From Candidatus Altiarchaeota archaeon (lineage in GTDB: Archaea; Altiarchaeota; Altiarchaeia; IMC4; SCGC-AAA252-I15): a DNA stretch of 41,081 nt. Position 1 is the stretch's first letter. Every line of letters starts with the position of its first letter. Both the position numbers and the translations under genes were made by a program. The notes beneath the pieces are model-generated. The model had not been told where the DNA came from. It was given only the letters and a program-made list of their open reading frames with translations, and searched no databases. Below are positions 1 to 41,081 of the stretch, in pieces. The stretch lies in assembly GCA_043822165.1 (NCBI GenBank), contig JBDRCA010000012.1, positions 1 through 41,081 of the forward strand. Reading direction: 5' to 3'.

Positions 1-226
1 GATGCCTCTTTCTGGCGACCTCGCGCGTTGCGATAACGCTCAACCCTATGTCTATGACCACCGTGAAAAGGTAAGTGTAGGCTAATGCGAAACTGAACCT
101 GCCCCACCCTACTTTGCCGAGAACTCTCGTAGCGTAAACCACCAAAACAAAGAATATTACTTTGCGGACTATCTCCGAGGCTAACAGAAAACCGGTGTTC
201 CTCGCAATCCTTTTCGCAGTGCTCAT
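1..226 (-). CDS. Oligosaccharide/polysaccharide flippase (Wzx / MOP superfamily), N-terminal 75 codons only; gene runs off the left edge
   Basis: Absent from the ORF track (no stop in window). The reverse strand from ATG 226..224 reads MSTAKRIARNTGFLLASEIVRKVIFFVLVVYATRVLGKVGWGRFSFALAYTYLFTVVIDIGLSVIATREVARKRH. This is a typical Wzx N-terminus: two hydrophobic helices and the G..FG.YSFA....D.GL....REVA pattern. Its ATG overlaps the TAA of the upstream GT4 gene (TAATG). Confidence 0.55.
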   Translation of the reverse strand, partial: MSTAKRIARNTGFLLASEIVRKVIFFVLVVYATRVLGKVGWGRFSFALAYTYLFTVVIDIGLSVIATREVARKRH

Positions 227-1329
227 TATGCTACATCACCCCTGTGAAGCACCTTTAAATAAAAATCCTCGTTCTTCCTAATCATCTCATCAAGAGAAAA
301 AAACCGCTCTGCCCTCGCCCTCCCCTTGCGCCCCATCTCCCGCATCCGCTCAGGGTTGGAAATCATACTCTTAAGTGCATCTGAGAGCGCGTTGGCGTTG
401 GCGGGCGAAACGAGCAGTCCTGTTTCTCCCTGGACTACTGCTTCAGGTGTTCCTGAGGTATCTGTTGCGATGACTGGGAGTCCAGCGGCCATGGCCTCTA
501 ATACGACGTTTGGGAAGCCCTCCCACAAAGACGGGAGGATGAATACGTCCGATGCCTTCAAAAGCTCTGGTATGTCGCGGCGAAGACCTAAGAAGGTGAC
601 TGACTTACCGAGGCCTTTTGCTTTCGCCAGCTCTTCCAGCTTCTCCTTCAGTGGCCCTTCTCCTGCTATGAGGAACTTGGCGCCCGGGGTCATCGCGGCG
701 GCATCTATAAGGTGTTCCACTCCCTTTTGCCTGTCCAGCCTGGCAACGGTCATGCAGGCGACATCACCATTCTTTAAGCCCAGTTTCCGCCTTATACTTT
801 TCCTGTCGGCGCCAACACCGAATTTGTCCAAGTCGACGCCGTTGTGTATGACTGTAATCTTATCGCCCGGCAAGCCGACCTCATCTGTCATGAATTTTTT
901 CACGGCCTCGGAATTACAAGAAAGAGCGCTCGTCAAGGGGGCGGTGAATCTGTTCAACAATAGCCTGTATCTGCCTTCAAGGCCCATGATGCGCTCAGAG
1001 GATATGATGACTGGGACGCCTGCAAGCTTGCCCACGATTCTCCCGATAAGGTTCGCGTGGAACAAGTACGTGTGCAGGATGTCAACCCTCTTCTCCCTGA
1101 TTAGCCTGTAAAGCCTCCATATGACTGCGACGTCAAGCTTGCCCCGCATCTTCAAGGCGGTCACGTCGAATCCGTCAGCGGAAAGCTCGTCTGCGAGCAA
1201 TCCCCCGTGAGTCAGGCACGCAACAGAGACGTTAAACTTTTCCTTGTCCAAGCCCCTGACGAGGTAGGAAAGCATCCTCTCCGTCCCCCCGACTTCAAGC
1301 GTCGTGGTAAACTCTAAGACGTTAATCAT
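226..1329 (-). CDS. Glycosyltransferase family 4 (GT-B, RfaG-like)
   Basis: 367-aa ORF. C-terminal GT1/GT4 signature EGFPNVVLEAMAAGLPVIATDTSGTPEAV...GETGLLV. N-terminal GGTERM sugar-donor loop. 4-nt overlap with the upstream gene. Confidence 0.85.
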   Translation of the reverse strand: MINVLEFTTTLEVGGTERMLSYLVRGLDKEKFNVSVACLTHGGLLADELSADGFDVTALKMRGKLDVAVIWRLYRLIREKRVDILHTYLFHANLIGRIVGKLAGVPVIISSERIMGLEGRYRLLLNRFTAPLTSALSCNSEAVKKFMTDEVGLPGDKITVIHNGVDLDKFGVGADRKSIRRKLGLKNGDVACMTVARLDRQKGVEHLIDAAAMTPGAKFLIAGEGPLKEKLEELAKAKGLGKSVTFLGLRRDIPELLKASDVFILPSLWEGFPNVVLEAMAAGLPVIATDTSGTPEAVVQGETGLLVSPANANALSDALKSMISNPERMREMGRKGRARAERFFSLDEMIRKNEDFYLKVLHRGDVA

Positions 1330-3221
1330 AGGCGTATATCCTCTCCTCTAAGGTATTTCCTGCACCATAAGTCGAAGAAAAGCAGCGTCCAAATCCTGTA
1401 GCTGTTCTCAGCCCGCCCCCTCACGTGGTCGTCGAGCATTTTCTCCACGTATTTCGCGTCAAAGAACTCCCTCGTAGGAGACTGTCTGCCCAACAATTTG
1501 TCGTATGCAACATTCTTCAACTCCCTCTTAAACCACTCGCCGACTGGGACGCCGAAACCGTGCTTTCGCCTCTCAAGTATCCCCTTCGGGATAACGTCTC
1601 TCACAGACTTTTTCAGAAGATGCTTTAGCCTCAATCCCGGAAACTTAAGGCTAAGTGGAATGCTCTGAGAATACTCGACGAGCTCGTGATCCAAAAACGG
1701 AACCCTCACCTCCAAGGCATGCGCCATGCTCGCGCGGTCCACTTTCACGAGCAAGTCCTCAGGCAGATAAGTCTTTACGTCCACAAGCATGGTGTTCTCG
1801 ATGAAATTCCCGGTACTGGATTCACCGTAAAACCGTTTGATGTAGCCCGTTGAATCAAGGCCGCCCACCATCTTGCTCGTTGCTGGCGCATACAGTTGAC
1901 GCCTCCCATCCTCCTTGAACAACGTAATCCAGTCCCCGTACCTCTCCTCCTCGGGAAGGTCGACGGCGTTCGCGAAACGCTGACTCATCCTAAACAAGCT
2001 CTTGTTCGCAGTCGACGTGGGAAGCCTGTTCACGAAAAAAGCAACTCCATCCCTCACAGGCTTCGGCACCTTCTCGTACAATCCCGCTGCCCTGCAGGCG
2101 GCGTACCTGTCATATCCCGCGAAAAGCTCGTCTCCGCCATCACCTGAAAGACAAACAGTCACCTTGGTGCGCGCCATCTCCGAGACTATGTAAGTCGGAA
2201 TAGCAGACGAATCAGCGAACGGCTCGTCATAAAAATGAAGCAGCTTCGGGAGAAGCTCCACGGCATCCATGTCAACCACGAACTCGTGATGATCAGTCCC
2301 GAACTTGTCCGCAATAACCTTGGCGTGCTCAAGCTCGTTGAAGGACGACTCAGTAAAACCCACCGAAAAAGTCTTCACGTCATCCGACAACTCGCTCATA
2401 AACGCCACGATAATGCTGGAATCAACTCCGCCGGACAAAAAAGCCCCCAAAGGCACGTCGCTCATAAGCCTTCTCTCAACGGCTTTTTTAATGAGTTCTC
2501 GTATTCTCTCCAGGTGGTATGCTTCGTCTCCGTATGGTTTTTCCGGGAGTGAGACTGTCCAGTATCTCCTAGTTGAGGCTTCGCCGTCTCGCACAGTCAG
2601 CGTGTGGGCTGGTGGAAGCTTTGACATACATGTGAATATGGTGTCCGGGCTTCCCACGTAACCGTACGTCAAATAGTTGTTCAGGGACTTGAAATCTATT
2701 TTTTTCTCGACGTCCGGGTGGGCGAGAATCCCCTTGGCTTCTGAGGCGAAAAGAAATTTTTTCTCGTCTGCGAGATAGTAGAGCGGCTTTATGCCGAGTC
2801 TGTCGCGGGCCAGGAAAAGCGTCTTCTTTTTGCTGTCCCAGACGGCGAAGGCGAACATACCGTTCATCAGCTTAACGCAGTCTCCGCCGTACTCTTCATA
2901 GAGATGCAGTATGGTTTCGGTGTCAGAGTCGGTTGCGTACCTGTGGCCGAGGGATTCAAGCTTCTCCCTCAAGACAAGATGATTGTATAATTCGCCGTTG
3001 TAGGTTATCCACACGCTACCGTCCTCATTTACCATGGGCTGACGACCCCTCTCAGACAAATCAATAATAGACAAACGCCTATGACCCAAACCCACCGGCC
3101 CGTCAATCATCGTCCCGCAATCATCCGGCCCCCTGTGAGTAAGGCAATCCCTCATCTCCTCGACAGTCTTGCGCTCCGGCACCCCGCCGTCAAAATACAT
3201 TACACCGCATATCCCGCACAT
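1326..3221 (-). CDS. asnB: Asparagine synthase (glutamine-hydrolysing) family amidotransferase, embedded in a glycan operon
   Basis: 631-aa ORF starting MCGICGV (Ntn Cys2). HRGPD and RLSIIDL motifs. PP-loop SGGVDSS in the synthetase domain. Confidence 0.9.
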   Translation of the reverse strand: MCGICGVMYFDGGVPERKTVEEMRDCLTHRGPDDCGTMIDGPVGLGHRRLSIIDLSERGRQPMVNEDGSVWITYNGELYNHLVLREKLESLGHRYATDSDTETILHLYEEYGGDCVKLMNGMFAFAVWDSKKKTLFLARDRLGIKPLYYLADEKKFLFASEAKGILAHPDVEKKIDFKSLNNYLTYGYVGSPDTIFTCMSKLPPAHTLTVRDGEASTRRYWTVSLPEKPYGDEAYHLERIRELIKKAVERRLMSDVPLGAFLSGGVDSSIIVAFMSELSDDVKTFSVGFTESSFNELEHAKVIADKFGTDHHEFVVDMDAVELLPKLLHFYDEPFADSSAIPTYIVSEMARTKVTVCLSGDGGDELFAGYDRYAACRAAGLYEKVPKPVRDGVAFFVNRLPTSTANKSLFRMSQRFANAVDLPEEERYGDWITLFKEDGRRQLYAPATSKMVGGLDSTGYIKRFYGESSTGNFIENTMLVDVKTYLPEDLLVKVDRASMAHALEVRVPFLDHELVEYSQSIPLSLKFPGLRLKHLLKKSVRDVIPKGILERRKHGFGVPVGEWFKRELKNVAYDKLLGRQSPTREFFDAKYVEKMLDDHVRGRAENSYRIWTLLFFDLWCRKYLRGEDIRL

Positions 3222-3226
3222 AAAAC

Positions 3227-4384
3227 CTACAACCTCCCGTATAACCTCATGAACGATTCAACCCTATTATTCACGCTGAAATCAGCCAAAACCCTCTTCC
3301 TCGAGTTCCCGCCCATGCGAGCCCGCAATCCCTCATCAGACAACACAGTCTTAACCGCGCCCGCAATATCCCCCGCTGAGCGCGGTTTAACGAGCACTCC
3401 GTTTTCACTGGAGACGAGCTCGGGGTTGCCGCCGACGTCGGTTGCGATGATTGGGAGCCCGCAGGCCATGGCCTCAAGTATGGACCGAGACAGGCCTTCG
3501 GCAAGAGACGGCTGAACGAGGACGTCCGAGGCAAGATAAGTGTAAGGCATACTCTCGTACTTGACGTAGGGTATCGTGATGACCTTGTCCCGGGACTTAA
3601 TACCTGCCAGGCTTTTCTCGACCGCTCGTTCGTCGTATCCTCCGCCAACCAAGAGAAACGAGACATCATCCACTTCAGCCACGACCTCGTCTATCGCATC
3701 CATGAGATACGTGACCCCCTTCTCGACGAGAAACCTCCCAGTATACAAGACAAGCCTGTCCTCGGATTCAATCCCCAGCATCTCACGGGCAACGCTCTTG
3801 GAAGCAATATTCGGGGTGAAGACGTCTCCTTCAACGGCGTTTTGTATCGCGTAAACCTTGGCGTCGTCGATGCCGTACCAGTCTATGACGTCGTGGGCAA
3901 GCCTTCTCGAATCGCAGGTGACGTAATCCGCATCCCGCAAAGTCCTGGCCTCCAGCAAAGAGCACAGGTACCTGCTTGCAGGATTCAGCCTCACGTTAGC
4001 CCACGGCCCATGCATTGTCGTAACGTGTGGCACTCCGTTTTTATTCGCTGCAATCTGCGCAGGAAAAGCAGCCGGCGGATTATGCGAGTGAACAACATCG
4101 AACCCACCCTCCTTCACGACCCTTTTTAGCGCCGGCAAAACAGTGACTGCGTGAGTAATCTTGGCTGACCTGAAACCCAAATCCAAAAAATCAGTCCTGT
4201 AAACCGGGGCCTCAAAAACCTCGGCGTACTCCCCATCCTCTCTCCTAGTGACAACCGAGACGTCTACTCCCTTCTCCAAGAGGCCCCCGACAAGCTGTGC
4301 CATGCAGGCGCCCGCTCCACCATACGTGACGGATGATCCCCCACGTTTTACTGGGAAATCCGTCGCAACCATGCAGACTTTCAT
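3227..4384 (-). CDS. Glycosyltransferase family 4
   Basis: 385-aa ORF. EGLSRSILEAMACGLPIIATDVGGNPELV...NGVLV GT4 signature. N-terminal GGAGACMAQL loop. Confidence 0.85.
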   Translation of the reverse strand: MKVCMVATDFPVKRGGSSVTYGGAGACMAQLVGGLLEKGVDVSVVTRREDGEYAEVFEAPVYRTDFLDLGFRSAKITHAVTVLPALKRVVKEGGFDVVHSHNPPAAFPAQIAANKNGVPHVTTMHGPWANVRLNPASRYLCSLLEARTLRDADYVTCDSRRLAHDVIDWYGIDDAKVYAIQNAVEGDVFTPNIASKSVAREMLGIESEDRLVLYTGRFLVEKGVTYLMDAIDEVVAEVDDVSFLLVGGGYDERAVEKSLAGIKSRDKVITIPYVKYESMPYTYLASDVLVQPSLAEGLSRSILEAMACGLPIIATDVGGNPELVSSENGVLVKPRSAGDIAGAVKTVLSDEGLRARMGGNSRKRVLADFSVNNRVESFMRLYGRL

Positions 4385-5314
4385 TTAACCCTTAAGGAAC
4401 CAATCACATGTCTTGGCCAACCCATCTGCTATGCCCAAGGAAGGCTTATAACCCAAAAGCTCGCCCGCAGCCGAAATGTCTGCAAGCGAGTGCTTGACGT
4501 CCCCTTTTCTCGCATCCATGTAAGACGGCGAAACATCAACGCCGATAATATCCGCTAAAAGACGCACAAGCTCGTTGACCGTGGTGCGCTCCCCGCAGGC
4601 GACATTCACAACCTCCCCGGACGTCTTCCCAACCTTCAAGGCCGCCAGATTAGCGTCCACGACATTTTCGACGAACGTGAAATCACGACTCTGCTCCCCA
4701 TCCCCGAAAATCGTCGGCGCCTCGCCCTTGGATAATGCGGTTATGAATTTCGGCACAACCGCTGCATACTGGCTCGTTGGGTCCTGGCGCGGCCCGAAGA
4801 CGTTAAAGTATCTTAAAGACACGGTCTCCAAGTCGTAGACCTTCGAGAATACCCTGCAATAGTATTCTCCGCAAAGCTTAGAGACAGCGTAAGGAGACAG
4901 GGGATCCGGTTTCATGTCCTCCCTCTTCGGAAGCGTCGGAGTATCCCCGTAAACAGACGAGGAACTGGCATAAACAACCCTTCTTACTCCAGCATCCTTC
5001 GCAGCACGCAAAACCTTAAGCGTCCCGGTGGCGTTAGCCTCATGCGAGCGCAGAGGGTCGGCGACCGAGCGCGGGACAGACGGAATCGCGGCTTCATGGA
5101 GCATGTATTCGACGTCTTTTACTGCCTTGGCAAGCGATTTATCGTCGAGGATGCTTCCCTTGATGAACTCGATTTTATCCTCAAGAGCCGCTATGTTCTC
5201 GGCTCTGCCTGTCGCGAGGTTGTCGATGACTTTCACTTCGAAGCCATCGGAAACAAGCCTTGCCGCGATGTTTGAGCCGATAAATCCTGCGCCGCCGGTA
5301 ACTAAGACAGTCAT
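4385..5314 (-). CDS. NAD-dependent nucleotide-sugar epimerase/dehydratase (SDR; UDP-hexose/HexNAc 4-epimerase-like)
   Basis: 309-aa ORF. Rossmann motif VTGGAGFIGSN. Catalytic triad context ASSSSVYG and SPYAVSK (YxxxK). Confidence 0.85.
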   Translation of the reverse strand: MTVLVTGGAGFIGSNIAARLVSDGFEVKVIDNLATGRAENIAALEDKIEFIKGSILDDKSLAKAVKDVEYMLHEAAIPSVPRSVADPLRSHEANATGTLKVLRAAKDAGVRRVVYASSSSVYGDTPTLPKREDMKPDPLSPYAVSKLCGEYYCRVFSKVYDLETVSLRYFNVFGPRQDPTSQYAAVVPKFITALSKGEAPTIFGDGEQSRDFTFVENVVDANLAALKVGKTSGEVVNVACGERTTVNELVRLLADIIGVDVSPSYMDARKGDVKHSLADISAAGELLGYKPSLGIADGLAKTCDWFLKG

Positions 5315-5344
5315 TTTAGTAGTGTAATTATCTCGAAGAATACA

Positions 5345-6316
5345 TTAAAAGTATAATGAAACCCCTATTGCGGCAAACAACACCTCAGCGGAGACTAAAA
5401 CTACGACGAGATTCCTCTCAGTTATCCCTCCTGACAGGTACATGACGAGCCGCCCTAAACCGTAGACTTCGCCCCTTTCCGGGCAAACAAGCATTTCCCC
5501 TTCTCTCTCGCACCAAGACTGGGCATTAAAACGCGAGCGCATCTTAAGGTACAGTTCCCCGAAAAACAGGAGGATGAGTATCAGCCCGAGTTTTTCGATG
5601 TTGCCTACTATGACCGACGCCGCGACAGCCGCCCCGATCGAGAGGGTTCCAACGTCGCCCGGAAGAATCCGGGCGGGAAACCAGTTAAACCTCAAAAAAG
5701 CAACGCACGCCCCGCACATCGCAAAAGCCAGCACCGCCGCCTCCACGGAGCCGGTATGCCAGCTCACCACACCGATTGCTCCGCACATTACTGCGCCCAG
5801 GGATGCTTCGAGGCCGTTGAATCCGGCCAGCATGTTCATCGCATTAGACGCGCCTGTTATTGCAAGCGGTATGAGGATTAGGGGGAATAGGATGCCGAAG
5901 TCGACTACTCCCACCACTGGAAGATTCATGCTCGTCTCTCCAATGTTAACCGCGACTAGGGGAAGTGACGCCAGAAGCGGCAGCGCAGCCTTAACGTGCT
6001 GTTTAACGTTGAATATGTCGTCGAATATGCCCAATAAAGCCATAATCAAGACAGTGGACAAGCCTGCGAACAAGCCCGCTAAATCAAGTTGCTCACCCCA
6101 TAAACTAAAAGACGAAAACGCGACAGCAAGCAAAACCGCGAACACGAACCCCGTAATGATGCACAAGCCACCCATCTCCGCGACCTCCGGCTCCCCCGCC
6201 TTGTTCATGTCTCTCCCGCTTATATCCGCCTCGAAAAGCTTGGGGATAAGCCTGGGAGTCACCACAAAAGTCACAGCAAAAGCCGCCGCGAAAACCAACC
6301 CTAAAGCAAACATCAT
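5345..6316 (-). CDS. Polyprenyl/dolichyl-phosphate HexNAc-1-phosphate transferase (MraY/WecA/AglH-like family)
   Basis: 323-aa polytopic membrane ORF. FDDIFNVK (DD motif), NAMNMLAGFNGLE and PGDVGTLSIG motifs typical of the MraY/WecA superfamily. First gene of the minus-strand glycan operon. Confidence 0.75.
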   Translation of the reverse strand: MMFALGLVFAAAFAVTFVVTPRLIPKLFEADISGRDMNKAGEPEVAEMGGLCIITGFVFAVLLAVAFSSFSLWGEQLDLAGLFAGLSTVLIMALLGIFDDIFNVKQHVKAALPLLASLPLVAVNIGETSMNLPVVGVVDFGILFPLILIPLAITGASNAMNMLAGFNGLEASLGAVMCGAIGVVSWHTGSVEAAVLAFAMCGACVAFLRFNWFPARILPGDVGTLSIGAAVAASVIVGNIEKLGLILILLFFGELYLKMRSRFNAQSWCEREGEMLVCPERGEVYGLGRLVMYLSGGITERNLVVVLVSAEVLFAAIGVSLYF

Positions 6317-6368
6317 AAAACCTTATTTAAATTACTTTACAATATTAAATCCACGTTAAAAACAACAC

Positions 6369-6442
6369 GCGATGGTAGTGTAGCCTGGTTATCACTCGAG
6401 CTTGCCAAGCTTGCGACCCGAGTTCGAATCTCGGCCATCGCA
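6369..6442 (+). tRNA. tRNA-Gly (anticodon GCC)
   Basis: Hand-folded cloverleaf. Acceptor GCGATGG/CCATCGC, anticodon stem CGAGC/GCTTG with loop TTGCCAA, T arm CCGAG-TTCGAAT-CTCGG, discriminator A. No encoded CCA, no intron. Confidence 0.9.
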
Positions 6443-6449
6443 AACGGCT

Positions 6450-6497
6450 CGCTCCGTTTACACGCGGAGCGGATAGAGGGGCTTGAAAAAGCCCCTC
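6450..6497 (+). terminator. Two consecutive stem-loops directly after tRNA-Gly, followed by a T-rich tract
   Basis: CGCTCCG(6450-6456)/CGGAGCG(6465-6471) forms a 7-bp stem. GAGGGGCT(6476-6483)/AGCCCCTC(6490-6497) forms a perfect 8-bp stem. CTTTCTTT follows. Confidence 0.4.
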
Positions 6498-6592
6498 ATG
6501 CACTTTCTTTAATACCTGATTCTTGTCGCGTGTTTTTCTCGAATACTAGCCCTTTATTTCTTTTTTATTATGGTTTCCTATATCCTTTGGCG

Positions 6593-7507
6593 ATGAAGAC
6601 TGTTTGGAAGGTTGTTATTGTCGTCGGCATTCTCGGGGTCTTAGGCGTGTTCGGCGCTCTCTTAGGGTATCTAGCATACAAAAGCACTGATTTGGGTTTC
6701 GGTGACGCCGTCATGGTTGTTCCAGTCAAGGGTTTGATTACGTTGGATGCATGTGACGTGGGTTTGCTTTCTACTTCGAGTTGCACGACTGTAGCCGACG
6801 TCAAGGACGCCTTGGAGGCGGCTCAAGCCGACCCGTCGGTGAAGGCAATCCTGCTTGATATTAACAGTGGCGGCGGCTCGGTGGTGGCGAGCAGGGAGAT
6901 GATGCGGATTGTGAAGGCTTCTGAGAAGCCTGTTGTCTCGTGGATTGGTGAAGTCGGGGCATCCGGGGCCTATTATGTGGCGTCGGCTTCGGATTATATT
7001 GTTGCTGACGAGGACTCGATTACGGGCAGCATAGGAGTCATCATGAATGTCATGCACTACTACGGGCTCATGGAGGAGGTCGGCGTAAACGTTACCGTAA
7101 TCAAAGCGGGCAAGACGAAAGACATCGGGAGTCCCTACCGGCCGATGACCGACGAAGAGCAGAAGATAATGCAGGATATGATAGACAAGATTTACGTGGA
7201 TTTTACCTCCGACGTCGCGGAAAACAGGGGTCTTGACAAGGGTTTCGTGGAAAACATTTCAAGCGGCCAACTCTATCTCGGCTCTGAAGCAAACACGTTA
7301 GGGTTGATTGACGCCCTCGGCGGATTCGACGAGGCGTTGACAATGGCTAAAGGCTTCGGCGGAATCGAGGGAGAGCCCAGAATCATACGCCCCGAGCGCG
7401 AGGAATCATTCTGGGAGCTCATCAACAAGTTTTATGGTTTTAAATACGATGGTTTCCCTATATTTGGCTACAAAGAATACAGGTGGATTAACTTATGGGC
7501 AACATAA
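6593..7507 (+). CDS. sppA: Signal peptide peptidase SppA (S49 family, 36K type)
   Basis: The ORF track starts at GTG 6530. ATG 6593 gives MKTVWKVVIVVGILGVLGVFGALLGYLAY, a clean membrane anchor. S49 motifs: ILLDINSGGGSVVAS, GASGAYYVAS (catalytic Ser context), ITGSIGV, KAGKTKD. Confidence 0.8.
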   Translation: MKTVWKVVIVVGILGVLGVFGALLGYLAYKSTDLGFGDAVMVVPVKGLITLDACDVGLLSTSSCTTVADVKDALEAAQADPSVKAILLDINSGGGSVVASREMMRIVKASEKPVVSWIGEVGASGAYYVASASDYIVADEDSITGSIGVIMNVMHYYGLMEEVGVNVTVIKAGKTKDIGSPYRPMTDEEQKIMQDMIDKIYVDFTSDVAENRGLDKGFVENISSGQLYLGSEANTLGLIDALGGFDEALTMAKGFGGIEGEPRIIRPEREESFWELINKFYGFKYDGFPIFGYKEYRWINLWAT

Positions 7508-7704
7508 CGCAACAGTATATCGCAAGGGTCGCCGAGGAGCTTATGGAAAAGTACCCTGAAGACTTCGGCTCGGATTTTAAGGCGAACAAGGAAAAGGTTA
7601 TCGAGTATTGCACTCTAAACAGCAAAGGCACCCGCAACAAGATTGCAGGTTTCATAACCCACAGGTTGAAGCAGGATAAAAAGGAAGAGAAAGCAGCGTC
7701 TTAG
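7495..7704 (+). CDS. rps17e: 30S ribosomal protein S17e
   Basis: 69-aa ORF MGNITQQYIARVAEELMEKYPEDFGSDFKANKEKV...NKIAGFITHRL matches the archaeal S17e consensus. Overlaps the sppA 3' end by 13 nt. Confidence 0.85.
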   Translation: MGNITQQYIARVAEELMEKYPEDFGSDFKANKEKVIEYCTLNSKGTRNKIAGFITHRLKQDKKEEKAAS

Positions 7705-8486
7705 ATGCTGTAGCATTCTTCTTTTAGTCCGCATGACTCGCATTTCTTCCCTGAGCCGTGCGGGCATATCTCAGGTACTGCTCCGTTTAATATGTCTGCT
7801 ACTTTGTCTCTTACTTCCAGGACTTGGCGTCTTAGCTTCTCTGTGGCCAGAACCGGTTTTTTCTCGCAAAGCCTTGTGTATTCCACGTAACCGTAGGGTA
7901 TGTGTTTTCCGAATTCCTGTTCAGCCAACAATACGTAGCCGCAAACCTGGATTCTGTCGCCAGTCCACACTCCCTCACCCACCTTCCCGGTCTTGATCTC
8001 AACCGGAATCATCTTGCCGTCATCCTCCATGAGTTTGTCTATTTTCCCGCTCAAGCCGAGCTCGTCTGAGCGTATGATGTATTCTACTTTAACGGGCGTT
8101 ATCATCTTAATGGCTTTCTTGAGTCCTGCCTCGTCTATGAACGCCTTCAAGTGTTTCGTCAAAACCTTTATTTCACGCTTTATTTCCGGGCGAAGCTCGG
8201 AGGCGTATCTGTCATAGTCCAGGACTTCGAGTTTTTCCCTGTAAATGTGCGGCGCATCAGATAATATCAATTCAAGCTCATCAAGCAGAAACGACTCAAG
8301 CTCCCCCGCATCAGATATCTTACCCACTACTTTCGCCTGCCTCAGGGAAAGCTCTTTGCGGATGGCGTGCCCCACCAAACCCTTCTCCTTCTCAACGCTC
8401 GGCGCGGGAGTCAGTCCCGCCACGTCTTTCAAGTAAATGGTTCTGGGGCAAAACTCGTATCTGGAAAGATTGGAGACATGAATCAT
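7701..8486 (-). CDS. Cas4-like / RecB-family PD-(D/E)xK nuclease with 4-Cys cluster (stand-alone)
   Basis: 261-aa ORF. N-terminal Cys in YEFCPRTIYL plus a C-terminal cysteine-rich CPHGSGKKCESCGLKEEC tail from which the remaining three cluster ligands would come. Nuclease core G(K)ID....IPVEIKTGK and QVCGYVLL. No CRISPR array or other cas gene in the window. Confidence 0.75.
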   Translation of the reverse strand: MIHVSNLSRYEFCPRTIYLKDVAGLTPAPSVEKEKGLVGHAIRKELSLRQAKVVGKISDAGELESFLLDELELILSDAPHIYREKLEVLDYDRYASELRPEIKREIKVLTKHLKAFIDEAGLKKAIKMITPVKVEYIIRSDELGLSGKIDKLMEDDGKMIPVEIKTGKVGEGVWTGDRIQVCGYVLLAEQEFGKHIPYGYVEYTRLCEKKPVLATEKLRRQVLEVRDKVADILNGAVPEICPHGSGKKCESCGLKEECYSI

Positions 8487-8854
8487 TTCAAGGATTTAAT
8501 CGAGTCGTCATCCTCGACGACCAACTCGAGTTTTCCGTCGTAGACGTTAACGCTCCCCACGACGTCGACTCCAAGACCATTAAGGCTTGAGGCATTGACG
8601 GCCTGAGACACGTCGTAAGGCAGATAAACGCTTATGCTGTGGTCTCCCTCAGAAACCGTCAACACTGCGGAGCCCCCATTGAACACGTGGACGTCGCCTA
8701 CAATCCCCTGGATGTGGACGGTTTTGCCGACGTCAGATTGCGATATAACCGAAACTTCAGACAGCGGTGGAACAACACCCTCCAAGAAAAAAGTCAAGAT
8801 AACCAATCCGACGATTGACGTCGCAAGCGCAAGAAAGGTTATCTTTTCGCTCAT
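8483..8854 (-). CDS. Membrane-anchored OB-fold-like protein (function unknown)
   Basis: Preferred start is [24 protein letters not shown] (ATG 8854), which overlaps the L40e stop by 4 nt. The longer track ORF to 8920 would overlap L40e coding. After the TM helix comes a beta-rich segment, [25 protein letters not shown]...[14 protein letters not shown], resembling OB-fold (tRNA_anti-like) domains. Confidence 0.5.
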
Positions 8855-9006
8855 CCTGCTGCAGCCGAGCGTTTCTTCCTCTTTCTCCTGATAGTGAAGG
8901 TTTTGCCGCATTTCCTGCATTTCGTCGCTTTCGCCGGGTTCTTGGCGTTGCAGTTCATGCAGACTCCCTTGAATATGCGTTTCTCTGCTTCTGGAAAACG
9001 TGCCAT
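8851..9006 (-). CDS. rpl40e: 50S ribosomal protein L40e
   Basis: Internal start ATG 9006 gives [51 protein letters not shown] (51 aa). This is the L40e CxxC...CxxC zinc ribbon. The upstream part of track ORF 8851..9144 looks non-coding. Confidence 0.85.
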
Positions 9007-9087
9007 ATTTTTTTTTGTCCTCGAATTAGGGAATGTATTAGGTGGTTGGTTTTTAAATACAAAAATACATGATAATCTAAGGGTGGG

Positions 9088-9285
9088 GTGGTTAACGTGA
9101 AGTGTTGTCCTAAATGCCAGGATTATGAATTCTGCAAAGACCAATCATCCTGCTGCAAGTACTGCGACCATTTTTCGGCAAGCGGATGCCTGCACGGTAC
9201 GCCCTTAAAACGCGACCGCCTCCAAGAATACGAAGACTTCAAGCTGACGGCATCCGAATTCGGCGACTTCTACAACGCAGACTAA
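9088..9285 (+). CDS. Small cysteine-rich protein (possible metal-binding), unknown function
   Basis: 65-aa GTG-start ORF with 9 Cys in the first ~34 residues ([29 protein letters not shown]) and an acidic tail. Stop overlaps the convergent gene's stop (CTAA). No homology recognised. Confidence 0.35.
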
Positions 9286-10118
9286 ATCCTGTTCTTCAGG
9301 TACCTCTCCCGCAGATATGCAGGATAATCTGAGACATGAATTGTCACAGGAATTTTATCCATTCCCAATGCAGCCTCTATGTGCGATCTAACGTCCTTCT
9401 GTCTTGGCGCGCTCACTAACTCCTCTATTAAACCCTGCATCTTCAAAGGGTTCCTCCTGTACCACTCATTGAAGAACTCCCGCATCCTCTTAACATCCGC
9501 TCTTGTGAGCGGGTCGTGGATTTCTGGGGGAGTCTGAAGTTCCAGGTTCGGGCGGAATTTCACTGGATCGACTAGAAGGCTTCCCGCGGATGATATGGGA
9601 AGATTCGAGTGCATGCGTACGTTGCCATCTCGTATCTCCGTAATCTGGGTTAATGGTACTCCGACTTCGCCGTCCATGAAGTCTCCGACTCGGCATATGA
9701 ATTCGCTGATTCTTTTTTCCCCGTCTCGTTTGGGAGCGATCACGCATTCAAGTGGAATGTCCATGATATCTCCTACGGGATTTGCTGTGACTACGACTCC
9801 GCAGTCGCTTGCGATATCCAAGACCGGCGCCTTCACGAAAATATGGTATGCGAGCTGCCTGAAGTATCCTTCGCGTCTGCCATTTTTGTTGTATTCAGGG
9901 TTTAAGGTGCCGTCTCTGACGTGGTCTTGGAATGTATATGTGTCGATTACTCCGTCACCGAAGACAGCCTTCTTAACGTCCACGGCTTTATCGCCTAAAA
10001 GAGCGTCCATTGCAGCAACTCTGCCGCTGCTGCCTTCAATGTTTAGCATGTACTTTAACGGAAGGCTCACACCCACTACTTCAAGTTCCCTGCGTCTCGA
10101 CATATGCTTCACTGACAT
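9282..10118 (-). CDS. Hypothetical protein, 278 aa, no family recognised by eye
   Basis: Long ORF with protein-like composition, no TM helix, and only short ORFs in the other frames. Confidence 0.6.
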   Translation of the reverse strand: MSVKHMSRRRELEVVGVSLPLKYMLNIEGSSGRVAAMDALLGDKAVDVKKAVFGDGVIDTYTFQDHVRDGTLNPEYNKNGRREGYFRQLAYHIFVKAPVLDIASDCGVVVTANPVGDIMDIPLECVIAPKRDGEKRISEFICRVGDFMDGEVGVPLTQITEIRDGNVRMHSNLPISSAGSLLVDPVKFRPNLELQTPPEIHDPLTRADVKRMREFFNEWYRRNPLKMQGLIEELVSAPRQKDVRSHIEAALGMDKIPVTIHVSDYPAYLRERYLKNRI

Positions 10119-10157
10119 ACCATATTTATACGGCTTCCAGAGAAATAATCAAAGACG

Positions 10158-10403
10158 ATGTGGGTTATGACGAAAACACTGAAAGGCAGGGAATACCTTT
10201 ACCTCTACAAGAGCGTTTGGGAGAGGGGCCGCCCGCGAAACAAATTCATAAAGTATCTTGGGCCCAAAGAAGCCCTAAGCGAGCGGGAAATAAAAAAAAT
10301 AATCCAAGAAGAAGCAAAAAAATTAGTATCTACTTTTTTGCCTGCCTCTCCTGCAGGTAATCAAAAAGGCTCTTCTGGAACACAAGGTATGCGCTCCTGC
10401 TGA
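10158..10403 (+). CDS. Small basic hypothetical protein (possible DNA-binding)
   Basis: 81-aa ORF (alternative ATG 10167: MTKTLKGREYLYLYKSVWERGRPRNKFIKYLGP...). Lys/Arg-rich. The last 74 nt overlap the 3' end of the convergent 206-aa ORF, so one of the two tails may not be genuine. Confidence 0.3.
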   Translation: MWVMTKTLKGREYLYLYKSVWERGRPRNKFIKYLGPKEALSEREIKKIIQEEAKKLVSTFLPASPAGNQKGSSGTQGMRSC

Positions 10404-10950
10404 TTTCGTCTTCAGAAGCGGAAAGCTGTCCTTCCCCGTCTTTTTGCGTTGGTCTTCTAAGATGCTCTGCCATACCTAATCCTTCTTTCCTTTTAGGCCA
10501 ATATTCAACAACTTCAGCATCAGGGTTTAAAGCATGTATCGCCCGTTCAGTTAATCCGAAGTTTACACCTTCAACTCCAAAGTCGAGTATATGAAACTTA
10601 TTTTTTCCAGGCCTGACAATTCTTTTATGTTCTAATTGTCTTCTTATGACTTCAATATCCTGGGCTGGGTTCCCTGTTTTGTCGGGAATAATCAAGTACC
10701 TGACTTTTTTCTTAGAGAAAGCGGTGTCTTGGTCGTTTATACCTCTTACTGCTTCAAACACAGGACGCAAACTTGTCCCCAGCATTATGATTGTGCCGTC
10801 AATATCTCCGGCGGCTGCAGCAATCTCCTCGGCTGTGGAAAAAATCCCCTGAAAATAAGGGGCGAAACTCCTATCAGACGGGAAACCGATGCCTGCAAGC
10901 CTCTCTCGCCTAGCAGCAGACAAGTTTTTACCACGAAACTTTAAGGTCAT
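10330..10950 (-). CDS. Hypothetical protein, 206 aa, no family recognised
   Basis: ORF with balanced composition. Its start lies 8 nt from the 3' end of the upstream tRNA-iMet, which is on the same strand. Confidence 0.55.
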   Translation of the reverse strand: MTLKFRGKNLSAARRERLAGIGFPSDRSFAPYFQGIFSTAEEIAAAAGDIDGTIIMLGTSLRPVFEAVRGINDQDTAFSKKKVRYLIIPDKTGNPAQDIEVIRRQLEHKRIVRPGKNKFHILDFGVEGVNFGLTERAIHALNPDAEVVEYWPKRKEGLGMAEHLRRPTQKDGEGQLSASEDEISRSAYLVFQKSLFDYLQERQAKK

Positions 10951-10957
10951 CGGCTTT

Positions 10958-11032
10958 TAGCGGGGAATGGATTTGAACCATTGACCTTCGGGTTATGAGC
11001 CCGACGAGCACTCCTGGCTGCTCAACCCCGCT
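10958..11032 (-). tRNA. Initiator tRNA-Met (anticodon CAT)
   Basis: The reverse complement folds as AGCGGGG-TT-GAGC-AGCCAGGAGT-GCTC-G-TCGGG-CTCATAA-CCCGA-AGGTC-AATGG-TTCAAAT-CCATT-CCCCGCT-A. The A1:U72 pair and three G:C pairs closing the anticodon stem are archaeal initiator hallmarks. Confidence 0.9.
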
Positions 11033-11079
11033 GTTCATAATTTATGGAGTCGGTCTTTAAATAGGGGGTTTTTTTGTGG

Positions 11080-11868
11080 TTACAGTATTAGGCTTGTCAT
11101 GTATCCTAGGAATAGTCCGATTGTTATTGGGGGTAGTGCTGGTAGTGGTGTTCCTTCTTTTTTGAGTGCGTGGTTGAATAGTATTGTGAGGCCTGCGAGG
11201 CCGCCTAAGCTTGTGAGTGTTGCGTGGGCGAGAGTGTAGTCTCGGAGAACTGATACAGTGAATACGAGGGGTATGGTTAGGTCTCCTGTGCCTAATCCTA
11301 GTTGGCGGTCTTTTACTGGTATGAGGAACATGAAGGGTATTTTGCCTTTTGCTTTCGTTGCGAGCGTTACCATGTGTTTTGTGCCGAATACGGCTATGAG
11401 GTCGTAGGCGGAGAGGATTAGGATGAGCAGGAGCGCGGGGAATACTGCGAGGCTTGCGCCGAGGAATCCGCCTATCCCTGCGATTGTGAATACTAATGTC
11501 AGGTTCGAGATTACTGTGTTTTTTCTGAGAATCAGGCTTGTGATGTAGTATGGTATTGACGCTATGAAGCCTGCGTCTCCCATAAGGGTCGTGAAGGTTA
11601 TGAAGACTCCCGCATACAAGGCAAAGTATGTGACGACCGTTATTATGATGTCTAAGCCCAGCTTGAAAAGTATAAGCAAGACTGCCGTGAAGGCCACTAC
11701 GTACGCGAAGATGTTTATGCTCGTCTTCGGGCTCTCTCCCTGGGGTACGGCTGGCTCGATTACGCCCTCTTTTATGCCGGTTATCATTCCCGCGCCGACG
11801 GCCAAGCCCAAGGCTTGCACTAGAAGATATATGACTACAAGGTAGGCGAACGAGTGGATGGGTTTCAT
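11080..11868 (-). CDS. Presenilin / signal-peptide-peptidase homolog (archaeal PSH, peptidase A22, GxGD intramembrane aspartyl protease)
   Basis: 262-aa polytopic membrane ORF with the three family motifs in order: YD (LSAYDLIAVF), GxGD (LGLGTGDLTIP) and PAL (PLPALPPI). Confidence 0.8.
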   Translation of the reverse strand: MKPIHSFAYLVVIYLLVQALGLAVGAGMITGIKEGVIEPAVPQGESPKTSINIFAYVVAFTAVLLILFKLGLDIIITVVTYFALYAGVFITFTTLMGDAGFIASIPYYITSLILRKNTVISNLTLVFTIAGIGGFLGASLAVFPALLLILILSAYDLIAVFGTKHMVTLATKAKGKIPFMFLIPVKDRQLGLGTGDLTIPLVFTVSVLRDYTLAHATLTSLGGLAGLTILFNHALKKEGTPLPALPPITIGLFLGYMTSLIL

Positions 11869-11873
11869 TTATG

Positions 11874-13886
11874 CTATTCTTCGGTGAGCATGAATTTCCC
11901 GTGCCGTGGCTCGTATATGTCTCCTTTCTTCTTGAGTTCCTGTATTATCTGGTCTGCCTGGTTTTTGTCTATTCCGCGTTCAGCAGCCTGCGCGAGTATG
12001 TCTTCCCGTGTTGTGGTGCCGTCTGCGCTTTCTTCTATGAGTTTGCGTATTACTTCGTCTATGTTGCGTATTCTGTCTCTCGTCGACTTCGGATACGAGG
12101 TGACAATGCGGTCGATGTCGAATTCCCCCGTTTGCGCGTCGTAGGCGATTTCCCTCAAAACGAAGTTCGTGAGATTCACGGCTCGTTCCGCGTCGGATAT
12201 GGTGACGACGTTGCTTAACCTGATTTTAGCGGATGCTTCGGCCAAACGCACGAGGGCTTCAAGCTGTCGGGGTGTTGCCGCCGCCGTCCCGCCTGATGAC
12301 ATCGCTCTCAAGGAAACGTAGAATTCCTTGAGTTTCTCCGCCGCCTCTTCGGTGAGGAGGGGGAATATGTTCCTGCGGGCGTAGGATATATACTTCCTGA
12401 ACAAGTCTGTCTCAATCTCCGGTTTGAGTTCCTGCAACTCTCCCTCGGTCTTGTGCATCTTGAGCATGTGTTCGGCGATTTTGCGGTCCGTCTCCCGGTC
12501 GATTATGTCGCGGATCGGGAAGATGAGGTCGAAGCGGGACATAAGCGTCGGAGGTATGTCGAATTGCTCTGAAATCGGCTTGTAGGTGTCGAATCGGCTG
12601 AATTTGGGGTTTGCTGCTGCGAGTACGGAGGTGTTAGCCTTAAACTTTGCGATTATACCCGCCTTCGCGACGGAGATGGTCTGCTGCTCCAAGGCCTCGT
12701 GCATGGCGGAGCGGTCTTCCTTGCTCATCTTGTCGAACTCGTCGATGCATGCTACTCCTCCGCCCGCGAGGACGAGGGCGCCTGCTTTAAGGGTCCACGC
12801 GCCTTCCGCGAACTCGTCTTTTTCAGCGGTTGCGGTAAGTCCTGCGCCTGTCGTGCCTTTTCCGGTAACGTATATGCTTTTCGGCGCGATCTGGTCGACG
12901 TACTGGAGGAGTCTTGATTTAGCTACACCCGGGTCTCCTATCAACAGCAGGTGTATGTCGGGGCGAACGCTTGTTCCGTCCGGGAGTTTTTTCCCTGCGC
13001 GCCCCCCGAAAATCTGCAACGCGATTGATTCCTTTACTTCCCTGTAACCCCAAATCGAGGGCGCGATAGAGCTTATTATCTTGTCGTATATCTTCGGGTC
13101 TTTGGCGAGTTTTTTTATCTGTTTTTCCTCGTCTTCCGTTATCACGATGTCTTCGAACTCCTGATCCAAGCCCTCGATGTGGTTGGCGTCAAGGAACTGG
13201 AAGTAGACTGCCCCTTTTAACTTTGGAGGATTCAGCCGCACAGTCCCAGTAATGTTCACCCGGTCGCCCGCGGTCACGACGTCCGTTATGTCGTCTTCAG
13301 CCCACACTTCAATGCGCCGCGCCTGTTCACCTCCCTTTAAAATCTCAAGCGGCTCCTGGATTTCCAGTTTCTGAGTGTCGATGAAGTCTGACATCTCTGA
13401 AATGAACCTGAAGTTTCCTTTTATGCCGCAGTTCTTGCACTTGAACGGCTCCACCAGGTAGCGCGTGGTTTGGAGTTCTGGGTTTTGTTCGCCGCACTTG
13501 TTGCAGACGAACATGGCCTTCACGACCTTTGGGCGAACGTCGCTTATCTTGTTTACTATGCCTTCGACGGATAAAAACCTCCCGATGTAATCAGATGTTA
13601 TGTCGCGCACCATGACGCTGTAGCCCTTCTCCTTGGGAAGGTTCGTGAAACGCACGTGAAAGTAAGGGTTATCAATGACTGTGGGAATGTCCATTTCATT
13701 GATGATCCCCTCAAACATCTCTAAGACCTCGTCAGGCTCCTCGATAAGCTTTTCCGCGAGCTCGGTGTCATGGGCTTCGACTTCCATAAAGTCTATGAAA
13801 AAGCTTTTCTTATCAGGGTAGAATTCACCGAGTTTTTTTATCTCGTCTGCCTTCTTGTCTAGGAAGGCCGCTATCTTGTCTCTCAT
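11874..13886 (-). CDS. mcm: Replicative helicase MCM
   Basis: 670-aa ORF. Zn finger CNKCGE...CKNCG. Walker A GDPGVAKS. Walker B ACIDEFDKM. Arginine finger SRFDLIF. C-terminal winged helix. No intein. Confidence 0.95.
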   Translation of the reverse strand: MRDKIAAFLDKKADEIKKLGEFYPDKKSFFIDFMEVEAHDTELAEKLIEEPDEVLEMFEGIINEMDIPTVIDNPYFHVRFTNLPKEKGYSVMVRDITSDYIGRFLSVEGIVNKISDVRPKVVKAMFVCNKCGEQNPELQTTRYLVEPFKCKNCGIKGNFRFISEMSDFIDTQKLEIQEPLEILKGGEQARRIEVWAEDDITDVVTAGDRVNITGTVRLNPPKLKGAVYFQFLDANHIEGLDQEFEDIVITEDEEKQIKKLAKDPKIYDKIISSIAPSIWGYREVKESIALQIFGGRAGKKLPDGTSVRPDIHLLLIGDPGVAKSRLLQYVDQIAPKSIYVTGKGTTGAGLTATAEKDEFAEGAWTLKAGALVLAGGGVACIDEFDKMSKEDRSAMHEALEQQTISVAKAGIIAKFKANTSVLAAANPKFSRFDTYKPISEQFDIPPTLMSRFDLIFPIRDIIDRETDRKIAEHMLKMHKTEGELQELKPEIETDLFRKYISYARRNIFPLLTEEAAEKLKEFYVSLRAMSSGGTAAATPRQLEALVRLAEASAKIRLSNVVTISDAERAVNLTNFVLREIAYDAQTGEFDIDRIVTSYPKSTRDRIRNIDEVIRKLIEESADGTTTREDILAQAAERGIDKNQADQIIQELKKKGDIYEPRHGKFMLTEE

Positions 13887-14030
13887 CGAAAAAAATCACC
13901 CAAACCAAAGATTTCCCCCCAGACAAAAACCGGGTGGATTCAAGTATTAGGAAAAGCCATTAAAAATACAATGCTTGTTTAATCTGCTGTGTTCCCTTTA
14001 TTTCAATGCTGCTGTTAATAAAATAAAATC

Positions 14031-14681
14031 ATGCGGCTTGTAGCATTCGACTTGGACGGAGTCATCATAAACTCGCGGGAAACCTACGTGAAGGCCTTCT
14101 GCAGGGCGGTTGATGAGCTCGGGTTTTCCTGTGAAAGACTTGACGTCGAGAAGCTTTTGGGAAAGCCGGTCTCCGAGGTCGTGTCTTCGCTTCTTCCCGA
14201 TGACGCCGGGAAAATCCGGGCTGCCAGGCAGATGGTAAACCAGCTGGTCGTCTCCGAGGATGTCCTTGAGAAAATAGTGGTCTCTGATTCAGCCAAACCA
14301 TGCCTTGCGGAATTAGCATCGGTACCAGATATAAACCTTTGTTTGGTCACCAATTCAGGCATTGATTTCACGGAAGCAGTCCTCTCCCACTTCGGCCTCA
14401 AGGATTATTTCGCAGCAGTCCTGACAGCCGACGATGATTCGTCAAAGGAGAGGAGGCTCTTAAGGCTTTTAGAAGATTTCGACTCCAAACCCTCCAAGTC
14501 ATTTTACGTCGGAGACCTGGTATACGATGTCGGCGTCGCCAGAAAAGCCGGGATGCTAAGTGTCGCAGTCTACAACCCTGTCTCATGGGTTTACCCAGAA
14601 AAAGAGCGTATTGAGGCAGCGAACCCGGATTACCTGATCGAGGATTTAAGCCAGCTTCCAGCAATCGTTTCCAGGGATTAA
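14031..14681 (+). CDS. HAD-superfamily hydrolase (phosphoglycolate phosphatase-like)
   Basis: 216-aa ORF. Motif I FDLDGVII, motif II VTNS, motif IV YVGDLVYDV. Confidence 0.8.
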   Translation: MRLVAFDLDGVIINSRETYVKAFCRAVDELGFSCERLDVEKLLGKPVSEVVSSLLPDDAGKIRAARQMVNQLVVSEDVLEKIVVSDSAKPCLAELASVPDINLCLVTNSGIDFTEAVLSHFGLKDYFAAVLTADDDSSKERRLLRLLEDFDSKPSKSFYVGDLVYDVGVARKAGMLSVAVYNPVSWVYPEKERIEAANPDYLIEDLSQLPAIVSRD

Positions 14682-14751
14682 TTCGACATTTGTCGATTTA
14701 TATCGTGTCTACTATTTATAAACAATTAATGAATAAAATAGGTGTCTTAAA

Positions 14752-15441
14752 TTGAATGACGACCCGCTAGCCAAACAAATCGCGGGCGAGATAACGCTCT
14801 CCGAGAACCCACCCAAAACCTTGAGGAAGTGGCGGGAAATCTTCGGTGCAAGCCAGAAAGACCTCGCCCGAAAAATCGGCGTTGCCCCGTCGGTCATATC
14901 CGACTACGAGGGCGGAAGGCGGAAAAACCCGGGCGCGGAATACATCAAAAAATGCGTCCAAGCACTCATCAAATCCGACGAGAAAAGCGGAGGTGAATTC
15001 GCGGCAAAAAAGACGCGACAACAACAGGCGACGGCAATACTCGCTCTCAGGGAATTCCTGGAACCCATCCCGGCGAAAAAACTCGCGAAAAAAATAATGG
15101 GAAAAACAGTATCCGGGAAACCCGAAGGAAAAATATGGGGATACACCGTCGTCGACAGCATACAAGCGATACTCAGCCTATCCGACCGGGAATTCGCGAG
15201 AATATACGGGTCAAACACGGAGCGGGCGCTCATATTCACGAAAGTCCAATCCGGGCGCTCCCCGATGATAGCCCTCAAGGTGACGCAACCCAAGCCGAAA
15301 CTCGTCGTCTTCCACGGCCCGAGCCCGTTGCGCATAGACAAGCTCGCCAAAAAGATAGCGGAAGTGTCGAATATACCCCTCGTCGTCTCGACGATGAAAA
15401 GCGAGGAAAAACTCATAGAGGAACTCGAGGAATTGACTTGA
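14752..15441 (+). CDS. XRE/Cro-type HTH transcriptional regulator with archaeal C-terminal domain (COG1709-like)
   Basis: 229-aa ORF with TTG start. [37 protein letters not shown]. Ends 4 nt before the HMG-CoA synthase start. Confidence 0.7.
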
Positions 15442-15445
15442 AAGA

Positions 15446-16423
15446 ATGGCGAAAGTAGGAATCGTAGGGTACGGGGCGTACGTCCCGAAATACAGGATTA
15501 AGGTAGAAGACATAGCCCGGGTATGGGGCGATGAGGCCGAGCGGATTAAGAACGGCCTCATGGTCTACGAGAAATCCGTGCCCGCCTTAGACGAGGACAC
15601 AGTCACGATTTCCGTGGAGGCGGGAAGAAACGCAGTCGAGCACGCAGGTATTGACGCGTCAAGTATCGGGGCAGTCTACGTGGGCTCTGAGTCTCATCCA
15701 TACGCGGTCAAGCCTACCGCGACGATTGTCGCAGAAGCCATTCAGGCGACTCCGGATTTGACTGCCGCGGACCTTGAGTTCGCGTGCAAGGCCGGAACCG
15801 CCGGAATCCAGATGTGCATGGGTCTTGCAGCGGCAGGCTACATCGAATACGGAATGGCAATCGGCGCCGACACAAGCCAGGGAAAACCCGGAGACGCGCT
15901 CGAGTACACGGCTTCCGCGGGCGGTGCCGCATACGTTATCGGCACTAAAAATCTGATTGCTGAAATACAGGACACTTACTCTTTCACGACCGACACGCCG
16001 GATTTCTGGCGCCGCGAAGGAGCGGAATATCCAAGCCACGGCGCCAGATTCACAGGCGAGCCAGCCTATTTTAAGCACGTCTCAGCTGCTTCAGGCAAAA
16101 TCATGGAGAAAAACAGGCTTAAGCCATCCGACTTCACGTACGCGGTCTTCCACCAGCCTAACGGCAAGTTCCCGACCAGAGTCGGTAAAAAACTCGGATT
16201 CACAGGCGAACAAATAAAAGACGGACTACTAACCCCCCACATAGGAAACACATACTCTGGCGCAACACCGCTGGGACTTGCAAACGTCCTCGACAAGGCA
16301 AAGGCAGGAGACATGATTCTCACATGCTCGTACGGCTCAGGCGCAGGCTCGGACGCATTCATAATAAAGTCACGAAGGAGTGCGAGAAACGAAGAAACAA
16401 GCATCCAGTCCAAGACTACGTAA
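15446..16423 (+). CDS. Hydroxymethylglutaryl-CoA synthase (archaeal type); reading frame broken near 16366, see the next feature and the findings
   Basis: [18 protein letters not shown]...[19 protein letters not shown]...[10 protein letters not shown]...FHQPNGKFP...GNTYSGATP...GSGAGSDAF matches archaeal HMGCS throughout. The last 19 residues ([17 protein letters not shown]) look out of frame. Confidence 0.9.
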
Positions 16424-16494
16424 ACGATAAAATATATTTGGACTACGCGTTATACGCTAAACACAAATCAAAGATAAAAGGTATCAGAATATGA
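16366..16494 (+). other. Out-of-frame (-1) C-terminal segment of HMG-CoA synthase
   Basis: The frame starting at AAA 16366 reads [42 protein letters not shown]. This carries the conserved archaeal HMGCS tail (Y.DYA.Y.KH). It ends at TGA 16492-16494, which overlaps the thiolase ATG 16491 (ATGA). Confidence 0.7.
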
Positions 16495-17654
16495 CTCGCG
16501 TCGGAATAATCGGTGTTGGATTAACGGCATTTGGGGAGTTCTGGGAGAAGGGGCTACGAGACCTCATAGTCGAGGCCGGAACAGCGGCGATAAAAGACGC
16601 AGGAATAGAAGGAGCTGCAATAGACGCAGGATATGTGGGCTCCATGAGCCCGGGCCGCTTCATAGGCCAAGAACATATCGGGGCGCTTGTCTCAGACTAC
16701 GTGGGATTAACTGGCATACCTGCAACACGTGTCGAAGCAGCATGCGCGTCAGGAGGCCTCGCATTGCGCCAAGCGTATCTGTCCATCAAAGCCGGCGAAA
16801 ACAAAGTCGTAGTCGCAGGAGGAGTGGAAAAGATGACCGACGTATCAGTCGAGCGCGCCATGGTAACCCTCGGAGGCGCAGGCGACCAGGAATGGGAGCT
16901 CTTCCACGGCGCGACCTTCCCCGGCCTTTACGCGCTTATGGCTCGCAGGCACATGTTAGAGTACGGTACTACCGAGGAGCAGCTTGCGGCTGTCGCGGTG
17001 AAGAATCACAAAAATGGCGCGTTGAATCCGAAGGCCCAGTATCAGAGCGAGGTGACGCTTGAGCAGGTTATGGCGTCCTCTCCCGTCGCGACACCATTGA
17101 AGCTTCTTGATTGTTCGCCGATAACGGACGGGGCGGCGGTCGTAATCCTGGCTGAAGAGGCCACTGCCCGGAAATTCTGCGATAATCCCGTGTGGATTGA
17201 TGCTTCAACGCAGGCATCTGACACGTTGGCCTTGCACGACCGCAAGAGCCTGTGCCAGACGCAGGCCGCAATCACCGCCGGAAAGAAGGCATACGCTCAA
17301 GCCGGGATTAAGCCTTCTGACCTGGATTTTGCAGAAGTCCACGACTGCTTCACGATTGCTGAAATCATGGCCATTGAATCACTCGGCTTCTGCGAGATGG
17401 GCAAGGGCGGCAAATACACCGAAGACGGTAACACAGCCCTCGACGGCGAGATTCCGGTGAACACGAGTGGCGGACTTAAATCTAAAGGCCACCCTGTTGG
17501 TGCCACAGGCATTGCCCAGGCTATCGAGGCCACTTACCAGCTTCGCGGGACGGCGGATAAACGCCAGATAAAGGACGCGAAAATAGGTTTAACACACAAT
17601 GTCGGCGGCTCAGGCGCAACGTGCGCGGTACACATCCTGCGGAGGGACGACTAA
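16491..17654 (+). CDS. Acetyl-CoA acetyltransferase (archaeal thiolase)
   Basis: 387-aa ORF. Active-site Cys context VEAACASGG. C-terminal NTSGGLKSKGHPVGATG and HNVGGSG motifs. Confidence 0.9.
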   Translation: MTRVGIIGVGLTAFGEFWEKGLRDLIVEAGTAAIKDAGIEGAAIDAGYVGSMSPGRFIGQEHIGALVSDYVGLTGIPATRVEAACASGGLALRQAYLSIKAGENKVVVAGGVEKMTDVSVERAMVTLGGAGDQEWELFHGATFPGLYALMARRHMLEYGTTEEQLAAVAVKNHKNGALNPKAQYQSEVTLEQVMASSPVATPLKLLDCSPITDGAAVVILAEEATARKFCDNPVWIDASTQASDTLALHDRKSLCQTQAAITAGKKAYAQAGIKPSDLDFAEVHDCFTIAEIMAIESLGFCEMGKGGKYTEDGNTALDGEIPVNTSGGLKSKGHPVGATGIAQAIEATYQLRGTADKRQIKDAKIGLTHNVGGSGATCAVHILRRDD

Positions 17655-17655
17655 G

Positions 17656-18060
17656 ATGACTAAGGGTCTCCCAATGCACTGGCGTCTAATACCCCAGCGA
17701 TACAACCTTCTTGGAAGTGCATGTGCAACTTGCGGGACGGCGTATTTTCCGCAACGCCAAGTGTGCCCTAACTGCCGCAGGAAAGGAAAGCTCGAAGACA
17801 AGGAATACGCAGGCAGAGGCGAAATATACTCTTATACTGTAATCCATGCGCCCCCCAAGGGATTCGAATACCGGAAACCATACGTGCTCGCAGTGGTTAA
17901 ACTTGCTGAAGGACCGATGCTGACCGCCCAGATAGTGGACTGCAATCCAAGTGAAGTCAGTGTTGGCGCTAAAGTCTCGAAAGTCTTCCGGAAAATCGAA
18001 GCCCGCGGCGAAGAAGGAATAATAAAATACGGGTACAAATTCAAGCTGGACAAGAAGTAA
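17656..18060 (+). CDS. DUF35 Zn-ribbon/OB-fold protein (scaffold partner of thiolase and HMG-CoA synthase)
   Basis: ATG 17656 lies 1 nt after the thiolase stop and gives MTKGLPMHWRLIPQRYNLLGSACATCGTAYFPQRQVCPNCRRKG... (CxxC...CxxC rubredoxin-like ribbon followed by an OB fold), 134 aa. The track start 17599 lies inside the thiolase gene. Confidence 0.85.
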   Translation: MTKGLPMHWRLIPQRYNLLGSACATCGTAYFPQRQVCPNCRRKGKLEDKEYAGRGEIYSYTVIHAPPKGFEYRKPYVLAVVKLAEGPMLTAQIVDCNPSEVSVGAKVSKVFRKIEARGEEGIIKYGYKFKLDKK

Positions 18061-18099
18061 TCCGGATTATTTATCCCTCTCTCCCTCTATCTTAAATGC

Positions 18100-20301
18100 A
18101 TGGTCAAACAAACCGTAAAGCCTCAGGAGCCAGGAGCACCTCAAATTCCCCGTCTTCTGGCTGATTCTGAAAGATTGGACAGGATCTATCCTTCCCGGCT
18201 TGGAGTGATTGTTCTTGACAACGACGGTGAAATAGTTGCAGTAAACAGTCGGGCAGCGGGATGGGGCAGGAAGGCAGGCGAACAATACTTGGATGATGAT
18301 CTCGTGGCTGAGGGCAGAGACAGGCTTATCGCACGTGCCAGGGAAGGTGTCATGGTTTCCGAGCAAGACTTGAGACATCACTCCCGCAGAAGGGGTGACG
18401 TAACCCAGGACCTGACTGTGTCGCCTGTATTCGACACGCAAAACCGCGGGCTTGCTGGCACACTGGTTATGATAACGGATACGACGTATGCTTCACGCTT
18501 AAGGGAAATAAGGGAAGACATAGCATCCGACAGGGATATTTCAAGCATCCTCGGGAAAATCGTACAATACGCTGCGGCATCCCTTATGGAGTCCGAGTCA
18601 AACCCACGGCTTAAAGCGGCATTGCGCTTGACAGACGGGGACAGCGTAGTGGGCTTGAAGCACTACGGCCCATGGACAGTCGAAGAAGTTAAATCCCTGT
18701 ATCTGATGGAAGCTAAAGAGCCCGGGAAATTCAGAGCCCTCGGACCAGTTGCCAGGAAAACCATGACTGACGGTTCCATCATAATACCTGATGTTACTCA
18801 AAGCACGCTAGTCTCGACGGAACGGGCTGCTGAAAGAGGAATAACCTCGCTTGCATCCTACAGGATAGGAAACATCGGAACACTCACAGTATACAACTTC
18901 GGGCAATACACTCACGAAGAACGCGACTTCCACGAGGCTCTAGCAAGAGAAGCATACCACGCCATACGCGAAACAAGAGAACACACTCACCTGTCCGAAG
19001 CTTTAGGGCGCCTTGAAGCCGACATGCTGGAGAGGGAAAACTTCACGTCAGCCTTAATCCACGACGTAAGAGGTCCCATAAACACGGTTATTGGATTTTT
19101 GGGCAAAGCAGAGGTTGATGTCGGCGTCAAACCCCCTGAAAACGTCCGGGCACAGGTAACTCAAGCCAAATCATCCGCAACCCGCGCCCTAGAACTCGTC
19201 GAAGCTACCGCACATGACATACGAAGCGGTAAAATGGGCCTGAATCTTGAGGAATGCAGTGTCGGAGATGATCTGGTTTCACCCACACTCGACTCCGTCT
19301 CAGCTCTTGCAAGAGAGAAAAGAATATCTTTCTCGCTCTCAATCCCAGATGATGTCCCCCATGTCAGGGCCGATAGGGTTAAAGTTTCCATGCAGGTTCT
19401 CGGGAACCTCGTCGGAAACGCTTTAAAATACACGCCTGAAAGGGAGACAATCGAAATCTCCGCCCAACAGAAGGGACTGAGTTTCGTGGAACTCTCAGTA
19501 AAAAATCCTGGCCCCTCAATACCTGTCGACAAGCAGGCCTCAATATTCGAGGCAGGAGTCCAAGTCGACGAGCAACGCGACCGAGCGCTCGCCGACGCCG
19601 GCACGGGACTGGGCGTAGGCCTTGGGCTTTCAACCGCGAAAAGAGTCGTTGAATCGCACGGCGGGCAGATACGGGTTCTAAGCGCTGAGAGCATCGGAAC
19701 CATCTTCAGCTTCACTCTGCCGGCTGTCGTCGAATACCCTGAAATCCAGCTTGCGCGCGTATTGGGGAAATTCATACCTCTCGTAGACGGAGTAAGCCAG
19801 AGACAAAAAGTGGAAATCAGCATCGAGGCAAGCAGGCAAGGAGACATGGTGCCTCTCATACCCATACGGCAAGCTTGCGCAGACATGGATGAAGCATACG
19901 CTCGGCTTGCCAGCGAATTCAAAGGAGAACACGAGATAAAAACAGACGAACTAATACTATCAAATACACTCCAAGTCGCGTTGGGCGCAACCATGATGGA
20001 TCCTGCGTTAGGCCTCCAAAAAAAGCCGGAAGGACACAGAAGAGTCTCATTGTCGCTTTCCTCTGATACAGAACACGAAATCATAACAGTTACCGGAAAC
20101 GGGGAATCTGCACTAGACGAGCAGACGAGAAACGAACTCAATATCGGAGTATACAAAGGCGAGGAACACGCTCAACTGTTCGATGCCATGAGGGGCATGC
20201 GCGGAGACCTAATCCCGATTAACGCTAAAATGCGGCTTGAGTTACCGCCTGAAGGCGGCAGCAGGTTCGTTATATCAATACCTAAAAAAGACTCCGGTTG
20301 A
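18100..20301 (+). CDS. Cytoplasmic sensor histidine kinase (PAS-like + GAF-like + HisKA + HATPase_c + about 190-aa extra C-terminal domain)
   Basis: 733-aa ORF with no TM helix. H-box FTSALIHDVRGPINTVIGF. N-box LGNLVGNALKYTP. G-boxes GTGLGVGLGLSTAKRVVESHGG and GTIFSFTLP. The tail ends ...LELPPEGGSRFVISIPKK, resembling a second, degenerate HATPase end. Confidence 0.85.
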   Translation: MVKQTVKPQEPGAPQIPRLLADSERLDRIYPSRLGVIVLDNDGEIVAVNSRAAGWGRKAGEQYLDDDLVAEGRDRLIARAREGVMVSEQDLRHHSRRRGDVTQDLTVSPVFDTQNRGLAGTLVMITDTTYASRLREIREDIASDRDISSILGKIVQYAAASLMESESNPRLKAALRLTDGDSVVGLKHYGPWTVEEVKSLYLMEAKEPGKFRALGPVARKTMTDGSIIIPDVTQSTLVSTERAAERGITSLASYRIGNIGTLTVYNFGQYTHEERDFHEALAREAYHAIRETREHTHLSEALGRLEADMLERENFTSALIHDVRGPINTVIGFLGKAEVDVGVKPPENVRAQVTQAKSSATRALELVEATAHDIRSGKMGLNLEECSVGDDLVSPTLDSVSALAREKRISFSLSIPDDVPHVRADRVKVSMQVLGNLVGNALKYTPERETIEISAQQKGLSFVELSVKNPGPSIPVDKQASIFEAGVQVDEQRDRALADAGTGLGVGLGLSTAKRVVESHGGQIRVLSAESIGTIFSFTLPAVVEYPEIQLARVLGKFIPLVDGVSQRQKVEISIEASRQGDMVPLIPIRQACADMDEAYARLASEFKGEHEIKTDELILSNTLQVALGATMMDPALGLQKKPEGHRRVSLSLSSDTEHEIITVTGNGESALDEQTRNELNIGVYKGEEHAQLFDAMRGMRGDLIPINAKMRLELPPEGGSRFVISIPKKDSG

Positions 20302-20311
20302 CTAGTGGGAT

Positions 20312-21409
20312 TCAGAGACTTTTGATGTCCCAGCTTTCTATGTCTTTGCTGTATATGGATGGCTCCCCGACTCGTCCAAGGGTCGTCTGGACCGCCCCTA
20401 GAATGTTCGGGGACTTAACGCCTGTTATGATTGCTATGACCTCGATTTTATCGTTTAACGCTGGGTTGACGCGGGCACCCCACGTAATCGTTGCCTGCGG
20501 GTCAAGCTGCTGAGTGATTTTCTCGCCAATCTCGTTTGCTTCGCCCAAAGTCATGTCGTTTCCGCCCGTGATGTGGATGAGCGCGCCCTTCGCGCCCTTG
20601 TAGTCTACCTCAAGAAGCGGGTGTTCGAGCGTGTTTTTCACGGCGCGTTCCACGCGGTCGGGTCCGTCGCCGTCTCCCACTGATATTACTGCGACTCGTC
20701 CGCCGCCCATGACAGACTTTATGTCTGCGAAATCAAGGTTGATGAGGCTTGCCTCCTTGATGGTCTCGGTAATCCCCTTGACGGCTCTTGCGACTACCTC
20801 GTCGGCGACGCTGAAAGCCTTGTCTAAGGGAAGATTAGGAACGTATTGAACGAGCTTGTTGTTGTCGATTACGATAACGGTGTCTGCGACGCGCCTTAGT
20901 CTGTCTATGCCGTCGCGCGCCTTATCAAGGCGGGCTCGCTCCAAGGCGAACGGGAATGTTACTACTCCCACGACTATGGCGCCCGCCTCCTTTGCTATCT
21001 CGGCGATAACGGGCGCGGAACCCGTACCAGTGCCGCCGCCCATTCCAGCGCACAAAAACAAAAGGTGAGTGTTAGCCAATACTTCAGCGAGTTCGTGGTG
21101 GCTTGACTCAGCAGCCTTCTCCCCAAGCTCCGGGAAGCCTCCGGCACCCAAGCCCCTCATAAGCTTTGCGCCGATGAGAATCTTGGTGATGTTTCCGGGA
21201 AGCTTTGACAAATCCTGTTTGTCTGTGTTGATTGCGATCATCTCCGCGCCTTCAACGCCTATGTGGCACAACCGATTAATAGTGTTGTTTCCCGCACCAC
21301 CTGTTCCACACACGACAATCTTTAAGTGCTCGGCTTCGGAGAATTCATCGTATAGGCGCTTTTCTAAAGTGCCATGCTGTATAGCCGCATTTACAATAGA
21401 ATCCATCAC
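20312..21409 (-). CDS. ftsZ: Cell division GTPase FtsZ
   Basis: 365-aa [16 protein letters not shown], the tubulin signature [20 protein letters not shown], and NLDFADI motifs. Confidence 0.95.
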
Positions 21410-21500
21410 ACTATAGTATTACCATAATTGATTATAAAAACAAAACGTATTTTCCGTTTTTTTGGGCTCATAGTTTCTCTTGGAATCTTATTCAACCGCT

Positions 21501-21508
21501 TTTATTAA
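21501..21508 (+). promoter_or_regulatory. TATA-box-like element for the SRP RNA gene
   Basis: TTTATTAA is centred about 27 nt upstream of the predicted SRP RNA 5' end (21532), the canonical archaeal TATA-to-start distance. Confidence 0.45.
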
Positions 21509-21531
21509 GAATTCTCCCCCAATATCTTCTT

Positions 21532-21808
21532 GGTGGACTAGGCTGGGGTGCTGGCCGTACCCTGTCACTCTAAACCGGCCTTACGAGAGAGTCGAAAGCC
21601 TGCGAGGCGAGCAATCCATTGGGTTTCTGGTCTGGGTTCCGACCGTGAGGTCTCGTCTCGCTGGATTGTCTGCTCGAGGAACCGGGTCAGGTCCGGGAGG
21701 AAGCAGCCCTAACTTAAGTGGATGATGCTGGCGAGGCCGCGGGATCGAGGAAGAGTCCAGGTTAAACCGGGAGCTTACTGGTTTGCTTCACACGCGGGCG
21801 CGTCCACC
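21532..21808 (+). ncRNA. Signal recognition particle RNA (archaeal 7S RNA)
   Basis: The 5' GGTGGAC pairs with the 3' GTCCACC. The 5' domain is GGCTGGGGTGCTGGCC. The helix-8 signature GGGTCAGGTCCGGGAGGAAGCAGCCCTAA matches the conserved GGUCAGGUCCGGAAGGAAGCAGCC motif. No credible ORF: track ORF 21480..21725 is a shadow. End coordinates are +/- 5 nt. Confidence 0.85.
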
Positions 21809-21913
21809 ACAACTGTCACGCCCAGTTGACATGCGAAGGCCATCTTCGGCGACTTCGTCGCCTCGATGACCTATACTGCATTTTTCTTCTCTTAGTCCCC
21901 TTTATTGTAGTTA

Positions 21914-22588
21914 ATGAGGTTGCGTAATAAGACGCCTGTGTTGGAGCCTGGGGTGCCTTCTAATCAGCGGCTTGCCGACGCCATCGGGGCGCTTACAGGG
22001 AAGCCGGGTGTTGTCCAGGAGCATATTCATCCCGCGGTTGCAGGCGAAGACGTTGATTCGATGCCTGAGGCGAATAAGGTATCCCGTTTCATGGATGACT
22101 GGTTCGGACACAACGAGGATTTAAGGTTTGCTCTTGAGCGTTCACCTCCGATGGAAGTGTTGGGTCTTCGGGCGGGCTTGATTATAGAGCTTGGTTCCCG
22201 CGTTGAGAAGGTTGCTGTTCCAAGCCAGCAACCAAAGCTTGATGATAAAAGCCTCAAGAAGGCTGTGGACGATTGTAGAGACGAGTTGTTGGGCGTAAAG
22301 AAGCCAGACGTAACCGAGTGGATGAAAAAGGAGATGCATTACCTGGTTCTTGTCAACCCCAGCCAGCACCAGGGGGACCGCTCCAGGAATCCTATGCTTG
22401 AGAGCTGTAACTTTCGGGTTATTAGGACTGACGGGCGCGGCCCCGATGACGGGGTCGTCGAGGATGTCTTCAAATGGAATGATTTAACGGTAGATACGTC
22501 TTCGGAGCCTGCGAAGCCTAAGTTCACGCTCGCAGGCGTCAGAAGGTCTACTCTCGCGGCTCTTGAGAAGAAGGCTGCTCAGTCCTAG
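21914..22588 (+). CDS. Hypothetical protein (224 aa), start uncertain
   Basis: ORF with charged, soluble composition and no recognised motif. Its stop overlaps the Sec61-beta stop (CTAG). Confidence 0.5.
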   Translation: MRLRNKTPVLEPGVPSNQRLADAIGALTGKPGVVQEHIHPAVAGEDVDSMPEANKVSRFMDDWFGHNEDLRFALERSPPMEVLGLRAGLIIELGSRVEKVAVPSQQPKLDDKSLKKAVDDCRDELLGVKKPDVTEWMKKEMHYLVLVNPSQHQGDRSRNPMLESCNFRVIRTDGRGPDDGVVEDVFKWNDLTVDTSSEPAKPKFTLAGVRRSTLAALEKKAAQS

Positions 22589-22749
22589 AAAAGTATTTTC
22601 GAAATTACTTCCAGTATTATGAATGTTACTGTTATTCCGACTACGAGTTTCGGGGATAGTTTAGGCCCTCCCTCGTCCACGTCGAAGTATCTTATTAGTC
22701 CGGCTCCTCCGGATAATCCGTCCGTCTTCCTTTTTCTAAGGGGCGGCAT
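22585..22749 (-). CDS. secG: Preprotein translocase subunit Sec61-beta (SecG), 54 aa; missing from the ORF track
   Basis: The reverse strand reads MPPLRKRKTDGLSGGAGLIRYFDVDEGGPKLSPKLVVGITVTFIILEVISKILF*. It has a basic N-terminus, the conserved SGAGLIRYFD.....K..P motif and a single C-terminal TM helix, as in archaeal Sec61-beta. Confidence 0.75.
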   Translation of the reverse strand: MPPLRKRKTDGLSGGAGLIRYFDVDEGGPKLSPKLVVGITVTFIILEVISKILF

Positions 22750-22787
22750 CGTAAAGATAATATAATTGAAGTAAACAATATTAAAGG

Positions 22788-25700
22788 ATGGATTCGTTTA
22801 AAAACGCGATTTCACTTGCCGTGTTGCTTCTACTGCTGCAATCCTCTGCCGCGGAAGAGCATTTCGAGCGTAATGCTTCTTCTTTCTGCAGGACGCCTCT
22901 CTTCCACGAGGAGGCGGTGCGTTCCGCCAGTCTTTTGTCTTACCGGTCGCTTTCAAGCCAGGAGTTATCTCGCATCGGGAAGATTGGTTTGGATGGGATG
23001 ATTGTGGAGGAAAACGTGGGGGATGTTCGCAGTTTCTATACCATTGACGCGGACGGTGGCGTGTATTACTGGAAGGACCTTGATGCTGTCTTAAGGAACA
23101 AGACTGACAACGTGTACGTGTATGTTGAGCTTACCGAGCCCGGTGGCAACGAGGTATGGTATGACGGCGCCAATAATGGTTACATCACTCAGGTGGATGT
23201 TAATCTGATTACTCAGGTGTTCGATCAGGCATTGACTGAAAACGACATCTATGGCATAGACCGGGCGGTGTTCGGCGGGGAGAGGCCTTACGGAGTAGAC
23301 AATGATTCTCACGTTACTCTTCTTTTGCTTGACATCGACGGCGACGAAGGCGACAATTACTCTGGCGGGGGATACACTGCGGGCTACTTTTATCTCATAA
23401 ACGAGTACGCCAACAACACGCCGGTTATGAGTTGTCCCTCCTTCGGGGACTGCCTTTACAGTAATCAGAGAAAGATGATTTTCATAGACACTTATCCGAC
23501 GATTGACTGGCGAACTGCGACGGTTCCATATGAGCCTGACCGCAACCACGGAAACGACGGATACGAGGGAGTCGACAAGTCCTACGGCATCATAGCCCAC
23601 GAGTTCGAGCACATGATTCACTGGTACCACGACGCAGACGAGTCGGTGTGGGTGGATGAGGGCTGCGCGGACTACGCGTATTACGTCAACGGGTTCGGCC
23701 ACCCCCAGGAGCACGTCAACGGATTCCAGAACTCGCCAGACACGCAGCTCACGGCCTGGTCCGGGACCATTGAAGACTACGGAGCATCATATCTTTGGAC
23801 GCTTTACTTGGCCGAGCATTACGGCGGAAACGCGACTATTACGGCGTTAGTAAACAATGCCGGGAACAATGTTTCCGGCGTGGACGCAACGCTTTCATCC
23901 AGGGGTTACTCCACATCTTTTGCGGCAGTCTTCCCGAAGTGGGTTGTCGCAAACTACGCAGACGACACGAATTTTGGCTCCGGGGAATACGGGTACAATG
24001 CAATCGACACGGTCATGAACCTTTCCGCGTCCAAGACATCCTACCCTGCGTCAGGAACAGGCTCGGTTAAGAATTACGCCGGAGAATACATAAAGTTTTC
24101 CAATGGAAACGGGTCGTCGCTTAACGTATCATTCAACGGGCAAGACGGCAAATCATTTAATGCATACGTCGTCGAGAAGACGAATTCGGGAGTCTCGGCA
24201 GTATCAGAGATAACCCTCGACTCCGGCAAAGCCGGTTCAACTCTTGCGACAGCATTCGGCGTAAACGGCAAAAACTCAACCCTCGTAATAGCGGGAGGAT
24301 CAAGCGCCGGCACATACTCATACGCGGCAGACTACGCTCCGGAAGTGGCGGTTCCGACGCCGTGGCTTCTCGTCGAGATGACTTACCCGACGGCAAGCCT
24401 GAATGTATCTGAGGAAGGCTCCTTTAACGTATCAGCTACCGTGACCTGCCGTGGCGCATACTGCGGAGACGTAAACGCAATCCTTGACCCCCAGGAGTAT
24501 TCTAATCCAAATCTTGGAACCTTAACGACGACCTCTGGTTTAGCTGCGACTACATCCGTACCCGGAACCACGAGTCTTCCGTCCACGACAAGCGTTGCCG
24601 GCGCGGGCACGATGACTGTTTCCGGGACTACCACTGTCCCTTCGACGACGACTCTCCCTGAAGAGGCGACGACTACTACCACGACTACGACTCAGTCCGC
24701 GACGACTACGACCACGCAGGCGGGGACGACCACTACTTCCTCCACGACAACCACGGTCTTAAAGTCTGGGGCAGTCCCCGAGGGTTCCGGCTCCCCGTTC
24801 TACACGCTTGACGCCAACCCAGCATATCCCGCGAATTTCCCATGCCTTGCAAGCATGACAGAAAACGATTCATGCAACGTAACCTGGGAAGTACAAGTCA
24901 ACGGCTCCGGCGGCCCATACATATTCTATGTTACAGCCAACAGCACGGAAGGCGCGCAAAACAACTCCAATACAGCAAACGTCACGATTCTACCGCCGAC
25001 ACCCGGTGCATTAACCGCTGAAATCACAGAACCCAACGCATCCATCCAGACACTCAAACACGCGCAATTCAACTTCACCGTAAGAGTAAACTGCACAGGC
25101 GGAGACTGCGGCGTCGTTACCGCAACCCTTGACCCAGAAAGCTCCGGCTCACCCTTCTACACCCCTGACGCGAACCCGCGACACGGAAACGCTCTCCCAT
25201 GTCTTGCGAACATGACCGGGAACTCAACGTGCAACGTAACATGGAGACTGAACGCGACAGGCACGGCAGGCTCAACGCACGTATTCTACGCAACCGTAAA
25301 CTCGACGCGCACGCAAAACCAGTCCTCGACGATAAACGTGACAATACTTGCTGCACCCTCTTCAACTGAAAACTTCACGGTTGACGCTAACGCTAGCCAG
25401 CCGGTACAGGTGAACTCGTCGGCGGCCAACGCCTCAATTACCTTATCCGTAAGCCAGAACGTATCAAATGAAACCCTCACCATTAACTCATACGATGAAA
25501 ACCCGGAGTTCACAGTCTTCAGTGAACCATCACTCGGAACATTCTACAGAATCGAGGCATCAAATGCTCTCGCAGGAAACCTGACCTACGCACTACTGAC
25601 GCTTCACTACTCTGAGGCTTGGGTCAACCAATCCAACCTGAACGAATCAACCCTTGCCATATACTGGCACAACGAAACCGGCTCCCTCTGGGAAAAAATT

Positions 25701-25874
25701 TCATCAGACATGGACTGGGTCCACGAGACCGGATTAAACGAGACTGGAGACTACGCTTGGGCTAATCTCACGCATTTCTCGACCTACGTCATAGGAGGCG
25801 AAAGCCTCTCAGTATCCCACACGGGAGAATTATACCTAGGATGGAATCTCATATCCCTCCCAGTTAGCATTTAA
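22788..25874 (+). CDS. Secreted, heavily sequon-decorated zinc metalloprotease (HEXXH...E gluzincin type) with Thr-rich linker and repeated beta-sandwich modules
   Basis: 1028-aa ORF. Signal peptide MDSFKNAISLAVLLLLLQSSAAEE. HEFEH at 23598-23612 with a downstream WVDEGCADY (third ligand Glu at 23658-23660). Thr-rich tract at 24522-24755. Two copies of the module C.GG.CG.V.A.LDP..SGSPFYT.DANP...C.....N..CNVTW. About 40 N-X-S/T sequons (hand count). Ends LGWNLISLPVSI. Confidence 0.75.
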   Translation: MDSFKNAISLAVLLLLLQSSAAEEHFERNASSFCRTPLFHEEAVRSASLLSYRSLSSQELSRIGKIGLDGMIVEENVGDVRSFYTIDADGGVYYWKDLDAVLRNKTDNVYVYVELTEPGGNEVWYDGANNGYITQVDVNLITQVFDQALTENDIYGIDRAVFGGERPYGVDNDSHVTLLLLDIDGDEGDNYSGGGYTAGYFYLINEYANNTPVMSCPSFGDCLYSNQRKMIFIDTYPTIDWRTATVPYEPDRNHGNDGYEGVDKSYGIIAHEFEHMIHWYHDADESVWVDEGCADYAYYVNGFGHPQEHVNGFQNSPDTQLTAWSGTIEDYGASYLWTLYLAEHYGGNATITALVNNAGNNVSGVDATLSSRGYSTSFAAVFPKWVVANYADDTNFGSGEYGYNAIDTVMNLSASKTSYPASGTGSVKNYAGEYIKFSNGNGSSLNVSFNGQDGKSFNAYVVEKTNSGVSAVSEITLDSGKAGSTLATAFGVNGKNSTLVIAGGSSAGTYSYAADYAPEVAVPTPWLLVEMTYPTASLNVSEEGSFNVSATVTCRGAYCGDVNAILDPQEYSNPNLGTLTTTSGLAATTSVPGTTSLPSTTSVAGAGTMTVSGTTTVPSTTTLPEEATTTTTTTTQSATTTTTQAGTTTTSSTTTTVLKSGAVPEGSGSPFYTLDANPAYPANFPCLASMTENDSCNVTWEVQVNGSGGPYIFYVTANSTEGAQNNSNTANVTILPPTPGALTAEITEPNASIQTLKHAQFNFTVRVNCTGGDCGVVTATLDPESSGSPFYTPDANPRHGNALPCLANMTGNSTCNVTWRLNATGTAGSTHVFYATVNSTRTQNQSSTINVTILAAPSSTENFTVDANASQPVQVNSSAANASITLSVSQNVSNETLTINSYDENPEFTVFSEPSLGTFYRIEASNALAGNLTYALLTLHYSEAWVNQSNLNESTLAIYWHNETGSLWEKISSDMDWVHETGLNETGDYAWANLTHFSTYVIGGESLSVSHTGELYLGWNLISLPVSI
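24522..24755 (+). repeat. Thr-rich (ACN-codon) low-complexity tract, mucin-like linker
   Basis: Encodes LTTTSGLAATTSVPGTTSLPSTTSVAGAGTMTVSGTTTVPSTTTLPEEATTTTTTTTQSATTTTTQAGTTTTSSTTTTV. Confidence 0.85.
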
Positions 25875-25897
25875 AATCCTCTTCTCAATTCTTTTAG

Positions 25898-28800
25898 ATG
25901 AAAGAAAAAACACGGTTCGCCGCCGCCCTAACACTACTACTCATACTACCCGCTATCTCCTGCGCCGCTCCCGCTCGGCCCGGATACGTTAATCTTACCC
26001 AACCAGACGGCTCCGTATTCACGGCAAGGCTTCGCGGAGACGAGTACGCCGCCTGGTACGAGACAAGTCAAGGATACAGCATAGTCCAGAACCAAAACAA
26101 CTGGTGGGTGATGGCAAGGGAACGAGACGGAAGACTCGTAGAAACATTTACTCGCGCAGACGCGAAAGCATCCCATCTCCTGTCAGACATACCCTTGCAC
26201 GCGCGCCCTGCAGGCTTAAGCCCGCCACCCGGCGGCCCATACAAAGGCCCGTCTCCGTCAGGCATAAGAGAATACGTGAACGGAACAGTCAAAGTGCTGG
26301 TGCTCCTCATAAACTTCACGGACAACCCGCGGGTTAACGCTTCCCGTTACGTCGGCCCATACTACAACGATCTTTTGTTCAACCACTCAAACAACATGAG
26401 CATGGCAACATACTACTGGGAGAACTCGTATGGAATATTCAATGTCACGGGCGGGGTCGGCGGACCAGACAAATGGTACACGAGCGCGCAGAGCATGGCC
26501 TACTACGGCGCCGACTGCTCGGGAGCGGGCTCCGACGACTGTTACGGTAGCACGACCTATGACATGATATGCGAGGCCGCGTCTCTTGCGAATCCTGACG
26601 TCGACTACTCGCAGTACGACTCTGACAGCGACGGATACGTCGACTACTTGATTACAGTGCACGCAGGCTGCGCCCAGGAGGATTCAGTGGACTGTGCGAT
26701 GGCAAACACCATCTGGTCTGTACGCTGGAGCATCGGCGCCCCCTGGGATCTTTGCGGCACCACATTCGACGGCAAAAAGATTAGAAGCGGCACAATACTG
26801 GCTGAGAGCTCTCCGATGGGGACTTTCGGGCACGAGGCAGGCCACGACTTCGGAGACCTCCCTGACCTGTACGACATTGATTATTCGAGCGAGGGCATCG
26901 GGAACTGGGGTATGATGAGCGGCGGAAGCTGGAATGGCCCTGGTAGTCAGGCGGGGGAGTTTCCTGCGCACTTTTGCGCGTGGAGCAAGTACTATATGGG
27001 CTGGGTTAATCCTACTCTCATATCTTCTCCGCTATTCGACGAGGAGTTGGAGGCTGTTGAGACTTACCCTGATTTCTACCAGATAATGATTCCGTTATCA
27101 GACACGCCTTCTCACCCGTCATCCGGCGGCCAGAAAGAATACTTTCTCGTCGAGAACAGGCAGCAGGTGGGCTTTGACGCCTACATTCCCGGCTCCGGAG
27201 TCCTCATCTGGCACGTCGACGATAATCAGGTGCGGATAGAGGACAACAGCTTCAACAAATACGACAGCGATCGGGGCGTGGACCTTGAGGAGGCAGACCA
27301 GGCAACCCAGGCAAATAACGGACTGGACGGAAGCTCATATTACGGCACTGGAGACCGCGGCGTTGCTGCGGATGCTTGGAAGGCAAACGACGCAGGGTTC
27401 ACGGATTCTACGACTCCTAACTCGAAGTCCAAGGCGGGAGCGGCGACATACATAAACATAACGAACATATCAGCATCTGGGCTCGTTATGACAGCGGACT
27501 TCCTCGGAAACGGCACGACAATACACGGTACTGTTCTTCTCTCAAGCGGAAACGTTTCTCCGCAGTCAGGGTTCACTGACGAGACGTTCAACTACACTGT
27601 CTCATATCGGAGCGGTAATGATTCTGTTCCGTCTTACGTAAACGTCAGCATTGACGGTTCATCGTATGCCATGAATGAGTCTGATCCGTCGGACGCAAGA
27701 TTCATTGACGGCAAGGATTATTACTACCAGACGTATCTGGGTGTTGGTGTGCACAATTTCAGTTTCACGGCTTCTGACGGAGTCAGCACTAATTCCACGG
27801 AAGTATATGATAGTCCGAATGTTACCGTCCGCCCGGGTTACGTTACAGCATCCCTCATCTACCCTAATGCTTCCGTGAACTTCACCCGAAATGACATATC
27901 AAACGTTACTGCCCAGGTCACATGCCTCGGCGGGGACTGCGGGAACGTTACTGCAACCATAAATTCGAGCTCTGGCATCATACCTGAGGATTCCGGCTCC
28001 CCGTTCTACACGGTTGATGCTAATCCCCGCTATCCCGCCAACCTGTCGTGTCTTGTGAACTTGACTGAAAACTCATCGTGCAACGTCACGTGGAACATCA
28101 ATTCGACTGGGGGGCACGACACCGTCCATGACCTGCAAGTGTTCTTTGAGACGGCATTCTTCTCGAACACGACGGAGCAGGTAAGCGTTAGGATATATTC
28201 TCTGACGCCTTTCATCTCCAATCCACATCCATCCAACAACACGTTGTTCGGCCCCTACACGGCATCATTTTACCTTAACGTAACAACTCATGTGACGTCA
28301 GTGTGCCGGCTCTCAAACACGAGCGGGATACCATACGACAACATGACTTCGTCTTTCAACCAGACGAATTCGACGTCGCATTCAACGACGATAACCGGTC
28401 TTTCGAACAATCAGACGCTTAACCTTTACCTTAAGTGCCGCAGCACGCAGGGTTACGCAAACTCGGTCGACTATCCCCTTGAATACAGGGTTGCTGCCCC
28501 CGTTGTTGTCTTGAACGAGGTGAACGCGTACTCTGACTGGATTGAGTTGTTCAACAGGGGCGAGACCAGTGTTAATCTTTCGTCGTGGATTATCGAGCAC
28601 GTGTGGGGCGCAAACTCCGTTAACGTCACGTTAAACGAGACCATAACCACGTATATTGTCGCCTCAATAGCATTAAACGACATTGTAGGTCAAGTCCGGC
28701 TCTTTGACCGGGACGGCAACCTCGTAGACAACGTATCATACGTCAACCTCACAGACAACGTATCCTACGGCCGGCAAAGAGACGGGGAGACCCCATGGGT

Positions 28801-30262
28801 TCTGCTGGACGTTCCCTCCCCGGGATACACGAACGGGGAATACTACAGCCTCGACTGGTCCATGTTCAAGCACAACCCATCTCGCACGGCAGTAACCCCT
28901 GAAAACATGTCCTGGCGGCTGATACAGAAATGGAACCTCTCAATCGGCGACAAAGTCCGCTCATCCCCCGCAATCGTTGAAGGAGTCGTCTACTCAGCAT
29001 CCTGGAACGGGAGCATCTACGCCCTAAACTATTCGAACGGCAGCGTAATCTGGAATACTTCAGTTGGCTCATCAGTATCCTCTTCTCCTTCAGTGTCAGA
29101 GGGTCTTTTATATGTGGCCCGCTTCGGCGTGTCGACTGGAATACTATACTGTATGAATGCCTCCACTGGAGCCCACGTATGGAACATATCCTTTGCAGGA
29201 GAGATAGAGTCCTCACCGCTCGTCCAGTCAGAGATACTATACATCGGAGTAAACGACGGAAGACTATACGCGATAAACGCATCCACTGGAGCCCACATAT
29301 GGAATTACTCTGTGTCGTCTCCAGTCCGCTCGTCTCCCGCATTCAAGAACGGGGTGATTTATTTCGGAGCCAACAACATGAGGCTTTACGCACTTGACGC
29401 GTTAACGGGTTCCGAGTCATTCAACTACACGACATCCGGTATAGTCTATTCCACGCCTGCGGTTTCCGGGGAAACAGTAGTATTCGGTTCATACGACAAC
29501 AGGGTCTACGCTTTAAACACGTCATCTGGCGCTCAAATCTGGAATGCGTCGACTTCCGAGGGAGTATGGTCCTCGCCTGCGATATCCGATGACGTAGTAT
29601 ACATCGGCTCAAACGACAAGAAACTCTATGCCCTCAACTTATCCTCTGGCGCCCACATATGGAATGCAACGACCGGCGACGATATAGTATCCTCCCCCGC
29701 CGTCTCAGGCCAGTTCGTTTTCGCCTCCTCAAAAGACGAGATACTGCGGGCCTACAACAAGTCATCGGGAGCTCAGCTTTGGAGCGCTCACCTTGCCGAT
29801 AAGATTCTGTCTTCGCCCGCAGTCTCTGTTGGGATGGTTTTCGTGGGGGCTGAAGACGGGAGAATCTACGCGTTCGGCTTGTTTAATGACACAGACGCCC
29901 CGAACATAACTCTTCTCTCTCCGGAAAACAACTCGCTTGACTTGGACGGGGAACTCTCCTTCCTATACAGTGTAGTCGATGAAGGCTCAAACATCACGAA
30001 CTGCTCTCTCTACTTGGACGGCTTGTTAAACGACACGTCCTCTAACATAACAGAGGATACGAACCAGTCATTCAGTGCTTCGGTTCCTTTAAACGGCACA
30101 CACAACTGGAGCGTCTCGTGCACGGACACGTGGGATGATCCCAACACGGGTGTTAGCGACACGTGGTTTTTCAACGTTTCAATCCAGCTGACATTCAGCT
30201 TCTGGGAAGACATAATCCTTGGGTGGAACCTTATATCACTCCCCCTAAATGTAACAGGATAA
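25898..30262 (+). CDS. Secreted M6-family (immune inhibitor A-like) metalloprotease fused to a CARDB-like module, lamin-tail domain (LTD) and 8-blade PQQ-like beta-propeller
   Basis: 1454-aa ORF. Signal peptide MKEKTRFAAALTLLLILPAISCAAP. M6 features KVLVLLINFTDNP and HEAGHDFGDLPDLYD (26831-26875). LTD is VVLNEVNAYSDWIELFNRGETSVNLSSWII...VRLFDRDGNLVDNVSY (about 28495-28835). Eight SSPA..G.VY.GS.D..LYALN.S.G..W repeats lie at about 28950-29880. Ends LGWNLISLPLNVTG. Confidence 0.85.
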   Translation: MKEKTRFAAALTLLLILPAISCAAPARPGYVNLTQPDGSVFTARLRGDEYAAWYETSQGYSIVQNQNNWWVMARERDGRLVETFTRADAKASHLLSDIPLHARPAGLSPPPGGPYKGPSPSGIREYVNGTVKVLVLLINFTDNPRVNASRYVGPYYNDLLFNHSNNMSMATYYWENSYGIFNVTGGVGGPDKWYTSAQSMAYYGADCSGAGSDDCYGSTTYDMICEAASLANPDVDYSQYDSDSDGYVDYLITVHAGCAQEDSVDCAMANTIWSVRWSIGAPWDLCGTTFDGKKIRSGTILAESSPMGTFGHEAGHDFGDLPDLYDIDYSSEGIGNWGMMSGGSWNGPGSQAGEFPAHFCAWSKYYMGWVNPTLISSPLFDEELEAVETYPDFYQIMIPLSDTPSHPSSGGQKEYFLVENRQQVGFDAYIPGSGVLIWHVDDNQVRIEDNSFNKYDSDRGVDLEEADQATQANNGLDGSSYYGTGDRGVAADAWKANDAGFTDSTTPNSKSKAGAATYINITNISASGLVMTADFLGNGTTIHGTVLLSSGNVSPQSGFTDETFNYTVSYRSGNDSVPSYVNVSIDGSSYAMNESDPSDARFIDGKDYYYQTYLGVGVHNFSFTASDGVSTNSTEVYDSPNVTVRPGYVTASLIYPNASVNFTRNDISNVTAQVTCLGGDCGNVTATINSSSGIIPEDSGSPFYTVDANPRYPANLSCLVNLTENSSCNVTWNINSTGGHDTVHDLQVFFETAFFSNTTEQVSVRIYSLTPFISNPHPSNNTLFGPYTASFYLNVTTHVTSVCRLSNTSGIPYDNMTSSFNQTNSTSHSTTITGLSNNQTLNLYLKCRSTQGYANSVDYPLEYRVAAPVVVLNEVNAYSDWIELFNRGETSVNLSSWIIEHVWGANSVNVTLNETITTYIVASIALNDIVGQVRLFDRDGNLVDNVSYVNLTDNVSYGRQRDGETPWVLLDVPSPGYTNGEYYSLDWSMFKHNPSRTAVTPENMSWRLIQKWNLSIGDKVRSSPAIVEGVVYSASWNGSIYALNYSNGSVIWNTSVGSSVSSSPSVSEGLLYVARFGVSTGILYCMNASTGAHVWNISFAGEIESSPLVQSEILYIGVNDGRLYAINASTGAHIWNYSVSSPVRSSPAFKNGVIYFGANNMRLYALDALTGSESFNYTTSGIVYSTPAVSGETVVFGSYDNRVYALNTSSGAQIWNASTSEGVWSSPAISDDVVYIGSNDKKLYALNLSSGAHIWNATTGDDIVSSPAVSGQFVFASSKDEILRAYNKSSGAQLWSAHLADKILSSPAVSVGMVFVGAEDGRIYAFGLFNDTDAPNITLLSPENNSLDLDGELSFLYSVVDEGSNITNCSLYLDGLLNDTSSNITEDTNQSFSASVPLNGTHNWSVSCTDTWDDPNTGVSDTWFFNVSIQLTFSFWEDIILGWNLISLPLNVTG
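28950..29880 (+). repeat. Eight tandem roughly 40-codon PQQ-like beta-propeller blades
   Basis: Recurring SSPA(V/I)..G.VY.GS.D..LYALN.S(S/T)GA.IWN. Nucleotide-level echoes include CCACTGGAGCCCACGTATGGAA (about 29164) and CCACTGGAGCCCACATATGGAA (about 29284), 120 nt apart. Confidence 0.8.
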
Positions 30263-30263
30263 G

Positions 30264-31193
30264 TCAGGCGTCTTTGCAGTCTGTTACGCAGGCAAGGTAA
30301 GTCTCGCCAAGCTCAGGCTCGCAGAATCCATTTTCATTGCATCCCACAATCTTTTTTTCGGCTACTATCACGTTGTCTCTCGTCACCACTAGTTTCTCCA
30401 TGCTGGTCCTGTACGGGATCATCAGGGTGTACGCGTCCTTGTTCCTCAATGGCAGATACTCTGCGCAGATTACGGTGCCGTGAGAATTCACAATTGCCGC
30501 CAAGAAGCCTTCGTATTCCTCCAAGGCCTCAGAGGCTCTCCCATAGGTTACGGAAACTTTGTTTATGCTCACGTTCTCCCGAAAGTCCAGCCCGTATCTT
30601 ACTGCCTCCACTTCAAGTATCCTCTGATACATGTCATCTCCAGGTGTAGTGCATTTTTCCAGAGTGGGCTGAAATGGCGGAGAATCTATGCTGCATTCAA
30701 TACAGTCTCCCCCGCAGTCCACGCCAATCTCTCCCAAATCCCACACACTGTTCGTGCACGTTATGTTAACGCACTCTCCCCTGCTACACACTTCACGCTC
30801 CCCCCTGCAAACCCTTGCCATGACTTCTTCCGTCCTGTTAACGCAGGAAGCGTTTGCCTGGCCGGGACTCAAACACGTCGGCTTAAGGCGATCCCTCATA
30901 ACAGAATCACCCTTACAGTATTTCTGCCCAACATACATTGACTTCCCGCAGTCCCCGTCTTTTCCACACGCAGGCTCCACAGGCGAAAAACTCATCTTTA
31001 GCTCTCGCAGGCTAATCGATACCGCATAATTCTCACGCGACTTCAAAAACGTGTATCCCGCTACAGAAAGATAAGCTGCGAGAATCAGAACTGCTAACGC
31101 GATAATCCAGTCTCGCAAAACAATGCCTCCCCCACCATCTAGTGCTATCCTTTCAGGTAACATAAGCCGTAAACACCGGTGAGGCCTGATCAC
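30264..31193 (-). CDS. Cys-rich type-II membrane protein, unknown function
   Basis: 309-aa ORF. The GTG 31193 start overlaps the upstream stop as GTGA; the alternative is ATG 31163 (MLPERIAL...). One TM helix, WIIALAVLILAAYLSVAGYTFL, then an extracellular region with about 22 Cys including ...CVNITCTNSVWDLGEIGVDCGGDCIEC. Confidence 0.6.
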   Translation of the reverse strand: MIRPHRCLRLMLPERIALDGGGGIVLRDWIIALAVLILAAYLSVAGYTFLKSRENYAVSISLRELKMSFSPVEPACGKDGDCGKSMYVGQKYCKGDSVMRDRLKPTCLSPGQANASCVNRTEEVMARVCRGEREVCSRGECVNITCTNSVWDLGEIGVDCGGDCIECSIDSPPFQPTLEKCTTPGDDMYQRILEVEAVRYGLDFRENVSINKVSVTYGRASEALEEYEGFLAAIVNSHGTVICAEYLPLRNKDAYTLMIPYRTSMEKLVVTRDNVIVAEKKIVGCNENGFCEPELGETYLACVTDCKDA

Positions 31194-31456
31194 GCCCTCT
31201 TCTTTTTAGACTGGTCGATAATCCTCGCCGGCTCAAGAGGCAAAACAGCATCGCTTTGGACGAATCTCGGTCCACCCGAGTAAACCTCCCTTTCCGGAGG
31301 CAAATCATTTTTAGACTTCAGCCTCGCAATCTCATCGTCCGTCAGATGCTGGTGCAAGTGAGCGCGCCTCACCACTTCGTCATGCCTAAGATACGGCTTC
31401 TGCGACGGAGACGAGCCGCTTCTGCTCTTGTTCTGCAACTTGCGCTGCTTTGACAT
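31190..31456 (-). CDS. Small basic hypothetical protein (88 aa)
   Basis: Preferred start is ATG 31456 (MSKQRKLQNKSRSGSS...), with an AT-rich TTTATC box about 25-30 nt upstream. Translationally coupled to the Cys-rich membrane protein gene. Confidence 0.4.
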   Translation of the reverse strand: MSKQRKLQNKSRSGSSPSQKPYLRHDEVVRRAHLHQHLTDDEIARLKSKNDLPPEREVYSGGPRFVQSDAVLPLEPARIIDQSKKKRA

Positions 31457-31510
31457 ATTCAATAATAGCATGTTATCCAAGATAAATTCACAACCTCCCA
31501 AATCTATACT

Positions 31511-31759
31511 ATGGTCAAGCGGATTCGCGTAGACCCCGGCAAGAAGGCTCCCTTCAAACCCGATAAAGTAAGCGAGGACGGCCCCGCAGGAACGCCCCCG
31601 TTAACATATCTTGAAAGGCTTAGAATCGAGCTTGAAAAAGACCCAGACACCCGCCTGCCGCAGGGAATGACTCCCGAGTCTCTTGCAAATCTCATAGATA
31701 GCATGAGCAAACGCCAGGAAGCTGAGGCGGATAGGAACCGGCAAAGTAAAAGAAAATAG
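31511..31759 (+). CDS. Small charged hypothetical protein (82 aa)
   Basis: MVKRIRVDPGKKAPFKPDKV...SKRQEAEADRNRQSKRK. More protein-like than the antisense 87-aa ORF 31504..31767. No homology recognised. Confidence 0.35.
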   Translation: MVKRIRVDPGKKAPFKPDKVSEDGPAGTPPLTYLERLRIELEKDPDTRLPQGMTPESLANLIDSMSKRQEAEADRNRQSKRK

Positions 31760-31763
31760 GATG

Positions 31764-32759
31764 TCATGGAATCTTTTCCGAGACTCCGTCTTCTGTTATG
31801 TATCCTGTCACGTATTCTGCAGGCGTTACGTCAAAGGCCTGGTTATAGCACCTCGAAGTCTTCGGCGCAATCTGGATTCTAACCATCTCGCCATTGTCTG
31901 TGAAACCCCACATACCCGAGACCTCTGATTCATCACGCTCCTCAATCGGAATCCCATCGCCCGACGGAAGGTCATAGTGTATTGTGCTGGTGGGTGCAGC
32001 CACGTAAAACGGGATATTATTCTCTCTAGCCAGCACAGCCTTAGTATATGTCCCAATCTTGTTTGCGACATCTCCGTTTCCCGCAATTCTGTCCGCGCCA
32101 ACAATCACGAAATCGACTCTGCCCTCCCTCATAAGGCTTCCCGCCACGTTGTCCGCAATGACAGTATGATCTATTTTCTCCTCGCCTAGCTCCCAGGCGG
32201 TCAATCGAGCGCCCTGGCAGCGGGGCCTGGTCTCGTCCACCCAGACGTGGAACGTTAATCCCTTGTCGCGGGCGACCCGAAACGGGGCAAGCGCCGTTCC
32301 CCAGTCCACGCACGCTATCGCGCCGGCGTTGCAGTGCGTCAGAACGTTCATGCCCTCATCTATCACTTCGGCGCCGTGAACACCAATCATTCGGCAGCGC
32401 TCAGCGCTCTCGTCGGCGTAAGCATCCGCGACTTTGACGGGGTCTCCCTCACCGAAATTATTCTTGAAGTATTCGATTGCGTGGAACAAGTCATAAGCGG
32501 TCGGCCTGCTCGAAGCAAGAACACGTTCAACTTCCGTCATGTCCTCTCCAGCAAGCGCCCCCTGCGCCATCCCGTAAGCCGCGGTAGCCCCGATAGCCGG
32601 AGCACCCCTCACGACCATTGATGTTATCGCGTGGGCGGTATCCATGAAGGTTTCACAGTCGTAAATCCTGAACTCGTGGGGTAGACGCGGCTGATCGATC
32701 AACTTGACTACTCTACCTTCCATCCACACGCTCCTGTAGTCCTTACAGTTTACTTTCAC
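31764..32759 (-). CDS. mtnA: S-methyl-5-thioribose-1-phosphate isomerase (MtnA / aIF-2BI, eIF-2B alpha/beta/delta-like family)
   Basis: 331-aa ORF. LIDQPRLPHE...VRGAPAIGATAAYGMA, THCNAGAIACVDWGTALAP, VDETRPRCQGARLTAWEL and GADRIAGNGDVANKIGTY motifs. Confidence 0.85.
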   Translation of the reverse strand: MKVNCKDYRSVWMEGRVVKLIDQPRLPHEFRIYDCETFMDTAHAITSMVVRGAPAIGATAAYGMAQGALAGEDMTEVERVLASSRPTAYDLFHAIEYFKNNFGEGDPVKVADAYADESAERCRMIGVHGAEVIDEGMNVLTHCNAGAIACVDWGTALAPFRVARDKGLTFHVWVDETRPRCQGARLTAWELGEEKIDHTVIADNVAGSLMREGRVDFVIVGADRIAGNGDVANKIGTYTKAVLARENNIPFYVAAPTSTIHYDLPSGDGIPIEERDESEVSGMWGFTDNGEMVRIQIAPKTSRCYNQAFDVTPAEYVTGYITEDGVSEKIP

Positions 32760-32798
32760 CGTATAATAATAAACGATGAATTAAATAATGTCAGGTAA

Positions 32799-33755
32799 AT
32801 GAAGCTTTTGATACAGTTTTCAGGCGAACACCCTACTCTCCCGTATGCGGAGTTTGAGGGTGTTTTACGCGGTGAAGGCTTAAAACACAAGCTCTTGGAG
32901 GAATACTCTGCCGAGAGGCTGGTGGTAGCCAAAGTAAAGGCTGAACACTCATCATTCCTAACTCGTCTTGCTCTCGCAAGAAGAGTGTGCAGTTACGTCG
33001 GATCGTCCGCAGACCTTGACGTTTTGGCGGATAACCTCTATCCGCTTCTTAACGGCGGCTCATTCAAGGTTTCGTGCAAGAGTATGCGTGTCTCAGAAAG
33101 GCTCGGAGGCATCCTGCACGGACGGGGGCTTCGCGTTGACGTGCACGCTCCGGACGCGGTCGTCGAGGTTTTCCTGGCAGACCGAAAATTCCACGCGGGA
33201 ATAAGGATTCCCTTAAACCAGGACTTCGAGAAGCGCAAACCCCAGCATCGCCCCTTCTTCCACCCAACGAGCATGCACCCCAAATTCGCCCGCGCACTCG
33301 TGAACCTGGCGGAAGTAAAAGCGGGAGAAACGCTTCTGGACCCTTTCTGTGGGACGGGTGGCATACTCATTGAGGCAGGCCTTATGGGCGTGAACGTCGC
33401 CGGCCTTGACATAGACGAGAAAATGGTCGAAGGCTGCAAAAAAAACTTGGACAAATACAAAATAAAAGGAGACATCCAAAAAGGAGACGCGCGCTCCTCA
33501 GTCTTTCAAGCAGACGCCATAGCAACGGACCCACCGTACGGGCGCTCATCATTCGTCTCAGGAAAAGACCCCATAAGCCTCTATGTTGAGTTCATTGAAA
33601 ACGCGGCAAAGCATATTTCTCCCGGACGCTGCATGGTCCTGATGGCTCCCCAACACTACGACCTAGACTTCCCCGGCTTAGACGAGAAAGCCCACATAGA
33701 CCTTCGAATGCACAAAAGCCTCACCCGCAGGATATGGGTTCTCACAAAAAAATAG
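32799..33755 (+). CDS. trm11: THUMP-domain tRNA (guanine10-N2)-methyltransferase (Trm11 / Trm-G10)
   Basis: 318-aa ORF. N-terminal THUMP-like region. SAM motif I LDPFCGTGGILIEAGLMG. Catalytic DPPYGRSS. Confidence 0.8.
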   Translation: MKLLIQFSGEHPTLPYAEFEGVLRGEGLKHKLLEEYSAERLVVAKVKAEHSSFLTRLALARRVCSYVGSSADLDVLADNLYPLLNGGSFKVSCKSMRVSERLGGILHGRGLRVDVHAPDAVVEVFLADRKFHAGIRIPLNQDFEKRKPQHRPFFHPTSMHPKFARALVNLAEVKAGETLLDPFCGTGGILIEAGLMGVNVAGLDIDEKMVEGCKKNLDKYKIKGDIQKGDARSSVFQADAIATDPPYGRSSFVSGKDPISLYVEFIENAAKHISPGRCMVLMAPQHYDLDFPGLDEKAHIDLRMHKSLTRRIWVLTKK

Positions 33756-33788
33756 TCTTTTTTCTTAACAAAGCCTCTATAATTTAAC

Positions 33789-34769
33789 ATGGTCTGGGGT
33801 CCGCCGAAACTAAGAGAGCTACGTCTTTTCGAGGGCGAGAAAATCTCAATGGTGTTAACGCCGCACCCACTAGCATTCTACGGCATGCACATGCTCTGGA
33901 TTTACGTGATAGTGTTGTCTGCAATATTCTTCATAGTAAGCGATTTCATAGTCGACTACATGGGTCCAGGAGACCAAGGCTTCGCATTAAGCCTCCTGGG
34001 AAAATCAGATTCTCCCCTGGTTGCCAAGGCCCCCATAATAAACGTTTTCGCCTCCGTTCTGGATAGCATGCTAAGCGGCACAATATCCTTTTCCGTGCGC
34101 TACGGCATCGTATTCATCTGGTTTGCTCTTCTCTTCACGCCGTCTGTTGGATTGTCTGTTATGCGGGTCTCCTGGAAGTGGATGGCTTACGTGCTCTTTA
34201 CGGGTTTAGTCAGCATCGGGGTTCCCCTGGTATCTGGTTTGGATGAGAAGATGGTTTACGTGTTTGCCTCCTTGTTCGGTTTGCTGGGGATGATCGCAGT
34301 CGACCTTTACAGGCGCGGACACCACTATATCGTGACGAACTACCGGCTTATAACCGACGTGCGCTTCATCTACAATATCCGGGACGACATAAGCTACGAT
34401 AAGATTAACAATCTAGTCATGAATCAGTCCCTCTTCGGGAGATTGTTCGACTTTGGGACGCTTATGCCGTTGACTGCTTCCGGGCTCGGCATGGGTAGCG
34501 ATTTCGCGGCTGTGACAGTAGGAGCCGGGAAGCCGCTTTCTTCCGGCGTCCTTGTGGGCGGTGCCTTGACTGGGGGACGCAGCGTCAACTTTCCAAGAGA
34601 TATGTCTCAGTTTTCTCTTGTTGGGGTGCGCCACCCGAGGCAGGTTGTGGACCTGGTTTCGGAGTACGTGCACCTTGACAATGAATCTACCTACCTCAAA
34701 GACATATCCTCTGATATGAGAGAAATGCTCGGTGAAGTAAAAAAGAAGAGTAAACGTAAAAAAAGTTAG
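33789..34769 (+). CDS. Membrane protein with bacterial-PH (bPH_2 / YdbT-like) domain
   Basis: 326-aa ORF with several TM helices. HHYIVTNYRLITDVRFIYNIRDDISYDKINNLVMNQSLFGRLFDFGTL matches the bPH domain pattern. Lys-rich tail. Confidence 0.6.
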   Translation: MVWGPPKLRELRLFEGEKISMVLTPHPLAFYGMHMLWIYVIVLSAIFFIVSDFIVDYMGPGDQGFALSLLGKSDSPLVAKAPIINVFASVLDSMLSGTISFSVRYGIVFIWFALLFTPSVGLSVMRVSWKWMAYVLFTGLVSIGVPLVSGLDEKMVYVFASLFGLLGMIAVDLYRRGHHYIVTNYRLITDVRFIYNIRDDISYDKINNLVMNQSLFGRLFDFGTLMPLTASGLGMGSDFAAVTVGAGKPLSSGVLVGGALTGGRSVNFPRDMSQFSLVGVRHPRQVVDLVSEYVHLDNESTYLKDISSDMREMLGEVKKKSKRKKS

Positions 34770-35257
34770 TTTTCTTTTTTCAGTATTTTGGGCTGTATTC
34801 TCTGGCTGTTTTTCAGTATTTTGGGGTGTATCACTTGACTGAATTTTATGATTTCATGTAGGGGGTAGATTGTTACGGGATATTTACCAACCTTTCCTAG
34901 GAATTCTTCTAAGTTCTCGTGGCTTTCAGAGTTGGGTACAACAACTTGGACTATTATTTTGCCGTCTAAGGTCCTGAATATTTTTTGCGCTTCATCAAGT
35001 TTCTCTATGCTTTTTGCTAGTTTCTTGGATTCGCTTGGTGGCGTGTGGATGATTATGTAACTCATATCGAGTCCGTTTTCATTGGGGTCAAGTATTGCAG
35101 AGAATTTTTTTATTACTCCTCTGTCGATTAGTTTGTTGACGCGCGAGCAAATGGTTGTGTGGGGTATGTCCAGTTCCCCCCCAAGTTTACGCAGGCTAAT
35201 TCTAGCATCGTCTTGCATGTGTTCCATAATCTGGATGTCTAGTTCGTCAATTTTCAT
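34766..35257 (-). CDS. Lrp/AsnC-family transcriptional regulator
   Basis: 163-aa ORF. HTH MKIDELDIQIMEHMQDDARISLRKLGGELDIPHTTICSRVNKLIDRGVIKKF followed by a RAM-like alpha/beta domain. Noticeably lower GC than its neighbours. A TTTTTAAATA box lies on its strand at about 35286-35296. Confidence 0.85.
   Translation of the reverse strand: MKIDELDIQIMEHMQDDARISLRKLGGELDIPHTTICSRVNKLIDRGVIKKFSAILDPNENGLDMSYIIIHTPPSESKKLAKSIEKLDEAQKIFRTLDGKIIVQVVVPNSESHENLEEFLGKVGKYPVTIYPLHEIIKFSQVIHPKILKNSQRIQPKILKKEN
34777..34831. repeat. 33-bp tandem duplication at the 3' end of the Lrp gene
   Basis: TTTTCAGTATTTTGGGCTGTAT (34777-34798) and TTTTCAGTATTTTGGGGTGTAT (34810-34831) differ at 1 of 22 positions with a 33-nt period. 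They encode the duplicated tail HPKILKNSQR / IQPKILKKEN. Confidence 0.8.
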
Positions 35258-35300
35258 GTTAAGGTGATATTACTACGGCAGTTTCTATTTAAAAACCACA

Positions 35301-35322
35301 TTATAATATTATAATATTATAA
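35301..35322. promoter_or_regulatory. Perfect 22-bp AT palindrome TTATAATATTATAATATTATAA (two overlapping TATAATATTATA 12-mers), box 1
   Basis: Self-complementary, checked by hand. Lies just upstream of the Lrp-gene TATA-like box. Built from the octamer TTATAATA. Confidence 0.6.
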
Positions 35323-35401
35323 CTTCAATGTCACTCTAAGGCTGATACTATTAACCAATATTGGGCTGCCCACACAGTATTCTATTAGTGATTAAGACCC
35401 A

Positions 35402-35416
35402 ATGCAATTTTTGCAT
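35402..35416. promoter_or_regulatory. 15-bp palindrome ATGCAA-TTT-TTGCAT
   Basis: Perfect 6-bp inverted arms. A further TTGCAT half-site lies at 35442-35447. Confidence 0.45.
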
Positions 35417-35426
35417 ATTGTACAAT

Positions 35427-35438
35427 TATAATATTATA
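35427..35438. promoter_or_regulatory. Palindromic 12-mer TATAATATTATA, box 2
   Basis: Exact copy of the 12-mer found in boxes 1 and 3. Confidence 0.55.
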
Positions 35439-35493
35439 TTTTTGCATGTAATTCATCAATACTTATGATAAAATATTCTTTATTGTATATCGT

Positions 35494-35515
35494 ATAATTA
35501 TAATATTATAATATT
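35494..35515. promoter_or_regulatory. ATAATTATAATATTATAATATT, box 3 (contains TATAATATTATA at 35499-35510)
   Basis: Third cluster of the TTATAATA-type octamer repeat, 257 nt upstream of the giant ORF start. Confidence 0.55.
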
Positions 35516-35554
35516 GAACATAGTCCATTTTTAAAGGCTTATTGTCATACTATA

Positions 35555-35600
35555 TAATCTCATACGGGAGCCTTGTAAGGGGGTTAATCTCGTACGAGAG
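35555..35600 (+). repeat. Two 16-nt direct repeats TAATCTC(A/G)TACG(G/A)GAG, 30 nt apart, in the giant-gene leader
   Basis: 35555-35570 and 35585-35600 match at 14 of 16 positions. The second contains the perfect palindrome CTCGTACGAG. A TATATAAT box overlaps at 35551-35558. Confidence 0.6.
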
Positions 35601-35771
35601 TCTAACAAAAATGAAATATGGGTGGTTGGAAGTATCTCTAAATCAGAATTATTCTCCAGTTTCAGATATTCTGCTCTACTCACCACAAAAATCTTTCTCA
35701 AGAAAAAACCTAACCGAAACGTTCTCTACTCAAAAAAAATATTCGAATAAAATGGAGGTTGCATAAAAAAA

Positions 35772-38700
35772 ATGGAACAGAAAAAAACAGGACATATAAG
35801 AAATTGGTTTGGAAGCCATTTAACGGCACTGAACTCCCAGAAAGGAACTTTATTCAAAAGCCCGACAACACTACTAACGCTCACAATACTTATGTTACTC
35901 GTAGCCTCCATTAGCGTAAGCCATGTAATCGCTTTAATCCAGCCCACCGTCTCGACCGACAAGGCGGACTACGCGCCAGGCGAAACAGTCCTCATAAGCG
36001 GGGAAGGTTTCGCATACGATGCGCCCATGATGATGTCGATTGAAAGACCAGACGGTGAAACAGAGTCATGCGACGTAACCTCCTGTAATGCAAGATTCCT
36101 TGACGGTCCGTTAACCTCCGATGCAACCGGCTCGTTCTCAGACTACCCCTACCTCCTAAACGGAATCGAAGGCGAATACACAATAACCGCCTCAGACGGC
36201 ATAAACGATGCAACAGCAACATTCACTGACATAATAACCCCCTGCCCTACCGCGTGTACAAATGCAGGGTATGCAATAAGTTCTTGCGTACAAAGTCCAG
36301 GAGTCTGCACCACCGGTGGCGGGGTTACAGTAGTTGCAGGGAATGGTGGATGTAATCAAGCCACAGGAGGGGGATCAGGAACATGCTGCTGCGGTGCTGC
36401 AGTATCCCACGACCCGCACGCCGAGTGCGTCAACAACCAGTGCGTTGAGGTGGCGGGCTCTGGAATAGACCAGTGTTATGATACCCTAGACTGTGGAGGA
36501 ACAACAACAAGTTCAACCACAACCTCGACTACAACACTCCTAGAAACCACAACCTCGACCACAACAACTCTATACGCGAGACCCTGCGATAGCCCCACCG
36601 ACTTGTGCAGTTGGGTAACCGACGGCAACCCCGACAACGGCCTCCCGCTCGGCTCTCCCGACAACTCCGGCTGCGGATTATCATACAACACATTCTGGGC
36701 TCTCGACACCCAAGCCACCGCAACCTGCACGTTCGACGGAACTGGCCTCGGCGGCGCAGACCTCTACATCTCAATTGACAACGACGTCGTAAGCTGCACA
36801 CTCAACACCGTGAGCATATTCTCCATTTCCCATGAGGGTTGTGCGGCAGTCGACCCGCGCACCATCGGAGGAGGCGTGGGGCAGGGATACCAAGTCCCGC
36901 TCACTGGCCTCAACTCCGGCACAAACACTATCGTATGTACTGTAAACGACCGCGGCACGATGAGTCACTTCGACGCCTGCGTGATTGGAACAGAATGCAC
37001 TACTGCTGCTGACTGCGACGACAGCGACGACTGCACAACCGAATCATGCGTTGAAGGAAGCTGCACACACGGAAATGCAGTGCAAGGAACCGAATGCGGT
37101 GAGGCACGTAATTGCCCTGAAGACGATTGTAACGGATTCTTTGCTGAATTCTATCCAGATGACGGCCACGACACCTGCGACGGCCAAGGAAATTGCGTGC
37201 AATACTCCTGCGCAATGGAGGATTCATACTGCACCGACAACGATGACGCGGACGGTGTAAACACTCTAACGTGCGGTGCAGAATGCGACCAAAACAGCGA
37301 CTGCCAAGCAAAAATAGAAAGCGACACATGCTACTATGATGGGTCATGCGACCTACAAACCGATTGCGCATGCGACTATTCAAACGAACCCTGCCCCGAA
37401 GCAGGTACAATAATCGGTGACGACTGCTACTATGGAACCAGGAACTGTGTAAATTCAGAGAGTCCAGGCGGCTGTACTTTAAATGTTGATCCAATGGGCT
37501 GCTACGACACATGCGACCCAGTTTTAGGGCCAATCGACACCATAGGTCCGGTAACATCAAACCTGGATGTCGACCCCAACCCAAACAACGGTTTGTTCGA
37601 CATCACGGCGACGGCAACAGACTCCTGCACAAACATTGATAAAGCAGAATACTTTGCTGGCGACGCCGTAATCCCGTGCGGGCCAGAGGGTACAGGAATC
37701 TCGATGGATGCCTCAGACGGCAACTTCGACGCACTCATCGAAGACGTGGAAAAATACTTCTCAAGCGCAATAACAGACGGCTCAAACGTCGTTTGGGTGC
37801 GCTCGCATGATGCCGCAGGAAACTGGGGTAACTGCATACCCTTCTATTTTGAGACAGACCGGATTCCGCCGGAGCGCGTGTTCGACTATTGTATCGACGG
37901 CAACTGCCCGCCAGACGAGTATCTGATGTGCGGAAACGACGGCACATTAACTGTGACAGTTTGTGACAGCGAATCCAACCTGCAGGGCGGCGAATACTTC
38001 ATCGACATGAATATCCCTCCCCAGAATATACCCGCACCGTGGAGTGGTTTCTGGCTAAACATAACCAACAACTACATCGACAAAATCGGCTGGCACTGCT
38101 CTGATCTTACTGGTCCGTTGCATCTCGGAAACCTTTCTGAGGGGACGCACTACATAAACCAGATTCGCGGCAAAGACACCGTCGAAAACTGGGGTAAAAT
38201 CTACAACCAAAACCTCGGCATGTCGTTCATCAAGGACACGACCGAACCCGCAACTGACAAACAGCTTAACCCGCAGGACAGTGCGAGCGTCGTATGCGAC
38301 ATCACGGAAGCAAACGGCGAGACGATAACCAACGGCTGCTACTACGTCAAACAGTGGACGACGATCGTCTTAAACGCTTCTGACCCAGACCCCCAGCAGA
38401 CTGGTGAGTTCGCAGGAAACGTCATCATCAAATACATAGTGTACTGGAAGAATGATGACTGCGATAGCGCTAGTGGTTGGACAATCGACCAGCAGGGTCA
38501 AAGCAATGTAGATGAGTCAGTTACTATCACCTTGACCGAAGACAGCTGCCACCTCGTCGAGTACTGGGCTGAGGATCTCTGCGACAACGAAGAGGAGCAC
38601 CACTTCGAGCTTGACATCGTCGATACGGCGGCCCCTGAAATAACCAAAGAGGTTGTCGGCGACCAGGTGGACGGCAACGGAAACCCAATCCACAAGTACA

Positions 38701-41081
38701 TCAACGACGAAACACAAGTCATCCTTACATGCGAGGATGTGATGCCTCACCCGGTTGACGACGTAACCCTCTACTGGGAGCACTACTACGCTGCAGACGC
38801 TGACTGTGTTGTATCCGATTGGGGCACGCCTTTGGAAACCGGTTCAGAGAATAGTCAGAGTGATCCTGTCACTAAGACATTCACCGGGCTCGAGGATAGC
38901 TGCCACAAATTCGTGTACTGGTGTGAAGACGCCTTAGGCAACACTTTCGGCCCGATTGAGGAAATAGATGCGGTAGACAACACACCGCCCGAACTCAACA
39001 AGGACATAGGAACGCCGATATACGTTGACGGCGAGGAAGTCTACATCTCGCTTGCGACCCCGATAACACTTACGTGCGTGGACAGAGGAAACCACCCTGT
39101 CGACGACGTCACAATCTACTGGAGGTGGATCGTCAACGACGTGCCGCAGAGTGAGGAATCAATCAACGCCGAGAGTGTTGTCCTACACGCCAGCGAAGAC
39201 TGCTATCACACACTCGAGTACTGGTGCGAGGACTCGCTCGGAAACCTAGTCGAGAAAATCGAATACGATATAGTTGACGCAAAAGCCCCGATTTCATCTA
39301 GCGAGGTCGTCGGCCCGCAGTACGAGAATGATAGCAAGTTGTACATAGACGGCGTTACTAATGTCGCATTGTCGTGTGAAGACCAGATGCCACACCCAAG
39401 CGGCGTCAAGAAAATCGAGTACCGGTACTTCATAAACGACACAATCCTGGTTCAGGATTGGACTACCTATGCGAATCCGTTCAGTTTCCCTGAGGAGTCG
39501 CATCACACGCTAGAGTATCGTTGCATAGATAACGTTGACAACGTGGAGATCGCGAACGTCAGAGAATACTACGTCGATCATACACCACCGACGACAACGA
39601 AAATATATGGCACACCATTCTACATAAACGGTAGCTTAGAGTGGGCTAGCTCCCTCACGGAGATTACCTTAACGGCGGACGACGGCACAAGCGAGCATGC
39701 GTCTGGTGTACAGTACACCATGTATCGCGTGACTCTCGTCGACGACAGCAACTGTTACGCAAGCTGTGTTGCGGAAGGAAGCGGTGGGTTCAACACCTAT
39801 TCCGTGCCGTTCACGATCGGCGAGGATTCATGTCACCTGATTGAGTTCTACAGTGTTGACAACGTCGAGAAAACCGAGCAGACGAAGAAGCAGTGCGTAT
39901 TCATCGACAACAAGCCGCCTGAATCCTCAAGCGAGGTTTTAGGCCCACAGTATGATGACGGACAAAAGCTGTACATCGACGGCGTAACCGAGATTCAGTT
40001 GTCGTGCGAAGACCAATTGCCTCACCCCAGTGGAGTACAGTATATTGCATACAAGTACTCTGTTGACGGTAGTCCGATTCAAGACTGGACGACATACACT
40101 GGCCCGTTCAGCTTCCCTGAGGAGTCACACCATGTACTAGAGTACCGGTGCGTCGACAACGTCGACAACATGGAGACTGCGAACGTCAGAGAATACTACG
40201 TTGACCACACAAAGCCTGTGACGACAAAAACCTACGGCACTCCATACGTGACCGACGGAATCTCTGAGTGGATTACCTCACAGACACCAGTAACTCTTAC
40301 GGCCGACGACGGCAGTGAGAACCATGACAGCGGCGTAGCGACAACATACTACCGTGTGACTCTCGTCGCCGACAGCAACTGTTACACAAGCTGTGTGGAT
40401 GCAGGAACCGGTGGGTTCAACACATATTCCGTGCCGTTCACAATCGGCGAGGACTCATGTCACCTAATCGAGTTCTACAGCGTCGACCGCGTGAATAAGA
40501 CCGAGCAGACTAAGAGACAGTGCACGTTCGTCGACAACACCAAGCCCGCCACATCAAAGACTGTGAGCGAGCCTAAGGTTTCTGGCACCGGCGGAATAGA
40601 CTACTACATCACAGCGGACACTGTGATTGAGTTGTCCTGCGCCGACCAGATGCCGCACCCGGTAGATGACGTTACACTATATTGGGCGGTATACTACAAC
40701 ACAGAATGCATTGACTCGCAGTCTGAGGCTTGGAGCCTTATTGACAGCGGAAAGACCGACGGCGTAAAGACTATAACTGGCCTTTCGGACAGCTGCCACA
40801 AAATCTCGTACTTCTGCGTTGACGCCCTCGGAAACACCGAAGTCGAGCATGTCGAGATTGACGCGGTAGACAACACGCCGCCGGCATCAGTAAAGACAGT
40901 CGGCGACCCGAAGGTCGACAAAGACGACCAGTACGACTACTACATAACACAGCAGACTAACATAACAATTGATTGCAGTGACCCTGCTCCGCATCCGGTT
41001 GATGATGTTACAATCCACTGGGTTATTTCCGGCCCGGGCGGAGGCACATACAGTGATAACAGCGCTTCGGTGACGTTCACT
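35772..41081 (+). CDS. Giant Cys-rich cell-surface protein with N-terminal signal anchor, Thr linker, Cys/Asp-rich region and at least 9 Ig-like (OmpL47/Big-like) modules; 5' part only (1770 codons, no stop before the window end)
   Basis: Absent from the ORF track because it never terminates. Hand translation from ATG 35772 stays open to 41081. An in-frame TAA lies at 35748 and GGAGGT at 35754-35759, 12 nt upstream of the ATG. The span is 5310 nt, exactly 1770 codons. N-terminus: MEQKKTGHIRNWFGSHLTALNSQKGTLFKSPTTLLTLTILMLLVASISVSHVIALI. Only short shadow ORFs exist on the other strand. Confidence 0.88.
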   Translation, partial: MEQKKTGHIRNWFGSHLTALNSQKGTLFKSPTTLLTLTILMLLVASISVSHVIALIQPTVSTDKADYAPGETVLISGEGFAYDAPMMMSIERPDGETESCDVTSCNARFLDGPLTSDATGSFSDYPYLLNGIEGEYTITASDGINDATATFTDIITPCPTACTNAGYAISSCVQSPGVCTTGGGVTVVAGNGGCNQATGGGSGTCCCGAAVSHDPHAECVNNQCVEVAGSGIDQCYDTLDCGGTTTSSTTTSTTTLLETTTSTTTTLYARPCDSPTDLCSWVTDGNPDNGLPLGSPDNSGCGLSYNTFWALDTQATATCTFDGTGLGGADLYISIDNDVVSCTLNTVSIFSISHEGCAAVDPRTIGGGVGQGYQVPLTGLNSGTNTIVCTVNDRGTMSHFDACVIGTECTTAADCDDSDDCTTESCVEGSCTHGNAVQGTECGEARNCPEDDCNGFFAEFYPDDGHDTCDGQGNCVQYSCAMEDSYCTDNDDADGVNTLTCGAECDQNSDCQAKIESDTCYYDGSCDLQTDCACDYSNEPCPEAGTIIGDDCYYGTRNCVNSESPGGCTLNVDPMGCYDTCDPVLGPIDTIGPVTSNLDVDPNPNNGLFDITATATDSCTNIDKAEYFAGDAVIPCGPEGTGISMDASDGNFDALIEDVEKYFSSAITDGSNVVWVRSHDAAGNWGNCIPFYFETDRIPPERVFDYCIDGNCPPDEYLMCGNDGTLTVTVCDSESNLQGGEYFIDMNIPPQNIPAPWSGFWLNITNNYIDKIGWHCSDLTGPLHLGNLSEGTHYINQIRGKDTVENWGKIYNQNLGMSFIKDTTEPATDKQLNPQDSASVVCDITEANGETITNGCYYVKQWTTIVLNASDPDPQQTGEFAGNVIIKYIVYWKNDDCDSASGWTIDQQGQSNVDESVTITLTEDSCHLVEYWAEDLCDNEEEHHFELDIVDTAAPEITKEVVGDQVDGNGNPIHKYINDETQVILTCEDVMPHPVDDVTLYWEHYYAADADCVVSDWGTPLETGSENSQSDPVTKTFTGLEDSCHKFVYWCEDALGNTFGPIEEIDAVDNTPPELNKDIGTPIYVDGEEVYISLATPITLTCVDRGNHPVDDVTIYWRWIVNDVPQSEESINAESVVLHASEDCYHTLEYWCEDSLGNLVEKIEYDIVDAKAPISSSEVVGPQYENDSKLYIDGVTNVALSCEDQMPHPSGVKKIEYRYFINDTILVQDWTTYANPFSFPEESHHTLEYRCIDNVDNVEIANVREYYVDHTPPTTTKIYGTPFYINGSLEWASSLTEITLTADDGTSEHASGVQYTMYRVTLVDDSNCYASCVAEGSGGFNTYSVPFTIGEDSCHLIEFYSVDNVEKTEQTKKQCVFIDNKPPESSSEVLGPQYDDGQKLYIDGVTEIQLSCEDQLPHPSGVQYIAYKYSVDGSPIQDWTTYTGPFSFPEESHHVLEYRCVDNVDNMETANVREYYVDHTKPVTTKTYGTPYVTDGISEWITSQTPVTLTADDGSENHDSGVATTYYRVTLVADSNCYTSCVDAGTGGFNTYSVPFTIGEDSCHLIEFYSVDRVNKTEQTKRQCTFVDNTKPATSKTVSEPKVSGTGGIDYYITADTVIELSCADQMPHPVDDVTLYWAVYYNTECIDSQSEAWSLIDSGKTDGVKTITGLSDSCHKISYFCVDALGNTEVEHVEIDAVDNTPPASVKTVGDPKVDKDDQYDYYITQQTNITIDCSDPAPHPVDDVTIHWVISGPGGGTYSDNSASVTFT
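39301..40560 (+). repeat. Tandem duplication of a 630-nt (210-codon) two-module unit inside the giant gene
   Basis: Copy 1 (39301-39930) and copy 2 (39931-40560) align colinearly. Examples: SEVVGPQYENDSKLYIDGVT.. versus SEVLGPQYDDGQKLYIDGVT.. and ..GGFNTYSVPFTIGEDSCHLIEFYSVD.. in both. Long identical nucleotide runs include GCGAACGTCAGAGAATACTACGT and TATTCCGTGCCGTTCAC. Confidence 0.85.

Follow-up and report, generated by a model that had tools for sequence, protein, structure and literature searches.

Secreted metalloproteases, a giant Cys-rich protein, and an Lrp regulator on an Altiarchaeota contig: a probable mosaic of independent genes

Gene content and organization of the region

The last 18 kb of the contig analyzed here is probably a mosaic of independent genes, comprising a P1-P2 protease operon, a minus-strand group, housekeeping genes, and an Lrp gene with a giant Cys-rich gene, and not one system. 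The window corresponds to one complete contig (41,081 bp) from a metagenome-assembled genome (MAG) of Candidatus Altiarchaeota. Altiarchaeota are uncultivated, subsurface, double-membraned archaea, and, to our knowledge, little is known about their envelope biology beyond the hami. We report the gene content of the region, the family assignments, the conservation of motifs, the composition statistics, and the synteny pattern as they were observed. The features of the window are as follows:

226-6316, minus strand: glycan cluster
21531-21809: SRP RNA (Rfam RF01857, 145 bits)
22585-22749: Sec61beta (PF03911)
22788..25874, plus strand: P1, secreted sequon-enriched M30-like (lugdulysin/hyicolysin-type gluzincin) metalloprotease, 1028 aa
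25898..30262, plus strand: P2, secreted sequon-enriched M6 (InhA-type) metalloprotease, 1454 aa
30264..31193, minus strand: Cys-rich, N-terminally anchored membrane protein, 309 aa, 19 Cys
31190..31456 (ORF 31190-31501), minus strand: small basic hydrophilic protein, 88 aa from ATG
31511..31759, plus strand: small basic 82-aa ORF, conserved in comparison with the relative L001
31764..32759, minus strand: MtnA, S-methyl-5-thioribose-1-phosphate isomerase (TIGR00512, 370 bits against a cut-off of 279; PF01008)
32799..33755, plus strand: TIGR01177/UPF0020-type (Trm-like) RNA methyltransferase, housekeeping
33789..34769, plus strand: multi-pass membrane protein with a bPH_2 domain (PF03703; four hydrophobic segments)
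34766..35257, minus strand: Lrp/AsnC-family transcription regulator, divergent from the giant gene (PF13404, PF13412)
35772..41081, plus strand: giant Cys-rich surface protein, at least 1770 aa, open to the contig end

The initial annotation had read these genes as one candidate locus for attachment and degradation, and what it stated about the sequence was reproduced throughout. It had put the exported-protein load at about 13 kb, and the export-related CDSs of the last ~18 kb sum to ~13.7 kb. The Sec61beta and SRP RNA genes lie upstream, as described, and the reported glycan operon is the minus-strand cluster, which contains two GT4 genes, an AsnB-like amidotransferase, an epimerase, and a GT family 4 / MraY-WecA-like transferase. 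The absence of any likeness to an S-layer, pilus, or archaellum locus also held, as no S-layer, pilin, or archaellin family of Pfam or NCBIfam was matched among the proteins of the region. The hamus protein was described with S_Layer_N, NosD, and FKBP_C domains (PMC4975002). None of these three had a Pfam match in any protein of the region, and kinship to hami or S-layer proteins was rejected on this ground (PMC4975002, PMC4460559).

Synteny in related genomes

The five components proposed for a single locus belong to three or more transcription units and use both strands, and MtnA, the methyltransferase, and the bPH_2 membrane protein lie between them. We sampled adjacency at about ten related loci, most of them on short contigs. 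The nearest relative, L001 (73% nucleotide identity), keeps the order FtsZ-hypothetical-Sec61beta-P1-P2-small ORFs, and its P2 orthologue, which is 78% identical, directly follows the P1 orthologue. The Cys-rich gene is absent from L001, and P1-P2 is the only pair of proposed components kept there. More distant M30-like genes of Altiarchaeota, at four loci (L084, L085, L209, and L210), stood alone: their surroundings contained neither an M6 partner nor a giant, Lrp, or Cys-rich gene. The giant homologues in L082 and L083 were flanked by Fic and Cys-rich or C1-peptidase proteins, with neither an Lrp nor a metalloprotease beside them. The sole Cys-rich orthologue that was located directly follows an MtnA orthologue, at a distance of 2 nt (L086-88), and 0 of the 80 loci around MtnA relatives carried another gene of the region.

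Because these genes do not travel together in relatives, we regard them as separate cell-surface genes and not as one attachment-and-degradation machine. Synteny across related genomes was the check that the initial annotation itself had proposed, with a lack of conserved co-occurrence named as its refutation. At the locus level such a lack was observed: L001 kept P1-P2 only, and L082-L088, L209, and L210 showed no co-location. The claim of one locus or apparatus was therefore abandoned, given its use of both strands, the interleaved housekeeping genes, and a conserved co-location restricted to P1-P2 in L001. Its parts stood: the surface or secreted proteins, the metalloproteases with intact motifs, the adhesin-like giant protein, and the divergent Lrp gene. 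The apparent locus would be a chance neighbourhood of envelope genes.

The P1-P2 protease operon

The P1 sequence is 100% identical to ABH834_00640 of NCBI (Candidatus Altiarchaeota). From the N-terminus, it comprises a signal peptide (aa 1-22) with a short signal-peptide-type core (MDSFKNAISLAVLLLLLQSSAAEE), the catalytic domain (~aa 66-505), a T-rich linker, a beta module in two copies (aa 617-709 and 715-847), and a C-terminal tag. The zinc site was located as follows:

23598..23660, plus strand: P1 zinc site HEFEHMIHW...WVDEG (H271, E272, H275, E291)

These four residues were invariant in the family alignment (A1, 16 sequences), and the zinc motif was kept in all 16 homologues inspected. 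The A1 profile matched the lugdulysin structures PDB 7bb8 and 7bb9 with an E-value of 1.7e-42 over 295 aligned positions. The zinc motif of P1 aligned with the lugdulysin HExxH, and the Tyr of the family motif IEDYGASY aligned with the residue mutated in 7bb9 (Y315F). P1 had no Pfam match, Peptidase_M30 (PF10460) included, and was thus filed as M30-like, in a distant sister family; PF10460 was matched by one of the 16 family members, at E=0.017. Against NCBIfam, P1 gave a weak match to MXAN_6640_HExxH. Database labels in this family are at most "MXAN_6640 putative metalloprotease" or, wrongly, "immune inhibitor A". P1, a "hypothetical" protein in the databases, now gains a firm family assignment, and some bacterial relatives carry the "immune inhibitor A" label despite a family profile that matches an M30 enzyme.

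P2 carries an N-terminal hydrophobic segment and an M6 domain (aa 130-440), followed by a module common to P1 (aa 629-763), an LTD (aa 867-949), a PQQ/BamB-like beta-propeller (~aa 1000-1340), a Big_7-like domain, and a C-terminal tag. The catalytic domain matched PF05547 with 87.8 bits (cut-off 22) and TIGR03296 with 182.8 bits (cut-off 110.8). PQQ_2 and Beta-prop_ACSF4 matched P2 strongly, and the LTD scored 28.7 bits, under its cut-off of 34.3 bits. The metalloprotease motif is HEAGHDFGDLPD, in which the HExxH and Gly are present and the Asp is shifted by one residue relative to the M6 zinc-binding consensus, which we take to be HExxHxxGxxD.

The P2 start lies 23 nt after the P1 stop, so the two genes probably form an operon. 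The initial annotation had called them paired glyco-metalloproteases, and this description was correct for two exported metalloproteases with an excess of sequons. They were rejected as paralogues, since their catalytic families differ and they have only one accessory module in common (~95-135 aa, 44-46% identity). By family, both are metalloproteases with intact catalytic motifs, which suggests that they are active. The operon would encode two zinc endopeptidases exported through Sec, which belong to different families of the MA clan (M30-like and M6) and are both presumably heavily N-glycosylated, as judged by their sequons. The beta-sandwich, LTD, and propeller modules that extend them most likely bind substrates or surfaces. 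P1 and P2 are most likely cell-surface or extracellular proteases for protein or peptide breakdown or for envelope remodelling.

In another reading, P1 and P2 would mature or turn over envelope glycoproteins of the cell itself, in surface-layer or appendage processing, and would have no nutritional or partner-directed role. Their position by Sec61beta and the SRP RNA, which is kept in L001, their protein-binding modules (propeller and LTD), and the glycan cluster on the same contig are consistent with such a role. However, the adjacency to Sec61beta and the SRP RNA is confined to two closely related contigs, other M30-like genes lie among unrelated housekeeping genes, and the evidence points to no substrate; we therefore consider this reading unlikely.

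Sequon and Cys composition

The number of N-X-S/T sequons was compared with composition-matched shuffles of each protein. P1 has 41 sequons against 17.7±3.5 expected (z=6.6), and P2 has 70 against 21.6±4.2 (z=11.5). The giant protein has 8 against 16.6±3.7 expected, and the window proteins besides these three have 0-4. Conversely, the giant protein contains 84 Cys (4.75%) and the 309-aa membrane protein 19 (6.15%). The counts agree with the earlier description of sequon-dense proteases against a Cys-dense, sequon-poor giant protein and membrane protein. The contrast tracks the protein family: tag-bearing Altiarchaeota exoproteins, homologues included (z=6-10), are sequon-rich, and the giant family is Cys-rich. 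There is no designed division of labour behind it.

The C-terminal GWNLISLP tag

P1 and P2 end in the same short element:

25839..25874, plus strand: P1 C-terminal tag GWNLISLPVSI, then stop codon
30221..30262, plus strand: P2 C-terminal tag GWNLISLPLNVTG, then stop codon

The GWNLISLP tag is identical in P1, P2, the L001 orthologues of both, and the paralogue P0007, and the domains that precede it are unrelated. It corresponds to strand 1 of GWNLISLP...GYW, a C-terminal module that is widespread but has no name; the motif stands at the start of such a module, two domains and ~155-170 aa long, in 81 of 110 metagenome instances. Four giant homologues (P0094, P0095, P0099, and P0101) have this module as their C-terminus. 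Other P1 paralogues terminate in dockerin-like repeats, and one has a cohesin domain, which suggests that the C-terminus is a docking position in the P1 family. Searches of the module against Pfam and NCBIfam gave nothing at E<=1 except noise, and no paper was found in the literature for "GWNLIS". A model of the module from a shallow alignment had a mean pLDDT of 58 and no Foldseek match at E<=0.001.

The tag of 11-14 residues might be a docking strand that, without synteny, links P1 and P2 to full-module proteins through addition or complementation of a beta-strand. The giant protein may be among these, as several of its homologues end in the complete module. The outcome would be a protease-decorated stalk, reminiscent of the complex of tetrabrachion and the STABLE protease in Staphylothermus, which a passage of PMC4460559 mentions. 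In favour of docking, the tag is retained unchanged despite the unrelated preceding domains, the motif normally starts a longer module, complete modules end giant homologues, and P1 paralogues carry dockerin-like repeats or a cohesin domain. Nevertheless, we judge it quite unlikely: the C-terminus of the giant protein lies beyond the contig end, the module model has a low pLDDT and no fold match, no protein with an incomplete module emerged as a partner, and a short conserved strand could merely complete the preceding domain or serve as a sorting signal. In its fuller form, the idea holds that a widespread module was cut down to a one-strand tag in one Altiarchaeota clade, where it docks glyco-proteases onto proteins with the module, the giant Cys-rich fibre for example, and we give this form only a slim chance. 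If docking were true, a double-membraned archaeon would carry a protease-armed stalk, and an apparatus would be real through a protein tag and not through gene linkage.

The GWNLISLP...GYW module itself may be a surface-anchoring or sorting domain. It would merit a domain definition. Should it turn out to act in anchoring or sorting, surface proteomes could be predicted better for many uncultured archaea and bacteria.

The minus-strand group and housekeeping genes

The Cys-rich gene is convergent with P2 and on the same strand as MtnA. Its product has an N-terminal hydrophobic segment, a single copy of a Cys-rich repeat of ~72 aa (aa 75-148), the motif CxxxxxxDCGGxCxxC, and a domain at its C-terminus, and it matched nothing in Pfam or NCBIfam. 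A search of representatives with this protein gave 487 matches, with the repeat present in up to 22 copies in large proteins. Full-length orthologues were P0121 (42% identity) and P0130.

The minus-strand small basic protein had no Pfam or NCBIfam match, and its L001 orthologue is 65.5% identical. The initial annotation had made it the partner of the membrane protein. This was rejected, since the ORF is kept in L001 without the Cys-rich gene and is thus not a dedicated partner. For 31511..31759, the plus frame was 55% identical to L001 (86.7 bits), against 42.7 bits for the antisense 87-aa ORF.

The minus-strand group would run from MtnA through the small ORFs to the Cys-rich anchored protein. 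Within it, the Cys-rich gene appears to be a dispensable accessory, beside MtnA in one other lineage and absent in the nearest relative. The methyltransferase and the bPH membrane protein probably form a housekeeping unit.

The giant Cys-rich protein

The giant gene has a GGAGGT motif 12 nt ahead of its ATG. From the N-terminus, the protein comprises a hydrophobic signal anchor (aa 27-50), an Ig-like domain, a Cys-rich and T-rich linker, a signature beta-sandwich (aa 262-425), a Cys-rich region (aa 420-590), beta domains, and at least eight OmpL47-type modules of 100-112 aa, each opening with VDxTxP (aa 950-1770). The OmpL47-type domain NF047446 was matched in four copies with 128.4 bits (cut-off 40), and the Leptospira OmpL47 equivalog NF047441 scored 113.5 bits, below its cut-off of 250. 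Homologues of 1080-3086 aa were found in Aenigmatarchaeota, Nanoarchaeota, Altiarchaeota, and metagenomes, the six nearest being 28-38% identical. Judged by its sequence, the giant protein is a member of a family common to Altiarchaeota and DPANN archaea. No PDB sequence was matched by the single sequence or by a six-sequence profile. A foreign origin of the gene was rejected, as its G+C of 0.51-0.54 equals that of the rest of the contig and the composition gives no hint of recent transfer.

The domain that marks the family was delimited as follows:

36555..37046, plus strand: giant-family signature domain, aa 262-425, predicted beta-sandwich

The alignment of this domain (A5) has 46 invariant columns, and its model reached a pLDDT of 72 and a pTM of 0.72. 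It was also found alone, in proteins of ~190 aa. The best Foldseek match of the model was a sugar-binding PA14 domain from an RTX adhesin (6m8m; E=4.8e-4, TMq 0.33); CBM61, CBM6, and Flo/Epa PA14 domains came next. The similarity to PA14 and CBM folds is weak (TM 0.33-0.45, E ~1e-3), and Pfam PA14 had no match in the giant protein.

The giant protein is adhesin-like in its build, and the model and sequence suggest an adhesin function. It would be N-terminally anchored and presumably stabilised by disulfides. It could form an adhesin-like fibre in which the long series of Ig-like modules holds the beta-sandwich, probably a sugar-binding one, at a distance from the cell.

The Lrp regulator and palindromic sites

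An Lrp-family regulator beside the giant gene had been reported, and the divergent gene indeed encodes an N-terminal AsnC-type HTH, matched by PF13404 with 37.7 bits (cut-off 27) and by PF13412 with 38.2 bits. A C-terminal RAM/AsnC_trans_reg domain was not matched by PF01037 at E<=0.01. Weak NCBIfam matches to LysM, Lrp, and LrpA models were also obtained, and since the Lrp-type alignments reach residues 86-125, a divergent RAM domain is possible. A repeated element lies in the spacer:

35301..35511: 14-bp perfect palindrome TTATAATATTATAA, three sites in the AT-rich 514-nt Lrp-giant spacer
35301-35322: two overlapping copies of the palindrome
35426-35439: palindrome with one mismatch
35498-35511: palindrome

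All four matches to the palindrome in the window fall in this spacer, against 0.02 expected, and none was found in 210 other loci. The sites fall in repeat families D1, I3, and I4. An RNA element in the spacer was rejected, as Rfam gave nothing at E<=1 and the fold z-score was -0.41.

We infer that the palindromic sites are candidate operator boxes, through which Lrp would control itself and/or the giant gene. Alternatively, the AT-rich palindromes could be promoter elements instead of operator boxes. The Lrp-giant link comes from divergent gene order and palindromes in one genome, and Lrp did not lie beside the giant homologues examined. As candidate operators, the three palindromic boxes ahead of a giant adhesin-like gene form, with Lrp, a small testable regulatory unit.

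Remaining alternatives to the mosaic

A single co-evolved apparatus would combine the proteases, the Cys-rich protein, Lrp, and the giant adhesin against a partner cell surface or a polymer. All these products are exported or envelope proteins encoded within 18 kb, the Lrp gene faces the giant gene, and a passage of bioRxiv 10.1101/486977 describes Altiarchaeota as known hosts of Huberiarchaeum in a cell-to-cell association. Against these points stand the two strands, the interleaved genes, the survival of P1-P2 only in L001, and the lack of co-location in L082-L088, L209, and L210, which together make the apparatus very improbable. That P1 and P2 serve chiefly as structural glycoproteins of the surface, with inactive protease domains, is scarcely credible: despite their extreme sequon density, large non-catalytic parts, and a weak match of P2 to the NCBIfam "M6-like inactivated metalloprotease" model (82.8 bits, cut-off 600), the HExxH and third ligands are intact and invariant across the family, and P2 scores above the cut-off of the active M6 domain model.

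Comparison with known systems

P1 resembles lugdulysin/hyicolysin (M30, 7bb8) in that the HExxH, the downstream Glu in WxxEG, and the Tyr of its family align over ~295 residues; it differs by a 520-aa C-terminal extension, which is probably glycosylated. P2 shares with InhA of Bacillus (M6) the M6 domain, a motif close to the HExxH-x2-G...D type (HEAGHDFGDLPD), a signal peptide, and accessory beta domains after the catalytic domain. However, the archaeal protein has one additional residue ahead of the motif Asp, adds ~1000 residues (LTD, an eight-blade-type PQQ-like propeller, and Ig-like domains), and bears 70 N-glycosylation sequons and the GWNLISLP C-terminal tag.

The Ss-LrpB protein of Sulfolobus is an Lrp/AsnC regulator with multiple palindromic boxes in its own control region. 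The Lrp of the window likewise has an AsnC-type HTH and three AT-rich palindromic sites upstream, in a spacer common to a divergent gene, but it has no Pfam-detected RAM domain, and its candidate box, TTATAATATTATAA, is unlike the described consensus sequences.

The tandem ~100-aa OmpL47-type modules (NF047446) of the giant protein could serve as an extender, as in OmpL47-type surface proteins, and its predicted beta-sandwich domain may be weakly PA14/CBM-like, as in PA14-bearing RTX adhesins (6m8m). It falls under the Lepto_OmpL47 equivalog cut-off and, in contrast to both groups, its family is, as far as seen, restricted to Altiarchaeota and DPANN-type archaea. Although the GWNLISLP...GYW module lacks a Pfam or NCBIfam model and P1 and P2 keep its first strand only, many large, unrelated secreted proteins carry the conserved element at their very C-terminus, so that it may be likened to the T9SS CTD, dockerin-cohesin, and tetrabrachion-STABLE systems, and dockerin-like repeats occupy the same position in the P1 paralogues.

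Gene content of the region

All features listed in the initial annotation were found at the sequence level, as open reading frames and composition, including the glycan cluster that it had placed on the contig. Together, the exported proteins take up about 13.7 kb.

Features of the region and of the rest of the contig

226-6316, glycan-synthesis cluster: two GT4 genes, AsnB-like amidotransferase, epimerase, GT family 4 transferase
7701-8486, -, Cas4/Csa1-like PD-(D/E)XK nuclease gene (PF12705, PF01930, PF06023)
18100-20301, +, PAS-HATPase sensor kinase gene adjoining FtsZ, an arrangement kept in the nearest relative (L001)
21531-21809, archaeal SRP RNA (RF01857, 145 bits)
22585-22749, Sec61beta
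22788-25874, +, P1, predicted M30-like protease, 1028 aa
25898-30262, +, P2, M6 protease, 1454 aa
30264-31193, -, Cys-rich anchored membrane protein, 309 aa
31190-31456, -, small basic ORF, 88 aa counted from ATG
31511-31759, +, small ORF, 82 aa
31764-32759, -, MtnA
32799-33755, +, RNA methyltransferase
33789-34769, +, bPH_2 membrane protein
34766-35257, -, Lrp/AsnC regulator
35772-41081, +, giant Cys-rich surface protein, frame open off the contig end, 1770 aa

The archaeal assignment agrees with the archaeal SRP RNA, Sec61beta, and the FtsZ and MCM genes, the last two also on the contig, and P1 is 100% identical to NCBI ABH834_00640 (Candidatus Altiarchaeota archaeon). The Cas4/Csa1-like nuclease gene is the sole cas-type gene noticed on the contig, and no CRISPR array was seen. 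The start codons of Sec61beta and P1 are divergent and separated by just 38 nt (22750-22787); hence, their promoters must extend into the adjoining coding sequences unless the transcripts have no leader.

Conservation of the gene set

The initial annotation had suggested that the proteases, the Cys-rich protein, Lrp, and the giant could form one attachment and degradation apparatus. The nearest relative, L001 (73% nucleotide identity), is collinear for the histidine kinase, FtsZ, hyp224, Sec61beta, P1, P2, and the small ORFs and has no Cys-rich gene. The M30-like gene of another Altiarchaeota MAG (L084) has a neighbour with the LTD module alone in common, and that of Altiarchaeales IMC4 (L085) stands alone. 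The two nearest P1 paralogues (L209 and L210) lie amid PheRS, ABC-transporter, and toxin-antitoxin genes. The giant homologues of L082 and L083 are preceded by Fic and by a Cys-rich or C1-peptidase protein, with no further gene common to the window. Additionally, in the 80 loci fetched around genome MtnA relatives (L002-L081), MtnA alone was common to the window; the neighbours in L002, whose MtnA is 71% identical, were inspected gene by gene and are unrelated.

The view of the products as cell-surface proteins was supported, whereas conserved co-occurrence across these loci was limited to the P1-P2 pair, which supports neither a single locus nor a unified apparatus. A mosaic of independent gene units is the reading that we moderately favor.

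The protease pair

P2 belongs to family M6 (InhA-type), with matches to PF05547 (87.8 bits, cut-off 22) and TIGR03296 (182.8 bits, cut-off 110.8). After its catalytic domain come an LTD-like stretch, whose match scores below the Pfam threshold, then a PQQ/BamB-like beta-propeller and a Big_7-like domain. P1 had no match in Pfam. Its family is defined by the N-terminal 45%, which carries the invariant motif HEFxHxIHW...W(V/L)(D/N)EG. P1 is predicted to be an M30-like gluzincin because a profile of 16 family sequences matches lugdulysin (7bb8, 7bb9), a neutral metalloprotease from Staphylococcus lugdunensis with a solved structure, over about 295 positions (E=1.7e-42), including the catalytic Glu and the Tyr mutated in 7bb9. 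Some bacterial P1 relatives are named "immune inhibitor A" solely on account of an InhA-like MAM domain. In L001, the gene call of the P1 orthologue begins later and lacks the signal peptide.

The proteases had been described as paired, which holds for their arrangement: they are adjacent on the same strand, with 23 nt between them, and are adjacent in L001 too, so a two-gene operon is likely. They are not paralogues; all that they have in common is a single module (about 95-135 aa; P1 617-709 and 715-847 against P2 629-763, 44-46% identity).

Four Altiarchaeota paralogues of P1 (P0005, P0006, P0008, and P0009) are M30-like with dockerin-like repeats at the end (..DVIDLINAWASG), and one of them carries cohesin (PF00963), a hint that some Altiarchaeota may dock proteases in a cellulosome-like manner.

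The Cys-rich membrane protein

A complete HMMER search of 1.84 billion representatives recovered 487 relatives of the Cys-rich protein. Its residues 75-148 are a single copy of a Cys-rich repeat of about 72 aa (consensus C..DCG..GY.G..FC.G..V...Y..Y.C.NPGT....C), which matched no Pfam model and occurs in up to 22 tandem copies in proteins of 1000-2600 aa, such as P0118 and P0119. In three metagenome contigs (L086, L087, and L088), none with a protease or giant gene nearby, the full-length orthologue P0121 (297 aa, 42% identity) follows an MtnA orthologue on the same strand after a gap of 2 nt; this MtnA is 66.6% identical to that of the window. In L001, about 970 nt of the window are replaced by 53 nt, and the Cys-rich gene is missing. 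Because it is absent there and follows MtnA in the three contigs, the Cys-rich gene is a variable accessory gene whose conserved neighbour, where there is any, is MtnA. Both small ORFs are kept in L001 (65.5% and 55% identity), and the proposal that the small basic ORF is a dedicated partner of the Cys-rich protein therefore fails.

The order in L086 (8989-10894), as in L087 and L088, is MtnA, P0121, and an 86-aa membrane protein. This order links a methionine-salvage gene to a Cys-rich surface protein.

The Lrp regulator and the giant protein

Lrp has a clear AsnC-type HTH and faces the giant gene over an AT-rich spacer of 514 nt, for which neither an RNA family nor a stable fold accounts. 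The perfect 14-bp palindrome TTATAATATTATAA marks three spacer sites: 35301-35322 (two overlapping copies), 35426-35439 (one mismatch), and 35498-35511. It is found nowhere else in the window (0.02 expected by a whole-window shuffle, which is blind to local AT richness), nor in 210 other loci of about 2.2 Mb. The sites are candidate operator boxes, and from the spacer layout it is reasonable to infer that Lrp may act locally. The pairing is not a trait of the giant family, since no Lrp gene adjoins the homologues in L082 and L083.

The ATG at 35772 is the most plausible start of the giant because of GGAGGT 12 nt upstream and the resulting signal anchor; the NCBI start (M41) falls inside the hydrophobic segment and cuts it. 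The protein consists of an Ig-like domain, a Cys-rich and T-rich linker, a signature domain, a Cys-rich stretch (with weak Disintegrin and Dicty_CTDC matches in the homologues), beta domains, and at least eight modules of 100-112 aa that each start with VDxTxP (OmpL47-type domain NF047446, 128 bits, cut-off 40). Homologues of 1080-3086 aa were found in Aenigmatarchaeota, Nanoarchaeota, Altiarchaeota, and metagenomes, the six nearest being 28-38% identical; the PDB sequences gave no match. This architecture suggests that the giant may be an adhesin, as had been proposed.

The signature domain (aa 262-425, 36555-37046) has 46 invariant columns in eight sequences and no Pfam model. It also stands alone in hypothetical proteins of about 185-200 aa from DPANN-type archaea (Aenigmarchaeota, "archaeon"; P0268-P0305). 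The predicted structure is a beta-sandwich (pLDDT 72, pTM 0.72), and its nearest structures are PA14 of an RTX adhesin (6m8m, E=4.8e-4), CBM61, CBM6, and Flo/Epa PA14, with TM-scores of just 0.33-0.45. The model thus gives a weak hint of a possible carbohydrate-binding head.

In L082 and L083, contigs that are unrelated (G+C 0.52 and 0.33), a Fic gene (2892-3755 and 6317-7219, respectively) precedes the giant homologue by a few kb. The gene immediately upstream of the homologue encodes 825-941 aa, with a Peptidase_C1 domain in L083. The window giant has neither gene.

The C-terminal tag and its module

P1 ends in GWNLISLPVSI (25839-25874) and P2 in GWNLISLPLNVTG (30221-30262), just before the stop codon. 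The ending is also present in both L001 orthologues and in the paralogue P0007 (GWNLISLPVAA), and is degenerate in P0003 and P0004. Over the 2.28 Mb compared, such endings were confined to these Altiarchaeota-type proteins and a metagenome LTD protein (L207).

A metagenome scan for the GWNLISLP DNA motif returned at least 120 contigs (L089-L208). Among the matches listed, the stop codon lay 150-179 codons past the motif in 81 of the 110 instances not running off the contig; as a rule, then, the motif marks the beginning of a C-terminal module some 155-170 aa long. This module comprises two tandem domains, GWNLISLP...GxGYWI and then GWNLVGY..., and has no Pfam or NCBIfam model; no literature match to the motif was found. 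The contigs among the matches listed span 0.28-0.68 G+C and encode many unrelated large secreted proteins; the long signal-peptide proteins with the module carry YDG/MBG, Big, BACON, CARDB, beta-helix, or invasin-type domains. Four giant-family proteins (P0094, P0095, P0099, and P0101) end in the full module, and the C-terminus of the window giant lies beyond the contig.

Just the first strand of the module remains in P1, P2, and a few Altiarchaeota relatives, and the tag would be a reduced, one-strand form. Other P1 paralogues end in the dockerin-like repeats, one with cohesin, and this family of proteins probably uses its C-terminus for anchoring or docking. That the tag itself docks on module-bearing proteins is improbable.

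Sequon and cysteine composition

In shuffles preserving the amino-acid content of each protein, the extreme sequon density claimed for the proteases was upheld: P1 has 41 N-X-S/T sequons (17.7+-3.5 expected) and P2 has 70 (21.6+-4.2 expected). The giant has 8 (16.6+-3.7 expected) with 84 Cys (4.75%), and every remaining window protein has at most 4, among them the Cys-rich membrane protein with 19 Cys (6.15%), consistent with the high Cys and few sequons previously noted in these two.

The sequons of the P2 propeller recur at the same blade positions (ALNYSNG..WNTS, MNASTG..WNIS, INASTG..WNYS, read from the sequence), which implies a predicted regular ring of glycans. At aa ~1000-1340 (28895-29917), the two positions that bear sequons are shared by six to seven successive PQQ-like blades (..N-x-S-x-G....WN-x-S/T..).

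The contrast had been interpreted as two stabilisation strategies. It is real, and it tracks protein family: sequons are in excess in the tag-bearing exoproteins of Altiarchaeota (z=6-10) but not in dockerin-ending P1 paralogues, and all giant-family members are Cys-rich (3.6-6.7%), most with sequons near or below expectation. Different evolutionary histories and folds fit better than a coordinated design.

Comparison with known systems

The most original residue of the region is the unnamed module with its one-strand Altiarchaeota form. Otherwise, the region adds new members to kinds already known: an M6 protease, a predicted M30-like protease, an Lrp-family regulator, a membrane protein with a known Cys-rich repeat, and a giant Ig-repeat surface protein.

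Follow-up and report, generated by a model that had tools for sequence, protein, structure and literature searches.

An AT-rich, palindrome-crowded spacer between the genes of an Lrp/AsnC regulator and a giant surface protein in an Altiarchaeota genome: annotation of a probable divergent control region

A 514-bp spacer separates the gene of an Lrp/AsnC regulator from that of a giant secreted or surface protein in a genome of Candidatus Altiarchaeota, and we tentatively read it as an ordinary divergent (two-way) promoter/operator region of both genes, with a probability of about 45%. The window, i.e., the whole stretch of DNA analysed, comprises 41,081 nucleotides. Three AT-only palindromic boxes in the spacer are specific to this locus. 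The annotation of a divergent control region is sound at present, while a link between the neighbouring Lrp protein and the boxes is hypothetical; the cooperative binding, possible DNA wrapping and on/off switching of the giant gene that the initial annotation proposed are pure inference.

If the Lrp protein binds the spacer, the locus would offer a testable case of Lrp-family control of a giant surface/adhesion protein rather than of amino-acid metabolism. It would do so in the Altiarchaeota, a lineage without a genetic system, and would define a DNA site for a widespread, uncharacterised Lrp subfamily with a PHTT recognition loop.

Composition of the spacer and its palindromic boxes

34766..35257, minus strand: Lrp/AsnC (FFRP) regulator gene, 163 aa, identified by Pfam, phmmer, AlphaFold and Foldseek
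35258-35771: intergenic spacer, 514 bp, between the Lrp gene (minus strand) and the giant gene (plus strand)
35301-35322: box 1, TTATAATATTATAATATTATAA, a perfect 22-bp palindrome of 2.75 tandem TATAATAT copies, on the upstream side of the Lrp TATA box and 5 nt away from it
35355-35364: CCAATATTGG, a 10-bp palindrome
35402-35416: ATGCAAtttTTGCAT, that is ATGCAA-TTT-TTGCAT, with the core TGCAA-WWW-TTGCA, the canonical FFRP site form
35408-35456 and 35480-35528, plus strand: 49-nt direct repeat in two copies (78% identity, 72-nt offset), carrying boxes 2 and 3
35417-35426: ATTGTACAAT, a 10-bp palindrome that joins the TGCAA site to box 2
35427-35438: box 2, a single 12-mer TATAATATTATA followed by TTTTTGCAT
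35498-35515: box 3, TTATAATATTATAATATT
35772..41081, plus strand: giant secreted/surface protein gene, at least 1770 codons, open at the contig end

The elements described in the initial annotation were all found at the correct coordinates and with the correct sequences on re-reading, and the AT-richness claimed for the spacer was confirmed by a GC content of 28.8% in a genome of 50.6% GC. The spacer had also been called the longest intergenic region. This holds within the window, where the sole other gap of about 500 bp (21410-21913) is occupied by an SRP RNA (21531-21809). Across the genome, a crude map shows about 25 ORF-free gaps of at least 500 bp, the spacer included, but counts rRNA genes and unlisted open-ended ORFs among them.

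AT-only palindromic repeats crowd the spacer, and the boxes and other palindromes occupy its first 260 bp. The 12-mer TATAATATTATA starts at 35302, 35310, 35427 and 35499. These are four of only five copies in the 1.57-Mb assembly, for which about 0.08 copies would be expected with independent bases, and a multiplicity of four was attained in none of 1000 dinucleotide shuffles of the spacer. The 12-mer is thus not common genome-wide. Its being common in AT-rich spacers had been named as an observation that would refute the claim of a control array, and the claim stands on this point. Moreover, we counted 29 perfect inverted repeats (arm of at least 5, spacer of at most 5) against 6.7 +/- 3.3 in 500 shuffles, a count inflated by palindromes nested within the boxes. 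Among 474 non-coding gaps of at least 120 bp across the assembly, delimited on a crude ORF map, the spacer ranked first both for palindromic sites and for 10-mer multiplicity. Of the remaining palindromes, CCAATATTGG has one further genomic copy, within a coding region, and the TGCAA-TTT-TTGCA core (TGCAAtttTTGCA, 35403-35415) is a perfect FFRP form that is unique in the genome; an additional TTGCAT half-site lies at 35442-35447.

The boxes consist of a tandem 8-mer, (TATAATAT)n, which is complementary to its own rotation. Since they are tandem 8-mers and since a 49-nt block is repeated, part of the repeat enrichment reflects slippage and duplication, and the copies are not independent. The same period-8 structure and duplicated block speak for a possible though doubtful alternative, in which the boxes are AT-only, TATA-like low-complexity DNA generated by 8-mer slippage and a 72-bp duplication rather than specific operators, and their adjacency to the Lrp gene is coincidental. 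At most they would then act as extra or bidirectional TBP sites, or as easily melted, AT-rich promoter DNA bound by chromatin proteins. Against this alternative, no other spacer of this 50.6% GC genome holds repeats of this kind.

Boxes 1 and 3 share an 18-nt perfect inverted repeat (100%) with 175 nt between the arms. Such a repeat, together with the slippage-prone tandem 8-mers and a giant exported protein as target, could point to a phase-variation switch, working by inversion of the 175-bp segment or by gain and loss of 8-bp units that alters promoter geometry; expression of the giant surface protein would then vary across the population. In E. coli, Lrp itself assists the invertible fim switch and the phase variation of pap as an accessory factor. 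However, because the arms are self-palindromic, the pair can be read just as well as a direct repeat, and each box has just two to three repeat units. The 175-bp segment contains no strong promoter, both good TATA-like elements lying outside it. No recombinase is encoded in the window; two tyrosine recombinases were found, both on other contigs, and no serine recombinase. We consider a switch of this kind extremely improbable. By analogy with fim and pap, an archaeal phase-variable switch could have the low-GC Lrp gene as its accessory or sensing factor, which is likewise very improbable.

The AT-rich composition also raises the question of a replication origin or of a mobile-element remnant or border. 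Taken together, the Lrp gene and the spacer form a 1-kb island of 34% GC, the regulator gene alone (39.8% GC) lying at the 1.3rd percentile of genes; both it and the flanking bPH-domain gene have diverged from paralogues located elsewhere in the genome. Besides its inverted repeats, the spacer has a G-run, GGGGG, at 35579-35583. Yet no orc1/cdc6 gene is adjacent among the Pfam-scanned ORFs, MCM lies 21 kb off, cumulative GC skew does not turn at the site, and the window has no integrase or transposase. An origin or a mobile remnant is hardly credible here.

Promoters, leader and regulator

35286..35295, minus strand: Lrp TATA box TTTTTAAATA, 29-38 nt before the ATG and 5 nt from box 1
35528..35535, plus strand: TTTTTAAA, candidate TATA box toward the giant gene, 12 nt past box 3, mirroring the Lrp TATA/box 1 pair
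35550..35559, plus strand: CTATATAATC, second candidate TATA element, matrix score 7.0
35555..35603, plus strand: two 19-nt repeats, TAATCTCATACGGGAGCCT and TAATCTCGTACGAGAGTCT, with a 30-nt offset, including the 12-bp palindrome TCTCGTACGAGA (35588-35599)
35611..35766, plus strand: ATG ORF of 51 codons, ending 5 nt ahead of the giant-gene ATG
35754..35759, plus strand: Shine-Dalgarno GGAGGT, 12 nt ahead of the giant-gene ATG

The promoter elements were assessed with a TATA matrix derived from the genome itself, in which AT content peaks at -35..-25 relative to start codons. With a score of 10.7, TTTTTAAATA was the top hit in the spacer, at about the 90th percentile of best upstream scores. 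Box 1 had been described as abutting the TATA-like element of the Lrp gene, and indeed a gap of only 5 nt separates it from what is, by the matrix, the strongest promoter-like site of the spacer. On the side of the giant gene, the hexamers TTTTTA, TTTTAA and TTTAAA belong to those with the strongest promoter enrichment in this genome; TTTTTAAA nevertheless qualifies only as a putative TATA box, since its score with the T-rich matrix stays below 6.

The proposal, also made in the initial annotation, that the boxes are palindromic TATA-like elements of bidirectional promoters is a live rival. The box hexamers TTATAA, ATATTA and ATTATA show 5-6-fold enrichment at positions -60..-15 relative to genes, and the outside copies can sit at TATA-like distances. 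Thus, the other exact copy of TATAATATTATA (C143:2278) occupies -36..-25 relative to an ATG. On C158, the near-copy TATAATATTTTA is found at 35-46 nt ahead of an ATG, with 34-36 nt separating it from each of two divergent start codons. Six of the ten exact or one-mismatch copies outside the locus are intergenic. The boxes themselves, however, score below 6 with the genome's own T-rich TATA matrix, and a canonical lrp TATA box stands beside box 1. They are also too far from the start codons for the usual window: located in the spacer common to both genes, at 44-258 nt ahead of the start of lrp, they leave 44-65 nt between box 1 and the nearest start codon and 257-274 nt in the case of box 3, outside the usual -25..-35. 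Finally, their mirrored placement relative to two TATA-like elements looks organised.

In the divergent promoter/operator reading that we prefer, two TATA-like elements that face outward would closely flank boxes 1 and 3 on their outer sides (TTTAAAAA-N5-box1 ... box3-N12-TTTTTAAA), and these boxes would bind protein upstream of a pair of divergent promoters. On the left, the promoter would serve lrp, allowing autoregulation. The one on the right would produce a leader of about 210-240 nt, ending with the Shine-Dalgarno and start codon of the giant gene. Between the promoters, DNA bridging or looping could be helped by box 2 and the TGCAA-TTT-TTGCA site. The most likely candidate binder would be the adjacent Lrp protein, as suggested by a recognition loop that predicts an AT-rich half-site and by analogy with BarR-type regulators.

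Since a Shine-Dalgarno precedes its ATG, the giant-gene mRNA is expected to be leadered, and the presence of this element, with no strong plus-strand TATA hit within 200 nt, suggests that the promoter is distal and the leader long. The 19-nt repeats can pair into a 42-nt hairpin (35558-35599) in this putative leader, and the motif has no further copy in the genome. Together with the 51-codon ORF, the hairpin formed by these locus-specific repeats could suggest a product of its own for the right half of the spacer (about 35540-35771), either a small RNA or a peptide of 51-74 codons, driven by the boxes. An Rfam search of the spacer returned nothing even at E<=1, however, and folding z-scores were close to 0 on both strands (-0.39, -0.03, -0.13). 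The ORF has no Shine-Dalgarno ahead, no Pfam match and no homologue among 20 genomes of the family; it is probably not a gene. A separate product of this region is very improbable. The giant protein likewise gave no Pfam match, and the sole domain that it shares with other large proteins of relatives spans aa 268-406.

The identification of the neighbouring gene as an Lrp regulator was supported, the protein being of full-length Lrp/AsnC type. Pfam detected an HTH_AsnC-type domain (PF13404, 1.8e-9; 37.7 bits, cut-off 27) and HTH_24 (PF13412), while the RAM-domain model PF01037 gave no score. A phmmer search matched residues 3-127 to FL11/PH1519 (2cyy, 2e1c) with an E value of 7e-15. The AlphaFold model has three helices at residues 5-45, forming the N-terminal winged helix-turn-helix, and a C-terminal beta-alpha-beta-beta-alpha-beta arrangement (E63-71, H74-85, E90-95, E100-108, H114-123, E128-132; mean pLDDT only 64). 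The best 40 Foldseek matches of the model in the PDB were all Lrp/AsnC-fold entries, over about 140 columns. The C-terminal tail carries a PKILK repeat. Regulators of this family form oligomers, from dimers to octamers, and respond to a small ligand.

In the subfamily of this regulator, the recognition loop is invariably PHTT. Aligned to FL11, its residues 24/34/35/36/37/39 are L/P/H/T/T/C. A residue-to-base contact code has been published for this family and predicts TTAAAWWWTTTAA for Ss-Lrp (PMC2715240); applied to our residues, it yields a predicted half-site T-T-x-A-A, which is AT-rich like that of Ss-Lrp, with Cys39 falling outside the code. This prediction does not clearly fit TGCAA, for which Ser36 and Arg39 would be required, or a clean box half-site, the boxes offering TTATA/TATAA, AT-only and in a non-canonical register. 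DNA specificity is uncertain, since Cys39 replaces a Phe that is nearly invariant in the subfamily. A paralogous Lrp gene on contig C76 is likewise divergent from a signal-peptide gene, across an AT-rich spacer of 181 bp.

Operator form and comparative searches

The spacer had been proposed as the control region of the Lrp gene, and it does have this position, being divergent and shared with the giant gene. The boxes thus lie where Lrp-type arrays are found, in the regulator's own, divergent control region, but their geometry departs from that of known archaeal Lrp-type sites. FFRP sites have the form abcdeWWWEDCBA (13-15 bp, odd-centred), and the TATAATATTATA boxes are even-centred, with spacers of 0, 2 or 4. 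The best FFRP-form 13-mers inside them (ATAATattATAAT) keep four of the five symmetric pairs. A likeness to the Ss-LrpB consensus TTGYAW-N3-WTRCAA had also been drawn, and it holds for ATGCAAtttTTGCAT, which has exactly the 13-bp core of the Ss-LrpB optimum, but not for the geometry of the TATAATATTATA boxes. Nor is the spacing regular in the manner of Lrp arrays, where at least three similar sites face one side of the helix within about 100-170 bp: the box centres (35311.5, 35432.5 and 35506.5) are separated by 121 and 74 bp, corresponding to 11.5 and 7.0 helical turns of 10.5 bp, far wider than in known arrays.

We then looked for the boxes beyond the locus. Upstream of homologues with the PHTT loop, a box with at most two mismatches was present in 9 of 36 regions compared with 6.5 +/- 2.2 in shuffled sequences, which is not an enrichment; shuffles attained the observed count in 12-17% of trials, and these homologues are just 35-54% identical. 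Motif discovery in the same 36 upstream regions returned TATA-like k-mers alone and no shared palindrome. A regulon search gave few matches to a degenerate box, scattered in the genome.

No phylogenetic footprint could be obtained, because the orthologous locus is absent from 40 relatives and from the metagenome collection. The spacer DNA had no real match in those 40 relatives, the left-flank bPH gene is only 36-39% identical to its counterparts in relatives, and the best regulator homologue found anywhere is 55% identical. Scanning the metagenome collection with the Lrp protein found nothing, and loci fetched around relatives of the giant-protein domain contained no recognisable Lrp match (tblastn E<=1e-5). 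The exact 22-mer gave at least 120 hits in metagenomes, with a median GC of 27% across 80 fetched loci and none beside an Lrp relative. Its frequency in AT-rich metagenomes away from Lrp relatives, like the lack of enrichment upstream of the homologues, favours the slippage/TATA alternative over specific operators.

Two candidate motifs were discarded. The 22-mer is common in unrelated AT-rich metagenome contigs and was rejected as a lineage marker; the 11-mer ATAATATTGAA, present only in this spacer and in that of the paralogous Lrp gene, was rejected as evidence of a shared motif, since we estimate that chance alone would give about 0.3 matches of this kind.

Comparison with known systems

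The locus resembles the E. coli pap and fim systems in its long divergent spacer between regulator and adhesin, in multiple candidate Lrp-related sites about 100 bp apart and in inverted repeats bounding a short segment. It differs from them in that the boxes have no GATC/Dam sites, no recombinase is nearby and the transcription apparatus is archaeal. Archaeal BRE/TATA promoters, among them palindromic TATA boxes shared by divergent genes, are similar in that the boxes here are AT-only, TATA-like and symmetric; here, however, three clustered boxes lie distant from start codons, beside separate canonical TTTTTAAA-type elements.

Among solved structures, FL11 (PH1519, Pyrococcus sp. OT3, 2cyy/2e1c) is the closest by sequence and has the two-domain fold in common, with about 28% identity; it also supplied the pattern of residue-to-base contacts applied above. 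Its recognition loop, AEST-H, reads TGAAA, whereas the loop of our regulator is PHTT.

Ss-LrpB of Sulfolobus solfataricus occupies a set of three boxes in the operator of its own gene, with about 100 bp of DNA being wrapped (PMC1802622), its optimum being TTGCAA[AAT/ATT]TTGCAA (PMC2715240). In both systems three boxes precede the promoter of the regulator gene, a setting that here would allow autoregulation. The Ss-LrpB boxes are regular, whereas the spacer described here has a single site of that form (35402-35416). Moreover, Ss-LrpB reads G(b) and C(c) via Ser36 and Arg39, which in our regulator are Thr36 and Cys39.

The arrangement is also like that of BarR-type Lrp regulators, which bind three 15-bp sites in a divergent spacer and regulate both genes (PMC10201364). 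In both cases an Lrp-family gene is divergent from its target or presumed target, with a shared AT-rich spacer and three palindromic sites; BarR itself is octameric and governs both promoters from the shared spacer (PMC10201364). The BarR sites, however, are 15-bp odd-centred semi-palindromes (e.g., TTGTACTTTTTACAA), and those described here are even-centred, AT-only palindromes of 12-22 bp. The DNA fragment bound by BarR measures 274 bp and covers the whole spacer and both gene starts, in contrast to a spacer of 514 bp with boxes 74-121 bp apart. The target of BarR is an amino-acid enzyme, while the presumed target here is a giant surface protein, with binding only predicted. The mirrored layout, in which a TATA-like element is paired with a box on either side, is compatible with a pair of divergent promoters that both have a box close upstream, like the control regions of BarR and Ss-LrpB.

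Spacer, flanking genes and regulator

The assembly comprises 1.57 Mb in 164 contigs (83% complete, 50.6% GC), and the window is one entire contig, C12. The MCM protein encoded in it has its closest named relatives among Candidatus Altiarchaeales/Altiarchaeota MAGs (61-68% identity), with a top match of 85% to an uncultured archaeon. When the sequence was re-read, every element listed in the initial annotation of the 514-bp spacer at 35258-35771 was found in place, and its AT-richness held as well (28.8% GC versus 50.6% for the genome). The observation of a palindrome-dense, AT-rich spacer is confirmed. No empty spacer in the window is longer, since the sole other gap of about 500 bp (21410-21913) is filled by SRP RNA. 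The features discussed below are as follows.

Features of the spacer and its flanking genes
34766-35257, minus strand: regulator gene (lrp), 163 codons
Positions -38 to -29 of the lrp ATG, minus strand: lrp TATA box TTTTTAAATA, placed there by the best matrix match (GTTTTTAAATAG)
35301-35322: box 1 (22 bp)
35427-35438 and 35498-35515: boxes 2 and 3
35408-35456 and 35480-35528: 49-nt direct repeat holding boxes 2 and 3 (78% identity, 72-nt offset)
35528-35535, plus strand: candidate TATA TTTTTAAA, 12 nt past box 3
14 nt beyond TTTTTAAA, plus strand: CTATATAATC
35772 (ATG), open to the contig end, plus strand: giant ORF, 1770 codons so far

The 163-aa lrp product matches the AsnC-type HTH, and its residues 3-127 align with the Pyrococcus FFRP protein FL11/PH1519 (E 7e-15). 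Its structural model combines an HTH with a beta-alpha-beta-beta-alpha-beta fold (mean pLDDT 64), and the best 40 Foldseek matches were all Lrp/AsnC-fold entries; the Pfam RAM-domain model gave it no score. Members of its subfamily occur widely in this order and share an invariant P-H-T-T recognition loop; the position equivalent to FL11 residue 39 is nearly invariantly Phe in the subfamily and Cys in this regulator. The 3' end of lrp (34770-34840) holds two copies, about 33 nt apart, of the direct repeat TTTTCAGTATTTTGGG, through which PKILK recurs in the C-terminal tail (…HPKILKNSQRIQPKILKKEN), a tail absent from most homologues. There are good grounds for reading the spacer as a divergent control region that serves an Lrp-type regulator on one side and a giant surface-protein gene on the other.

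Together, lrp and the spacer (34766-35771) make up 1 kb at 34% GC, set between genes of about 50-52% GC; this cassette may have been acquired or may be evolving fast. The lrp gene has 39.8% GC (1.3rd percentile among the genome's genes), and the closest homologues of its product (53-55% identity) come from outside its own genus. No close relative of the locus was found in any collection searched. Other contigs carry diverged paralogues of lrp (C76) and of the bPH-domain gene beside it (C14); the C76 regulator shares 47% identity and also has the PHTT loop.

Repeats and promoters

The boxes consist of the 8-mer TATAATAT in tandem, which is complementary to its own rotation, so that every array of it is palindromic. 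Of the five copies of the 12-mer TATAATATTATA in the assembly, four lie in the spacer, and none of 1000 dinucleotide shuffles of the spacer contained any 12-mer at four copies. Perfect inverted repeats numbered 29 versus 6.7 ± 3.3 in shuffles, an approximately 4× excess inflated by nested palindromes. Among 474 non-coding gaps of at least 120 bp, taken from a crude map, the spacer ranked first for palindromic sites and 10-mer multiplicity.

The genome's promoter signal was taken from 528 upstream regions, in which AT content was highest at -35 to -25 relative to start codons. The top enriched hexamers were TATTTA, TATATA, ATTTAA, TAAATA, TTTATA and TTTAAA, with TTTTTA the commonest among enriched ones. 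An EM matrix (TWTTTAWW) fitted to these regions was used on the spacer, where its best match on either strand was GTTTTTAAATAG (minus strand, score 10.7). Box 1 begins 5 nt upstream of the lrp TATA box, and TTTAAAAA-N5-box 1 ... box 3-N12-TTTTTAAA forms a large, imperfect mirror arrangement.

Given the tandem 8-mers and the 49-nt direct repeat, the copy number of the boxes is explicable by slippage plus one local duplication, and they might be TATA-like repeats produced in this way. The lone further exact copy of TATAATATTATA (C143:2278) is located 25-36 nt ahead of a reading frame that starts with ATG, and on C158 the near-copy TATAATATTTTA is 34-36 nt away from each of two divergent start codons, one belonging to another HTH_AsnC-type gene. 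In addition, hexamers of the box are enriched in the genome's promoters, and the 22-mer of box 1 is frequent among unrelated AT-rich metagenome contigs. However, scores of the boxes with the dominant TATA matrix are low, start codons are distant and canonical TATA-like elements adjoin them; we consider this reading of the boxes as TATA-like repeats possible, though less likely than that of regulator-bound boxes. An invertible switch is a minor alternative: boxes 1 and 3 form a perfect 18-nt inverted repeat, but its arms are palindromic in themselves, and the segment has neither a strong promoter inside nor a recombinase nearby. A replication origin or mobile-element border is also a minor alternative; neither supporting genes nor a skew change was found.

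GGAGGT is located 12 nt ahead of the giant gene's ATG, and the matrix scan found no good plus-strand TATA match within 200 nt of that ATG. Together, these make it probable that transcription of the giant gene starts close to box 3 and yields a leader of about 210-240 nt. This putative leader has locus-specific repeats and a hairpin at 35558-35599; Rfam search and folding gave no evidence of structured RNA in it, and its 51-codon ORF is without homologues. Its two 19-nt repeats (35555-35603) share a core, AATCTCRTACGRGAG, that occurs nowhere else in the genome. They include TCTCGTACGAGA, a perfect 12-bp palindrome that might bind some other factor or form a stem-loop at the 5' end of the mRNA for the giant protein.

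Elsewhere in the genome, the paralogous Lrp gene (C76:18495-19200) is divergent from a gene beginning with a signal peptide (MNLNRKIIVGFMLILMTGFASAQ…), across an AT-rich 181-bp spacer with a 9-bp inverted repeat (ATTCAATAT…ATATTGAAT). Another HTH_AsnC-type gene is preceded by a second very AT-rich spacer associated with a regulator (C161:19055-19497, 443 bp, 24% GC), in which AAATTAAATT-type repeats abound. TATAATGTTATAATGTTATA (C76:795-816) nearly copies the box motif in tandem; it is located where one ORF ends, 68 nt ahead of the next.

The boxes as candidate regulator targets

Known archaeal FFRP sites follow the pattern abcdeWWWEDCBA (PMC2715240), whereas the boxes are even-centred and only 4/5 pairs fit. 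Their centres are separated by 121 and 74 bp, in contrast to the three regularly spaced boxes of the archaeal regulator Ss-LrpB, with about 100 bp wrapped (PMC1802622), and to the three BarR sites in a short divergent spacer, inside a bound fragment of 274 bp (PMC10201364). In 36 upstream regions of subfamily homologues, no palindrome, the box included, was significantly enriched. The proposal that the TATAATATTATA boxes form an Lrp-binding, DNA-wrapping array is plausible but drew no support from site geometry, spacing or cross-genome recurrence. In two homologues (L247, G038:C52; L011, G030:C4), a perfect 14-bp palindrome, TATAATATATTATA, lies 12-25 nt upstream of the ATG and downstream of a TATA-like element, where operators for autorepression are typically placed; it resembles the box without being identical.

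A perfect FFRP form, TGCAA-TTT-TTGCA (35403-35415), is unique in the genome and identical to the core of the Ss-LrpB optimum. TGCAA recognition requires Ser36 and Arg39 (PMC2715240). Putting the residue-to-base pattern of that study onto the regulator-FL11 alignment, we obtained from Leu24, Pro34, His35, Thr36, Thr37 and Cys39 a predicted site T(a) T(b) x A(d) A(e), which is AT-rich like that predicted for Ss-Lrp and unlike TGCAA. This prediction makes an AT-only target plausible for the regulator, but the register of the boxes is non-canonical. We put at about 45% the probability that regulator-bound boxes flank two divergent promoters. Systems of this kind are already known; unusual here are the giant exported protein as presumed target, boxes that are both AT-only and even-centred, and the low GC content of the regulator cassette.

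Follow-up and report, generated by a model that had tools for sequence, protein, structure and literature searches.

A truncated gene of an Altiarchaeota archaeon for a very large cysteine-rich protein, predicted to be a fibrillar adhesin of the cell surface

Background

Little is known of the contact machinery of Altiarchaeota and DPANN archaea, uncultured organisms which are attached to other cells or to surfaces. A well-known design for attachment is that of the MpIBP-type RTX adhesins, which are retained at the cell by their N-terminal region and carry their ligand-binding domains at the distal end.

The SPEARE or SVXNc_0300-type proteins of Nanohaloarchaeota are very large and acidic, have Ig/FnIII-like domains and have been proposed to act in cell-cell contact (PMC10266531). 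The hamus protein of Altiarchaeum has S_Layer_N, NosD and FKBP_C domains (PMC4975002) and an S-layer-like homology in its N-terminal part (PMC4460559). Among Bacteria, the OmpL47 protein of Leptospira (LIC13050) is surface-exposed and shows weak binding of laminin, fibronectin, fibrinogen, collagen III and elastin (PMC2935396).

Here we study a partial gene of an Altiarchaeota archaeon whose product has a long train of Ig-like modules. From its sequence and from fold models we predict, with a probability of about 65%, that it is a secreted, disulfide-rich fibrillar adhesin. Giant Ig-repeat surface proteins are already recognised in such archaea: the finding extends the catalogue and overturns nothing. 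Its interest is mainly that several domains of a giant adhesin of the expected type are unannotated. The gene thus becomes a concrete candidate, with a well-folded product, for the contact machinery of Altiarchaeota and DPANN archaea.

Comparison with described systems

The best structural matches to the module train are SiiE (PDB 2yn3/2yn5) and MpIBP (PDB 5irb), with E values from 1.7e-7 to 6e-7. The PA14 sugar-binding domain of MpIBP (PDB 6m8m/5j6y) is also found among the top matches to a second part of the protein, which we call domain J. The design is common to the RTX adhesins and to the giant protein: a rod of Ig-like repeats, a lectin-like domain and a very acidic composition. However their sequences show no detectable homology, with 12–14% identity in the structural alignments of SiiE and MpIBP. 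The giant protein is archaeal, has a predicted N-terminal Sec signal and is rich in Cys, whereas RTX adhesins use C-terminal type-I secretion and are essentially Cys-free. Its lectin-like domain is N-terminal, while in RTX adhesins it is found near the C-terminus. No RTX repeats were detected by Pfam in the visible 1770 aa.

The SPEARE-type proteins resemble it in other features: a pI of about 4, predicted Sec export, tandem Ig/FnIII-like domains and an origin in small-genome archaea. They differ in having 8,900–9,400 aa and a VirB4/TraG-like ATPase domain, and there is no evidence of homology to the giant protein. This ATPase domain is found neither in the visible 1770 aa nor among the Pfam entries precomputed for the complete homologues P0002–P0007, and kinship with SPEARE was rejected. 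The comparison of domain content with the hamus protein had the same outcome: S_Layer_N, NosD and FKBP_C are not found in the giant protein at Pfam E<=1. A relationship to either group, hami or SPEARE/VirB4-type giant proteins, would fit with a source labelled Altiarchaeota, with the giant proteins known in DPANN and with the presence of the bacterial grappling-hook protein GhpA among the structural matches of the module train. We consider it very improbable, given the missing domains and the nature of the GhpA match, which involves generic Ig-like repeats with TM values of 0.36–0.46.

Reading frame and start codon

The window, which means the whole stretch of DNA that was analysed, is the entire 41,081-bp contig of a Candidatus Altiarchaeota MAG. 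Its end cuts the giant gene, so that the true end of the gene cannot be recovered from the GCA_043822165.1 assembly. The contig carries an archaeal MCM with a winged-helix domain, FtsZ and an archaeal SRP RNA, which is an archaeal chromosomal context.

The initial annotation had proposed an open frame on the + strand at 35,772–41,081. Retranslation gives 1770 codons with 0 in-frame stops up to the contig end, whereas the other five frames have 55–95 stops each in the same interval: a frame of this kind would appear by chance with a probability of about 1e-24 to 1e-42. This is a real gene, truncated by the contig end. The upstream signals had been read correctly from the sequence: the ATG lies at 35,772–35,774, an in-frame TAA at 35,748–35,750, 24 nt before it, and a Shine-Dalgarno-like GGAGGT at 35,754–35,759 (+), 12 nt before the ATG. 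The sole reason why the gene had been called invisible in the ORF track is that such lists skip frames which run off the end. It is not unannotated: NCBI already lists a partial CDS. The corresponding entry, P0001 in our set, is recorded for Candidatus Altiarchaeota archaeon as "hypothetical protein, partial" under the locus tag ABH834_00685, and it shares 100% identity with the giant protein. Its NCBI start is Met41 of our frame, which drops the charged residues of the N-region and the first part of the sole hydrophobic helix; the ATG at 35,772 with its Shine-Dalgarno-like site is the better start. The N-termini of homologues are comparable to the one which begins at this ATG and support it.

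Since the contig stops within one of the modules, the assembly may have been interrupted by the repeats. The open frame could be an artefact, due to misassembly or collapse of the repeat region or to a pseudogene in decay which only looks open. We give this practically no weight: there are 0 stops in 5.3 kb, the repeats are diverged (the closest pair has 73% DNA identity, and only four 20-mers are repeated in the gene), independent homologues obtained from other samples have their domains in a collinear order and both AlphaFold models are confident.

The visible part is the 5' two-thirds or so of the gene. By analogy with collinear homologues the full-length protein probably has about 2,300–2,900 aa. 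The 1770 aa contain 15.9% D+E against 3.9% K+R, with a pI of 4.05. We predict from these features a very large, acidic, Cys-rich protein of the cell surface.

The train of Ig-like modules

The last part of the visible protein (38,235–41,081, +) is formed by nine modules, M1–M9, of about 100 aa each, delimited by self-BLAST and a profile and open at the contig end. Each one starts at a D-x-x-x-P boundary. These boundaries had been proposed before and are real: M1 covers aa 822–950, M2 951–1068, M3 1069–1168, M4 1169–1268, M5 1269–1378, M6 1379–1477, M7 1478–1587, M8 1588–1699 and M9, which is cut, 1700–1770. The modules are homologous to each other, with BLAST E values down to 1e-53. The pair M4+M5 has been duplicated as M6+M7 (aa 1167–1375 and 1377–1584), with a protein identity of 65–74% and a DNA identity of 73%.

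The AlphaFold2 model of M3–M5 has a pLDDT of 93.1 and consists of three beta-sandwiches. A Foldseek search against PDB gives the BIg domains of SiiE first (E=1.7e-7), together with MpIBP, FnIII arrays and GhpA. The fold model and its structural matches bear out the earlier description of the modules as Ig-like: they are beta-sandwiches which form a rod.

A likeness to OmpL47-type repeats had also been proposed, and it holds in part. The whole protein matches the NCBIfam model NF047446 (OmpL47-type domain) in four stretches with 128.4 bits and E=1e-37, the cut-off being 40. Taken singly, M4 (45.1 bits) and M6 (46.3 bits) pass this cut-off, while M5 (30.7) and M7 (35.0) remain below it. The other five modules, M1, M2, M3, M8 and M9, are not recognised singly at E<=10; they are tied to the rest solely by BLAST and by a purpose-built profile. 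The score with NF047441, the equivalog model of Leptospira OmpL47, is 113.5 bits, below its cut-off of 250. The motifs are also different: SGV and EGxH in OmpL47-type repeats, PHPVDDV and E(D/E)S(C/H)H with extra Cys pairs in the giant protein. Judged by its sequence, it is not an OmpL47 orthologue. In curated families there is nothing else of significance: Pfam searches with the whole protein (E<=1) and with ten segments (to E<=10) give Big_13 (0.005), Big_7 (0.03), MG2 (0.13) and PAN_3 (0.21) as best values, and the whole protein has no significant match among PDB sequences.

We have compared 51 modules of the family. The His of E-x-S-x-H is invariant in all 51. Cysteines in the B-strand and in the F-strand vary together: both are present in 29 modules, neither in 20 and a single one in 2. 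This covariation supports the suggestion, already made in the initial annotation, that the modules are disulfide-stapled; the pair found in about half of the modules is consistent with an Ig-type disulfide. The modules would thus represent a divergent branch of the OmpL47-type Ig-like repeat, stapled in this way.

In the adhesin which we propose, at least 11 tandem Ig-like beta-sandwiches would form a stiff spacer with a length of several tens of nanometres. Its Asp-rich D-x-T-x-P junctions may bind Ca2+ and make the rod more rigid, by analogy with SiiE and MpIBP.

Domain J, a jelly-roll with conserved cysteines

Domain J (aa 268–408; 36,573–36,995, +) is a 140-aa unit with eight conserved Cys. 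In alignment A2 six of them are invariant and the other two are present in at least 90% of the copies. It had been described as jelly-roll-like, and its AlphaFold2 model is indeed a confident all-beta jelly-roll (pLDDT 92.8, pTM 0.87) whose nearest folds are of the lectin/CBM type. The matches found by Foldseek in PDB are the PA14 domains of RTX adhesins, CBM61/35/6, accessory domains of glycoside hydrolases and the Flo/Epa adhesins, yeast flocculins among them; all of these matches are weak, with TM values of 0.37–0.50, E about 1e-3 and 9–18% identity. In BFVD the matches are viral receptor-binding or lectin domains (F5/8-C, PA14, GLEYA, tail fibres). PA14/GLEYA and CBM (galactose-binding-like) lectins have the same beta jelly-roll, to which domain J adds its eight Cys.

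Residues 263–410 have no Pfam match at E<=10, PA14 and CBM included, and no NCBIfam match; the profile of the family finds nothing among PDB sequences. The weak fold likeness, together with the absence of a PA14/CBM match, means that glycan binding is suggested by the fold class only. We consider domain J as a putative ligand- or glycan-binding head, whose target could be a glycan carried by a surface, by a partner archaeon or by some other cell. It has its own motifs (LPLGS, NTYW, HEGCAxxDPR and DRGxMSHFDACV) and 38 representatives at E<=1e-30 among 1.84 billion sequences: by these sequence criteria it is a separate, rare and unannotated family.

The same domain is also found in small proteins of about 190 aa, with about 40 occurrences. 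They consist of a signal peptide, domain J and a tail with "PEF", a TM segment and a basic (RKR) end. Such a tail indicates a surface-displayed unit which is held at its C-terminal side. The matches of these proteins to the PEP-CTERM and PEFG-CTERM models are sub-threshold.

Domain C and the Big-like pair

Domain J is followed by domain C (aa 409–570; 36,996–37,481, +), a Cys/Asp-rich knot defined by alignment A5. Its core, aa 439–511, has the pattern GTxCGxARxCPxDxCxGFxAxFYPxDGHDxCDGxGxCxxYSCxxxxxYCTDxDxxDGxNxLxCGAxCDxxxDC, with 10 invariant Cys. Segments with 40–78% identity to it are found in about 30 giant archaeal proteins which are otherwise different. What had been noticed as a Cys/Asp-rich region is therefore a discrete and strongly conserved module. 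It has no match in Pfam, in NCBIfam or, by profile, among PDB sequences. The MAFFT alignments of aa 57–822 and of J+C misplaced fragments of A and J onto C, and the AlphaFold2 models are of single units (J and M3–M5).

The rare, lectin-like domain J and the widely shared 10-Cys domain C are thus both found without a Pfam, NCBIfam or PDB sequence match. Together with the branch of modules they could provide new family models, subjects for glycan-binding tests and metagenome markers of attachment genes.

Two Big-like beta-sandwich domains (aa 589–821; 37,536–38,234, +), which end in ...D(A/T)xxNWGxx, lead to the module train. They are recognised by weak Pfam matches, Big_13 (E=0.005) and Big_7 (E=0.03), and by homology to repeats in P0036, P0037 and P0040; a precomputed Big_13 annotation exists for P0036 and P0037.

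The N-terminus and the orientation of the protein

The protein starts with a positively charged N-region of 31 aa, followed by a hydrophobic helix of about 25 aa (aa 32–56; 35,772–35,939 with the start codon, +). A Kyte-Doolittle scan shows that this is the sole strongly hydrophobic stretch in 1770 aa: the top 19-residue windows start at aa 34–39, with a mean of 2.37, and together span roughly aa 34–57. The signal anchor noted initially at about aa 31–56 is thus real as a hydrophobic helix. Judged by its sequence, it may be a signal peptide for Sec, with V-I-A|L as a possible site of cleavage, or else a signal anchor which stays uncleaved. The homologues also have N-terminal signal or TM segments, of 20–27 residues.

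The next unit is domain A (aa 59–153; 35,946–36,230, +), which is beta-rich, has the motif TDKADYAPGETVLISGxGF and is conserved in homologues, with 45–62% identity over the aligned domain in seven other proteins (alignment A6). It had been described as Ig-like. A conserved beta-rich domain is indeed present, but its assignment as Ig-like or MG2 is sub-threshold: in curated families MG2 gives E=0.13, with a best value of 0.016 among the members of the family, and the profile has no significant match among PDB sequences. From its sequence we consider it as probably Ig- or MG2-like. After it comes a Gly/Cys-rich segment and then a Thr-rich linker, at aa ~243–267, defined by composition (36,240–36,572, +). 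The first description was right on the CCC run (aa 205–207), on the Thr linker and on the Cys/Asp-rich stretch. No homologue covers aa ~160–250 (coverage 0), and on this comparison the whole segment, aa 157–267, is lineage-specific and unique to the giant protein among its homologues.

We propose that the protein is exported by Sec and that its signal is probably cleaved. The N-terminal head, formed by A, J and C, would then be the distal, ligand-binding end. The opposite topology has to be weighed: an uncleaved anchor would root the protein, leave the head beside the membrane and place the C-terminus at the tip. Domains A, J and C would lie near or in the envelope, where they might bind the S-layer or glycans of the cell itself, with the rod outward and a working tip at the C-terminus as in MpIBP, LapA and SiiE. 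The hydrophobic segment, about 25 residues after a charged N-region of 31 residues, is longer than the typical h-region of signal peptides, and stretches of 23–27 hydrophobic residues are also found in P0002, P0003, P0004 and P0006. No further TM segment is visible and the complete homologues have no C-terminal TM helix. Furthermore, the RTX adhesins which best match the rod are held N-terminally and have distal ligand-binding domains. Other features point to cleavage: in P0005, P0007 and P0086 the signal peptide is short and classical, an A-x-A-like site standing directly before the first domain, and the V-I-A|L site at aa 52–55 of the giant protein agrees with the -3/-1 rule. The stand-alone J domains, moreover, are tethered at their C-terminal side. 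On balance we find the opposite topology rather unlikely.

Homologues and the C-terminal WNLIS element

Collinear homologues, with 1,080–2,837 aa, are found in Aenigmatarchaeota and in unnamed metagenome contigs. The closest ones are P0002 (2,683 aa, ENA metagenome), P0003 (2,837 aa, JGI), P0004 (2,311 aa, Candidatus Aenigmatarchaeota MAG) and P0005 (1,443 aa), with 33–38% identity over 51–84% of the query. In P0003 a single collinear HSP covers aa 268–1750 of the giant protein. All four have the same plan: a signal, A and/or J, Cys-rich modules, two Big-like domains and then a D-x-T-x-P train, in which the PHPVD and E-x-S-x-H motifs are also present. Their Cys-rich inserts are not of the same number and type as in the giant protein, and they lack the Gly/Cys segment with its Thr linker. 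Their C-terminal domains vary, and homologue architectures are highly variable overall.

The architecture had been said to fit no single family. It is true that no curated family covers the protein, and we found no full-length homology to a characterised family; however a family of collinear homologues does exist, all of them uncharacterised and without a curated family name. The relatives expected in DPANN-type archaea were found there, a group in which giant surface proteins are already documented (PMC10266531).

The variability of the architectures bears on another role for the protein, as a structural component of the envelope (S-layer-associated, sheath or matrix) whose rod and Cys knots would build or cross-link the envelope or a biofilm matrix. 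Tandem beta-sandwich arrays also match S-layer proteins such as the Deinococcus HPI layer (Foldseek rank 24), Altiarchaeota envelopes are unusual (PMC4975002) and a glycosylation gene cluster is found on the same contig. We regard such a role as improbable: the domain family is patchy and rare, as is apparent from the few representatives of J, changing architectures are a typical trait of adhesins rather than of core proteins of the envelope, and Pfam and NCBIfam give no match to an S-layer domain.

Four homologues (P0002, P0007, P0029 and P0086) end in a domain of about 170 aa with two repeats, which opens with WNLIS(V/I)PF. By analogy, the missing C-terminus of the proposed adhesin may be a domain of this kind, acting as a retention module close to the cell. 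Just upstream, the window encodes two large secreted proteins which end in the same motif, ...LGWNLISLP; one of them is a Pfam M6 metalloprotease and the other has HExxH. Nothing relevant on the WNLIS motif was found in the literature.

A more speculative view, to which we give only a small chance, is that the giant protein is part of an undescribed archaeal system for surface display and contact. Domain J would be a new family of disulfide-locked lectins, used as the head of a giant fibre and also as a small surface protein anchored by a PEF-type tail. WNLIS would serve for retention or docking, as a new type of signal without a TM segment: a two-repeat domain in the homologues, a bare C-terminal strand in the two upstream proteins. 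It could act by beta-strand complementation into an envelope receptor or into the giant fibre. If this were true, proteases would be loaded onto a surface scaffold which mediates attachment.

Upstream region and neighbouring genes

A gene for an AsnC/Lrp-type winged-helix regulator of 163 aa (34,766–35,257, -; Pfam HTH_24 1.1e-9, HTH_AsnC-type 1.8e-9) is transcribed divergently from the giant gene. The AT-rich intergenic region between them has 514 bp (35,258–35,771). In it a repeat search finds four copies of a palindromic repeat of the type ATTATAATATTATAA, at 35,297–35,321, 35,414–35,438, 35,486–35,510 and 35,494–35,518, two of them overlapping, and two copies of TAATCTC(A/G)TACG(G/A)GAG(C/T)CT, at 35,555–35,573 and 35,585–35,603. 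Searching with TTGYAWWWWWTRCAA, which we take to be the Lrp-box consensus, we find in this region one match with one mismatch, TTGCATATTGTACAA at 35,411–35,425; it is not significant, since at least one match is found in 12 of 100 shuffles. Rfam detects in the whole window the SRP RNA and two tRNAs only, with no match upstream of the giant gene.

The regulator had been called dedicated to the giant gene, an idea which adjacency alone would suggest and which we do not retain: it is divergent, its own start is closer to the AT-rich palindromes than the giant gene is, and neither an AsnC/Lrp neighbour nor a common gene order is found at the three homologue loci examined (L001–L003). Two of these loci, L001 and L002, contain further large exported proteins, some of them paralogous or with surface Ig-like domains. 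A gene with a Fic domain is present at all three.

The giant gene and its deposited record

The giant gene runs on the forward strand from 35772 to the last base of the contig, 41081. We retranslated this frame and found 1770 codons without any stop, as the initial annotation had claimed. The other five frames have 55–95 stops each in the same 5.3 kb, from which the probability of a frame this long staying open by chance is about 1e-24 to 1e-42. The start signals are also as described: read from the sequence, the ATG at 35772 has an in-frame TAA 24 nt upstream (35748–35750) and GGAGGT at 35754–35759. The gene had been called invisible in the ORF track. It is missing from the ORF list, but only because this list leaves out frames which run off the end.

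The gene is already found in databases, as a partial hypothetical protein. The NCBI entry P0001 (locus tag ABH834_00685, "hypothetical protein, partial", Candidatus Altiarchaeota archaeon) is 100% identical to the giant protein. Its contig has exactly 41,081 bp; therefore the window is an entire MAG contig, at whose end the giant gene is truncated. The NCBI model has 1,730 aa and starts at Met41 (35892), 40 codons downstream of the ATG which has the GGAGGT site. With this start the charged N-region is lost, and so is the first part of the protein's single hydrophobic helix, a signal or anchor, so that the deposited start is probably wrong and ATG 35772 appears to be the better one. Judged from its longer homologues, the full-length protein probably has about 2,300–2,900 aa.

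Domain organization

The giant protein is a mosaic of units, each of them conserved separately. As a whole it has no match in Pfam at E ≤ 1, and PDB sequence searches with the whole protein and with profiles of domains J, C and A gave nothing significant. It is very acidic (D+E 15.9% vs K+R 3.9%, pI 4.05), with 84 cysteines and only 8 N-X-S/T sequons. Its N-terminal segment (aa 1–56) has a basic N-region of 31 residues and a helix of about 25 residues, the sole hydrophobic segment of the protein. Domain A follows (aa 59–153), with 45–62% identity over the aligned domain to seven other proteins (alignment A6); its curated matches are Ig-like only and all sub-threshold (MG2 E=0.13, at best 0.016 among the members). 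A Gly/Cys-rich stretch which includes CCC and a Thr-rich linker (aa 157–267) gave no homologues in our search. They lead to domain J, the Cys/Asp-rich domain C, two Big-like domains (aa 589–821) with weak Big_13 and Big_7 matches, and a train of Ig-like modules.

Of the eight conserved cysteines of domain J (aa 268–408), six are invariant and the other two are found in ≥90% of the copies. The domain had been described as jelly-roll-like, and the structure predicted with 43 homologues agrees: the model is all-beta and confident (pLDDT 92.8, pTM 0.87), and its closest solved folds are carbohydrate-binding jelly-rolls. Among them are the PA14 sugar-binding domain of RTX adhesins (6m8m, 5j6y), CBM61, CBM35 and CBM6, as well as accessory domains of glycoside hydrolases and the adhesin domains of yeast Flo and Epa. 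The likeness to solved folds is weak (E about 1e-3, TM 0.37–0.50, identity 9–18%). A viral structure library gave F5/8-C, PA14, GLEYA and tail fibres, in agreement with the PDB picture. The predicted fold class points to a role in binding a ligand or a glycan.

Domain J is a family of its own, and it is rare. An exhaustive search of its profile against 1.84 billion representatives gave 38 proteins at E ≤ 1e-30; the number rose to 48 at E ≤ 1e-10 and to 300 at E ≤ 1e-3. Most close members of the family stand alone: they are about 40 archaeal proteins of some 190 aa (P0043–P0085, found via the J alignment A2), built of a signal peptide, J, and then "PEF", a TM helix and a basic RKR/RRK tail. This ending resembles a sortase-type sorting signal of the PEF-/PEP-CTERM kind, at scores below the NCBIfam cut-offs for PEP-CTERM and PEFG-CTERM. 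There is no Pfam annotation over the J region in the close family, nor any Pfam match over the J-like region in the ten remote relatives which we scanned: eight have no match, one has a sub-threshold CARDB and one a VPDSG-CTERM sorting signal. What is new in detail here is that J is an unannotated lectin-like domain family.

Domain C (aa 409–570, positions 36996–37481) has a core of 73 residues (37086–37304) with ten invariant cysteines and the motif FYPDDGHDTCDG...YSC...YCTDND..DG.N.L.CGA.CD...DC; positions with Y, P, G, D and R are also invariant. Segments with 40–78% identity to the region are found in about 30 giant archaeal proteins which otherwise differ. The carriers themselves are much less conserved than this region (up to 78% identity), which is sometimes found twice in one protein. 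The other Pfam domains of the carriers (precomputed) vary, for example CARDB, beta-helix of the NosD type, Disintegrin or MopE-like. No match to domain C is present in Pfam, NCBIfam or PDB. It appears to be a mobile extracellular module which has not been described before. As an unannotated but widely shared 10-Cys module it is also new in detail.

The module train extends from aa 822 to the end. It has nine modules (M1–M9) of 99–129 residues, the last one cut off, with D-x-x-x-P at the start of each. M4+M5 and M6+M7 are a tandem duplication, with an identity of 65–74% in protein and 73% in DNA. A likeness of the modules to OmpL47 had been proposed. The NCBIfam model NF047446, for the OmpL47-type beta-barrel domain, does score 128.4 bits (cut-off 40), but the match comes from four modules only. 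Taken singly, M4 (45.1 bits) and M6 (46.3) pass, whereas M5 (30.7) and M7 (35.0) fall below the cut-off; the five "PHPVDDV" modules M1–M3, M8 and M9 are not recognized by this model. An OmpL47 orthologue is ruled out, since the OmpL47 equivalog model gives 113.5 against a cut-off of 250.

The predicted structure of M3–M5, which include one module of each subtype, shows three beta-sandwiches with high confidence (pLDDT 93.1). The PDB structures which match it best are the BIg rods of two giant adhesins, SiiE (E=1.7e-7) and MpIBP; next come FnIII arrays and GhpA, the grappling-hook protein of Aureispira. In a set of 51 modules drawn from the giant protein and its homologues, the His of E-x-S-x-H is invariant (51/51). 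Cysteines in the B-strand and F-strand occur together: 29 modules have the pair, 20 lack both and 2 have only one of them. For roughly half of the modules this co-occurrence supports a putative Ig-type B–F disulfide; candidate B/F pairs of the giant protein are, for example, C1102–C1152 and C1202–C1251, and C1012–C1044 is a further candidate pair. Also new in detail is a divergent, putatively disulfide-bearing branch of the OmpL47-type repeat, largely missed by curated models.

Homologues and possible topology

Four homologues are collinear with the giant protein: P0002 (2,683 aa), P0003 (2,837 aa), P0004 (2,311 aa, Aenigmatarchaeota) and P0005 (1,443 aa). They have 33–38% identity to it over 51–84% of the query; a single HSP with P0003 covers aa 268–1750. 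A more distant protein, P0007 (1,080 aa, 28% over 38%), has domain J and the module train in common with it. There is no characterised member among these five. In all three homologue loci which we examined, a Fic-domain gene (L001, 2892–3755; L002, 6317–7219; L003, 20493–21851) lies no more than about 10 kb from the giant gene. In L001 the giant gene is flanked on both sides by paralogous surface-protein genes, one for a protein of 941 aa which matches aa ~500–810, the other for a protein with domain A which is truncated at the end of the locus and has 819 aa or more.

Giant, acidic surface proteins with Ig repeats are established both in DPANN-type archaea (PMC10266531) and in bacterial adhesion. 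The protein studied here is an uncharacterised new example of them: it has a putative export signal and a predicted jelly-roll of the lectin class, together with a Cys knot and a rod in which at least 11 Ig-like domains resemble those of fibrillar adhesins. It would be exported by the Sec pathway and undergo oxidative folding outside the cell, and the resulting fibre would be stiff, with a length of several tens of nanometres. By analogy with SiiE and MpIBP, Ca2+ may be bound at the acidic D-x-T-x-P junctions.

We favour a topology in which the signal would be cleaved, the head formed by A, J and C would be distal, and the missing C-terminus would hold the protein on the cell. This is because P0005, P0007 and another homologue record, P0086, have short canonical signal peptides which lead straight into the first domain, the stand-alone J domains are tethered via their C-terminal side, and the sole candidate retention element of the homologues is C-terminal. 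A serious rival is the reverse arrangement, known from RTX adhesins, in which the N-terminus would be a signal anchor and the C-terminus would form the tip: the hydrophobic segment of the giant protein is long and is preceded by an N-region of 31 residues.

A hamus subunit is defined by the domains S_Layer_N, NosD and FKBP_C (PMC4975002, PMC4460559); Pfam at E ≤ 1 detects none of them in the 1770 aa of the giant protein, and we reject this assignment. A SPEARE/VirB4-type protein was also rejected, as no VirB4/TraG-like ATPase domain is detected in these 1770 aa, nor does the precomputed Pfam annotation of the complete homologues P0002–P0007 list one.

Upstream region and the rest of the contig

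The initial annotation had placed the giant gene behind a dedicated regulator. We do not retain this claim, which comes from adjacency only. The AsnC/Lrp-type gene (34766–35257) is divergent, and it has no counterpart as a neighbour in the three homologue loci (0/3). The intergenic region 35258–35771 contains four copies, two of them overlapping, of an AT-rich palindromic repeat of the ATTATAATATTATAA type (35297–35321, 35414–35438, 35486–35510 and 35494–35518). They are nearer to the start of the AsnC/Lrp gene, at 40–260 bp, and at least 250 bp away from the ATG of the giant gene. A further repeat, TAATCTC(A/G)TACG(G/A)GAG(C/T)CT, is present twice (35555–35603), and its second copy holds the perfect palindrome TCTCGTACGAGA. 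A single Lrp-box-like site (35411–35425) is by itself not significant.

The rest of the contig is ordinary archaeal chromosome, with an archaeal MCM, FtsZ, an IF-2B-family gene and a histidine kinase. It has an archaeal SRP RNA (21531–21809, + strand, 145 bits) and two tRNAs (6369–6442, +; 10958–11032, −). A Cas4/PD-(D/E)XK nuclease gene is found at 7701–8486 (−), with no CRISPR array seen nearby. A glycosylation cluster at 226–6316 (−) codes for two GT4 glycosyltransferases, an asparagine synthase-like amidotransferase, an NAD-dependent epimerase/dehydratase and a family-4 (AglH/WecA-like) glycosyltransferase. It could be a source of glycans for surface proteins.

Just upstream of the giant gene two adjacent genes code for secreted, protease-like proteins. 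The first (22788–25874, +; 1,028 aa) has a HEFEH zinc motif (HExxH) and no Pfam match; the second (25898–30262, +; 1,454 aa) has Peptidase_M6 (Pfam M6 metalloprotease), LTD and a PQQ beta-propeller. Unlike the giant protein, both are visibly rich in N-X-S/T sequons. They end in ...GELYLGWNLISLPVSI and ...DIILGWNLISLPLNVTG respectively before the stop, the C-terminal peptide of ORF 22788–25874 being ...LGWNLISLPVSI. Both contain ...LGWNLISLP 10–12 residues before the stop, and among the long ORFs of the window only these two have the motif. The ending is not a sortase-type signal, because a TM helix does not follow. The motif has no match in Pfam, and a literature search on it gave nothing relevant.

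It is also found in homologues of the giant protein, at the start of their C-terminal domain. Several of these homologues end in a domain of about 170 aa which starts with KKWNLIS(V/I)PF and has a second GWNLIG inside; this domain has no TM helix and no Pfam match. From these shared sequences, WNLIS may be a common retention or docking signal, perhaps a new C-terminal tag. The WNLISLP endings of the upstream proteins, outside the coordinates of the giant gene, are the most interesting loose end of this analysis.
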